The notes below the pieces were generated by a model. That model was given only the letters and a program-made list of their open reading frames with translations. It did no database searches and was not told where the DNA came from. The position numbers and the translations under genes are program-made. Below, piece by piece: positions 1 to 64,000 of a stretch of DNA of 64,000 nucleotides; the stretch's first letter is position 1, and every line of letters begins with the position of its first letter. The stretch is from assembly GCA_010909165.1 (NCBI GenBank), contig MU008193.1:543127-607126 (forward strand), read 5' to 3'. This DNA is from Anthoceros angustus. Taxonomy: Eukaryota > Plantae > Anthocerotophyta.

Positions 1-927
1 GTGTTTCGCGTCCCAATGCTCGTGCCATAGATTTTGCGTAAGTATGTACATACATACGTACCTAGGTACAAGAAGAATAGTCCACATGGACGGAACAACT
101 TGTACCATGGTGTGCCTAACCTACTTGCACCAAGGGCATCCACTCCCTCCAGGCACCCCATCTACGTACCGATCTAAGCGCTGGACGCTTAACAATGGTG
201 TTCTTATAAAATGTTTGTCCACTTAGCCTAAGCCGTTTTTGGACACACGTATGATATACAGGGTGTCATTTTGACCCCGTCCCAAGCTCGGTCTCGGTCC
301 CGGCATGTGTTAAAAAAAACATGGAACCGGAGGTTCTTCAAGAGTCCGGTCCTCACCCTCGGTTCCCTATTACCCTTGGGGACCGAAGGTTCATAAAAGG
401 TTCGGTTTAAAATTAATAAATTACTTAATTTTATATCTAAGGATTTATATTTATTATGGACACATGGATATCTTATCATGGACGCAATTTACAGTCTGCC
501 GGTTGGGCTGCAGTCTGCGGACTCCGCAGTCTGCAGTCTTTTATATTATTATTTATAAATTATTTATTTAATATTTATTATATTTAATGACCATGGGTCG
601 CAAAAAGGCACGGTCCCTGCTCGGTCCGGGACCGAGCGTAGCCAGGCTAGGCGGTCCCGGGGACTGAGCTAGTACTCGGTCAAAATGTATACCATTGGTA
701 TACACAGACGGTTCGAATCTGGCTGCCGTGTTTCCACGACAGACGTACCGACATTCATGCTGAGCGAGCAGGGGGTCGTCGTGACAGGGCCCAATGGCCC
801 GTGTTTGGAGGACGAGACATGAGCCCCCCGGTTTGAGTGGTAAATTATAAGACAGTAGCGAAAGAGTAGGTAAGGAGGTAAGTGGAGAGCGCAAGAGCCC
901 GACACAAGCTACAGAAAAGTGCGGTGG

Positions 928-2265
928 TCAGAAGCTATTATCGGATGTGAAGAACCAGGTGATGGAGGAAAAGTCGGCCGAAAAAATGTCACCCTGCCGA
1001 GCAGAAGCAGCCACGGTAGGCAAGGGCCTTCCGCCTCTGGTGGAGATGAATTGAGCTGATGTGGCCGCCCCCAACAATCTGAAAGCACAGATTGGGTGAG
1101 TTAGAGCCCTAGGTAGACAAACGATTCTCGTTAGAGGCAGAGGAAAAAGTGCCTGAAGGGAGGTGGTGAAGCTTACGAAGAGCCGGAGAAGGCGTGGATG
1201 CGGTAGAGCTGCCAGGGCCAATCCCGCGGACCGAGAGAGTAGGAGGCCACCAGTTGTCCCTCCGCCTTCCAGCCGAAGGGCCCGGAAACGGTCCAGGTGA
1301 TGGAGGCAGAGCGAATGGTGATGGAGCCCAGGTGCGTGCCGCCGGGGAGGTCGAACAGGGCTCCTGCTCCCGCCGTGAATTCCCAGCTGCCCTGGTTGAA
1401 GGTCCAGTTGGTGAAGCCGGCGGCGAAGACGGCCTGCAAGAAGCGCGAGTCACGGGACACCTCCACCGGCAGGCCGATGGTGGCGGGGGGCAGCGGGTCC
1501 TGCGTGAAGAGGGTGTAGGTGGCCTGGAAGGGCACCACCACCGTCTCGGAGGCCTTGCAGGTCCGGTTGGGGTGCGCTCCTCCGGTGCCGTTGGCCAGGA
1601 CGTAGGAGTAGGAGCCGAAGGAGGTGAGGAAGTTGTGGAACGTGATCTGGACGAGCTGGCTGGGGATGCTGTCGGGATCCGTGTTGTTGACGAAATACAC
1701 CACCTCTCCTGCGGGCATTGAAGGCGAGCAAGAGCATGAGGCACATCACTGGGGCCCGGGCCCGGGCCCGAGGGAATTCCGTGTCTGCGCGTGCGTACCT
1801 GAGACGACGACGTACACCTGCCCCGATTCCACCAGGTCCTCCGCGGTGTTGAGGATGGACCACTGGCCCGTGATGTTGACGCTGGTGTCGTTGTAGGCGT
1901 AGGTGTAGTTCCCTAGCAGTGCGGAGGTGTTGTGCGCATCCACCAAGAGTGCGAAGGAGCTGATCAAATCCCAGTGGCCGTGGAGGCAGCGGAACGTGCG
2001 GGAAGCGGCGCGCGTGACCGTCACCAGAGCCACACTGCAGCAACGCACGTCCAAACAAAGCAGCCTCAGCGAGGGCCGCGGTGAGAGTCCAGGCCAGGAG
2101 CAGCTGCCTGGCAGCACATTGCAGTGCGCACCTGTTTCCCACGGGAGGCGTGATGTCCGTGAGGTTGAGCGGGGGGGACTGGGACTGGGACTGGGACTGG
2201 CCCTGGCCCTGGCCCTGGGCGAGGGCCAGCATAGTCGCGAGCAAGAGCAGGGCCTTGAGCTTCAT
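928..2265 (-). CDS. Secreted protein with degenerate CHRD-like N-domain plus DUF3455-like C-domain, 4 exons (2265-2132, 2034-1799, 1708-1177, 1078-928)
   Basis: Signal peptide MKLKALLLLATMLALAQG; three GT-AG introns of 97, 90 and 98 nt give one continuous frame; C-terminal SITW...GPRDWPWQL...QFISTRGGRP...FSADFSSITWFF resembles the DUF3455 pattern (PTW...DIPWLLL...IQRxxTxGGxAP...YxAxYxF). Confidence 0.75.
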
Positions 2266-2574
2266 CCTGCTACCACTGTTTCCCGTGAACGTGGCTTCCC
2301 AATCCAGCGCTACCGCGCGCCTGCCTCTGGAGATGATCCTCCTTCGAGCAAACTTGAAGCCAGAAGCTGAAGCTGAATTGCGCAAGGCAAGGGAATGTGG
2401 ATGAATCGATAACCCGTGTTCCGTCTGCCTCTTCCCGATTGCAATGCGCGTAATCATGCCCTAGCGCAATGAGGCCCGCAGCAGGCGTATTTGCAGGCAG
2501 CGATGCACGCGGCGCTGCAATGCGGGAGGTGAAAGCAGCAGGCGCCAGGTCAAGGAAAAAACGACACCATACTG

Positions 2575-2669
2575 TAGGCTAGGCTAGGCTAGGCTTGGCT
2601 AGGCTAGGCTAGGCTAGGCTAGGCTAGGCTAGGCTAGGCTAGGCTAGGCTAGGCTAGGCTAGGCTAGGC
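2575..2669. repeat. (TAGGC)n pentanucleotide microsatellite, about 19 units
   Basis: Near-perfect aggct array read directly, with one ttggc variant. Confidence 0.95.
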
Positions 2670-3152
2670 GTTAACAATGTCTCTCCAGCCCTGGGTCCAT
2701 TCGTGCGCAGGCGCAGAGCGGGCAGCCGTTTGCCCTGCCCGTCCGTCAAGAAACATCGTTCACATGAATAACGGCACCAAACCAAATTTCCAAATCCAGC
2801 AAATATGACAAATAATGTATGTACTTTCCACAAAGCTGTGGGGCCTGCGCCTACGGCCTGCCTAGCGGGCGGGCCCCGCGGCTCCGCCGGAGCCGGAGGC
2901 GGAGCCTGACCGGCCACCGACTACGCCGGACCTTCCCTGGACCCAAACCGTAGGCGTAGGCTATGTAAGCATGTTGTTGTCCAGCGACCCCAGTGCCAGC
3001 GGGGCAGCGTGGCACCACCCGAACCCGGACCCGAACCCGGTCCCTCGAAACCCATCGTGGAATACCCTTTCTCTACCCTGTACAGTTCATACATACACTG
3101 TACCTATTTTTGTTGTGTAGGTACCGGCGGGTTGACCTGCTTGGCTGCTCCT

Positions 3153-3201
3153 TTCCCAATTCCCAATTCCCAATTCCCAACTCCCAACTCCCAATTCCCA
3201 A
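3153..3201. repeat. (TTCCCAA/CTCCCAA)n heptamer repeat, about 7 units
   Basis: ttcccaattcccaattcccaattcccaactcccaactcccaattcccaa. Confidence 0.85.
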
Positions 3202-4539
3202 CGCTAAATTATGAACGTGACCGTCCCGTGGAGCTATGAGTAGCGCCATGTCTGCTCCCCCTTCACCTACTCCACATGAAAAGGGTTTAGGTACACGGGG
3301 GCCCGGTTGAGAACTTCAGGCCCCTGCGGGTTTTTTGCGGCTCCATACATATAATCTCGCCTGTGGGAAATTTCAGCTCGGTATGATCGAAAGGCCACAG
3401 GCATAGCGAGTCGCGACCATACAGGCTGGCATGGACCCGTCCATGTGGACACATTTGGCTAGCAGGCTGCAGCTCGCACTACTTGGATCCTTGGATAAGG
3501 AAGTAGTACCCTCCATGGACTCCCGCTGCTCAACATGCCCCTTCGACTACCAAAAACGCTCTCACTATCTCCAGGCCTCCGAGTCCCGACTTGCAACACA
3601 CGGCTCCCTAGGCCTTTCCGACACCTCCAACAGCCTTACAACATGCGATAACTAGCAACCTACCCTATTCCCCACCGGTGATCCTATTTAAGCTTATATT
3701 ACTTTAGCATTGATTCATATTATAATAAAATATTAAAATTTTAGTCTAATTCTTCTCCAAGATATTATGCCTACGCGAAAGAAAAGAAATAGATGACTTA
3801 TCACTCAATTGGGATAGATACATTGGATTTGGGAAAAAGTATTTCAACTAGTTTAATCCCGGACTAACTGGAAATATGACATGTAATTTTTCAAGATATT
3901 GAAATCACTGTCCTGTAATTTTGAGAATTTTGAATCTATTCTTTTTTTTAATTTAGAAAATTGTGTCAATTAGAGAGATAAATCTGATAATTAAATTTTT
4001 AATTATTTATTATAAGTGTTTCCTATTTATTCCTTTACACTTGAAAAGGAAGTAAACTTGCAATAAGGTTATAGGAGGGGTTTTCATTTCAAGGGGTGCA
4101 ATTATGGATCACCGACTCTACATATATATGTACCTAGTTGTCTTATTAAGTCAAGAGTACATGTTATTAATAGGCGAGATGGGAAATCCCATCTACCCCT
4201 AATTGTCTTATTAAGAAGGTTTCCACTCAAGATATTGTTGCTTCAGGAGGACGTTTTTTGCTTCGGGAGGACGTTTTTTACAGCTTTATAAGTTGACTTA
4301 CACAAGAGTTCGAGAACAGAAGGCTGGTTATTATTCAGGGTTTCCTTTCTAGCAATTAGGGATGGTACTTCCATTTGGGTCATGTGCATTCACAGAAGGT
4401 ACTTCAAACAAACGCCTTGGTACTATGGTTTTCATGTATCTCCATCAATTGTTGGTCCTCTTTGTTCTGATTGTATATGTGGTAAACATCGACAGAAGGG
4501 TTTTCCTGTTCATCCTAAGTCTTGGGTTTCCGTGCTATT

Positions 4540-4798
4540 TGATGAAATATATGTAGTTTAGGGCACTATTCATTAGGGCACCTTTACTTAAACATTAGTT
4601 TCCATCTAGGGCATTAAGTAGTTATTTAATTAGTTGCTCTAGGTAGTTAGTTGTTATATTAGTTGCAACTACCTAGTGGTTACAACAACTTATGGTTGTA
4701 ACCACCTAACCACCTAGCCTATAAAAAGGCTTGTACTCTTTACTCTTAATCTAATTGTATTGTAGCACTTTGTGCCTAAGAGCTATTGATTCTCATCA
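4540..4798 (+). repeat. Copia 5' LTR (259 bp)
   Basis: TG...CA ends, TATA-like ctataaaaag, near-identical to 35599-35808. Confidence 0.92.
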
Positions 4799-4810
4799 TG
4801 GTATCACAGC
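4799..4810 (+). promoter_or_regulatory. Primer-binding site, tRNA-iMet type
   Basis: tggtatcacagc directly after the LTR end, versus canonical TGGTATCAGAGC. Confidence 0.9.
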
Positions 4811-4979
4811 AAGAAGCTCTCTATGCTTGAGCTCTACACTCCCTTCTGCCCAATGCTACTCTAGCTTCCTTCTATTGCTAATTATGCATCGTGGAGACTT
4901 CATTTTGGGCAGCAATCGAGTGTAGCATCAAGTGTTCTAAGGATGTACAATTTATGCATCCATCTCCTGTTCGCTCTCA

Positions 4980-5531
4980 ATGGATTCTTTAAATTCTAGC
5001 GAACATGGAAGAAGGTAGAAAGTTAAGACACAGAGAAGGAGGAGGAAACAACAAAACTTCATAGAAGTATCATCAGAGGAATTTGATACTATCTCCCCTA
5101 TTGAACATGATATGCTTGAAGTCCATGTTGGTAACGTTATATTTGCTCTTCTCTCTGAGTCTGAGCACAAAGCAAAGTCCATCACCCTAGCTAGAAGAAC
5201 TTTGCTTTCAACATTTAGTCTTTATCAAATAGGATGTATTGAGTCTGCAATTATTCAATTCATCAACAAAAAGACTACAACTTTCTTCCCAAATCCAGAC
5301 AAACTACAGAAAACACTCAACTCCATTAGATCAGAAGCTATTCAAATATATACTTCTACTGCTGAGAGATTGAATTATCTTCCCCAAGAGATACATTTAA
5401 TCTCTACAGCTGTTGAGAAACTAACTATTAAAGAAGTTGATACTTCTGACCTTTCTGTCTGGAGCAATACATATTTGCAAAAGAACAATGAAGAAAATGC
5501 GACGTGCTCACGCCACTCCCAAAGTTATTAA
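4980..5531 (+). pseudogene. Extra ORF (ORF0) between the copia PBS and gag, 184 codons with one in-frame TAG
   Basis: MDSLNSSEHGRR*KVKTQRRRRKQQNF... is in frame with the 139-aa ORF 5112-5531. Confidence 0.5.
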
Positions 5532-5589
5532 GAGGACTCTGCGACAAGCATGATCCAGCTATCTTCATTGATATTGAACATCACCGCAA

Positions 5590-8500
5590 TGTCCGAGGAG
5601 CAAGTAATTGAAGTTACAAATTCGACGCCAAAACTTAAAAATGGCTTGGCAAGAAAGAGCCAAATGGGAAGAAGAGTGGAAAAGAAAGACTTCTGACTCT
5701 GCACATACAACTGTGGTTCATGGAGAAGGCTTCAAGGAGAAAGATAGATTTAATGGAAAAGGATATGACGTTTGGCAAATACGTGCCAAAGGAGTACTGT
5801 GACAACGTGACTTATGGGATATCGTTAGCGGTGATATTGATTGTCCCCTCTGGAATCAGGATTCTAAAGAAAAATGGGACATCAAGGATCAGAAGGCTCA
5901 AGAGATCATCATAAGTGGACTTACCGAATCAATGGTCCGACAAGTCTCGGAAGCAGATACCTCCAAGGAAATATGGGACCGTCTTGCTCAAATATATGCT
6001 TCAAATGATGTGATGAGCATATTGACGGCCACTCGAAATTTTCAGAATCTCAAGATGAGAGAAAACGATTCCATTGAGAGCCATATTAGTACTTTTAGAT
6101 TGGCTAATACAGAGGACTCACAAGCATGATCCAAATTTATCTTCCCCAAGAGATACATTTAATCTCTTATCTTTTATCTTCATTGATATTGAACATCACC
6201 GCAATGTCCGAGGAGCAAGTAATTGTGAAGTTACAAATTCGACGCCAAAACTGCTCAAATATATGCTTCAAATGATGTGATGAGCATATTGACGGCCACT
6301 CCCAAAGTTATTAAGAGGACTCCAGCCATTGTCACGACACTCGCTCCACCGCATGCAAGTGATGTTCACCGGAAGAGGCGAGGTAGAGGCCGAGGTCATG
6401 CGCGTAAGACCCAACACCTCTTGCCCATATATCAACTCCCTCATAGAGAATCTACATCTTCTTCAACCGCAAAAGGCAAAAAGAAGATTGGAGTTATTTG
6501 TAATTGGTGCGTAATACAATCATATGGAGAAGGATCGCAACAAGAAGAAGAATGGCGAGCCTAGAAAGGAGGCCGCACCTGGAGCACATGTTGCTGTGAA
6601 GAAACCATCTTCCTCAACACCATCAGCTCTCACTGTATGCTTGGCATCATCAAAGCCAACAAAGCCATATTGGTACTTGGACAGTGGAGCTACATCACAC
6701 ATCTGTCACAACAGAAACTCTTTTGAGTCCTATTCGCCAGTTACAGGACACCAGACTGTCCTACTGGGCGATGACCACAACCTCCCCATCTCTGGTGTAG
6801 GTTCCGTCATTCTCAGATGTTCTTCAGGCCAAGTTCTCTCTCTCTCTCTCATGTCCTTCATGTACCATCCATGTGTAAAAACTTAGTGTTTGCTGCTAGC
6901 TTATGTTTAGAACATAGTATGCAAGTCATTTTAAACGCAGATAGTTGTCTTATCTTTTATCTTCCGAGTAAGTCCCATACCATCCGCCGTGCACTTTAGA
7001 GGACGGATTATATAAACTGTCTGTCCAAGTGGGTTTCTTACATGATAAGATACATGTAGCTTCCCAAAATTCTGCAACATCCTCCAACACCATACTTTGG
7101 CATTGTCGTTTAGGTCATCCTAACAGCCAAAAACTCGTTCAAATGTCTAAGGGAAATCTCTATAGAAGTCCTTCCTTTTCCATGATAGAACCACTATCCT
7201 GGTGTGAAGCCGTGTCGTAACCAAAAGACATCACGCTCCCTTCCAAAATAACTCTCCACAGCGGGCTATATCACCCCTTGAGTTAGTTCACACAGACATT
7301 TGCGGCCCAGTTTCTGCACCATCCTTTAGTGGTTGTAGATACTTCCTTACTTTCATTGATGATTTCTCCCGTTTTACCTCAACATATATCCTTAAGCACA
7401 AAAGTGAAGCTTTTCAGTACTTTAAGGACTACATGATGTGGGCGGAGAGACTTACAGACAAGAAACTCAAGACCCTCCGTTCCGACAATGGCGAAGTTTA
7501 CTTCACATGCTTTTACCGATTTTTGTCGAGCTCAAGGCATTGCTCAACAACTCACAGCTATATATACGCCTCAAAAAATGGCTTGGTGAAGAAAGAGCCA
7601 AATGGGAAGAAGAGTGGAAAAGAAAGACTTCGACTACTGCACATACAACGTGGTTCATGGAGAAGGCTTCAAGGAGAAAGATAGATTTAATGGAAAAGGA
7701 TATGGCGTTTGGCAAATACGTGCCAAAGAATCTTGTGACAACGTGACTTATGGGATATCGTTAGCGGTGATATTGATTGTCCCCTCTCGAATCGATTCTA
7801 AAGAAAAATGGGACATCAAGGATCAAGGCTCAAGAGATCATCATAAGTGGACTTATCGAATCAATGGTCCGACAAGTCTCGGAAGCAGATACCTCCAAGG
7901 AAATATGGGACCGTCTTGCTCAAATATATGCTTCAAATGATGTGATGAGCATATTGACCACTCAGAATCTCAAGATGAGAGAAAACGATTCCATTGAGAG
8001 CCATATTAGTACTTTTAGATTGGCTAATACAGGAGGACTCCAGCCATTGTCACGACACTCGCTCCACCAGACAGCAAGTGATGTTCACTGGAAGAGGCAG
8101 AGGTAGAGGCCGAGGCTGCGGCCAAGGCAGAAGACCCAACACCTCTTGCCCATATATCAACTCCCCTCATAGAGAATCTACATCTTCTTCAACGCCTGCA
8201 AAAGGCAAAAAGAAGATTGGAGTTATTTGTAATTGGTGCAGAATACCGAATCATATGGAGAAGGACTGCAACAAGAAGAAGAATGGCGAGCCTAGAAAGG
8301 AGGCCGCACCTGGAGCACATGTTGCTGTGAAGAAACCATCTTCCTCAACACCATCAGCTCTCACTGTATGCTTGGCATCATCAAAGCCAACAAAGCCATA
8401 TTGGTACTTGGACAGTGGAGCTACATCACACATCTGTCACAACAGAAACTCTTTTGAGTCCTATTCGACAGGACACCGTGCCCATCGGCGATGACCACAA

Positions 8501-11108
8501 CCTCCCCATCTCTGGTGTAGGTTCCGTCATTCTCAGATGTTCTTCAGGCCAAGTTCTCTCTCTCTTTCATGTCCTTCATGTACCATCCATGTGTAAAAAC
8601 TTAGTGTCTGCTGCTAGCTTATGTTTAGAACATAGTATGCCAGTCATTTTAAACGCAGATAGTTGTCTTATCTTTTATCTTCTGAGTAAGTCCCATACCA
8701 TCTGCTCAGGCACTTTAGAGGACGGATTATATAAACTGTCTGTCCAAGTGGGTTTCTTACATGATAAGATACATGTAGCTTCCCAAAATTCTGCAACATC
8801 CTCCAACACCATACTTTGGCATTGTCGTTTAGGTCATCCTAACAGCCAAAAACTCGTTCAAATGTCTAAGGGAAATCTCTATAGAAGTCCTTCCTTTTCC
8901 ATGATAGAACCACTATCCTGGTGTGAAGCCGTGTCGTAACCAAAAGACATCACGCTCCCTTCCAAAATAACTCTCCACAGCGGGCTATATCACCCCTTGA
9001 GTTAGTTCACAGACATTTAGGATTTACACCATCCTTTAGTGGTTGTAGATACTTCCTTACTTTCATTGATGATTTCTCCCGTTTTACCTCAACATATATC
9101 CTTAAGCACAAAAGTGAAGCTTTTCAGTACTTTAAGGACTACATGATGTGGGTGGAGAGACTTACAGACAAGAAACTCAAGACCCTCCGTTCCGACAATG
9201 GCGGCGAGTTTACTTCACATGCTTTTACTGATTTTTGTCGAGCTCAAGGCATTGCTCAACAACTCACAGTTATATATACGCCTCAGCAAAATGGCGTAGC
9301 AGAAAATAAGAACTTACGTCTTCAAGAGATCACAGGTTGCTTGCTCTCCCAAGCCAAATTAACCAAATCATAGTGGGCAGAAGCAATGCTTACAACAACA
9401 TATCTCATTGATCGAATGCCAACCTCTGCGGTTAAAGGGATGACACCTTATGAAGCATTCACCGACAGAAAGCCTTCTATAGATCATCTTCGGATTTTTG
9501 GCTGTACCGCTTATGTTTTTATTCCTAAAGCACAGCGCAAGAAACTAGATAATAAGGCTGCCAAGTATACTTTTATTGGCTATACTGAAGGCATCAAAGG
9601 ATACAAATTATTTGATCCTTTACAAAGAGACTAATATACGCTCAGAGCGTTACTTTTCATGAGTCTCCAATACTATCTTCTTCAGTGGATTCTCCTGTTT
9701 TCGTTCCTGATGATAATCATCTGCCTTCGTCGTTTGATAATGACGGATTTATTTCCCTACATTACTCCCCTTCCTCTCCTTCGATTGAACCTATACTGTA
9801 GGAGGAGGAGGAGCCACCTTCTCCAAGACGACCCACTACTCCAGATCCAGATATGGAAATTCCTTAACACCTTGAAGATCTTCCTGACAATGAACTTTCC
9901 AAGCCTGAATATCTGGATGAAGATGAGCCGGTTCCTCCTATACATGAACCAGCTCCTGAACAAGAAGAGAACACTTCAGAACAAGTCGTCAACGAAGATG
10001 TACAACCTGCACCAAGGTACAACCTAAGAACCAGACCTGCTGTCTCTGGGCTTGCAGGATGGAATGAGCCACCTCTAGGATACCTTACTACTTTTGATGA
10101 TCCCTCCTCACCTTTCTCCCATTTCCATCAAGCTGTTTACAAAGCCACAGTTGATCCTGAAGAGCCACTAACCTTGAAACAAGCCTTTTCCTCTCGTGAG
10201 AAAGACTTATGGAAAGCCGCAGTGGACTCTTAGTATGACTCCCTAGTTAAGAACTCCACATGGGAATAAGTCAAACCACTCAAAGGGAGAAAAATAGTTG
10301 GGAGCAAATGGGTATTCAAAATTGAACGCAAGGGTGATGGTTCCATTGAGAGATATAAGGCAAGACTAGTAGCCAGAGGTTTTACCCAAATACCGGGTTT
10401 AGATTACATACCCTGGGCTACTTATGCTCCAGTAGCAAAATCCATCTTAATGGATTTTGCTACTGGAGCATAAGTAGCCTCTTTAAGAATGATAATTATC
10501 TTGACCGCTCAACATGATTTACACCTTCACATGATGGACGTCAAAACTGCTTACTTGCATGGACGCATTCAAGAAGAAATATACATGAGACAACCTGAGG
10601 GTTATGAGGTCAAAGGCAAAGAAGATATGGTATGTAGGCTAATCAAAGGTCTCTATGGCCTAAAGCAATCTAGAAAGGAATGGAACAAGGATATACATGA
10701 CAAGCTTATCAAGTATGGCTTTATCCAAAGCAAAGCTGATGCAAGTATGTATATCTTAAAGTTAAAACATCATACACTTTACCTCTTACTTTATGTGGAT
10801 GACTTATTCTTAGCATCATCTTCACTCTCCCACTTAGCTGAAGTTAAAGCTTGGTTAAGAAGTCACAATGAAATGACAGACTTGGGAGAGCTAACCTATG
10901 CCCTTGGCGTCAATGTTATAAGGGATAGAGGTAATAAATCCATCAGCCTAGTTCAAACAAAATATATAAAAGAAAGTTTAGACAAGTTTGGACTTGAAGA
11001 CGCTAAACATGCTGCCGGACACCATTCCCTAGTGGCACAAGGCTCACTTCTAACATGAGCACTAAGACAAATGCTGAAAAAGGAAGAAATGTCAGCAGTA
11101 CCATAGAC
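5590..11108 (+). pseudogene. Copia gag-pol 5' part (gag, zinc knuckle, protease, GAG-pre-integrase, integrase, RT) with frameshifts and an internal tandem duplication
   Basis: KAQEIIISGL...EIWDRL (gag), CNWCRIPNHMEKDC (CCHC), WYLDSGATSHIC (protease), LWHCRLGH, LRSDNGGEF...TPQQNGVAE (INT), MDVKTAYLHG, LLLYVDDL (RT). Confidence 0.92.
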
Positions 11109-12042
11109 AACATGCTATTTAGTGAAGGGCGTGATTATTCAACATGAGGGTTTTCTGCTTTTTATCTGCCGAAGGGGGTTTTTGATGGGTGTTGAATCCG
11201 ATGTTCACCACTTGTGTTGGAAAAGGGTGTCAGAAAGAAGGGTCAACAACTATACTAGACAGTGCTTGCCGGTGCGTGACATGTGGAGCGAGGGTTCTAG
11301 TTTACACCTATGCCGACTTTAGAGCCCATTTACAGCCCAAAATTGAGGGCCATGACTGCAGGTGAAGATGAGTACATTTCACGATGCCACCGCAAACAAT
11401 CGGGAAAACATGGTCCAACCAATGTCATAACTCTCCTATTTCAAGTTTCCCCACAGAGAACCCTTCCAAGCGGGGTGGTGGTGGTATGGTTCATACGAAT
11501 ACCTTCTGCCAGACATGACATTCATGGAATTCGCTGTGCAGGGCGCCGGCCAGCCGGCGCCCTGCACCCGCCTACCACAATGCCAGAAAGTGGCATGTCA
11601 TCTCCTATCCCTTGGTAGGATGTAGGAATCGATTTTTGAGACAAGAGGGCTGCTAGATGTGCGTCACCAACCCTCTGACATGATCCTATGTATAGTCATG
11701 TGACTGGCAGTGATCAATTACATCAAAGTGCTGGGTATGGATGCATTATTAGTGACTAGTATTGTGCAAGCCCTAAATGTGCACATGCTCTAAATGTGCA
11801 AATAGCACGGCAAAAGCCGGTCCCCTCAACTGTGCTAATGAATTTAGTACTAAAACCGTTCAGTGTTTGGAGCACGGGAGTTTCCAACGGCTAACATCTT
11901 GTAGAATATACAGGTCGTTTCCAACTTGCCCCATGGACAATGCGCTACAATGAACGTGTCGAATGTGTCTTGCGGGTTTTCCCTTCTCAAAACATAAAAT
12001 GTGGCTACGGCCTATGCGCACTTTTAATATTCGAAGTGCATT

Positions 12043-13190
12043 CTACTCTCCTTCTGAATTGACGCCGTCATCTTCGTTAGGTACGACATCATCACCGTCA
12101 TCTTCACTGTCCTCTGCGGCAGTTTGACTTGCTGGTTGTATGAAGCCCCGCAATTCATTCAGCTTGTCCTTGATCGCCTTCTTGTCTACCGCATATAGGT
12201 GTTTCCGAGAATTCAAGGTGAAACCATAATACAAGATGATGGTTTTCTGTACATATACTTCCTGAATATTTTTGGGGTTAAAAACCTTCGACCCCCTTTT
12301 TCCCGGTTTGTTGCTTGGCTGCTTGCCCTCCCCCCGAATTATATATTCTTCAACGTACCTACCCTCAAACGCATCTGTGTGCTCTGTTCAGTACCAGTGA
12401 ACAAGAAAGTGAGGCTTGCTTGCTTATGATGACAGTAACAAACCCACTGTCACCTTTGGCTTCTCTCGTAATTTTGAATTGGTGCTGGTAAGACAGGTTG
12501 TTTAATTTTTGACCGCCAGACAATGCGTGTCCACCTTGCCCTTGCCTCGACACAAACATATGACCAAGTCCGAACTTCGCCAATATCTTCACCTCTGGCT
12601 GAGGAGTGTACGCACTAATCAAAATCTCTGACAATGCAGGAAGAGTGTGAGCTTCCTTGTGTTTTAAGCTTTTTGAAAAGCATGAAAACATTTGGTCGAT
12701 TTGATCATGCTTATGCCCCACCAACAAAAACCCCACTTTCACCTTTTCAAACGTCCCTATGTCCACGAGCATGTTGAGATAGGCAAAAAGCAGTTGATTC
12801 TTGTTCTCTCTGCAGTGTTGTCCAATTGCAAATATAACACTTTCTGCAATACTCCTTTGTAGTTATGTATAACATCCTGGATGATGGTAATCGTGAGATT
12901 GGCATCATTCCGCAAGTTTGCATAATGCAAGTAAGCTCTTGCCTTAAACGTGTAATTGTGGATCATGCACCCAACCACATGAACCTGAAGTTCTTTGGCC
13001 ATCAAAGTAGATGAGGAATCTCCGTCTTCTTCTGGTCCATTCCATTGATTGAAAGTAGAAGGTACATATGTGGTTCTACATGACTCTTGCTCTTGTGTTT
13101 CGCCATCTTCAGTCGCTCCTGGTGTAACCGCAAACGATGGGCATCTAAAGCCGCTTGATATTTTTCTGTTTCAGAAAACATGCACACTTG
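12043..13190 (-). pseudogene. Outer element transposase, catalytic/C-terminal part (Sola-like, DUF7869-type DDD)
   Basis: SINGMDQKKT, LYLQLDNT, FLLVGHKHDQIDQMFS motifs; acceptor gaaacag before EKYQAALDAH. Confidence 0.8.
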
Positions 13191-14499
13191 TCAGTTACAT
13201 ATGAAGAGACATGCAGTTACATGTGAAGGATCCTCCTATGTTGGGACACTAAACTGCCTGGCCGACGTCCCGCCCCATACCAACGCAGGAGGAACCTTCA
13301 AGTTCCGTCTGAGCGCATTTGCACTCGTGGTCCGGTGGCGGTCCTGCGTCCCACCACAACCAATGCCTTCGGCTTTTGGTCTTAGAGGGGCGCCATCCGG
13401 CCGGCGCCCTACCACATGGATAAATTGAAGGGTGACCCCTGGGGTTCTTCGCTATCTGGGGCATTGGCCAGTTGCTATCCCACAACGGAAGTAACCTAAA
13501 GGTTCCGCCCTTGACTTGTTGTGGAGGTGGGGCGCCGGCCGGCTGGCGCCCCACCTCAGGGGGATCCTTAAAGTTCTGCCATAGGGTTCTTGGCCTTTGG
13601 GGGCGCCGACCGGCCGGCGTCTCACCACATGTACAGTTGGCCTCTTAGGGTTTCATCCCAAGGGTTTTGCATATGTGGGACGACGGTCGGCTGACGTCTC
13701 ACCCCATCCCATCATAGCAAGAACTGTAAGACTCGATTCTAGGGTTCTTGCCCATATGGCCCAGGGTTCAAAACAGCCATTCCCCACTAACATGCTAATC
13801 TTGGAAGGGGGTTAATATACAGTAAGGGGGTTTTCATCCAAATATCGTCGGAAGGGGGTTTGGGATGGGTCGCATTCTGCTTTGGGCAACATCGGTCAAA
13901 AGGCACGAAAATAAGGGTCGATAAGGGATGAAATTGACGTCCGAGCGGTGTCTCCATCACACAAAGGGTTAGGCGTGGTTCGCCATCGAATTTGGCATAT
14001 CGACCCATGCTTGCTTACCATAAGTACCGGAAGGACTAAAAGGGCAGGGTTGATGAGGCATCTAAATAAACAAGGTCTTTTGAAGACATTGCGGCAATCT
14101 TCACAGTCATCATTGGTAAAGAATGGTGCTTCTTCCGAACCGTCGTCCGGAACCCATAGTCTTTTGTTTTGGCAAGAAGGGGGCTCGCGTGGTGGGCGGC
14201 GCAACTATCGGGTTTCCACGATTTAGGATTTAGGCATGCGTCGGATGGGTTATATACCACGAACAAAATGTACAATACGCAGGCGTGCGGAAAAGCGGTT
14301 TCCATGCTACTAAGGATGGTGAAAAATGGCGGGCGCCGCCGCATCCATGTCGCCGACATCGCAACCTACGGCCGGGAAGTGACTCAACTTCTTCAACTTC
14401 CGATCACGAATGATAGCACCAACAGTGATTCCCTATCACTAACGCGAGCTCCCCACTTTGAGCCTAACACTTGGCGGTCACACCGGCGTCGAGTAAACC

Positions 14500-17400
14500 C
14501 TCTTGTCTACCGATGTCCACCGATGTTTGCCTCCACTTCATACATCTTTTCACTCATCTCCGAATTGACACCTTCCATGTCCAAGGGCCCGATGTCCGTC
14601 TTAAATCTTTGTCTTACGTGCACTTTGGTGGCTCGATGAAGCCCCGCAATTCATTCAACTTATCCTCGATCGCTTTTTGTCAATGGAATAGAGATGTTTA
14701 CGAATTCAAACGAACCCATAATACAAGATAGCGGTTTTATTGATGAAGACTTCTTGAACATTCTTGAAATTTGCCTTCCCACCCTTTTTCCTTCCAATCC
14801 CAATGTCTCGGTGGAATGGACAGAATCACATATTCTTCCACGTACGCCTTCATATGCATCTGTGCTCGATCTGCGATGAACGAAATGAGGCTCTTCCACA
14901 TCCAACCTCACGATTAACTTTCCCAATCCGAAAGGCCGATTATGCGATCACAAGGTATGCGATGAACATCCTTCCTTTATGTCTTTTACATCTCCATGCA
15001 ACGCCATTTCTGCCGCCGCTTCCCAACCGGTAAGGCCCCAAGTACATATCCCGTTGGGGGAGTTCTCTTAGCAACGCCTCCTCTAGGATAGCTTCATCGG
15101 GAACTTGGAGTGGTTGTGCTGTTTCTTCCGATTCTGCCCGAGAGAACCATTTCCACGGCTCTTCTAGTGCGAGCCCAATATTGTTCTCCACGATTACTGC
15201 GATTTCTTCTTGGTCCACCCAGAATGCTTCCCACCATCCATATTCTGTCCCAGTCACATATGGCCGCAGCTCCGACAGACCCGCTCTCAAATGTGCCACT
15301 CCTTGGTCGGAGATAACCCCGCCGACGTCCCTTTCTTGTCTCGAGAGCCGGCCGGCCGTCTGTTATGTCGTTGGAGGGACAAATTTCAAAAACTCCAACC
15401 GGCGGTTTCCCAATACATCGATGTCGAATATTGCTTGCTCCTAATCATCCACCCCATGGCCGGGTTTGTCTTCTCGTGATTTTAAAGGTCTGGAAAGATA
15501 AGTTGTTCAATTTTCTCACCGATGAATATGCTGGCGACCATCGCCTTGTCTAATCGGCCATACATATGACCGAAGTCCGGACCTCCGCAAAACTTTGATC
15601 TCCGGTGTAGGCGTATGCATGAACCAAGATGTCGGCCAACGCGGAAGAGTGTGTGCCTCCTTGTGCTTCAAGCTTTTGGAAAAGCAAGAGAACATCGTCG
15701 ATTTGGTCGTGAGTGTGCCCAACAAGGAGGAACCCAACCTTCACCTTGAAAAGTTCCCATATCAACTAGCATGTTCAAATCGCAAACAACAGCTGGTTCT
15801 TGTTTTCCGGCAAGTGTTGTCAAGCTGCAAATAGAGCACTTTGGGTAGCACTCCTTTATAATTAAGAATAACATCTTGAATAATCCGATTGTCGATTCGC
15901 ATCGTTCCTCAAATTGGCATAGTGCAAAACACTCTTGCTGCGTCGTATAATTGTGGATCATGCAACCCACTACGCAGATACACGGTCCTCATCAAGATTC
16001 TTTGGCCAACGCAGAAGTGTGGAATCTCTCTTCTTGGTCCATTCCGTCTATAGCGAGGAGCATGTACTTATCCGGTTCCTGTAACTCTTTTCACGGTGTT
16101 TTGCCATTTTTCCCGCTCCTCCTGCGGTACGCGGTGTGCCTCCAACGGCTGATATTTTTCTCGCACACCAAACACGTTCCAAGTGTCACATCCTTCCAAG
16201 TTTTCACGTTCCCAATTTCACACATACAAACACGCTTCTTCCACACCACAAGCGAAGATGAATCCATGAAACCCATTGCATACAACAAACCGATGTCGTG
16301 GACTATCACCTCTTCACACATACATTTACCATCTTCCCCAATCTAAAATCTACAAAACGCGTCCACCTTCTAGGTCATATATTATGGTTGGCGAGTTTGA
16401 AGGTGGATGGGGCCAGGGGCGCCCCGGCCCCTAAACTCGACCAATCAAACCTACAACCGGGGCCATCCATGAACAAGGACTGCGAGTTTCAAACATGGTA
16501 CTCGGGCAACTTCACAGCGGTCGGTCATCCGAGGGTGGGCGCGCCCGCCCACCTCCGACACTCAGTTTTCAACCATCCGCATACCACCGCTCATTCGGCG
16601 AACTATGGGATGAACTCGAAAAACTCCTCCCACCAGATGGGTTGTACTAGTGGTACAGTGATATCTACCTTGATCAACCTTCTGAGTTGTATTCCGAATG
16701 GTGGTCTTTAACCCTACACATATTGAGCAGGTCGAGAACCTGTTGGATTTGGGAATCTTCACTCGGCTGAAGTTAGATTTCCATAACTTCAAAAACCACG
16801 CGTACGTCACAAACTGCAGACCAGAGCTTTGACACTGCCGTTTGTACAATGACCATATCTCCAGCTTTGTATAGGTGTCAGGCAGGTTATACACCTGCAC
16901 GTTCGGAAGTCTTTCAGCCATGAACAGAAAAGCATTATCCATCCACGCTAGAGCACCAAGTGCATGACGGGACTTATGAATTGGGTTGGTTCGAACACTA
17001 TCCCACGGGGCATTCCTCATGACCCTCCCTTTCAGTTCCTCGTATCTGTTGTGCCCCATACAATATACTCTTCTGAAGGCCTTCACGCAGTGAGGAACCG
17101 ATCCCATAACATGCGTAAAACTCTTTCTTTGTTAGTTTGACTCCGGTCCCGATGTACGAGGCTTTGAAGAAATGTCTCCTGCTCTTGCCTGCACATTGTG
17201 AGGAACCTATATCGTTGCTCCTGAAGGCCTTGCTTGGTCAACCTCTGCATGCACATTTGGTTGCAACACGGTTTAAGAAAGTCTGCCGTCACCTTCTCCA
17301 GTTCACATTTTTGCAAAGACACCCCGCCCGTCAGCGCTTGTCCATGACTTTGTTGTCATCAATGTCTCACTTAAAGGCTTGGGATGGAATGTTCCGGATG

Positions 17401-17900
17401 CACCAGCGGAGGAGGGTGAACAAAGTCATCATCCCCATCCTCGATCCACGGATCATTTGCTTGTGGAAGAACTCGATCCTGCGGTCATCCTCGCATCGCT
17501 CCTTGGCGGAACAAACCACGACGGGATTACACCCCATCTCCCTTCCTTCCGTGTCTTCGCTGGATGCGACCCATCAATGGCGCATATAAGTTCAAGTTCA
17601 CGGGGTCATGGGCACCCCCGCGGAATGGAGAGGCGCTTGTCGATGGCGACGAGCATTACACCGCAATACCACTGTGCGGTGTGCATGAGATGGAATCCGC
17701 CACGGATGGGGTGGACTATTCGGCCACAACATTGTCTTCACCGCAAACAAGCTTTCTTGTTGAAGGCAAACTAACCTTCCGGAGTTCGGACTCGTTTTGT
17801 TGCTCATGATCGGAAGGGCGCGGGGCCCCATTCGATGCCATCCTTGGCTCCTCACAAGAGAGTCACCTACCATCCGGAAATCAAAGACCCCTCTTCCTCA
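14500..17900 (-). pseudogene. Inner element transposase (Sola-like, DUF7869-type), frameshifted; ends approximate
   Basis: QEQETFLQSLV, FLKLWKSNFSRVKIPKSNRFSTCSIC, AIDGMDQ, LYLQLDN, FLLVGHTHDQID. Confidence 0.8.
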
Positions 17901-18660
17901 CACTGCTCTGCGACAACATCAATGTCGGTCATTACATGGGTGAGCAGGCAGGAGGCGATGCAAACCCAACACTTGTTCTCAAGTACATGTTCCCCTTGAT
18001 CGCACAAACGGTGAGGAATGAACTTTGTGGACGAAAAACTCGACCTCTTCGACAAGCGATGTGTGTGTGGCGCGCAACATTGTCGCCCGAGGACTCCGCA
18101 CCTCTAACCTCGAAATATGGTCCTCACTCTTCACAGGCGTGGTATGCCATGACATAGGCGGCCGTGGTGAAGGTAAGGTGGAAATGCCATTATGAGCAAA
18201 TAAACCGAAAGATCTTCACCGGTAGAACTTGGCGGCGAGGCACACCGCCTCTTCATTGTTTTCTCGGCATTGGGGTTCACATGTACGGCTTTTGACTTAG
18301 GGTCCTATAAATGGTTTTCCATGTAAGCATTACCTTAATTGACATTTATGGTTAGGGTTGCGGCACATGTGTATGGCGTGACCGAGCAGGCGTCATACTT
18401 TCGATTCAAGTGGAGAGTAACCACGAGAGGCGAAAGTTCTTGACAGGAGCGGTGGCGGCCGCCTCGGCGGCTCTCGGCGAAGGACTTTTGGCGTCTCCAG
18501 ACGCGACTTCTCCACGCTGCGATCCTCCGCCATTTCCTCTTCGCGATTCACATAGTCTTGGTATGGCCCTCCCCTTCTGCTCGCAAATTTCCTTCAAGTT
18601 GTGCGACGATTCCTTCTTTGAATTGCGCTTCCTATGGCGATTGTATCTAATCTCTTGAGG

Positions 18661-19361
18661 ATGGCAAGCGGAAGGCAGTAGGAAGGAACGTGGAGAGAGG
18701 CGAGACATCGACCCGATGCCCAAAACCAAGAAATCCGGCCCGGCAGAAGAAGAAGGATGCGGCGGAATTTGGTGTGGATGTTGGAGCCGCGCCTACCTCC
18801 GGTGGAGGCGAGATACAACCAGCCATCAAGCACCAGCCACAGGTAATTTGTCAATTGGGCATGGGAAATCGGGCAGCCTAACATCCGGGAAGGCCGGCTA
18901 CGAAGGAGAAGGCTGAGGAGGAGACCGAGGAAGAGACCCCACAGGCAATCGGTGCAGCGCCTATTCCAACGCCATTTAACTATGAGGATCTATTGCCATC
19001 GTCGGTTGGGGAGCAAGGTGGAGGCCAATTGCTCGAGAAGGACGGATGTTGACACAGGATGAGGAGCCTTGGAGGAGAACAATTTTGGACTCCTCTATTG
19101 GCTGGTCGTAGGGTTCAAGGGGCCTTGCCAAACCAGAGCAAGGCTGGTGGGTTCTATGGGCGATCGTGGATATGGATGGACGAGCACATGTTTGGATCTT
19201 GTACAACAAAGCCTTTGGTATTTGATCGGATAAGCGAAGATGAAACCATGTACAAGGCTTATGAGGTCACCTACATGGCTTCCAAAGCAAGAAGTGCGAT
19301 CCTTCAAACTGGTGGAGGATTTGAAATGCTATCGTCGATAGTAAGTAAAACTTTGGAATAA
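18661..19361 (+). pseudogene. Inner element ORF X (unknown function)
   Basis: Starts MASGR; IPTPFNYED and CTTKPLVFDRISEDETMYK align with the outer ORF X. Confidence 0.6.
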
Positions 19362-19779
19362 GGTTTTCAAGCGATTGATGCAAATCGTTGTATGTTGGTT
19401 TCATGACTTGTGCCTTCTATCTTGCGTTTCCTCAATCCTTTTCTTTTTGCGGGATGCTCGAAGCTAGAGCACTAATTACGACCATATGCGGAAGATTACC
19501 GAATCGTCATCCGGCATAGGAGGGAAATGTCCTGGCAGTCGAGCCCGGCTTGACGGAATGTGCATGATGGGCTCACGGCCGGCCGCGCTAGTGAGCTCGG
19601 CCCATCGATGAGGAGGATGGGTGTATACCCGACGCCCTGGCCACTCGACGATGACGACTTTCGGAGGCGAGAGGATGGAAGGATGCTCCGTTCTGGACAT
19701 TCCTTTTCTGGCTCCTCCATGGGTACCCCGTGTAGGAGGAGGGTGAGGCGCCGGCCGCGCCTCCGAAGTCTGAGACACA

Positions 19780-22660
19780 GTTACAGACTCCCCGGTTGGG
19801 GTTCCCAAGGCTGCGAAGGGTTGGGCGCCGCCGGTGCGGTCTGTTGCATTGTTGCGGAAGAGACGGTGGGCGGGCGGTGGGCGGGCGGCGAGCTTCTATT
19901 GAGGCACCTCTGTCCGCCGATCCGAGAGTATGGAGACAGGGACTCGAGTGGGAGAGCAAGGCATGGTGGGCACGCCGCAACAGGGCATACCAGTCGCTCA
20001 CATAGCGAGGCTCCATCTGGGGGGAAGAGAAAGAAGAAATCCAGGAAGGAAACAGTGAGTGAAGCCCACCAGGATAACATAGCGACTGTCCATGTGCGGA
20101 CAGATGAGGAAAGACTTGAAGATGCCATCCGGGAATCAGACCCATTGACAATAATCAGGGACTCTGCCTATGCAAAGAAAGTTGTTCCGGAGACAGTACT
20201 GGTAAAGCTTGAGAATTTGAAGCCAGCATCTTATATTACACCAGATGCCCAAATCGGGAGGTGGAGGCATGGTCAAACTACCTAGCCCGAGTTATTTGAA
20301 GGAAGGATTGAAGAAGGGTTACGCCATTCATGCATGATTGACCCGGGAGTGCAACGATATTAGCAAGTTAATGGCGGTCGGGCCAAGAAATATATTATGG
20401 GTGTACTTGGGGAACCACACATATCTTGCTATGAAGCACTTGGCGATATTGCTCGAAGTCCGTTTTCAATATGTTGAAGCGCATGTATCTGTGGGCTTAC
20501 GGTGCACGAGATGAGAGTTCTTGCAACCGACCATAACACAATGTCGACAAGCGGAAGAAAATGTCTTTTATTGAAGCAGTAAGATATTTACGAGATGAGC
20601 TTCTTATTGCGTCGGGATGGAGTGCGATGACCATGTCATGGAAGTTCAATCTTTATAAGGTTCTTGGATTAATTGAAGATGATGAAGGTGCGAAGATGGC
20701 GTGTACAAGCGAACAAAGTGGACAACAGGACACACATAATGCATCTCAGCGGGAGGGCAAGGTATGGGATAATATTGATAAGATCTTTTCAAAGTGGGAA
20801 GCGAGTTACAGGCGGAAGAAGCACATACCGGCACCAAGAAAGGGAAGGAAGGGAAAAGGAAAGTCACAGATGATCCCAAACACGTGGAAGCGTGTATTTC
20901 AAGCCGAAAGACATGCTCATGAAACCACGGAAATCATTCCGGTATACCAGGGTGAATGTGGGCGTGATTCTTGTCACGGCAGGGAAGGTCTTGTGCATCC
21001 TCGATCTCAAAGGAATGGAGGACGAAATTACTTCAAGAAAGAAAGCGCATGTTATTCAAGTGGCCATGGCTAAACATCCGAGTGCTCATCTTCGAGGAAG
21101 TGAGGAAGGAATATCCTCTACACTCAACGACATGATTGCTCGATTTCAAACGGCTTTTCTTTGGGAAGGTGAGATCCGTCACCACGACAATGAGTCGCTT
21201 TGGTTTTCGTTTTACATTCAGGGCGGCGGTGGCGCCTATCTGGAGAATGGCACGATAGTGGGGGCGCCGGCCGGCCGCGCCTCCCCATCTTTGACGTGCG
21301 CGCGGCGCGCCGGCCGGCCGGCCGGCCGGCCGGCGCCGGCCGGCCGGCCGGCCGGCCGGCCGGCCGCCGGCGTGGCGCATGGCGCAAACCAAATTTGTCG
21401 ATGGAGGGTGTGAAGGCGCGGTCGGCGTCTTTCACACCCTCCTTCGCCATCGCTTGTTTGAATACAATAGGAATGTGGTGTCCCTGCTCTAACGTTTTTT
21501 CTTTCCCTGGCGTTCAGCAAATAAAGGATGTGGAGAATTTGCAAAAGCTGCCGGAGGATTTCAAGAACTTCATATTTGAGATTAACAACTGGAAGAGTCT
21601 TGAGGATGAGCAGCGCAATCGCCGACAAGGATTTGAAGATCGCCTGCTCATTGTTCCGTGGTCCGAGAAAGAGTGTTACTATCAAGTGGAAAAAGAAACA
21701 TTATGGAGATGCGGGATTCCTTGACGCGGCTTATACCCTTACGGTTATGGATGTCCCAAGAGGCTTTGACATTGGTCCTATGGATAGTCGGTTGGATGCG
21801 GGCATGATGAACACATTTTCCAAAGCTTCCGGAGAAGGCACGGCGGAAGAATTCGCTCATTGTCATGCACGGAGTGGAAGAAGCTCACCTTGTGAGAGAG
21901 TGCATGCGTGGATTATGTGGCAAGGGTGGAATGGTGTCCTTCGTTTGGGACAAAACAAACATGAGTAATGGCGGTGGATTTGAGACGATGGAGTACATAT
22001 GCTTGGTGTGAAGGAAGGCGGCTCGAAGACAAGGCGGCTATGGCGCCCAATATTACGTGAGGACTTTTAACAATGGACGATCCGTGATTGCACATGATAT
22101 CGTGGTGAAGAAGCGGTGTACATGTCTCAAGACAAAATGGTGGTGTGCCCTACCAAAGACCTCTCGGGTTGATGATGAAATTCATCAAAACATTCTCGAA
22201 AGAAGGAGATTGGATTACGGATGGTTGCGCGAAGTGGGACAACAACACCGGCAAGATTGCTCGGACGCAATTCTATTGCAATAGAGGTGACCTCATTGTC
22301 TGGTTATATCCCACAACGCATACATGGTTTCGAGGTTTTGCAGTGGAAAGAGGAGCTCACATTCGAGGCCCACCGGAGAGGAGCGGCTGATTCAGGCTAA
22401 AGAAGTTTGTATTAGCGAAAAAATTGTTTGGCTCGGTGGTTCCACTTAGTGCAAGGAGGATGAAAGCATAAGCAGGGACTTGCTAGAGGAAGGACAACAA
22501 ACCACAGATCATGTGCGATCGGGAGTGGTGGCGACAAGGACGAGGCGACAACGCAGAAGATGATGAAGCGAAGGCCACAGCGGTAGCGGCTTGAGTGTAG
22601 AATTGGAACGCATGCAACTGGCAGTTGTTTTAGATTCAGAAGCCACCCAAGCGCAGTATG
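19780..22660 (+). pseudogene. Inner element ParB-like + beta-class amino-methyltransferase gene, frameshifted; ends approximate
   Basis: VLG(G)NHT..AMKHL (ParB-like), YTLTVMDVPRG (motif IV, 21750-21764), LRLGQNKHE/W-D-K region, PYQRPLGLMMKFIKTFSKEGDWITDGC (motif X/I); intron about 21170-21517. Confidence 0.75.
21301..21372. repeat. (CCGG)n self-complementary GC array in the intron of the inner MTase gene
   Basis: cgcggcgcgccggccggccggccggccggccggcgccggccggccggccggccggccggccggccgccggc. Confidence 0.9.
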
Positions 22661-23018
22661 AGTCTCAGATCAGTCCGCCTGAGGGATCTTTGTAGAGGAA
22701 AGACTATATTCGAGGGACGGAAGAGGGGTTTTGAAACTGTGATATCAGGATTTTCTTTCATTACTTGTGTCAAAGCATAGCCGTGGGCAAGGATACTTCT
22801 GGGCTGGCGCCGGCCAGCCGGCGCCAGTAAAGCCCTCTTTGTTTTATGAATTGTGAAATATCAATGTTTTTTTCCCCTTTCGTATTTAGCATGGTGCTGT
22901 TGACGGAGGATTCGACGTATTTCGCATTTCCCGAACGGTGTCTTTTTTGTGAAGGGGGTTTCGGTTGTGCGGAAGGGGGTTTGTATATTAACCCCCTTCC
23001 AAGATTATCACGTTCACT

Positions 23019-23912
23019 CAAGAAAACCATTTCCATAAGTTCCCATGCATGTCAACCAGCCCCGTCGATTGAGGTAAGAATTACCTTGATCGGATTTGTG
23101 GACTGTGTTCCTAATAGTGCTCTTCAGATCTGCGCAGTGTGAACACGTGGAAAACCTGTTTGATTTCGGTATTTTCACTCTAGGGAAGTTGCTTTTCCAT
23201 AACTTCAAGAACCATGGATATTTCACATAATGGATCCCAGAGGTTTCGCATTGCCGCCTGTACATACTCCATATTTCCAACCTTGTGTATGTGTCGGGAA
23301 GGTTGAAGACTTCCACGTTCGGCTGCCGCTCGGCCATAAACAAAAATGTCTTGTCCATCCAGGATATGGCTCCAAGCGCACAAGAAGACCGAGGTTTGGG
23401 GTTAGGCCTGAAACCATCCCATGGGCATTCGAAATGACCCTGCTCTTCAGTTCCTCATATTTATTGTGCTCTATGCAATATACTCTTCTAAATGCCTTCA
23501 AGCAGCAGCGGATCGAAATGGCCCCCAATATGTGTGTGACTACTTTACCCCTTTCACATCCACCTCCCTCCACTTGAACCAAGGACTCTAGAAATGTCTC
23601 TTGCTCTGGCCTGCCCATCCTTAGAATCGCACTGCCTAAACTTCTTTTGTCACCGCAAGCACATTTGATTGCAACATGGTTTTCTAACCGTCCACCCACT
23701 CCTTCACTTTTCTTCAATGTGACACCAGCTACGCGTCTCCGTTGAGATGCAATGCTTTCCTCCCTTGACGCTGTCAAAGTCTCACTCAGCGGCTTCCGAT
23801 GGAACGACTGACGCGGTGCGGGTGTCTGGAAGTGGTCAGCTTCATCTTCATCCTCAAAGGGTTCGTACTGCTGAGGTGTGGGAGGCCTTCTAACGTGACC
23901 ACCATCAAACAA
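23019..23912 (-). pseudogene. Outer element transposase, N-terminal part
   Basis: EQETFLESLV, CLKAFRRVYC, FLKLWKSNFPRVKIPKSNRFSTCSHC; homologous to 16562-17322. Confidence 0.8.
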
Positions 23913-24833
23913 TCCCCTGCGTGCAACAGTGGTCCATCCACACGCAGTTGAGGGATGACAACTCTTGAATTCGGCTACGGCAGGTGTGTAGATGGGCTCC
24001 CCTCAATGGCTGCGTATAAATGCAAATTCCTGGGGGTGTGAGGCACACTCCAGACATTTGCAGATTTATGTCGACGCCTGCAGAGCCTACATATGTACAA
24101 CAAAGACTTAACAAGCTATCTGACGTGAACTTGGAGGAGCGTTCAAGATAGCGAGCCTCTTTCTACTGCGGACAATGTCTCCATTCCTTTGGAATTGCGA
24201 GGGGACCAGGTCCTCGACTTGAACCTCCTGCGCCCCAGGCATGGTCTTTACACAAGTTGCATACTGTATCATGAATGGTATGCAGGGAAATGACAATGGC
24301 GAAACAAGACCAACCTCATCTCCCGCAGGCGTGTGTGTCAAATGCAACATCGCACGCACTTATCACAATGCGCAACAGAGCAAAGCACAAGACTTTGCAG
24401 AGCAGCAGGTGGTGGCTGGCGGATATCAAAAGACTCCCTCCATGAGCTTTACTGAATGGCGTCGGGGCGGCCCTCGCATGCCCTGAGGGCTCCCTGCCTA
24501 AGTGGTTGATGGGATTGCCTCCAAACATGTGCGGACAATGAAGTGGTTGACGCGGGCGCATGTAATTTAACGGAAATCAGCATCATAAAGAAAGCCACCG
24601 CGCAAAAGCGGCGGGCCGACAAAGATTAAATAGTAAGCTGTGGTCAAAATTGACTTTAAGATAGCGGGATATTTAAGGAAATCATGATTTTCAAAACCAT
24701 TTCGGGTTATGGAAGGAAACCCTACATTTACAGGTCGTTTAACTTCAGTTCTCATTCCGGCCTCCTCTTTTCCAAACTTGAAGGCTTTCGTTTGCAAGGC
24801 CATCTACTTGCACATTTATGTCCGTGATACCAA

Positions 24834-24970
24834 GCGCAACTCCACCGCTGTGACTGCCGCAAGCTGGCTTTGGAGCGCAACACCACCGCTGTGACTGCCG
24901 CTAGCTCGCTTTGGAGCGCAAGTCCACCGCTGTGACTGCTGCAAGCTTGCTTTGCTGCAAGCGGCGCAAG
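24834..24970. repeat. About 40-bp tandem repeat, 3-4 copies, in the divergent intergenic region of the outer element
   Basis: ccaccgctgtgactgccgcaagctggctttggagcgcaa units. Confidence 0.8.
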
Positions 24971-25083
24971 TTCCCTGGGAGGCGGAGGATCTATGGAGCA
25001 TGTGAGTTTGCAGTCACCAAGGTTGTTTGTGCATCCCATTTGTGCTTACGCAGTGGGGTTGCCTGGAATTGCAGAGTTTGAAG

Positions 25084-25876
25084 ATGGCAAGCGGCAGGAG
25101 GAGCAAGAAGGACCAGCCCATGGAGGAAGATGACCTGCCCGCCATGCGGCAGAAGCCCAAGAAGACAAGAGGAGGCTCGAAGGCGAGAGCGGAACCCGTG
25201 CCCACGGCGGACATCGTCGAGGCACCTCCATCCAAGTCGCCGCTTGGAGACATCTTGCCATCCGAACCCATGCTCCAACAGCGGAGGGGTTGCCGGGCAG
25301 CGTATCCTCAGCGAAAATCAGTTCCACAAAGGCTGCTGGAGAACAAGGGACGAAGAAGGTGGGTAAGAGCGCGAAACAACCTATTCCAGTCCCGATTCCC
25401 TCACCTTACAGCTATGAGGAGACTGTCCATATCAGGCGTGTATCTGGGCAGCGCGACAATGTTGTTGTTGTGGAGAAGGATTGGATGCTTGTGCAGGATC
25501 CACAACCAACTGACGGCACTGCGCCTTTGACCCCTTTGTTGAAGTTGTGGATCATGGGGTATAGGTGGGCTCTGCCAAATCAGAGAGCAAGAGCGAGCTG
25601 GGTTGTTTAGGCTACACTGGACTTCAATGAAGGGGAGCCAGAGTTCACTTTTTTGTGCACCACAAAGGCATACCAGTTTGAGGAAGTTTCCTAGGATCCG
25701 CATTTGTACAAGTCTATTGTTCTTAGCCTGAAAGGGTTTCGTTGGAAGAAATGTGCACCTGCTGGCCTTGTTGAAGATTTCCGTGATTCCATGCGACAGC
25801 AGACAGTAAGGATTGTCCAGAATTGCATTCCTTCCCACATTTGTAGTTCCCATTTCTTCACATGTGAGAGTCATTA
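25084..25876 (+). pseudogene. Outer element ORF X (unknown function)
   Basis: MASGRRSKK start; IPSPYSYEE and CTTKAYQFEEVS.DPHLYK match the inner ORF X. Confidence 0.6.
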
Positions 25877-26334
25877 ACGTTGTGGATATGTTGTGCTACC
25901 ATCTTCCAAGCACCACTAGTTGCGAGGGCACTCATACGAGCTATCTGCGAAAAGATTACACAAACTATGAGGGCCCATAAGAGGGAGATTTCTATGCGTC
26001 GAGCCCAAGCCTCCATACGAAAAACTTGTGATATGGTGGAAGGTATGGAAGAAGAGCATGCGGAGAGTGAGCTTGGCCCATCAGACGAGGAAGATGGGGC
26101 TTTACCATTTGTTCAAGGGCATTCAGACAGCGAAGGATCTGGGGCGCAGGAATCGGACAAAGATGCTGAAGACCTCCCCAATGTTTTAATTCCGACTCCT
26201 TCCGTGATGGTTCCAACCATCCCATATGACCCGGATGCGCGGGTTGGGCGCCGGCCGGCCGGCGCCCCAGTTTATGCAAGCACCCCACGAGTTGCCAACG
26301 CCAGATCCGGACTGGTTTATCAGATTCAAGGAAG

Positions 26335-28533
26335 AACACGATAATTTTTGAAGGGGGTGAATAATCTCGAAGGGGGTTTTCCGCAAATAATCTCTGAAGG
26401 GGGTTTTTTGATGGGCCCTAAAATTTTGAAGGCATTGCGGAAAACAAAAAAAGGGTGTCACCCAAGAAAGTTACTACTTTCCATCCAAAGAATGTTTGTG
26501 TCGAATGGTGGTCGCAAACTCGAACCTAGGGAATGATGCAAAGTAGGAACGGTGAGGAAGGCCGCTCTCGCCGGGACGATCAGAACTCGCTTTGATGGAA
26601 ATGTGGTTTTGTTATGACACCACAAAAGCCACTGTGGTATTTCCTAACACGTAAACATCAAGAATGACTTACAACATTAACTCGGGACCCCGGAAAACGA
26701 GATTTCGCCACTCATCCCCGTAGTTCAATCCATCACATCACTTGGTCCAAATTCTCCTACATTGTCATCACTATCTTCGCCGACACTTTCACCGCAGTTG
26801 TATGAAGCCACGCAACTCGCAGAGCTTATCCCTTATCGCTTTTTGTCCACCGTGACACATTTCCATATGCTCAACACAAACCCATAATATGTGATGACTG
26901 CTTTCATCTACAAATACCTCCTGTATGTTTTTAGGTAATGGATCTTATTCCCTTTTTCCTAAGATTGGACCGATGGGTTACCACTGACTATGTGTTCCCC
27001 GCACATATCTCCTTCATACGCATCTATGTGCTCGGTCCGATACTAGTGGATAAGAAAGTGAGGTCGTGCGCTTAGCTTCACGTCAATGACCTCCCCAATC
27101 CGTAATGGCCCTATGCGTGTCCATATTGCACGGCACGCCGTAAACATCCCTCCTGGATTTCGCTATGTCCCCATTCATCCGTGCCATTTCGCTTGCCTTC
27201 CCGCATTTTGATATGCCCCAAATACATATCACGCCGTGGAGGTCCTCAATAATGCCTCATCTAGCAAAGCTTCATCCGCACTTGAAGTGGTCAGTCAGAT
27301 GATCCACTTCGCACGTGAAAACCACTTCCCGACGTAGCACTAGCCCAATGTTATTCTCCACAATGATAGCAATCTCCTTCCGTCCACCCAAAGGCTTCCC
27401 ACCACTTATACTCTTCAACAAATACCTATGGACGCAAATCTTTAACCCTTCCCGCAAATGGGCCACACCTTCCATCGGTGATAGGATACACCGCTGCCCC
27501 TTCTTGTCCCCCTAGCTTCACTAGATGCAGAGGAGCAGAGGGCCACACCTGGCCTCCCCAACACGCCATGCCTGCCCATGGGCGCCGGCGCCTCCCCTAG
27601 CACACCGCCCATGGGCGCCGGCGCCTCCCCAACACGCCATGCCTGCCCATGGGCGCCGGCCGGCGCCTCCCCTAGCACACCGCCCATGGGCGCCGGCCGC
27701 CTCCTAGGTCGCCTTCTAGAAAATAAATATTTAGCGCCTCAAGAGTATTACAACCATGGACTGTTGGTTTAGTGTTTGGGAAATAAGTGTAGTAACGCAT
27801 AGGTTTCGTGTTCAAGACTCGTGCCTCCTCAATAATTCAATTTTGTTGATTTTAAGGATGCTTGCATGGGCGCATGGGCAACTAACTTTGTTCATTTTAA
27901 GGACGCTGGCATTGCCTTAAAGCCCAAGTGGTTGCATTGACTACCAGAAGGTTGAAGACCACGATTGCGACCTTTTGGATGAGGGTCAGCACCCTGAGTG
28001 GCGGCGACACCGCCGGACCGGGCCCAAGAATGATACTATTGAAGACGAGCAAGCAATGGAGGAGAACGACAACTTCGAGGCGGAGGATATGGACCGCCTC
28101 CGAATATGGCGGTGGTACTTGACTCCGCGCCAAGAAGGCATGGATGAGTCGCCAGCCGCACTCTTGAATGGCTATTGTCGATGACCACTTCCTCCTTCAG
28201 TTGTTTGTTGCAATGTTCTCACGACACCGAAATGAGACTCCGCTAGTATGTGATTGTTTTCATTGTGTTCCACCACTTGAAAGTAAAAGTTTTCTTGTAA
28301 TAAACATATGAAAATGGCAGCCCTCTATGCATTCTACTAAACGCAAATGGGCCACACCCCATCGCGTTCTAGCTTCTGTAGACTTGAAAGTGCATCTTTA
28401 TCAAAGGTATGACCTCGTAAAGGGTGTGTGCATTATCAAAGTAGGCACATATGTCGCTCTAGGTAAGGTGTTCTTCGTGACAAGGGGGTGTTCGGCCAAG
28501 GTCGTGATATCCCCCTTCAAAAATTATCGTGTT
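26335..28533. mobile_element. Internally deleted non-autonomous member of the same DNA transposon family, 2,199 bp
   Basis: TIR AACACGATAATTTTTGAAGGGGG at both ends; 4-bp TSD GAAG at 26331-26334 and 28534-28537; keeps the transposase 3' tail at left and the MTase 3' tail (LKAQVV) at right. Confidence 0.9.
27545..27700. repeat. GC-rich tandem repeat (about 30-bp units containing ATGGGCGCCGGC) in the deleted element
   Basis: Alternating gcctccccaacacgccatgcctgcccatgggcgccggc and gcctcccctagcacaccgcccatgggcgccggc units. Confidence 0.8.
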
Positions 28534-31500
28534 GAAGGTGCAGGAGCCGCTGGGGTCGGCCACCATCCTAAACCTTCCACCACACAGGCGTAAGGGAGCA
28601 GATGGCAAAGGGTCGGCAGCAGTTCGTGTCAAGAAGATGACATGGTGGATGCAGGGATGGTGGAGGTCGAAGAGGAGGGCGCCGGCCGACGCCTCCTCAC
28701 CCTTCAGCCCCGAAGGAGCCGCCTCAGTGGTGCTCAAGGGCAAGGGAAGTGCAGAAGACCTGTACTACGGGATGGAGAATTTGGAAGGAAAAGTAAAAGG
28801 CAAAGAAGGTGGAAGAGAAGATGCCATAGGAGGGGACATTACTACGCTCATATTCAAACCGACGAGGAAAGGTTGGAAGAGGCTATGAGGGATGCATCCA
28901 TTGACTGCTTAAGGGATTCTCGTGACATACCAAGAAGGTGGTGCAGAAACATAGTGAAGTTGGAGAACTTGAGACCCAAAAGACATATTACTCCGGACGC
29001 CGCAGATCGAGGGTTGATGAGGCTTGGGCAAACTATCTTGCCCGTGTTATAGCGAAGGGCTGATAGAAGAGGGAGTTCGCCTCTTGTGTATGATTGATCC
29101 GAGCGAGTGATGATCTCAAAGCAATGGATCGAAGCAATGGCGCAGCAAAGAAGTATGTCATGGGAGTTCTTGGTGGTAACCACACCCACGCAGCTATGAA
29201 GCACTTATCGATATCTCACCCGAAAGAAGCGTTCCAATATGTTGAAGCACATGTGTATTGTGGGCTTACTGCATGAGATGCGGTGCTTGCAATGTATCAC
29301 AATATGATGTCCGATCAAGAAAGAAGATGAACTTTATAGAGCAAGTCGTATTTAAGGGACGAGTTGATCATCGCAAAGAGGGAAGAAGTGCAAATGACCA
29401 TGTCCCGAAATACAACTGCATAAAGTCCTAGGTTTGATTGAAGACGATGAAGGGCGGGAGGACGACGTACAAGGTAACAAAGTGGACAATCGGACCCACA
29501 TTCGTGTATTGCTAAGGTGATGGGAAGGTGTGGGAGAATGTGGACAAGATTTTTTCCAAATGGGAAGTGGAGAGCTTCCAATGTAAGAAACACGCTTGGA
29601 CAAGCAAGAAAGGGAAAGGCAAGCTATGACCAAGCAAGTTGATAGTGTATACGCTGCCTAGAGACATGTTGGCCAAGCCTCGAAATCTTTTCGTGGAATA
29701 CCAGCTTGAGAGTGTGGCCAAGAATACCGATAAGCGCCACCGAGAAGGTGTTAATGATCGATAGATCAAGGGATGGAGGAAGAGATCACACTGGAAAAAT
29801 TTCATATCATACAAGTAGCAATGGTGAAGCATCTCGCTTCGTCATTTGAAGAGGTGCGCGAGGAGTATCCTTTACATTCTACGGACAATATGCTAGCACG
29901 ATTCCAAATTTCTCCGAAAGGTATGTCCGTTTTTTTTTCGTCATTGACAGCAGGGATCGATGCCGGCCCGGGCCGCGCCTGGCACCGCCCCGGTCCCCGC
30001 ATATGTTTCAATGAAGTGCTTACCGGTGCCCCTCACTTCCTTCATATGGGTTGAAGGTGCAGGTCAGTTTGCCGGCCATCCTAAACCCTTCCACCACAGG
30101 CGTAAGGGAGCAGATGGCAAAGGGGTCAGCGCAGTTCGTGCCCAAGAAGAGGACATGGTGGATGCAGGGGATGTGGGTATGGAGGCCGAAGAGGAGGGGC
30201 GCCGGCCGACGCCTCCTCACTTCAGCCCCGAATGTAGCCTCAAGTGGCGTGTGCTCAAGGGCAAGGGAAGTGCAGGAAGCAGCCGCACCCACAGCGGGGA
30301 TGGAGAATTTGGAAGGAAAAGTAAAAAGGCAAAGAAGGGTGGAAGAGAAGATGCCATAGGAGGGGACATTACTACAGTTCATATTCAAACTGACGAGGAA
30401 AGGTTGGAAGAGTGAGGGATGCATCCATTGACGCTTAAGGGATTCTCGCATACCAAGAAGGTGGTGCAGAAACGTTAGTGAAGTTGGAGAACTTGAGACC
30501 AAGACATATTACCCGGACGCCGCAGATCGGAGGGTTGATGAGGCTTGGGCAAACTATCTTGCCCGTGTTATAGCGAAGGCGATAGAAGAGGGAGTTCGCC
30601 TGTGTATGATTGATCCGAGCGAGTGATGATCTCGAACGGATCGAAGCAATGGCGAGCAAAGAAGTATGTCATGGGAGTTCTTGGTGGTAACCACACCCAC
30701 GCAGCTATGAAGCACTTATCGATATCTCACCCGAAAGAAGCGTTCCAATATGTTGAAGCACATGTGTATTGTGGGCTTATCAGGTATGAGATGGTGCTTG
30801 CAATGTATCACAATATGATGTCCGATCAAGAAAGAAGATGAACTTTATAGAGCAAGTCGTATTTAAGGGACGAGTTGATCATCGCAAAGAGGGAAGAAGT
30901 GCAAATGACCATGTCCCGAAATACAACTGCATAAAGTCCTAGGTTTGATTGAAGACGATGAAGGGCGGGACGACATGCACAAGGTAACAAAGTGGACAAT
31001 CGGACCCACATTTTGTGTATACAAGGTGATGGGAAGGTGTGGAGAATGTGATTTTTTCCAAATGGGAAGTGGAGAGCTCTGCACGTAAGAAACACCTGGG
31101 ACAAGCAAGAAAGGGAAAGGCAAGCTATGACCAAGCAAGTTGATAGTGTATACGCTGCCTAGAGACATGTTGGCCAAGCCCGGAAATCTTTTCGTGGAAT
31201 ACCAATTGGAGAGTGTGGGCAGCAAATACCGATAAGCGCCACTGAGAAGGTGTTAACCTGGATAGATCCAAGGGGATGGAGGATGAGATCACACTGAAAA
31301 ATTTCATATCATACAAGTAGCAATGGTGAAGCATCTACCGTCATTTGAAGAGGTGCGCGAGGAGTATCCTTTACATTCTACGGACAATATGCTAGCACGA
31401 TTCCAAATGTTCCTCGAAAGGTATGTCCGCAGTTTTTTTTTCGTTGAGTAGGACCGGGATCCGTGGCGCCGCCGGGCGCCCCGGCACCGCCGCCCTCAGA

Positions 31501-33161
31501 TGTTTCAATGAAGTGCTTCGCCGTCGGGTGCCGCCTCCGCTTCATCCAACGCGAAGGAGGGGCGGCCACGGCCTCTCGCCTTAACGACTAACGATCGTCC
31601 GCAGCAATTGAAAGACATCAAGTGTCGATAAAACTCCCATGACTTCCAAAGATTTTATTTTCGAGATAAACAATTGGAAAGGGCTTGAAGAGAGCAGACT
31701 TGACAAGGACCGGAGGAAGGTCTTGAGGTTTTCAAGGCCCATCAACGAGAGAGGTACCAAATCGAAAGTCGTGATGTGCAAGATATGCGTGGTTTTCTCA
31801 GGGCAAGGTAATACACACTCCTTATCATGGATGTGCCCCGTGGTCTTAACATTGGACCTATGGACAAGAGGGTGGATAAGCAAATGATGGATTCTATCCT
31901 CCAAAGCTTTGTTGAGAAGACCACTAGCGATGAACTGTGGATGATTGTGATGCATGGAGTGGAGGAGGCACATACAGTTAGAGAAGCAATGAGAAAATGG
32001 AGTAGGAAAGGGGGCTTGGTGTTGTTCGTATGGGACAAGACAAACATGAACAATGACAGGGGTGGATTTGAGACTGTGGAATACATAACTATCGATTGGG
32101 GTGTGAAGGATGGGAGCAACAAAGGACAGAATTGCAATGCTACCAAATGCTATGCAGGGAACTTTCAACAATGGAAGGTCCGTCATTGCTCATGACACAG
32201 TTGTCAAAAAACAGGTTTACATGTCACATGACAAGTTGGTGGTCTGCCCTTACTAGAGACCACTTGGGTTGATGATGAAACTCATTAAAACCTTCTCCAA
32301 AGAGGGAGATTGGGTTCTGGATGCATGCTCTGGGGGCGGCACAACTCTATTAGCAGCGTTACTTACAGGAAGGAATTGTATCGCCATCGAGGCTGACTTG
32401 AGATGTGCAGGTTATATTTCACAAAGAATTCATGGATTTGAGGTGCTCCATGAAGCTTGAGGAGTTGAATTTTGAAGCCCACCGAGAGGACTTGCATGCC
32501 CGGCAAAGGAGGTTTGCATTAGCGAAGGACTTGAAAGCACAAGTGGTTTCTTTGAGTGCCCGCCGAATAAGAGCAGATCGATAATTTGTTGGAGGCTGGC
32601 CAACAAACACTGAATAACGCTGGCGCCGGGGCGATGGTAATGAAGACATGATGGGAACGAGGACTCGAGGGCTTTGGTTGAAATCGACAATTTCGATGAG
32701 GAAGAACTTGAGCGGATACGAAACTTGGCTGTAGTTTATGATTCCGTGTCAGCGCAAGCACCGATTGAGTCACAAGTTAGCCTGCACGTAGACGTTTGTA
32801 GTGTGAACCGTCCGTGCTAGTGATAGTGGTCAATTTTTGGCGGAACCTAAATGTGGATGGTCTCCAACTTGCTTGAGACGCATTTACCCATACCTAATTT
32901 TTTGTGATTACTAGGCCTCTTGTCAGTGTGAAAATGGATCATCGTACAAAACGCACTACCTATGACCACTAAAGCGCGGCCGCCGCCTTTACCCTTTCTT
33001 CCGCTGCTTACAAACCGCGATTCACAGGAATCATTGTCCATGGTATGGGACACTGAAACCCGAAAAAACACGGTTTTTGGAACCATGTGTTATTAGTGAA
33101 GGAGGTTTCGTTCAACCAAAAGGGGGTTCGGATATTCACCCCCTTCACTGAATAGCATGTT

Positions 33162-33848
33162 AGACATGCTGTTGGTACATTGATATATTTAAGAAACTTT
33201 ACTAGACCAGACATATCTTTTGAAGTCAGTGCAGTCTCACAATTTTTGGAGAATCCTGGAAGACAACATTGGCAATGCGTCAAACGCATATTCAGGTATC
33301 TCAAAGGGACTATGCACACAAGACTGATGTATAAGCATACACCCGGCATATCCAAGTTAAACTTAAGAGCACATGCTGATGCTGATTATGCTGGAGACCC
33401 AGACAGCCGAAAATCTGTATCTGGCTACGTCTTACTACTTGGAGGAGCTCCCATCTCATGGTCAAGTAAGAAACAACCAACTATTGCTTTGTCAAGCACT
33501 GAGTCAGAGTATAGGGTTCTAACCCCAGTCTCCAAAGATATAGTCTGGAGTAGGTTAGCATTGAGCGAGCTTAACTATCCTCAAAATGAGCCCACACCTT
33601 TGTTCAGTGATAGTCAGGGAGCCATAGCCTTAGCTAGAAACCCTGTCTTCCACTCAAGAACTAAGCATATAGCAGTTGAGTATCATTACATTCGCGAAAT
33701 GCTAGAAAATAAGACCATATATATAAATTACATCCAAACTCAGGAAAATCCAGCCAATTTATTAACCAAGTCATTGGGCAGGGACTTACATCTCAAACAC
33801 ATGAAAAGTTTAGGAATACATGAGGTCAAGATTAACTTAGCTAGCTAG
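33162..33848 (+). pseudogene. Copia RT C-terminus and RNase H
   Basis: TRPDISFEVSAVSQF, ADADYAGDPDSRKSVSG, WSSKKQPTIALSSTESEY, DSQGAI...HSRTKHI. Confidence 0.95.
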
Positions 33849-34023
33849 TGGAACTAACGTAATACTACAATCTACAAAGTTGATCCAACATTTCAAGTTC
33901 TGCCTCTAGTTCTAAGTAGTCCTCACTGTACTCCTTGGCTTCCCGCTCCAATGCCCAAATAGATCCTATACATACAACGTAGTGGTCATGTTTGGAAATA
34001 ATATAAAATGCTTAAGTTACTAA

Positions 34024-34317
34024 CTAGATAGTTAACTTACTATAAAGGTGCTTGGTATGTCCTTCATACTCTTCACATGGGGAAGCACCTAGCCACATCA
34101 TTTTTATTCCCTTTTTGTGGCATATGTACTCAGTGGGAGCCTCATGATCTTTAGTACTCCCTGGGAATATAAGGTAGGTAGCTTTAAATAGATGCCCGGT
34201 TGGTAGATAGGAATCAGGTACTTTCTTTCCCGTACCTCGCTCTTCATGGGATGCACGTAGTGGGATAGCAAACCTCACATGGCTTGTGCCCACACACTTA
34301 TCCACATTTGCAATCAA
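34024..34317 (-). other. Antisense ORF (97 aa) in the copia 3' region, unknown
   Basis: Open frame in the ORF track between RH and the 3' LTR; no recognisable motif. Confidence 0.2.
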
Positions 34318-35222
34318 AATAGTTTTTCTATTATTTATAGGAGGCTAGCAGCTTACATATAGAGGGAACCATTTCCTATCTTCACTCACATCTTTTCTCA
34401 CTACACTCTGTTTTCTTGCCATTCATCTTCCTGGCCACCTCTGGTTGAGACCTATGAGATTCCTAATCTACAATGGACATCATCATTAGAAACCATGTTG
34501 CTTTGTTTCTATGCTTTCATAACCATGCACACAGGCTCACCAGAGACGAGCTTGTTGAGGGCGTTGGCTCTACAGGCGTTCTCAAAATCTCCATCAACAC
34601 ATGGCTGTGATCTCCAACTTGGACTACCCTCACAGACTGCTTGGCGAGAAGTTTCTCCGGTCTTCATCGAATCAGCGGTGGAGTCATTTTCATCACACTC
34701 AATGTTGAAGTCATTGTATCCAGGTGATTCTGTGGACACGGGGGCCTCCCACGGCTTCGAAGATGGGTGGATCCTGCGGAAGTTGGGCAAGACCGGCACA
34801 CCATTATCTTCACTCCGGCTCCTCGATGGCGTCGGCGATGGCTGTCTCCTATCCCTGGGATGAGGAGGTGACTCACCCCACTCATTCTCTTTCCATCGGC
34901 AAGGGACTCCATCATCCGACAGGTACAGGTCACCATTGGCGAGGTACTGCGGGAGACGAGCCCGAGGAGTATCGACACCGACGGCTACACCAGCACCTAA
35001 TAATGGTACATACCGGCATTAGGAGACACAATAAAAAAAATTGGTAATTATCAAATACCAAAAATAAGGTATTTTCAACTCACCAACAACGTCTTGAAGA
35101 GGAGGCTCAAGGTGCGAATCCAAGGCACTAGCAAATCCGGCACGTGCAGCCCGGATCTGCAAGTTGAAGTGCCTCAGATCGGCATCCAGGGGGAGCGCAC
35201 CACCATCCTCGCTCTTCGGGTT

Positions 35223-35522
35223 TCACCACCAGATTGGGCCAAGACGCATCAAGATCACCGCACCAATCTCCAAAGCAGGATCATCGAAATTCGTCTGTGC
35301 CGAGGGCGCCGCATCCAGTCGCGACGCGTTACGGCGCATGAGCGTCAGCTGCAGGTCGGCGTGTTCACGCCCGCTGCGCACTCGCTGCACATTGCGCGGC
35401 GCGACGCTGAGGCACGCAGCGCGCCACTGGCCGAGGGAGGAGGCGCCATAGCCGGGGAGGGGGTCGCGAAGGTAGGCGCGGAAGTATGCCCCTCCCCCGA
35501 CAACGATGGGTATGTGTCCCAT
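35223..35522 (-). pseudogene. Possible isopentenyltransferase (MiaA/IPT)-like gene fragment
   Basis: GHIPIVVGGGAYFRAYL resembles the IPT G(K/R)xPIxxGGTGLY motif and APRNVQRVRS resembles the (P)xDxxRxxR motif; GC-rich and flanked by A-tracts. Confidence 0.35.
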
Positions 35523-35598
35523 GGAGGCCCGCCATTAACGGCAGAGCTACCCCACCACCATTGCGCATAAAAAAAAATAGATGTTTATTTTTGCCCCT

Positions 35599-35808
35599 TT
35601 TAAGTAGTTATTTAATTAGTTGCTCTAGGTAGTTAGTTGTTATATTAGTTGCAACTACCTAGTGGTTACAACAACTTATGGGTGTAACCACTTAACCACT
35701 TAACCACTTAACCACCTAACCACCTAGCCTATAAAAAGGCTTGTACTCTTTACTCTTAATTCAATTGTATTGTAGCACTTTGTGCCTAAGAGCTATTGAT
35801 TCTCATCA
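35599..35808 (+). repeat. Copia 3' LTR, lacking the first about 74 bp and with no visible PPT
   Basis: Matches 4614-4798, has two extra TTAACCAC-type units, ends TCATCA followed by TSD CTATT. Confidence 0.9.
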
Positions 35809-36185
35809 CTATTGAGTCTTATTCACTCAGATGTGTGTAGACCTTTTAACTATTCTTCTTTTCGAGGTTTCTGGTATTTTGTTACTTTCGTGATGATTGT
35901 ACGTACGGAGTTGCACAGCCACGTATGCCCTAACTCAGGGACGACATCATAGGCCACAACCATTACATCTTGCTACTCCGTGTTATTTATCCATTATATC
36001 ATGTTTATATTCATTTATATTTGCTTGTGTTGATGTGAGTGTTGCGGTTGCTGCAGCCCTTCAGGCATGACATCCATACATGAGGTCATTATAACCCCAC
36101 AATTAAACAGCCTTTGGACTAATCAATGCTTCGATGGGGTGCCACCCATCCCCGAGTTTCATGGTCCTATAGGACCACCAGGCAC

Positions 36186-36500
36186 AAAAAAATCTTGCCC
36201 TTGTAAGAGCCATGTGGAGCTACTCCTGATCCAAAATCCTTGCCCTCGTAAGAGTCCTATGGGGCTACTCCAGATAAAAATTAGTTGCCCTTGCAAGAGC
36301 CCTGTGGAGCTACTCCTGATCCAAAAATCTTGCCCCTGTAAGAGTCCTATGGGACTCTTGCAAGAGCAAGTTGCAAGGTCCATTGGGGAGTACTCCTAAT
36401 AAAAAATCTTGCCGTTGTAAGAGCCATGTGGGGCTACTGCTGATAAAAAATCTTGCCCTTGTAAGACCCCTATGGGGGTAATCCTCATAAAAATCCTTGC
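36186..36500. repeat. About 45-bp degenerate tandem repeat, 6-7 copies
   Basis: aaaaatcttgcccttgtaagagccatgtggagctactcctgat units. Confidence 0.85.
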
Positions 36501-36599
36501 ACATGACTTCTATGTACACTTTGAAATATCTATTTAAAAATCTTCGAATGCGCCAAAAAATCATATGTACCTAGTTGAATAGCACACTCTAGGTACTAC

Positions 36600-39500
36600 C
36601 TACCCTAGTACCCAACCTTTTCCTCTAAGTAGGGTTTCTTTGTGTTGGTTTGTGCGTTGTGGGGGCTCCTAGAGGATTCGAGTTGAGAACAACTTTTTAC
36701 AAGTGATAAGAGAGTTTTTATTGAGGTGAAACAACACCATGAGGAGCCCATCCAAGAGACGACAACCAAAGGGGACCCGGGGGTCGAGGTGGAGAGGAGC
36801 AACTGAGCTCCCTACCTAAAGTCACCTACTGATCCCACAATGTCATATGCAGGAAGAATAAACGGCCTGCAAACCACGGAGGTAAAGGGAGATGCGTCAC
36901 CTACTGTCGACGCCTTGTGGAGGATCGCCGTTGAGAGCGCCCGTTTAAGAGCAATTGAAACCCGTTGTCGGAAGTATGCTATGAAGTACGAGAGGAACAG
37001 CCCCGCACCGTGTCTGCGCGCATGGTAAGCTTTGGCACAAGACTTGACAAATTTGTCAAAGTCCTCAGCCATTGCCCCATATGTTTCTAAAGTGAATTGA
37101 ATAAAGAGGTGGCCCGCTTGCATCCTGCTATATTTGCGGACCTTGAGAGCCGCTGCTCCGGCAGCAGCCCAACCTGGACGGTTAGTGATGACCTGAGCAG
37201 AGATGGTGTCATGTGTAGGATCGGTAACCACCATATCCGCCACCGAAACCTGGTCGCCAAGGACAAGGTACAGGTCAACCCTGATTGAACGACTTGTACG
37301 GAGAGTATACCCCCGCTCTCTCGAGGCCATGTAGCCGCTTTCGCAAGCGATGATGAACATGACATCGCGGATGGCATCGTGAGTGACAATGCGATGACCC
37401 TCGTGGAGACAACGAGCAAGGTGTACCCCAGAATCATCGAGGGCAAAGCCACACTCGCAAGTAAGGAGCGAAGAAGCCACAGATTGGAGCAAGTGAAGAC
37501 GAAATCGCATCGCGATAGTGAAGGTGGTTGGTGCAATGTGAAAACCCCGTATGTATGGGCGGGCTAGTAGCCAAGCACCTGCGCCCTTCCCAAAACAAGA
37601 GTGGAGCCACGCTCTTGTGGACCTGGGGATGGAGGGACCCTGGAGGACAGACTGGAAAGCCTGGCTTAGCTACTTCTCGAGTAGGGATGCCTGCAACCCC
37701 TTGAAACCATCAGTAATAAATGTCGAGAAAGGAGGGAAGTCCTTCCGAGCATCTACTGAAAACATGTCCCGAGCCTGCCTCAAGGACGTTTGGAGAGAGA
37801 AGGTTCCCTCCTCCACACCTAATACGAGATCCTCCAGAAAGGGCCTGTCATGGAGGGTGAAGCAAGAAGCCAAAGCAGGTGCAGAAAGGGCCCAATTGCT
37901 TAGGAAAGCCGTCGGGGAAGAGACCTCTAGCGAGAGCAGACCTGTGCCTCCAAATTCCACAGGCAGGGATGCTTGCCAGCGGGCCACATCGCCCACAAGG
38001 CACTCAAAAGCCCCTTAGCCCAGGATGTCGCCAAGAGTATCCATAATCTTCTTATAAAACCCCCGCAACCAAGACAAAAGGGTCGGGGATGGAGGCAACG
38101 TATGGATGAAGTAACCAAGGTGCCTAGCAAAACAGGAGGAAAGAATTCCAAATTCCACCTGTGCATCCTCCAGCAAAGGGAGGTCCTCGACATGGGAGAG
38201 GTCCTCTGCGAGAGCCTAGTCCAGGAAGCTCCCGATGAAGTCAGGGGAACCGAAGGAGAATCCGCAGTCCCAAGGCCGGAGCAATCTCCCTAGCAAGAAA
38301 CTGCAAAATAGGCACAATCCTCACGGAGATCGGGACGCAAGACTTGACAAATTTGTCAAAGTCCTCCCATTGCCCCATATGTTTCTAGTGCAAGCGAATA
38401 AAGAGGTGGCCCGCTTGCATCCGCCATATTTATGGACCTTGAGAGCACCGCCCGGCAGCCCAACTCGGACGCTAGTGATGACCGAGTGAGATGGTGTCAT
38501 GTAGGATCGGTAACCACCACATCCGCCATCAAACCTCGGTCGCCAAGGACAAGGTACAGTCAACCCCGATTGAACGACTTGTACGGAGAGTATACCCCGC
38601 CTCCTCGAGGCCATGTAGCCGATGATGAACATGACATCGCTGGATGGCATCGTGAGTGGCAATGCGATGACCTCGTGGAGACAACGAGCAAGGTGTACCC
38701 TGTAATCATCGAGGGCAGCCGCACTGCAAGTAAGGAGCGAAGAAGCCACAGATTGGAGCAAGTGAAGACAAATCGCATCGAGAAGTGAAGGTGGTTGGTG
38801 CAATGTGAAAACCCCTGCGGGCGGGCTAGTAGCCAAGCACCGCGCCTTCCCAAAACAAGAGTGGAGCCACGCCTTGTGGACTGGGATGGAGGGGTCCCGG
38901 AGGGCGATCGAAAGCCGCCGCCGAGTAGGGATGCTCGCAACCCTTGAAACCATCAAGAATAAATGTCGAGAAAGGAGGGAAGTCCTTCCGAGCATCCATC
39001 GATAACATGTCCCTAGCTTGCCTCAAGGACGCTTTGGAGAGAAGGTTCCTCCTCCACACTGATACGAGATCCTCCGTAAAGGGCCTGCCATGGAGGATGA
39101 AGAGAAGCCAAAGCAAGAAGGGCCCAATTGCTTAGGAAAGCCGGGAAGAGACCTCTAGCGAGAGCGACACTGCCTCCAAATTGCATGTAGGACGCGCGGC
39201 CGACGCCCACAAGGCACTCAAAAGCCCCGAGCCTGTGATGTCCCCAAGAGTATCCATAATCTTCCCATCAAACCGCCAAGACAAAAAGGGTCGGGATGGA
39301 GGCAACGATGGATGAAGGTAACCAAGGTGCCTAGCAAAACAGAGGAAAGAATTCCAAAGGCCACCTGTGCATCCTCCAAAGAAAGGGAGGTCCTCGACAT
39401 GGGAGAGGTCATGAGAGCCTAGTCCAGAAGCTCCCGATGAAGCTGGGAACCAAGGAGAACTGCATCCCAGGCCGAGCAATCTCCTAGCAAGAAATCGCAA

Positions 39501-40500
39501 AAGTAGGTAGAATCTCGGGAGATACGCAGACTTGGACTTTTGACCTTCAAGCCCACCAAAGAAAGCTCATGAGAAAAGAGCTCAAAGGCCTCCTTGACTT
39601 TGTCCCCAGCTCGAGGATGTGAGAATTGTCTGCCAGCGAAGGGATGACACAGTCGCGCGTTGAGAAAGCGACCCTGGATAAGGCCCTATAATGAGCAATG
39701 GCGAAGAGAGCACCGCCCAGGAGGTCGCCTTGCCTGGTACTAGTGGCTGATTCCAAGACAGAGACAACAAATCCTAAAGAGACGTTCTTGTGTTGGTAGT
39801 AGAGGTTGGAGGACGTCCCGTAGAAGCACCGGACAAAAGGTATAAGGCACCCCAGGACGCCGCCAGCATCCCTAAGCTCCTCAAAGATGTCGCTGCTAGA
39901 AATGCTATTGAATGCGTTCTCGACATCCACTTGTAAGACCACCCACTCCGGGTGGGTATCAAGGCATGCCTTCATTACAAGCACTATAGACTCGCAGCCC
40001 CCCAAAGTGGCAATGCCAAATTAAAGGGGGTTGAGGGTGCTGGAGAAGGGAGCAAGACAGAAGGCGGCCGAGTAGCCGCATGAAGGCTTCCCAACCGCGA
40101 GTGGGCGACGCCTGAAGTCAGCTTGTCCATAGCGACAAGCCTCGCTAGCCGCAAGAACATGGGAACCGTGAGGCCTCACCTCGAGCTACCGCAGGCTGCA
40201 GAAAAGAGCTTTGGGAAGCCACTAGATGGATCTTTGGGGAGAAAAAGGTCCCTGAGGTATTCAAACACCATTCCTGCCAACCCGCGATGAAAGACGTGGG
40301 GTCGAGAGTGCGAGAGCAAAAGCCTGATCCAGTGGAGAAGGGATCCTCCGGGACATAGTCGGATACCATCCTTGGGTGCTGGATGGAGGGCATGGAGGGC
40401 AGCAATGGTCTCTCGTAAGGGGCTGGGAGGGGTCAAGGGCCTGCACTTTACAAGCCGGCTTCTCTTTAAGGACCCTTACGAACTCTCGATTCTGTTGCAT
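36600..40500 (-). mobile_element. CRE-like non-LTR retrotransposon (RT + CCHC + restriction-like endonuclease), 5'-truncated, with a duplicated 3' segment
   Basis: LQVDVENAFNSI, TRQGDLLGGALF, SLADN (RT); CECG...DDSGVHLARC...HDAIRD, RVDL...ADMVVTDP, KVRKY (zinc finger + REL). Confidence 0.8.
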
Positions 40501-41478
40501 AGAAGTCGGTTCAATTTAGTAGTTTAGTTCATCCAATCGTGTGCCAAGTGGACAGCCTAGTTTCGATTTGAACAATCCAATTTGAAAACTGGCCACTGTG
40601 CTTTCTCGAACAGGCGCAGAAAATTGATCTAACAAAAAATTACGAATAATGAAACAGGTGTTAATAATTGGTAAAAATAAAATGTACAAAATATATTTTT
40701 TCACCTGAATTTGTTTCAATTGTGGGTAATCCGCCGCGGTTCACTTCCGACTCTGAAATAGGAGAAACAATTATAATTGGCAGCCAATCATTATTTGCTA
40801 CGTAGCGCATTGTGCTTGGTGTTTTTTCGATACTGACGTGGCCTGGAACTCAACCGAACTGGCCTTATTAGGGCTGTCAGGACTGAACCGAACTGGCCTT
40901 ATTAGGGCTGTCAGGATTCGAGTTGAGAACAGCTTCAAAATCGAGTTTTGTACTTTTAGGGCTGGCAGGATTCGAGTTCAGATCGGGTTCCTTCTTCAAG
41001 GTGGTGACGAATGTCTCGGCTTGTACAGGGGTATCACTCATCGGTCACGACGCTCTTGGCTCTATGAGCCTGTCACAGGTGACATCGTCGCCTGCTTGCT
41101 TTCCTGCTGGACGCTCGCAGTGGCCAAACGCAGAAAATTTTAAACCTCGCGAAGCTGCAACTCGGGGCCCCATTTGCTCAGCCCAATATTGACAACCCTT
41201 CTGTAACCTCGCCAAATGCCACTTCCCTCCTCCACTCTTCCTCCCACCGAAAGTATAACCAGCTTGGAACTCACCAGGACGGCCGAACGGGCTCAGTAAG
41301 TACGAACCGATCCTTTAAGCGTATAAGAGTCCATCGGCCCACCCTAAGGGAAATCTAAATCTCTGACATCGCCGGGGATTCAGAGCTCGAAGTGGGCTAG
41401 AGTTTTGCGATACTTTGAGCGAGTCAGTCGGCTCAGTTTGCATAATTTAGCCAAATCTGTAGAGCGTGTTGTGCCGGT

Positions 41479-43955
41479 ATGATGGACTGGGTCACGTGGG
41501 TAGGTGTTCTCTTCACCTCTGCCACCGCAGTCGTTGTCCTGGCGATATTCAATCTTCGGCGGCAGCAGCATTTGGTCAAGCAGCAGCATACAAGAGGTCA
41601 GTCCGAGGAACAGCAACCTACTTCTGCATCTCTCCCTGCCAAAAAGGCAGCCTCCCACGTCAAGCACAGATCTTTTGCCGCTGAAAAGGTTGGTTTTCCA
41701 TTGCAAGTCACCATGGCAAGGTTCGCCGCTGACTGTCGGGTTTGAATTTTAGCAGCAGTCTACTCTGTTTGCACAGCACTCGTTCCCCTCTGTACGGGAG
41801 GTGGGAGATAGGGATGCAGATCTGATCCGGATGCGCTTGCCGACCTAATTGGCTTGCTGACGTATGATGCCGTTGCACATTAAGCAGAACCTTCACAAGC
41901 TTCATGAACTGGAGCTCAACACACTGAAGGGCCACTCTGACGCTGTTACAGGCTTAAGCTTTTCATCAAATGGACGAAGTTTGGCCACAGGTATGCCCAC
42001 TCCTTCCTGCTTTCGTCAAGTCCTGCATGTGCTCCAGCATCTATCTCTTTTGCACAGGTGCGCTTATTCCCGCTTGTATTTACTGTTCGACAAGTTCCAG
42101 ATAAATGCTGTGCACTGGACCAACACCGCTTTTCCGTGGTCACGGCCTGAACCGTCATTCCATGGATTTTCCGTCTTGTGTGTTAACAGCATGTGGAGAT
42201 GGAGTTGTGCGGGTCGTCAAGCTTGAAGATGCCTCGAGTAAGAATCTCAAGTATGCCGATGTTTCCCTTGCACAATCCCCAGTTCTTGCTGAAACGACTC
42301 AAGGACATGAGTGAATTACTGGTCTGGATGGAAGGGTTGTCGACGTGGTTCCTGATGTATGTCACATGCAGGGTCATGCGCATCAACATTCCCAGTGGTC
42401 GCACACCCACTGATGTGGTTTTTGGAGATGATGGATCAAAGCTTGTTGTAGCCGCCCAGAGTATATCTGGAGCTGAACTGCTTATGTATGGATCTATCAA
42501 CGGCCAGGGAGCAGATGTGGCAAAACAGCAGGGCAAGCTGGCACCTCCAGAGATCAAGTGGGAGAGCAAAAATGTGCATGACACAAAGAATATTCTTACG
42601 TTGGTCAATGCTACAGCTACCTATGGAACCGGTGATGGGAGCATGATTGTGGCGTCATGTTCTGAGGGTACTTCTTGCTGTAACTTCTGCCAATCCTTCA
42701 ATCAGTTCAACGTCCTGTATCTCATGTTTGTTAGTTCTACAGGGACAGACATCAAGCTCTGGTTGGCAAAAAGTGGCAAGTTTCTTGGGGCTGTAGACAC
42801 AAACCAGCTCAAGAATACCATGGCAGCCTTGTCACCAGATGGCCGTTTCTTGTCTGCTGCAGCGTTCACTGCTGATGTTAAGGTGAGGAAACTGTGTATT
42901 TTTTGGATCACAATCCATACGTGTATTTTGAACCTCGCCTGTCATTCTTTAGATTTTCTAGCAATGCAAGCGACCTCTTCAAACATGGTTGTCTTGAGGC
43001 AGATCTGGGAAATTGTTTATGGGAAGGACGGACAAGTTCGGGAATTGGTGAAAGTGATGCAACTGAAGGGGCATAAGGTACGTTTGGACTGCTTGTAGCT
43101 AGAGGAAATGTTGGTCGCTGCTGAGGGAGTCTTCGTCATTGAGATCTGTCGAACAATTTTCTTTTGTTTTTTAATGAGCTTTTTATGGATGCAGAGCGCC
43201 GTCACATGGCTCTGCTTCACCTGGGACTCCCAACAAATCATCACAGCATCGAAGGATGGCTCAATTAGGATCTGGAACGTGAATGGTGAGAGAAACTAAT
43301 GATGGTGCTGTGGTTGGTGGCAGTTTGTGGACCTTAAGAGATTCGGTCTGCATCTTTACCATCGACATGCTGGAATTCTGATCGTTGAATGCATGTGAAG
43401 TTCGTTATCACTTGCAGGAAGATCCAAAATGCTTGAAAGTGTTTTCTATCCCTTTACTGAATGAAAAGGGCGCACCAACACACTATGACAGGCTGGCAGT
43501 GTCGCCAGACAACAAAATTCTTGCTGTAACCAAGGGCTCAGCTATTCAATGGTTGAGTGCAGAGACAGGCGCAGTGTTGGACACTGCTCACGGTGCTCAT
43601 GATGGTAAGGGCTCTCGTTCATCCTCAGGTGCACTAGCTAGTCAGTTGCCACAAGCACTGTCCGCGTGATTTTTCTCAAAAGTGCAGGACTCGTGCGTTT
43701 GCAAAAATTGATGATACGATGGTGGTGCAGGAGAAATAACTGCATTAGCGTGGGCTCCTCAGCTTGTTCCTACAGGTAAACACCAACCTCCGATGGTCCC
43801 TTGTTATGCTTTTCTCTCCTGTACATATTATTGCCTACGGCGGCTGTCCTGCCAGCTGCTGAAAAGCATGTCGTGCAGAACGTGGAAGGGCTACAATTTT
43901 GGCCACGGCAAGTAGCGATAAGAAAGTGAGGCTGTGGTATCCTCCAGGCCTGTAA
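41479..43955 (+). CDS. TBL2: Transducin beta-like protein 2 (WD40) homolog, 10 exons (41479-41688, about 41885-41990, 42190-42250, 42372-42667, 42743-42882, 43003-43077, 43195-43285, 43401-43604, 43731-43775, 43879-43955)
   Basis: N-terminal TM segment; LNTLKGHSDAVTGLSFSSNGRSLAT, DTNQLKNTMAALSPDGRF, MQLKGHKSAVTWLCF, ILATASSDKKVRLW; GT-AG sites keep the frame. Confidence 0.92.
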
Positions 43956-44888
43956 ATGATGGTGCAGCAACTTTGGAAGGGCAAATCTAGTCTTAATGCG
44001 GTCAGGCATTGTATGATGACTAATCAAACCTCTGAAGCAAGTGGAGAAAGGCCTGCTCACACCTCACTGCATGGCAATGACTCCTGAATCGGCACGTCCG
44101 TGCCCAAGTCCGCTAAGCATGCGCAGTGCGCAGTGCTGGAAATGGAGTTACATGTTCTCAGATTTCCTGGGTAGATCAGCAGTTGATCAGCTTGAGAACC
44201 TTGTGGTTGTCGGTGGATGCGAACCTCATCTGGTTCGCTTATGTGTCCTCTCGCCCCTAGCCGATCGTATACCAGATCATACAATTTTCCGAATCATACT
44301 AAAGCAGCACCTAGTTCGGGATTATAACATCAGGACTACCTAATCCCTCTGCAGAAGTAGGGGAAGGTTCCAAGGCATGCAAGTGACAAGTGGTTGGCTT
44401 GAGCTCGTCCATTACAGCTAGGTGGTGTAGCCGACTGATGGACCGCTAGCCTCCTCCTGTACGGGAGGCGGTGCCAATGACTTATACGGTTGCCACGCGT
44501 GGCACATACCATCTTAACAAAAGGCTTGGAGCCGGTACCTCTCCCGTTGGGAAGATCCTAGGAATCACGCGCACTCGCACGAGCAACACTCCCGGCTGAC
44601 AGCATCTGGTGCGCGGTGCGCCTTCTCAATTCTTTCATTTATCCTCAGTCTCGCTGCTTCAGAGCTGATTGGTGACAAAGCGGGGTGGATTTTGTGCCCG
44701 AATTAGGCGTGCAGGGGGAGAGGGAGAGCTACATACCGAGTATGGCCCGACCCGACCCGACCGACTCCGACGGCCGTGTTGCTCGAGTCCGCAACTCCGA
44801 TAAGGGCGGAATGCATTCCACCTGTGAGGAACTTGCTTGGGCGTTTGGCCGGTTTTGAGCCCGGAAGCGAAAGCAAATTTCGGGGGCC

Positions 44889-47171
44889 ATGGCTGTGTCC
44901 TGCGGTGCCAGGAGTCCAGCGAATGTGGAGAATTTTGGTGGCTCACTCCGCCACCCCCACCCCCACCCCGCGCTGGCTTCTTGCAGCAGACTTGTGTCCG
45001 CGTCCAAGGACTGGCCTCCAGTTACCCGCTCTTTCTCCCTGCGACTGAGCTGTCCGCAGTTTGCTGCCTCGAGGTTGGAGGGAGATGCAGAGCGAAGGAG
45101 GGATTTCCGAATTGTTGCCGGCAAGGGAGAGTCTGGCTCTGGCTCTGGCTCTGCGACAGAGACGCGGGGCGCTGGAGATGGGTCGTATCTTAGCATGTGG
45201 CGGCGAGCCAGGGAACGACAGGAGCAGGAGAGGCTGACCAAGAAGACTGCGGAATCTGGAGACACAGCAGCTGAGAAGGAGGCATTTTCGGAGCATGACA
45301 TCCAACGGGCAGCGCAATTGCGCAGGGAGAAACAGTTCGAGAGCATCCTGCAAGTGCCGGCAGAGGAAAGGGACAAGGTTCAGCGGCGGCAAGTAGTGGA
45401 TAGAGCAGCCGCAGCTTTGGCTGCCGCTCAGGCTCTGCTTGCTGATTTGCCCCCCATTCCCTCACCTAATCCTAATCCTAATCCTAATCCTAATCCTAAT
45501 CCCACCTTCCCCTCCGCTGCTTCTGCCCCTCCATCACCCTCTGCTGCGGTTTCATCTTCGGCTTCCAATTGGCTACCCGTTTCCTCTGTGGAAGTGCGAG
45601 GCTCACCGTTACAACAGCTTGGCAAATCAGGGGCGTCAGGTTTGTGGCTCATCACTTTTTTTCTTTTGTGCCATCTACATCATGCATGTGCAACTGGTTT
45701 GTGTGTGGAGCACTGAGCAGGGAGTGTTGATGTTGCGTCTTCAGGAAGTCCGAGTGCTGCTTCTCCAACTCTGGGTTTGAAGGCTACCCCTGGCCCGGAC
45801 TTTTGGGCATGGACACCTCCTCCACTGGAGAACGGGTCTGCCCCCGGAAGTCTGGCTCCTCACCGACAACGGGCTGATCCTCCTTCAAGGCCGATGCCAT
45901 CTCTTGTGGAGAAGGATCGGAGCTTCGAGAGCCTGCCCCTGAGTTTCGAGAGCGACTCCGATGGAGAGAGAGGCGATTTGGCATTCAGCTTTTCAAGCAG
46001 GTTGATGCCATCTCTGCCTCCTCTGCAATCTCTGATACAAGTTGAGAAGCAAACCGAGGCGCAAGCACTCCGTACTGAACTTGACATCAGAGTCCCAGAG
46101 ATAGAGTTTCAGGAAGCAGCCCTGTTTGCGACTCAAGAGCTGCAGAGTGCGAATGGTGAGAGCCAGGGTGTGAAGGCAGATGGCTCCCGATGGTGGAAGG
46201 AGACAGGGGTAGAAGAAAGAGAGGATGGTATTGTGTGTCACTGGACGGTGATCAGAGGAGTGAGTGCTGACGGGTCTGTGGAGTGGGAAGAGAAATTCTG
46301 GGAAGCCTACGATGACTTTGACTACAATGAGCTTGGGGCAGAGAAGTCGGGCCGTGATGCAACAGGTGGTGTTTGGCGTGAATCCTGGAAGGAAAGCATG
46401 TGGCAGGTACGGAGTTTCACTAGTGAAGTCTTGTGGTTTTTGTGTGCAAGCCGAGAAGACTGAAAAACACATGCGGACAACATGGGATATGATGCTTGCG
46501 CAGGATGCCTTGAGCGGTATGCCCCACATGGAGAAGAGCGCAGACAAATGGGCCAAGAATGGGCAGGGAGGGCAGTGGCATGAAAAGTGGTGGGAACACT
46601 ACGATGCCGCCGGGAAGGCAGAGAAGTGGGCCGACAAGTGGAGTCAGATCGATCCTACCACCCCGTTGGAGCCGGGTCATGCTCACATGTGGCATGAAAG
46701 GTGAGTGAATTGCTTGCGCTCCCTGTTTTAGTTTTGCTTTGTTTTCAAGTTTGTGACGGTGTGCAGCGTGCTTGTTGCAGGTGGGGTGAGAAGTATGATG
46801 GGCAGGGATCGTGCATGAAGTACACGGATAAGTGGGCAGAGCGAGCAGAGTATGGGGGAGGGTGGACCAAGTGGGGGGATAAATGGGACGAGCACTTCGA
46901 CAAGCACAGCAAGGGGGTGAAGCAGGGCGAGACATGGTGGGAAGGGCAGAGCGGTGAGCGCTGGAACAGAACATGGGGGGAAGGCCACAACGGATCGGGC
47001 TGGGTGCACAAGTACGGAATGAGCAGCAGCGGCGAACACTGGGACACCCATGAGCAGCAGGATACGTGGTATGAGAAGAAGCCGCATTATGGTTTCAAGG
47101 AATGTTACGACTCTTCCAGGGAACTGCGGATGGTGGGCCACAACAAAAGGAAGACCGATCAAGATTTATAG
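44889..47171 (+). CDS. LESV: LIKE EARLY STARVATION (ESV1/LESV family) starch-granule protein, 4 exons (44889-45639, 45745-46406, 46504-46700, 46781-47171)
   Basis: Transit-peptide-like N-terminus, GSYLSMWRRA, PGPDFWAWTPP, Trp-rich C-domain (WWKETGVE, EKSADKW, WHEKWWEHYD, WGEKYDG, WGDKWDE). Confidence 0.88.
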
Positions 47172-48323
47172 CCGATCGCAATTGGAGGGCCTAGGGGGAG
47201 GAGTTAATCTGGGTTAGGTAGCTCAACTGTACATACCAGCATCAACTTCCGGCATAATACACTTGTGATGTAGACTCGAGCACAATAGGTAACTTACAAC
47301 TAGTCTATATATGATGTATTTTCTTAAGGTAATATAAGCTACTTACGATAGTATGCCACAGGAGCCACCGACTTTGGCATACCCTAATGGCGAATATTAA
47401 TTATTTTGAAAAACAAATTCAACTTGTATGAGTTTGTAATTTTAATTTTTTTAATATATAATTATTTTTATATTCGATAATATATTACATAGATAGAATA
47501 ATTCTCTTCCTATATAATTTTATAATACCTTACAAATCATAAATAAATAAATAGAAAAGACCATGAAAAAATATTATGATTATAACAAGGCTCCACATTT
47601 CCTCTAGAGTAAGAAAACAAGGCTAACCCATGCCCCTACCGGAATACTGCTGCTGGAAACTACAATGGAAACCCAGGGATGATGTTGTTGCTGTTGCATC
47701 TTATCCCGCCTCTCCCACTCTGGCAGCCCGATCTATAGCAAAGCCTACAAATCTTTGTAGCGATGCCACCATCGCAATGTCACCGTTGAACCTCTCTGCA
47801 GCAGCTACTACAGATCTCTATAGCAGCTGCTTTGCGTGCTGCAGATCTTTGTGCAGCGCTATAGCAACACAGAGAGCGGATCCCTCAAAGGATTGAATCC
47901 AATCCCAGTGTGCGACCGGGAGATTGGATCCCCACGGAGGTGTGCACTCTCCCCCTCCTCGTAGTGAGATATGCTCTCTCATGCTCCTCGCGACCAAGGT
48001 GTGTGCACACCAGCATGTTTTCGGCACTTACCATTTTGCATTTTTTTAGTTTTCGACCACTCATTTCAATATTATTTTAAAAAATTGCTATTGTTAATTA
48101 ACTGTCATAAAAAACCGTTGGCTCCTACTAGTATACCAGTACCTAGTCTAGGTAGATTTTGAGGATTTAGTTGTCACTTTAAATTGAAATTTCAGGCTTC
48201 ATACTTCAAATTCAAAATTTAACTAGATGATTATCTTTAATAAAAATATTAGGTGATGAGATTGAGTAATTATCGTACTTAGATACCAAGCTAGGTAGTA
48301 GGTATACAAACTTTGCTCACCAC

Positions 48324-48668
48324 ATGGAAAAATGTAATACATCAGCAAGTACCACGATTGATGGTAACAAGTTTCTAGAATTGCCGTATGATATACAAGA
48401 GCTGATCTTGTTGAAAGTGATCGAGAGTGCATGGGACTTGAAGTTTATTGTTGGGATCAGAACACTTCATATTCATGTTCATCCTACGTGGAATAACATT
48501 ACTAGCATACAAAACATTCCTTCTATGGATCGCAAAATTATTGATATTATGTTATTGATTCCTTATATGGTGGAATATATTCTTATATCAATCAACAAAT
48601 CACATAGCAATCCTACAACATTGTTGATTAGGGCAAAAAAAATTTATCCTCTACTGTTTTCAAGATAA
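48324..48668 (+). pseudogene. AT-rich ORF with an F-box-like start
   Basis: FLELPYDIQELILLKV resembles the F-box consensus; the remainder is unrecognisable. Confidence 0.3.
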
Positions 48669-51070
48669 CAACATCAAGAAGATAAACAAACAAACACAAC
48701 GAGAATTAAACAAACAAAGAAGAAAAGTCGGTATTATCAATCACATTGTATTGAATCTTTACTTCCAAAAATAAATATACTACACCAAAGATGGAAAAGA
48801 GAAACAAACAAACAAGCAACAGGAGGAAGTTGTAGATAAAACATTTGAGAAATAACCTTTATCCTCTAGTTATCATGTATTAATTTTTTTTATATTTATA
48901 TACTGCAATGATATGCAGTTTTTCTTAATGTTCAAACCAACATCTCATCAAATTATTTTTAAAATAATTAATTTGAATGTAGATTTACTAGGTTGCTACT
49001 AAGTACAACATTAACTTTTTTAGTCCTTTTATTTGTGAAATTTGAGACAAGGAGCTTTGTATTGTAAATGCGTTGTACAATGAAACTCATCCACTACACC
49101 CTTTGATACTCTTCCTATCCTTTCCTTAGCGTATGGTGCAATAATTCAAATGGTGAAGTTTTACACACAATTTTATTCCACTTCCGAAGTGAATATCATG
49201 TTCACAATAAAATTTACTCTACAAGCTACTTCATGCTTAGGGCACACAATCCAAATATTTTCTATTATCTGTATATTTTCATATATGTCATAGCCTGCTC
49301 TCGGACTGGATTGTGGACTGGATTGTGCACTTTAGATAATTATTTATTTATTAAATATATAAAATAGTTTAAAACTATATCTTTAAGATTTTAATTATAA
49401 GCTTCCTAGTTTTAAGTATGGCATACCAAAGAGGATGAGGGGATGTGGCTTTTTTCACGCCAAGAAAACTTTTGTTCACACCACACGCGCTTTGGTGTCC
49501 GGCTTTGGTAACCCGACCGAAATGGTAGCCCAAAGTGGACGACCAAAGCGCCACTGCCACCGCACAAAAGGGAATTTATTTTTTTTCACCCCACTCATTG
49601 TGTTTTTTTCGGCCTCTTCCATTTTAGGTGCGCCTGTGTGGCTTAGGGTTAGGCAAGCCACCGCCTGCTTTTAGGTTCATCTCTTAGAGGGTGGGCAGGT
49701 GGGGGCAGGAACACCGCTTGGCCCACATGGATGACAAGATGCCACCGCCGGGCGAGTACGGCGAGGCACACTGGGCGGGTGAAGGAGGGGAATTGAGGCA
49801 ATGCAGCCGTCAGGCTCGCCACACCATGCCGGGTGAGGTTTGGCAAATGTGATTGGTGCGCAAGGCAAGAAAAGTGGTTAGTGGTGGCATGGGATAGCAT
49901 CAAGAAAACTTAATCGCAGAGGAAGTGTGGAAACTTGAAAACATAGTGTCCTGCTCTTTGTTTTCAAAGTTGGAAGGACACAAAAATTTGAAGCCAAACT
50001 TAGGGTTTCAAGGAGGAAAAGTGTGTGTCCCTTTGTGTCGTCGCTTTGGTTAAGGCGCCAAAGCGGCATAACACCATGTGCTGTGAGAAAACAACTGCAT
50101 CGAATCTAGGGTATATTCTCAGATGCATATGCCTCAAGTGCCATGAGAAAAATGCCCCATCCCACTGGCCTCTCTTTGGTATGCCATATTTAAGATCATA
50201 GTTCGAATTTATTAGTTTCTTAAAGGTAAATCTAATATACCTTTTCAAGATAGAATTGGTAGTATTAGGTAATACATGTCCTTCATATGTGTTCTCAAAA
50301 ATTAATATTTTATATAATCTATTTTATATATATTAATTTTTTTATGGAGCTTTGGTGAAGGACTTCGACAAATTTATTAAGTCCTCTGTTAAGGCATATC
50401 ACTCTAGGGGGGTAACGTGAAGACTTTATGTAAAAAGGAGATGGAAAACCTATGTACCCCGAGAAGAAGGAAACAACCTTTCGGAGGGCACTAGTTCCTG
50501 CAATCACCCATCTTGAAACTAAGTACTGCTCGAAGAATGTCGTGGTCTGAGATAAGAAAGAGCCGGGATATCACTCAAGTAGGCATAGAAGAGGGCTACC
50601 TTTATCCTACATTTGTGACTTTGGGATAAGTAGCTTTAGGTATGGTTGCTGCTCTTCCTGCTCTCACCCTCCGGATTCCTTCCACATTTTCTCATGGAAT
50701 AAGGGTTTGCAAAAGAAACCGTGCATGGAGTAAGTGCCACATGTCACAGCCGTGACCCGAGCACAGTCATGGATGAGAACAAGCGGACCGATTCAAATCT
50801 AAAACCTAAGTCTGAATGCATACTAGGTTATTCTAATATCTCCTATTCCCGCAATTTAGAAATAGGCTTACGTAATTGTAATTAGTTGTAATTGTAATCA
50901 TAGTAAACTAGGTAGCCCAGGTGAAACCCAGTTAGAAGGCAGTGGTTAGACTCAGCCTTCTTGGCCTGCAACCCCTCGTGTACAAGACGAGTCATGGAAA
51001 TGAGAAAATCAGCGACTCTTTTGCGCTCAACGTCTACATCTCGCAGGTAGCAAATCCGAGTTGTAGCATC

Positions 51071-51083
51071 TGGTATCAAAGCC
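51071..51083 (+). promoter_or_regulatory. Primer-binding site, tRNA-iMet type
   Basis: tggtatcaaagcc 2 nt after a CA end. Confidence 0.75.
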
Positions 51084-53881
51084 AAGTCTGATCCTTAACT
51101 GCGGAGTAGCCTCCAACCAGGCAGCAATTATTGGGAACAGTATTGTGAGAAGTGTATATGTGTGACTTTATGCCTCTCGTTGTGGTCGAAAAGGCCATGT
51201 CTACCGATAGTGAAGGAGATCGGCCACTTGACGGAATTGGAGACAGGGTGAGGAAGAGGGCAAGATGGCCAGTTAATTCATGGCATAATACGCACTTGTA
51301 CTACAAGGAGGCACGGCGACTGTGAGCATTTGGCACACCCCAGTGCGGTGGCGGCGATGGTGGCCTTCTCACAACATTCCTTCTAGCAGTTTTGGGCACC
51401 TTAAGTCAAGCCATGGTAGCACCCTCCTGCAAGCACTTGTCAGAGCGCTAGATAGGGACTGTTTCTAGTCACCATCTTCAACGACAATCAAGGTTGCATG
51501 GGGCGCGGACGGGCGCTGCCGGCTCACAGGCCGGACGCGGGCGGGAGGTGCCGCCGGGTGGGAGGTGCCCGCCGCGCGCAGCGCAGGCGTGGCGCTGAGC
51601 TGGCGCCAGAGTGGACGCTGTGGCGACAACCGTACCTAAGCGACAATGAGGAGGACTTGTCTCTTGGAGTCGCCAAGATGGAGACAAGGATCGAATGGAG
51701 TTGTTCATGGACGAGCGGCACCTTGCCACCGGAGGACTTCATCGAGAAGTACGTGGTGTGCGAGATGGAATTGAAGACCGATACACGATACACGGCTTCA
51801 TCCAAATGCCTACTTGGGGATGAAGCATTGCATATCGCGAAAGCACAAGGCGAGGCTGGAGCACGGAGGACCAGTAGCAGCCGAGTTCAAGGAACCAAAG
51901 GCAGAGCAAAGGCACCGAGTGCACGATCCCATCAAGAGATGTTTGACATCTTCCTACTGGAGTTTCGCAAGCACGGATGAGAAGATCTCCGAGACACACT
52001 TCAAGATGAAGTCAGCGAGACCGCAAAGATGGCTTATCAAGAATCGACCAGCTTGGTACGTGACACCAAGATCATGAGTGACCGACCGGCCGCAGAGAAG
52101 TACTTGCATTGCCATATGCATCATATGAAGGTGCAACAAGCGTGCAAAAGACGAGGGCAACACTACACCCTCAAGGAAGTGTACGAGATGGTCGACAAGA
52201 TAGGGCCCACGACACTTTCTCTCTGTCACAGTGATTACTCCAAAGACAAGTAGGAGTGGTGGACCATGACCGACGCGGAGGTCGAGTGGAGGAGCTCGGC
52301 GAGACAAGCCACCCCACACAGCCCAAGTGACGAGCCCCGCGTGAGGTGCCGAGGGACGGACCATTCCTCATGAGTGCGAGCATGCATTCTGGAGGAGTCA
52401 AGGGTGAGGAGCCATGCCCTAGGTGTGGAGGTACGGCACAATGAAGCGCATGTTGGGAGAAGCATCCGAATTGCGCTCACGGTTATCGAAAAGAACCCCG
52501 CCAATGCATCGGCCAACCTCATCCACAAAATCAAGAGCAAAGGCGTGGAGGAGGCACAAGTCCCGTGGACAAAAGAAACGGAAGCATCAAAGAAGACGAT
52601 GGATGCTACGTGGCACGCCTTGCAAAGCTGGAGAAGAAGAAGGCGAAGATCAAGGAGAGCAGCAGTCATCATCGAGGACGAAGAAGATGAGCACAAGCTT
52701 GATACATGGCGATCGTGACCAGATCCAAGGGGGAAGAAACCGCGCCTACGAGAGAAGATAGCTCAGAGGAAGAAGAGGATGTCTTGACACCAGAAGGCGG
52801 AAGACAAGGAAGCTTCGGATCCTCTTCCCGAACCTATGCCAAGATGCCAAAGTCGCTTGAGCCATTGCCAAGAGCAACCGTGGGAGCAACATCAAAGTCC
52901 AGAGGGGCGTGGAGAAACCCATGCATGCAGACGAGACGATGGCACAAAAGCTCGGAGATGCCATGTTTCATTACAAGACATGGGGTTGAGCGTGAAGGAA
53001 GTCGGGGTTTGACTCATGGATGTTGACAACCCTTGAAGACGCAAGTGACAATGTGCCACAACAGTGGTAATGATGTCATTGCCGACCTCGAGCCAAGCAT
53101 CTCGTGGAGAAGCGGAATGTCGCACGAGTGGGAGTGGCTTTGGTCAACAATCGGAGAGGCACATTGAAATCAATGGATTCGCACTCAAGGAGGGTGTTGA
53201 TTGACACCGAGCACCGTGATCGCTGGAAGAAGAGTGAAAGCGTTGGTCTCCACCAAGAAAGGTTGAAGGAAACCAAGTGGAAGATCCGCATCGCACCGGG
53301 GACCACGAGCATGTGTTGGGGTGACAAGGCTGAAGGTTTCATTCAAACCAAGAACTGAGACTTCACCTTTGTCGAGGTACACCGCTTGGTCACCGGCGCA
53401 TATACACTTTTGATGTCTTGCCGAGCGACGCCGGCCAAACCGAGTCATGGTGGACGGTGGACGGAGATACCACTATCGACTAGGGCCGAGAAGCCGGAGC
53501 AAAACCGATGAACGGAGGATTGCGATCCCTCCTCGCATGGCAAGGATTATGGAGAACCTCTTGCCAATGGCTCACCCAAAGGTTTGGCGCCAGAGTGAAG
53601 GACACGCCATACGTTTGAACCTTGGCGGTGTCTAATAAACCGCAATCGACCGATGGAGGATTTCACGAGGAGGAGGAAAACAAGCTAGGGTTGCAACCAC
53701 CCTGAGGAGGTTCTTCAAGTCACCGGACGGAGTCGGTGATCGCAAAGAATGAGCCGGTAAAAGCCGTGTGGAGGATGGTGCAAGAGGACCAAGGTCCTAT
53801 GAGCCGAGAACTGGCGTAAGTTCTGCCTAGGGTTGAGCCTCGCTTAGACCTAAACACCTGTGTCATCACATGGCGACCCTG

Positions 53882-54400
53882 GAAGGCGGCATAGTGCTCG
53901 TGGAACCTTTGGAGGCATGCACGCCAAAGCGTATAAAGTGTGGCATCAGTGCTAAGATACGCGCATGACCCGGATCCAAAAGCAAGGATTGTGTCGTAGA
54001 AGAGACTTGATGGGGAGTACTCAACCTCCCCGACGGGAGTCGCTGAAGGGTTACCGCCGATGGATGTTCGCATGATAGGGTTGTCCCATTTGAGTTGTCT
54101 TTGGGGCAACCGTGACCTTGTCATCGCAGTTGGGAGTGTCAAGACTATCCTCTGCAAGGGTCAAGGTCAAGGATCCACGACAGATTGTTCTATGACTGAT
54201 GAGGATCTTGCGCTTGATCCGTAAAGGCAAGAAAGGCCTTGTGGATACATGTTGGAGAATGCCAAGATGCATGAGCGTGAAGAAGCAAGTTCAGGAGGAT
54301 TTTGCCACGATCCGAGGAGTGTTGGGTCAGGAGCTTCTATTGGATGCAGCTCAATTTGGTTCAAGGGCTCATAGGTTGAGGTCCATGTGGACTAACATAT
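53882..54400 (+). pseudogene. C5-cytosine DNA methyltransferase domain (motifs I, IV, VI, VIII), frameshifted and C-terminally truncated
   Basis: GIVLVE-FGGM (I), DLVIA-WECQD (IV, 54131-54145), GYMLENA (VI, 54243-54263), LLDAAQFGSRAHRLRSMWTN (VIII, 54343-54396), in the correct order and spacing. Confidence 0.8.
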
Positions 54401-55147
54401 TGGTTTGCACCTACATACCTGCGTATTAGATTTGTTTGCTTGGTTGTTGGTCGAGGAAGTGCTTATATGAATTCAAGTGCTTACCTCGTGCGACATCTGT
54501 AAGAATCCCTAGACTTAACAGCTGCCAAGTTAAGGTCAGGCTGCGGGATATATAAGGGCTAGAGCAAGGGCTTTGAGGAAGAAGTTACTAGTGGGACTCA
54601 CTCTTTGAGAGAGTAGACAAGTGTGCGCTGCAAGCCTTGTGTTGAGAGAGCTGTGGAGAGCTAGCTAGTGAGCTTGTCATGGAATCAAGGGCTTGGAGGA
54701 GGTGGCCTACGAGTCGTCAGTGGACGGCGGGCTACTTGGAGCCTAGTGCTGTGTCGTGAGGTTGAGAGCGCTGAGAATCGTGCAAGTCTCTTGTGGAGTG
54801 AATTGGCGAGGTCCTAGACCGCTGGGAAACCAGCACTTGTCGCTTCCTTACGCCATGGCTGCATAGTGAGGGGTGTTAATCTAGGCATACGTTATGACCA
54901 AACACCACGGATTTGCAACCCGAACTGGAAATCCCAAATTAAAGGGATTGATATGTTGCTGGAGGAGAGCGCGGCTGTGTACATATGTTGATATGTACGA
55001 GGACGTATATGTAGGTAGGTACTGTATGTACAGACTTGCCGCTGACATGCCCCCGCAATTTATTATTACCGCTGGAATGGACCTTGGGTTGACGAAGTCG
55101 GGATCCTCCGTGGTGCTCCCGCTCTGGAATCTGGATTCGCAGCTACC

Positions 55148-58093
55148 ATGTCCAGGACCTACACCCGGCTGGTGAGGGACGGGGAGCACAAGCTGAAATT
55201 GCTGATAGATGGCTCCCCGGAAAACGAGGTGGATTTGATTATTAGGTTTGGGGGTTTCTTTGCTGGGTTTGAGAGCCTGGAGGATCTGTACGCGGAGATA
55301 CGTAAGGAGCACAGTAAGCAGCAGCATCGTGACCAGCGGCACACGGCGTCCGTTTCCATCGGAGAGCATCCAGGAGGCACAGGAAATGAAGACGACGGGT
55401 TAGACCTTGGTGTTGCAGTGACACGGAAGCGGAACCACCGCCGTCACCTGGGAGGCACACGTGCAAGCGCCAGGTTCACAGCTTCAGGGCTTCATGATGC
55501 CTCCTCTCGGCTTTTAACACTGGGAATGTGGAAGCAAAGCTACATCGCCTTACGTACTGAGAACCTGTGCACGTTGAACATCTCCATGAACATGGGCACG
55601 CAGATGAAGATGGAAATGCCCATGGTCTCCCTTCCCCGCACTTGCAAGCCTGAGCAGGACCAGGTCAGGCAGCAGCGGCGCACCCCAGAAACGAACTGCA
55701 TACCTGAGCCTGTGGATGAAGACCCGGACGTTCTGGAGGACTTCGAATTGGCCGACTCAATGATGATGCCTGTTTCTATCTTGGATCTCCAGTATGAGGG
55801 TGAGGAGTCGGAAGGGTCCAATTCAGATTCCTATCTGTTTCAGAGCCCAGAAGTTGAAGATGATTAAAGTGTCTCACTTCAGAATGTGGTTCGACGAGGA
55901 CGAGGAAGCGGGAGCCTGAAGTCTGGATCCATGTCCAACATCACAACTTGTGGGTTACTTTCTGCTCTGCGCATGTACATTATTTTTTTGAGCACTGGGG
56001 TACCTCTTGTTCTCATGGATGTTTTCCCAGGCTACGTCTGGGGACACCGGCTGAAGGTTACCGCAAGGTATATGACATTGTTGTTTTGGTAGCACGATTT
56101 CTTTGCTTAGGCATGAAGCATCCCTCGGAAGAGTCAATCTTTGATCGGTTGTGCGCCGAATATCAGTAAGTATCATGCAAAGCAAGGCCTTGACCGCCTT
56201 GTGTCGAGATGGAGTAGGGCATACGTTATGTTGCTGTTCAGCATTTGTGCGCCAAGAGTGATGTTGAAGTTGCTAAAGTTTGAATCCTTGTGATAGTACT
56301 TACAACAACCAAGACATCGAAGCTGAAGTTGGCAGACATTGTGCGTTCATTGCAAAGTTTGCACAAGTACATGTGACAGCAAATGTCCACAAGAGCAAGG
56401 TTTGCTCTGAAGTTCTAGTATTAAGAGAGGCAGTTTTCTCCCATGTAGTTTCATTGTTCGGAGTGTCATCACATGTATCTTTTTAGTCAGATTGCATTTT
56501 TCCTGTTGCAGTCTATCTGCAGAATCATCTCTTCTTCTTCTTCTTCTTCTTCTATGGAGCCCACCCTCGAAGGCAAGAGGAGAGATGTTATTTTGGCAGA
56601 CAAGAGAAAGAGGATCCGCAACTAGTGATGCCTGATGATCCTGAGGAGCCTGAGTCTGAAGCTGATGCTTCACTGAACAGCAAGGCAGCACAAGGAGAGC
56701 CTCGTGAGATAATTACCAAGAGCCCAGACATTCACGTCAAAAATGCTGATCATCAAAGTTCTGAAGCAGGAGGTCGCATGAGTGATGACAGCGAGGATGT
56801 TGATCCTATTTGCTGTATGTGTGATGATGGCGGAAAAGTAACTCTGTAAGTCCTGGATATGCTGCCACTACTTCTGTATCATGCTGTTGATGACCATATT
56901 AACAGTTAATCTTGTACTTTGGGACAGCTGTGATGGGCCCTGCTTACGATCTTTCATGGAACCAAGCGTGGGAAGAATTCAGACTGTCCATCATTAGGAT
57001 ACAGTGAAGCGGAGATGAAAATACTGGAAGGGAAGAACGAGAAGTTCTTTTGCAAGAATTGCGAGTATGGGCAGTATCAGTGCTTTTGTTGCCGGAGCTG
57101 GGGGAATGGAATGGACAAGCTGAGGGAAAGGAACAGGTAACACGGAGGTTCCATTGTCCCTTGCAAATGCTTCCTTGTTGTCTAGTTCATCTCGACAACC
57201 TAGTATTGGCAGGTGTTCCGCTGCCCTGAAAAGTCATGTGGCAAGTTTTACCATCTCCGCTGTTTGGGCTTCGCAGATGCACAATCTTTCAGAGCTTGCC
57301 CTCTGCACCTCTGTGATGGGTGCAAGCAGGGTGGGGACAAGCTTGTCAAGTGTAGGCTTTGCCCAAAGGCTTGGCATCAATCTTGCATCCCCAAGTGAGG
57401 CTTGTTGATTCGTCTGCTTGCGGATGATAGATGCAGACTTAGAGGTATGGTTCTTGACCATTCAGTGGTGATACAGAGAAATAAGTTTTGAGGAGGATGA
57501 ACTGTTCATCAATCCACAAAGGGGATGGGTCGTGGGCAAGACGACGGTCGTATATTGCAGGTAACGGTAGGCCATGGTGTTCCTGAATTCATGGAAGTTG
57601 TGTCTCCTGTAGCTTACACACTGACACAAGGCTGTTGGCATGTCTGAAAAGTACCCATGAGTACAACTACGAGCAAGGTATGCCACAACGACAGGTGGTC
57701 CTTTTCAATTTTCCAGAAGAAAGGATGAAGGATGTGGACGAGCAGGAAGAGAGGACGAAGGTGGTAGACGAGCAGGGAGATTGTGGGAGCCTTGAAAGGG
57801 TGTCTAGTCTGCAAGTGGCACCCAACAAAGCCCTCGCTGGACCAAGCAGGGTGAAGTCATTCTCATCGACTTCAAAAGCGACTCATGTGCTTTTGAATCA
57901 GGTGCCTCATGCACGGAGAACAGAAGTGGTTGTGGGAGGGATTGAGAGAAAAAATGCAGAGCCAAAGGAGGCGGAGGATGAAAGAATGGCGCGAGACCCT
58001 TCCTTGGTTGTGCATAACGTTCTCAAGAGGAAAGGGGAACTGTGGATAGAGACAGGGTTGATTACTTGTAAGCATTACTTATCTTCGTTCTGA
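55148..58093 (+). CDS. EDM2-like PHD-finger protein, multi-exon, with a few frameshifts (errors or pseudogene); ends uncertain
   Basis: ICCMCDDGGKVTLCDGPCLRSF, FFCKNCEYGQYQCFCC, VFRCPEKSCGKFYHLRC, CPLHLCDGC, CRLCPKAWHQSCIPKEISFE follow the EDM2 composite PHD; EPEVWI...PAEGY...PSEESIFDRL resembles the EDM2 N-domain. Confidence 0.75.
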
Positions 58094-59689
58094 ACAGTCA
58101 TGCGTTTGATGTTCCTCTTGAGTGATTCCACTTCTTTTCTCCTGCAGAAAATTCTCCACCAAGATAGGGTGGTATTCATGTTTCTCTTGTGTGATTCCAC
58201 TTCTTTTCTCCTGCAGAAAGTTCTCTCCACCACGACGGGGTGGTATTCGAAGAGGTCGGGGAGGAGGATTCCGAGGATCCTAGATGGTGGTCTTGGACAT
58301 TTTCACTGCCTATGCCTTTGTTGTGCCTAGGTGAACACGGACTCGTGATTCTTTTGCAACGGTTCAAAACATCTGCTGCTGGCTCTTCGACAATTTGTTC
58401 TTCATAGTATTGATTTTTTTAGTATTGGTTGGGAGTTTTGGTGGGTGAGGGAGTTCTTCCCAAGTCCCACATAACCTATTGGTTGAGAGTTTTAGTGGGT
58501 GAGGGAGTTCTTCCCTAAGTCCCACATAACCTGCAATGGTGTCTAGGCCCATATGGGATACACATGAGCTTAGGGGAGTACGGTCTCTGCTACGATATTA
58601 CGATATAAAACATAGGGAATCAGAACCTTACAAAGATTTCTCCCCGGTTCTTCTGATTTATTTTCAGAATACCAGGGAGGCTGATGATGATCGAGCAGGA
58701 TGAGCAAATGTTCAATGTTATTAGGTCTCGAGGGTTTCAATGGGGTGAGACAAAATGTAAGTCCTGGGCAGGCTATGATGATCCTGTAGGATGAGGAAAT
58801 GTTTAATGTTACTGGTTTAAGAGATCGGGAGCGCGAGTTTTAAGTCCATCCTAGTCTGTGCCAATCACCACCGGGGCATCTCGAGGGGTTTCATAAATAA
58901 AGGAAGTCAGGAAGGGATGTTACTATGGAATACCAATCTGCACACGGGAGCGTGTGTGTGACTTTCTTTTTTTTTGGGTGTACGCTACCGCTACGGAAAT
59001 ATACCACGGCATCTTTTAGTTATAATATACGGATAATATGTGCCACATCAGCTTCTGTAGGTTCGTACGCGGGATCATAGGCCAGGTGTTCCGATGTGTC
59101 ATGCACAATGCACATGTTTCCTTGTTTAGGATTTTAGGGTTTCGATCCAATCACCACACATACATGTTAAACAGGCGGGCAAGACACGCATACACAAATT
59201 TTGTTTGTGGCATAGCGCTTGGTTTGCGCTTGGATGTCCGGGATTTTGAGACCGATGTTAGTCATTTGAATCGCATCCACCGCCGCTATCACGGCACCGC
59301 CCTGCATCCAACACCCGCTTCTGCGCCGCATCCGTGCTCGCTGAGAGTGACCCGCGCTTAGAGACGAAACATGTGAGGCCGCCGTTGCTAACGCAATGGC
59401 TGATAACCTTAAAGAAATATGGATGCCGCGACAGAATGGAATATTGCGTACGCAATGGCGCGCAACGCAAAATGACCCTAAACGCAACCCTAACCGAGAG
59501 AAGAAAAGTTTCTATGTATCGTGAAATCTTTTCTCGCATCATGGGGTAGGTTGACGATTATCGACACCGGGCGCCGCACCGACCGATGTGGTCATGCGTG
59601 ATATATCGAAATAGTTCCCGCCAGATGGAATATTTCTTTCCGTCCCACAACCCTAAAAATGTGGATGCCGGTGACCGACTCGATTCCAT

Positions 59690-59830
59690 ATGTTACTAGG
59701 TCTCGAGGGGTTTTACATAAATATAGGAAGGATAGGAAGGATGTTACTAGGTTTCGAGGGCTTCTGGCAAATACAAGAAGGATGAAGGATGTTACTAGGT
59801 CTCGAGGTCTTCATAAATACAGAAGGACAG
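59690..59830. repeat. About 50-bp tandem repeat, 3 copies
   Basis: ggatgttactaggtctcgagg...cataaata units; related copies near 58.7 and 58.87 kb. Confidence 0.7.
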
Positions 59831-60489
59831 AAGGGATGGGTGGTGGATTGCCACTTCCCTAATAAAATTTTTCTTTTCTGAACAATGTATTTTCTTTTGT
59901 GTATCTTGCAAGTTGACAACTTCACAAGTCTCACCTATATTTTAACATATTATATTTTTAAGTGTATGATATGATTCCACAAATAGGCCCAAGCATTGCC
60001 ACGGCCGGAGCTTGTCGCCGGTGGCTTGTTATAACGTCATCTCACTCCAGCTTCATTAGCTGTAGCGCTGCGGTCGTCCAACGCCGATTTCTTTACAAGT
60101 CATCTAGAAAGGGAGATTAACTAATAAGTTAGTTTAATAAACTATCTGCTAAAAAGCACGGACGAGATACTGAACGAAGACGCTCATTCTCACAAGACAC
60201 CAATCCCTGAAAATGTCATGGAATCCAAATTGAGATCGTCATTCTTCAAGACCAAGCAGGCCGGGCTTGCTTGGTCCCTTGCTTGATTTGACTCTATCTG
60301 ACCCTTGTTTTGCTCCTGGTGAGCTACACGATCATATCCATTTATACAGTGCCGTATAAATTCCTCTAAAAAAGTCGAGATCTTCATTCTAGCTAGAAAA
60401 CATTAAGATTTTCAGAGAATTAAACATAGAGTCTTATCGCTGTCTGAAGATCTCAGGAGAGAGACATGGAGATAAGATGTTTGTAGCAT

Positions 60490-63400
60490 AGACACAGGAC
60501 TGGCAGCCAAAAGATCGCCAAATGTGTCACAAAGAATCCGATCCTAGGGTCACGCATGCAAGCCTGCTGAAACGCCACCGACACTTGTGACGGCCATGGG
60601 ATGGCATCTAGGTATAGAGGACAAGAATGTAGACAAAACCACAGTGATCCACTTATAATTAGGGCCGTGAACCGGCTTAAGTACAGAATACGCCATATCA
60701 GCAGCGATAATCAGGATGTGGATAAGGGGATTATGATCCCGCTATCTATGGATGATCGCCTCCAGGTTATGAAGGCTAGGTCTATGTTATGGATAACTCA
60801 GTTATATATCAATGAAGATCTTATACCTTGGAAGACTCAGAAGGAGGAGTTACCCGCAGAGTCGGCAGTGGAACGAAAAGTTTGGGCAAGCAACCAGCCC
60901 AAAAGAGCCCAAGACGAACAAGTTTGATTTTTTGGCTAGGAACGATTGAAGAGGAGCATCCCAAGAAATTTTCCGAGAATCTTGAAGTCAGTTGTAGGAT
61001 ATTGTTAGGAAGACGAAGAGGATATCCCAGAAGAAGAACGGGTCGAAACGACGGATGAGGGGAGGGCACCAAAGGTTGGTCGGCATCACCGAGGTCGCCA
61101 CACTACGCCGTAGGCTGGGAAAGGAAGCAGACACGCGGTAAGTCGCGACACCACGTAGACCGACGAACTCGCCGAAAAGGAAATTGGGATAAGGGGGATA
61201 TCCCTATATATGCTCACCAATAGGGGAGCACTAATAGAATAATTAGAAGGTAATTAATTTGAGGTCATATGGTAGGAAAGAAGGTAATTTAGGCGCTTGG
61301 TAATTTAGGATGTCAACCGATCTAGGGTTGGGAACTCGTGTGGCAAAGAATCAAGAGGCAAAGTGCAATTTGGCCGCCAACTTCCTTCGAATCGGGCCAA
61401 CTTCACTTCGAGACGAGCCGGAGCGTAACCACAAGGAGAAGGAAAGGAAGAGAAGTGTAGATCGCCATCGCCATTGCCGCCGCCATCTACACCCAAGAGG
61501 AAGACGGTCCGCGAGCGAAGGAAGGAAGCTAACCGAGCGTGAGCGGAGGAAAAACATCCGACAGACCGAAGTGGGAAGTCTTCTCGTGCTCGGGCGCGAC
61601 CGGTGAGAAGCACGCCAAGCAATCAAGAGTGGAAGCAAGCCCGACGAAGAAGCCCTGGCCGAGCAATCAAGGCAAGGCCGGAAAGTAAAAGCAAGGAGCT
61701 CCACGGCACTGGCGCCTTGCCCTGGGAGGAGAAATCGCGAAAGAGAAATTGGCGGCCACTGAAGGTTCGATCGAGCTAACGGATTTGTGCCTCGTTGGGT
61801 GTTGCTCCTAGTGACAAGGAAGGAGTGCGAAGTAAAAAGCTTTGGAGCACAACACTTGGAATTGGAAGTAATCCCTCTTGGAAGTAAGGAAGGTGCAATG
61901 CAGCTACTGAAAGGCAAAGGAAAGGAGCCGGCAAGGGCCTCCTCGCGAGAGGAAAAGGGAAGAAAGCAGCAGCAGGTCTGCCGCTGGGAGGTGTGAACTT
62001 GTGATGCCCCAATTCACTTGCTTTGCCGGGCAGCTCAACCCCGATTTGGTTGATTTTCGCAAGGGCTGAGGAGGAGAACATCCAACTAGGATGGGTGTAT
62101 GGCCGCCAATGGGCCTACACCAATTTGGAATTGATTGAGGAGTGTTACATCAACCTCCATCAATCGGAAGCCGCCGCCACACGGAAGGAATGCTGTGAAC
62201 GATCCCCGCTGGACCGTGAGAAGTATTCGACAGTGTGTATGGAAGACCGGAGGAAGAAAGCTCGAATTGCTCTCTCGAAAGGTTGAATGGGGAAGAGGAT
62301 GCCTCCGACATCCCGCAGAGTTCCTCGACATGATGGATGGAGGAGTGAAGGCCCACGCCAAGAATGGCGGAAGACCGAGAGCATCAAGGAGTCAAGTGGA
62401 GGCTCTTCGCAAAGATTGTGCTGGGGTTGGTAAATTACCAACGCACCTCTTATTTCAAAGACCAACTTCCTCCAATTTTTGTGGAAGATTTCCATGGGAG
62501 CCAAGCGGGGGACTATCATGTATGAAGCGTACATACACCATCGAGAGAAGCTCCTCAAGCCGGTGGATGAGGAAGGACCAAGGCCCTCGCTATCTTAGCA
62601 CCTATTTGGTGCATTTATGGGAAACCGAGGGACTCTCACAAGCAAGGAGCTTGAAGATGCATGGCATCCCTTTGAGGTCATCCATCTCCACCGAGGTTGG
62701 AAAGGCCTTTGCCTTTGCAGGAAGACGGTGGGAGGTCGACTCCACAAAATGCTAGAGGCAAGAGGAAGGTTCGAGGCAACAAAGTTGAGGGAATCCTTTC
62801 CACAGAGCAAGCAAGGGAAGAGGAGCAAGAAGCGGCCAAGAAGGCCGGATGGTGGTCTATGAGAGAAGGACCACAGGGAGTGATGCCCGAGAGTGGGGAG
62901 TCCCCACCATCTCCTCAGGTGAGAGAGGCACCCCACGCATCACCCCCAGAGGGAGGCAACACCCAAGGGGTGGGCACTATCAGTAGGCAACCATCATCAT
63001 GGAGGGGCACTGGTGCACCCCACGCCGCCAAAGCAGCTACCAAGGTGGAAGGGAAAGAGAAGAACGCGAGAGCGCGAGCTGCGCCGAGGCCACCATCTGC
63101 TTCTCCGCCCGACCTCAACGGTGAGCTGCCAAGACGCCCGAGTGTCCCACGAGATACCGCCAGAGCCGGATCCGCGAGCGCAAGGATCGCGAGAATTGTC
63201 TCGAGGTCGCAGAAATGACCTTCTCCGCGACCACGCCGGAGTAATCACCTGGAGGGCGCTTCCTCGTCTGTGAATCGCGAGGTCTGCATGGCTTACTCGC
63301 CCTACGCCGCTGCAGACCGCCTTACGCCGCAGAGCACGCCGCGGCATTGCGTGAATACCGCTATAACGCCTCGCAAGGTTACGGCCCCGACCGCCGCATG

Positions 63401-64000
63401 CCCGCCCTCCACTGTGGTCGCCCACGTGGCGCCGCCAGTCCGCCTCACGCCCAACTTAAGTTACCGGCGACTTCTCGAGTGGGTCCGGACTTATCCTGCT
63501 ACCTTGTCGCCCGCCATCGAGGCCTAGGTATCGCTTCACTCCGGAGTCCGAGTATACTCCGAGTGTCCCGAGTGCTAACCGTGCTTATTTCCCTTCATTT
63601 TATCCTTTACTCCTACAAAAACAAAACCCTACCTAATTTCTAACCCCTGTGGAAGTCCGTGTAAAGTCCACACACTACCGGGTCGGATGTGTTTTCCACA
63701 CTACTTCCACCTCACCGCCACCGCTGACGCCCCGAATTTGAGGTGTACTGGAGCCTGTGATCTTCCACTGGCCGCCTATTGCCGAGGATTACACTGCCTC
63801 GCCCACCCAAGCTCGACCTCCTCCTCACTCAACTCCTCCAAAGTCGCCTCCATAATAGGGAGCCAACCCCACACTGGCAGAAGTATGCACTGGGTCCTCA
63901 CTTTGAGGTAGGCCCCGATCCCTCCTATTTCCACACATGGATGGAGGTTAAGCACGCTGCCTCCATTCACATATAGACCAGAACATAAGTTTCCTCATCC
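60490..64000 (+). mobile_element. Degenerate TE-like region with broken purine-rich frames; family not identified
   Basis: Fragmented Lys/Glu-rich frames; QWAYTNLELIEECYINL loosely resembles the YxxLVxEFYxN motif of accessory plant retroelement ORFs. Confidence 0.3.

Follow-up and report, generated by a model that had tools for sequence, protein, structure and literature searches.

Three nested elements of one family

The window, which is the whole 64-kb stretch of DNA analysed, contains three elements with AAC...GTT inverted ends, designated A, B and C, in a nested arrangement (Table 1). The termini read AACATG/AACACG/AACGTG...GTT. Element A has a 22-bp terminal inverted repeat (TIR) with 21 of 22 positions matching, and is flanked by the target site duplication (TSD) AGAC at 11105–11108 and 33162–33165. 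Its own sequence amounts to 10,620 bp once B and C are taken out, and it is inserted into a Ty1/copia element, within the reverse transcriptase of the latter. Element B carries a 33-bp TIR (~94%) and the TSD CACT (13785–13788 and 23015–23018), and was inserted into the transposase gene of A. The TIR of element C is 23 bp long and perfect (23/23), with the TSD GAAG at 26331–26334 and 28534–28537. Perfect 4-bp TSDs at all three elements have a probability of about (1/256)^3 by chance. A and B are ~70% identical, and this only in coding blocks. Every copy in the window is a pseudogene and none is intact; therefore nothing here can be active.

The original prediction had taken A and B for cut-and-paste elements bounded by TIRs and TSDs, and the ends together with the perfect duplications confirm this. 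It had also recognized a deleted third copy keeping the tails of both outer genes. C is indeed such a copy, for it retains the 3′ tail of the transposase gene (~27165–27700) as well as that of the methyltransferase gene (27919–28155, aligned to A 32534–32776 with 62% identity, E=1e-12). Contamination, or an insert of bacterial or viral origin, was rejected; the TIRs, the TSDs, the nesting in a copia element and the intron in the related contigs L002 and L005 speak against it. Searches of the 64-kb window for tRNA genes and Rfam families gave no match.

Table 1. Positions of the elements, their genes and candidate cis-sites in the window.
Feature	Position	Strand	Basis or remark
Element A, Sola1-type transposon	11109..33161	.	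TIRs 11109–11130 and 33140–33161; interrupted by B and C
Element B, diverged full-length copy, 9,226 bp	13789..23014	.	TIRs 13789–13821 and 22982–23014
Element C, internally deleted non-autonomous copy, 2,199 bp	26335..28533	.	TIRs 26335–26357 and 28511–28533
A transposase gene, 3′ (C-terminal) part, DUF7869 catalytic core, ENKN...VGHKHDQIDQMFSCF motif	12128..13788	-	Pfam DUF7869
A transposase gene, 5′ (N-terminal) part, severed by the B insertion	23019..24002	-	conserved F..lW...FP.vKIPKSNRFSTCS.C..LKSTI block
B transposase pseudogene, many frameshifts and stops	14605..17425	-	sequence comparison
Candidate ORF X region of A	25389..25957	+	collinear with B 18882–19516, weakly conserved
A accessory gene, pseudogene	28594..32800	+	PF01555 match and motifs
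B accessory gene, pseudogene, domain order as in A	19554..22700	+	motif IV DVPRG 21750–21764
Subterminal GAAGGGGGTT repeats, example at B left end	13804..13860	+	exact-copy count
GC-rich palindrome GGCGCCGGCC|GGCCGGCGCC, example	26247..26266	.	count of matches

The transposase gene

By its sequence, the minus-strand gene is a Sola1-type transposase, Sola1 being a superfamily of DDE/DDD cut-and-paste transposons. The DUF7869/Sola profile comparison suggested with the original prediction gave a match of Pfam DUF7869 at E=1.6e-28 (12368–12862), and a second match lies at 12760–13170 (E=5e-13). The 3′ part of the A gene is frameshifted and likely holds an intron around 13.1–13.7 kb. When the transposase of the Ectocarpus element Sola1-1_Ec32 was compared by eye with that of the family in the window, the common blocks were ENKN...VGHTHxQIDQxFSCF(.K) and F..lW..FP.lK...F..C..C..LKSTI. 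Where Ec32 has its second acidic residue (DNT), A reads GQH; as a frameshifted pseudogene, A gives no guide to the active family. A protein search with a 189-aa transposase piece, a query taken from a broken ORF, found no match.

The accessory gene and the region upstream of it

The product of the plus-strand accessory gene of A starts with a part of low complexity at its N-terminus and continues with a conserved N-terminal domain, a helical middle and a methyltransferase domain. The 5′ half of this gene is duplicated in tandem in A (~29.0–30.5 and 30.5–32.0 kb, 89% identical). In the B gene motif I of the methyltransferase is degraded, and an intron likely occupies ~21180–21540.

Upstream of the accessory gene, the original prediction had placed a separate gene, ORF X. 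According to this reading the element would comprise three separate genes: the transposase, an independent and fast-evolving ORF X comparable to PAG1 of red-algal Plavaka, and the ParB-like methyltransferase. We consider it less likely than not, though a real possibility. Weak plus-strand matches that are collinear in A and B (tblastn E=1e-3 to 1e-2), and in which pN lies below pS in one frame specifically (frame 0, pN ~0.4 vs pS 0.7–0.85), speak for such a gene, as does the unknown first gene in red-algal cassettes (bioRxiv 10.1101/2025.02.11.637652). Nevertheless, the identity in this region is near the alignment background (~50%), and Pfam gave no match there. The related contig L004 has a long reading frame of low complexity immediately upstream of the N-terminal domain, with frame changes between the two, and so the ORF X region possibly represents 5′ exons of the accessory gene. 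In contig L001, the ORFs that precede the methyltransferase resembled ORF X by eye; this idea was rejected, since tblastn matched none of them to the window.

The conserved N-terminal domain is ParB/Srx-like by motif only. Read by eye, its motif order is VKLENLRP...ANYLARVI...MIDP...KYVMGVLGGNHTHAAMKHL...YVEAHV..GLT..EM..LA..HN...F...VRY.R., and the ParB succession of a strand, a helix, a strand carrying the GxxHRxxA box, a further strand and an (E/H)N helix fits by eye, with T or S in place of the box arginine. In A the box reads GGNHTHAA (30683–30706). The ParB-like label given originally drew no significant match. Pfam, with five pieces and one from contig L004, and NCBIfam gave no ParB match (ParBc, PF02195, in Pfam) at E<=10, the queries being fragments of frameshifted copies. 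Profile searches of the PDB found no ParB, hhalign against P1 ParB returned a probability of 0.3%, and tblastn against phages at E<=10 found nothing significant. The best that was obtained is phrog_723 of PHROGs, 'ParB-like partition protein', at E=0.11–0.15 on the GGNHTHAA stretch. The AlphaFold model of P0006, a protein lacking the first strands of the domain, has a pLDDT of 48, and its fold search was meaningless. Mycobacteriophage 'DNA methylase' genes were considered as ParB fusions and rejected, for they are without ParB. Of the layout first proposed, the minus-strand transposase and the plus-strand methyltransferase gene stand, whereas the separate ORF X and the ParB-like label are not fully borne out.

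The methyltransferase domain

Judged from profiles and motifs, the C-terminal domain of the accessory protein is a member of the beta-class N6A/N4C-type amino-methyltransferase fold family. The N6_N4_Mtase profile (PF01555), another comparison named at the outset, matched 32257–32457 at E=2.4e-11 with 44.5 bits (cut-off 26.7), and it matched the intact homologues P0002 (3e-12) and P0004 (4e-13). Sequence matches of the methyltransferase in the PDB were M.RsrI, MboIIA and CcrM, and PDB sequence searches with pieces of the window yielded noise only. In Foldseek the best 38 matches were all beta-class N6A/N4C methyltransferases, with a query model of mean pLDDT 48 in which only the core is confident. 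The motif order is permuted, IV ... QKP ... I, in alignments and with a matching fold in this low-confidence model. Motif IV preceding motif I had been the ground for the beta-class assignment in the original prediction, and the alignments, PF01555 and Foldseek agree with it.

In A, motif IV occupies 31830–31844, the QKP-like block is near 32257 and, further downstream, motif I reads VLDACSGGGTT, with DACSGGGTT at 32320–32346; motif I in homologues is (V/I)(L/V/I)D(M/G)CSGSG. Motif IV of both A and B has the sequence DVPRG, that of P0002–P0004, L004 and L005 the sequence DLPRG, and both depart from the canonical (D/N/S)PP(Y/F/W). Arginine replaces the aromatic residue in every family member with a readable motif. 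In characterised amino-methyltransferases, this aromatic residue (Y/F/W) stacks on the flipped base. The change from tyrosine to arginine means that catalysis is possibly unusual or lost.

Alternatively, the methyltransferase domain may be a pseudo-enzyme that writes no mark, the accessory protein being retained to bind DNA, to bind SAM or to act as a scaffold, for instance by bridging the ends of the element or recruiting host factors. In favour of this, every member carries arginine in the aromatic position of motif IV (D(L/V)PRG), and inactive methyltransferase domains are kept in other mobile elements and complexes, as in DIRS1 and METTL14 (PMC4738411). On the other hand, purifying selection has conserved motif I (DxCSGSG) and the YQKP block, as well as both the D and the P in motif IV, and the nearest phage relatives already have L at the first proline position (DLPYG). 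We consider a pseudo-enzyme unlikely, though by no means far-fetched. That the catalytic aromatic residue is replaced throughout the family poses a sharp biochemical question of whether the enzyme is active, retargeted or inactive.

Purifying selection on the accessory gene

Between A and B, pN is 0.13–0.22 and pS 0.75 in the methyltransferase, and the N-terminal and middle parts of the accessory gene show pN 0.22–0.27 with pS 0.69–0.84. The transposase gives pN 0.17–0.18 and pS 0.65–0.79 (pN 0.18 and pS 0.79 for the 5′ part in A). No contrast of pN and pS appears in wrong frames. The whole accessory gene was thus under purifying selection, as strong as that on the transposase, while the A and B lineages diverged. 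Since the selection equals that on the transposase, the accessory protein served the transposon and was no passenger. Selection at this level, across lineages with saturated synonymous divergence, argues that the accessory gene was needed for the success of the element. The earlier assertion that the methyltransferase belongs to the mobile unit is upheld by this selection and by the position of the gene within the element bounds.

It is very improbable that the methyltransferase gene is a captured passenger of Pack type, from a host or bacterial source, with no role in the transposon: unrelated host genes are frequent cargo of giant algal transposons (PMC12477816), but here the gene keeps its position and orientation in two lineages differing at ~75% of synonymous sites, its pN/pS matches that of the transposase, which largely refutes the passenger reading, and a Sola1 transposase is paired with a methyltransferase gene in Ectocarpus as well (PMC12477816).

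Subterminal repeats and palindromes

The sequence GAAGGGGGTT occurs in 8 exact copies where 0.24 would be expected, and all of them lie at the ends of elements. Three copies are located at five of the six ends, and one at the right end of C. The positions are 11123/11171 (left) and 33098/33119/33137 (right) in A, 13804/13823/13851 and 22951/22972/22990 in B, and 26350/26369/26396 and 28509 in C. These repeats are presumed to be binding sites of the transposase. The GC-rich palindrome gave 21 matches against 0.04 expected, at about 10 separate sites in A, B and C (11542, 13396, 13531, 13602, 21263–21344, 22806, 26247, 27652–27701, 28678 and 30198); the remaining 42 kb of the window contain no such site.

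Relation to known systems

The original prediction knew of no description of this three-gene architecture. A claim of novelty does not stand, because Sola1-1_Ec32 of Ectocarpus, published in 2025, has a gene on the strand opposite to the transposase encoding a DNA-binding ParB-like domain together with an N4C/N6A methyltransferase (PMC12477816, Genome Biol 2025). That element is 21.5 kb long with a 4-bp TSD, AACCG/CGGTT termini and 282-bp imperfect TIRs, and its authors propose that the accessory protein, of 1104 aa, binds and modifies the element's own sequence (PMC12477816). The elements in the window share with this one reference family the Sola1 transposase, the 4-bp TSD, the AAC...GTT ends and an accessory gene opposite the transposase. 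They differ in length (~9–10.6 kb) and in their TIRs (22–33 bp) and constitute a different family, the accessory genes being likened by description. They are a new family member of an already known Sola1 and methyltransferase architecture. What is added to the 2025 descriptions is the evidence for selection, the motif IV variant and, as candidate cis-sites, the repeats near the ends and the palindromes confined to the elements.

In red algae, the accessory genes of Plavaka, Mutator and Zisupton elements encode PF01555, ParB-like and unknown-function proteins, and inverted-repeat arrays in these elements were proposed as ParB sites (Petroll et al. 2025, bioRxiv 10.1101/2025.02.11.637652). These genes form the PAG cassette of that Bostrychia preprint, a cassette of TIR DNA transposons with a PF01555 methyltransferase gene. 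Together with PMC12477816, the preprint is a precedent for the architecture and the function proposed here. In that cassette, however, PAG2 joins the methyltransferase to a SET domain and PAG3 joins the ParB-like domain to a 2OG oxygenase, and the transposases are of other superfamilies, whereas here a single protein, with the N-terminal domain followed by the methyltransferase, is found in a Sola1 element.

In the phage and plasmid collections searched, the closest relatives of the methyltransferase are phage beta-class DLPYG enzymes of Pseudomonas phage HU1, Ralstonia phage RS-CA1 and cyanophage S-RIM12. They align over the whole domain at 22–27% identity (E down to 4e-9), with a common L at the second position of motif IV and C(M/S)GSG in motif I, and D(L/V)PRG falls on the DLPYG of the HU1 and RS-CA1 enzymes. 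The phage enzymes are stand-alone proteins of ~245–260 aa with tyrosine in motif IV, while the transposon family has arginine and long N-terminal extensions. Two eukaryotic 4mC enzymes, N4CMT of bdelloids and MpDN4MT1 of Marchantia, are likewise of the PF01555 fold class. Structures of N4CMT stand at ranks 24–34 of the fold matches, which showed no link to either protein beyond the common fold; both are host genes and not transposon cargo. The 'chlorophyte-type Dam' family of algae has a ParB-HTH N-terminal to an adenine methyltransferase (Iyer et al., BioEssays 2016, PMC4738411). It is placed in Group 2, with the prototypes M.EcoKI and M.TaqI, and is not described as circularly permuted beta-type like the enzyme in the window (PMC4738411).

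Proposed function

We conclude with good confidence that the window holds three nested dead copies of one Sola1 family with a selected accessory methyltransferase gene, by which, we infer, the element marked its own DNA. An autonomous member has two transcription units that point apart, a minus-strand Sola1 (DUF7869) transposase and, on the plus strand, a long, intron-containing accessory gene. The accessory protein would bind and methylate the element's own DNA. As motif IV starts with D, 6mA is favoured over 4mC. As sites for its binding, the subterminal repeats or the GC-rich palindromes specific to the elements are candidates; the palindromes are without adenine, which counts against the methylation proposal. 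The mark may distinguish the element's own copies, and so either time or restrict transposition, in the manner of Dam methylation in IS10 and Tn5, or act against silencing by the host. Transposon-encoded DNA-marking enzymes are, to our knowledge, rare in eukaryotes, and we know of no algal ParB-like/methyltransferase protein that has been assayed.

A bolder proposal is that the pairing of Sola1 transposase and accessory gene is ancient and obligatory (in a brown alga, this genome and a third organism), that D(L/V)PRG confers a non-canonical activity or target, that the palindromes are parS-like loading sites for the N-terminal domain, and that the element recognizes itself by DNA marking. Taken as a whole, this is a long shot. 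If it is true and the host is a land plant, the element would be the first of its kind in that group and could plausibly have donated amino-methyltransferases to plants.

Relatives in sequence data

Members of the family are exceedingly scarce among publicly available proteins. When 1.84 billion representative proteins were scanned with the N-terminal half of the methyltransferase from the window, P0002 was the only match, and a plasmid search gave matches to the C-terminal motif I only. Protein searches found three intact relatives of the methyltransferase domain, all from run SRR33208241; relatives of the N-terminal region come from this run and a sister run. Comparison of L005 with L002 demonstrates an intron and, in another organism, transcription and splicing of the family.

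Anatomy and placement of the elements

A repeat scan of the window gives three homologous left ends (the first positions of A, B and C in the table), and the complete transposon copies were delimited from their end sequences and by blastn comparison. All three begin with AAC and end with GTT. Both B and C are nested within A, whose length is 10,620 bp after the two are subtracted. The element anatomy of the original prediction is real and well supported by the terminal inverted repeats (TIRs), the target duplications (TSDs) and the gene layout. Similarity between A and B is confined to coding blocks, at ~70% nucleotide identity. Stops and frameshifts disrupt all reading frames of A, B and C, and the three copies are therefore dead. 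B and C both inserted into a copy of their own family, which may be coincidental or may mean that the family favours its own sequence as a target.

The minus-strand gene of A, split by B, matches the Pfam family DUF7869 in two pieces (E=1.6e-28 and 5e-13) that jointly cover profile positions 6-181 of 192; the B transposase matches more weakly. In the Ectocarpus transposon survey, Sola1-1_Ec32 has the termini AACCG-CGGTT and a TSD of 4 bp (PMC12477816). Its transposase shares with the window protein the block F..lW...FP.lK.....F..C..C..LKSTI in the N-terminal half and ENKN...VGH(T/K)H.QIDQ.FSCF.K in the catalytic core. On the DUF7869 match and these likenesses the family can be assigned to Sola1, a placement by shared blocks and ends rather than by a tree.

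Coordinates of the features in the window
Feature	Position	Detail
Element A	11109-33161	TIR 21/22; TSD AGAC
Element B	13789-23014	TIR ~31/33; TSD CACT (13785-13788)
Element C	26335-28533	TIR 23/23; TSD GAAG (26331-26334)
A transposase, N-terminal half	23019-24002
A transposase, remainder	12128-13788
PF01555 match in A	32257-32457	E=2.4e-11
Methyltransferase tail, C vs A	27919-28155 vs 32534-32776	E=1e-12
Tandem duplication in A, 1.5 kb	29000-30500 vs 30500-32000	89% identical
Collinear plus-strand matches, A vs B	25389-25957 vs 18882-19516	n=3; E=1e-3 to 1e-2
Palindrome sites (pattern search)	11542, 13396, 13531, 13602, 21263-21344, 22806, 26247, 27652-27701, 28678, 30198
Copia RVT_2	10489-11055	E=8e-42
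Copia frame, apparent resumption	33180-33845
Tandem duplication, ~1.7 kb (region 5560-9295)	5637-7582 vs 7574-9295	94% identical
Direct repeat, ~200 bp	4614-4798 vs 35600-35808	87% identical; 31 kb apart
(TAGGC)n	2555-2684
45-bp unit	36164-36493	x ~6
41-bp unit	24833-24955	x3
DAAQFGSRAHRLRSMWTN	54337-54402 (+)	77% identity over 22 aa, E=5e-9, to ORF 3156-3386 of contig L003

The methyltransferase gene is part of the mobile unit

The accessory gene, which encodes a conserved N-terminal domain, a middle part and a C-terminal methyltransferase domain, lies inside the TIRs at the same position and in the same orientation in two lineages, A and B. The deleted copy C retains the 3′ tail of the transposase gene and, from the methyltransferase gene, the last ~240 bp. 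In the true frame, Nei-Gojobori counts for A against B give pN of 0.22 and 0.13 with pS of 0.75 for the two halves of the methyltransferase, 0.27 with 0.69 for the core of the N-terminal domain, and 0.22-0.23 with 0.78-0.84 for the middle part and the next exon; the transposase gives 0.17-0.18 with 0.65-0.79. The contrast is absent from both wrong frames. Since pN is far below pS in the true frame only, the accessory gene was as constrained as the transposase during the divergence of A and B. The gene has been under strong purifying selection in the transposon lineage, and this, with the shared place in the TIRs and the tail kept in C, bears out the proposal that it belongs to the mobile unit. 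The tandem duplication in A repeats its N-terminal, ParB-like part; pN (0.03) and pS (0.05) are both low between the two duplicates, as one would expect if a dead copy had been duplicated.

Contig L005 corresponds to contig L002 of run SRR33208241 after splicing, a ~220-nt intron between the exons ...SFANV and RVRSVGNLHQLP... being gone. The family is thus transcribed and spliced in the source organism of the sequencing runs, and the accessory gene has introns.

Identity of the methyltransferase domain

The matching piece of A passes the curated cut-off of PF01555 (N6_N4_Mtase); its sequence, ...RPLGLMMKLIKTFSKEGDWVLDACSGGGTT...RNCIAIEAD, comprises a canonical QKP-like block and motif I. A 127-aa query, the N-terminal half of the domain, yielded a single true relative, P0002, among 1.84 billion representative proteins; further search added P0003 and P0004. 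All three are encoded on contigs of one run, SRR33208241. Relatives of the N-terminal region are P0006 (contig L004, SRR33208241) and P0005 (contig L005, sister run SRR33208242). P0002 and P0004 pass PF01555, P0002 matches M.RsrI, TTHA0409, MboIIA and CcrM in the PDB, and a model of P0003, confident in part, gives 38 significant fold matches, all to beta-class N6A or N4C DNA methyltransferases. Profile, PDB and fold matches together confirm the predicted beta-class order IV ... QKP ... I.

In searches of phage and plasmid collections, the closest full-length relatives are phage enzymes that stand alone, from Pseudomonas phage HU1, Ralstonia phage RS-CA1 and cyanophages; identity is 22-27% over >80% of the domain. 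In the motif IV alignment the phages have DLPYG, P0002-P0004 have DLPRG, and A and B have DVPRG, so the phage relatives, too, have L for the first proline. The replacement of the aromatic residue, tyrosine in the phages, by arginine is found in the eukaryotic family alone, in every member with a readable motif. Judged by fold and SAM-binding motifs the methyltransferase is genuine; catalysis is at most predicted.

The N-terminal domain and repeated sequence elements

The domain N-terminal to the methyltransferase is conserved as VKLENLRP ... ANYLARVI ... MIDP ... KYVMGVLGGNHTHAAMKHL ... YVEAHV.GLT..EM..LA..HN ... F...VRY.R, and its motif order looks like that of ParB/Srx. For the predicted ParB-like label, no profile, structure or sequence test reached significance with the queries, which were only fragments owing to frameshifts in every copy at hand. 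Pfam and NCBIfam give zero ParB matches for them; the best PHROGs match, phrog_723 'ParB-like partition protein', covers the GGNH box and is below significance (E=0.11-0.15); and the results are negative for PDB profile searches, for hhalign with P1 ParB and for tblastn on phage sequences. The AlphaFold model of the N-terminal part is too poor for use. The label is plausible, a view strengthened by the ParB-like domain reported in the Ectocarpus Sola1 accessory protein (PMC12477816).

A GC-rich palindrome of 20-36 bp with the core GGCGCCGGCC|GGCCGGCGCC occurs at ~10 separate sites. All 21 matches of the pattern fall within A, B and C (0.04 expected by chance); both the remaining 42 kb of the window and the related contigs L001-L005 lack it. 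The sites in A and B are at non-homologous positions, mostly within apparent introns or non-coding parts, and many carry extra self-complementary arms that vary between sites. The palindromes may be candidate binding sites of the accessory protein, as has been proposed for the inverted-repeat arrays beside the ParB-like gene of red-algal Plavaka (bioRxiv 10.1101/2025.02.11.637652). Alternatively, they may be small palindromic insertions. A different sequence, GAAGGGGGTT, has 8 exact copies against 0.24 expected, all at element ends; with one-mismatch copies included there are three at five of the six ends and one at the right end of C.

The proposed third gene

Between the transposase and methyltransferase genes, where a third plus-strand gene (ORF X) had been proposed, A and B are nearly unalignable. 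The weak collinear matches there carry a frame-specific signal (pN ~0.4 against pS 0.7-0.85), but the region has no Pfam match and ORF X is not established as a gene. In contig L004 the conserved N-terminal domain is directly preceded by a long low-complexity frame, with frame changes between the two, and the L002/L005 gene has at least one intron. ORF X may therefore represent upstream exons of the accessory gene instead of a separate gene.

Relation to known systems

The belief that this architecture was undescribed is out of date. [quoted passage not shown] A mobile cassette of Plavaka, Mutator and Zisupton elements, described with the Bostrychia genome, consists of PAG1 (unknown), PAG2 (PF01555 and SET) and PAG3 (ParB-like and 2OG oxygenase) (bioRxiv 10.1101/2025.02.11.637652). 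The ParB-fused eukaryotic methyltransferase family of Iyer et al. (2015 in PMC; PMC4738411) was assigned to Group 2, a different methyltransferase group from the beta-class domain of the window. The window family is new, its kind is already known, and the novelty is modest.

Surroundings of the elements

Element A interrupts a Ty1/copia reverse transcriptase, the frame of which apparently resumes right after the target duplication of A in a piece without Pfam match. A tandem duplication lies upstream of the reverse transcriptase. The ~200-bp direct repeats flank the copia element with its nested transposons and could be remnants of copia LTRs. The stretch encoding DAAQFGSRAHRLRSMWTN has no Pfam match; the L003 ORF that it resembles adjoins the methyltransferase gene on its downstream side. 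Among the simple and short tandem repeats, the one with the 41-bp unit sits inside A.
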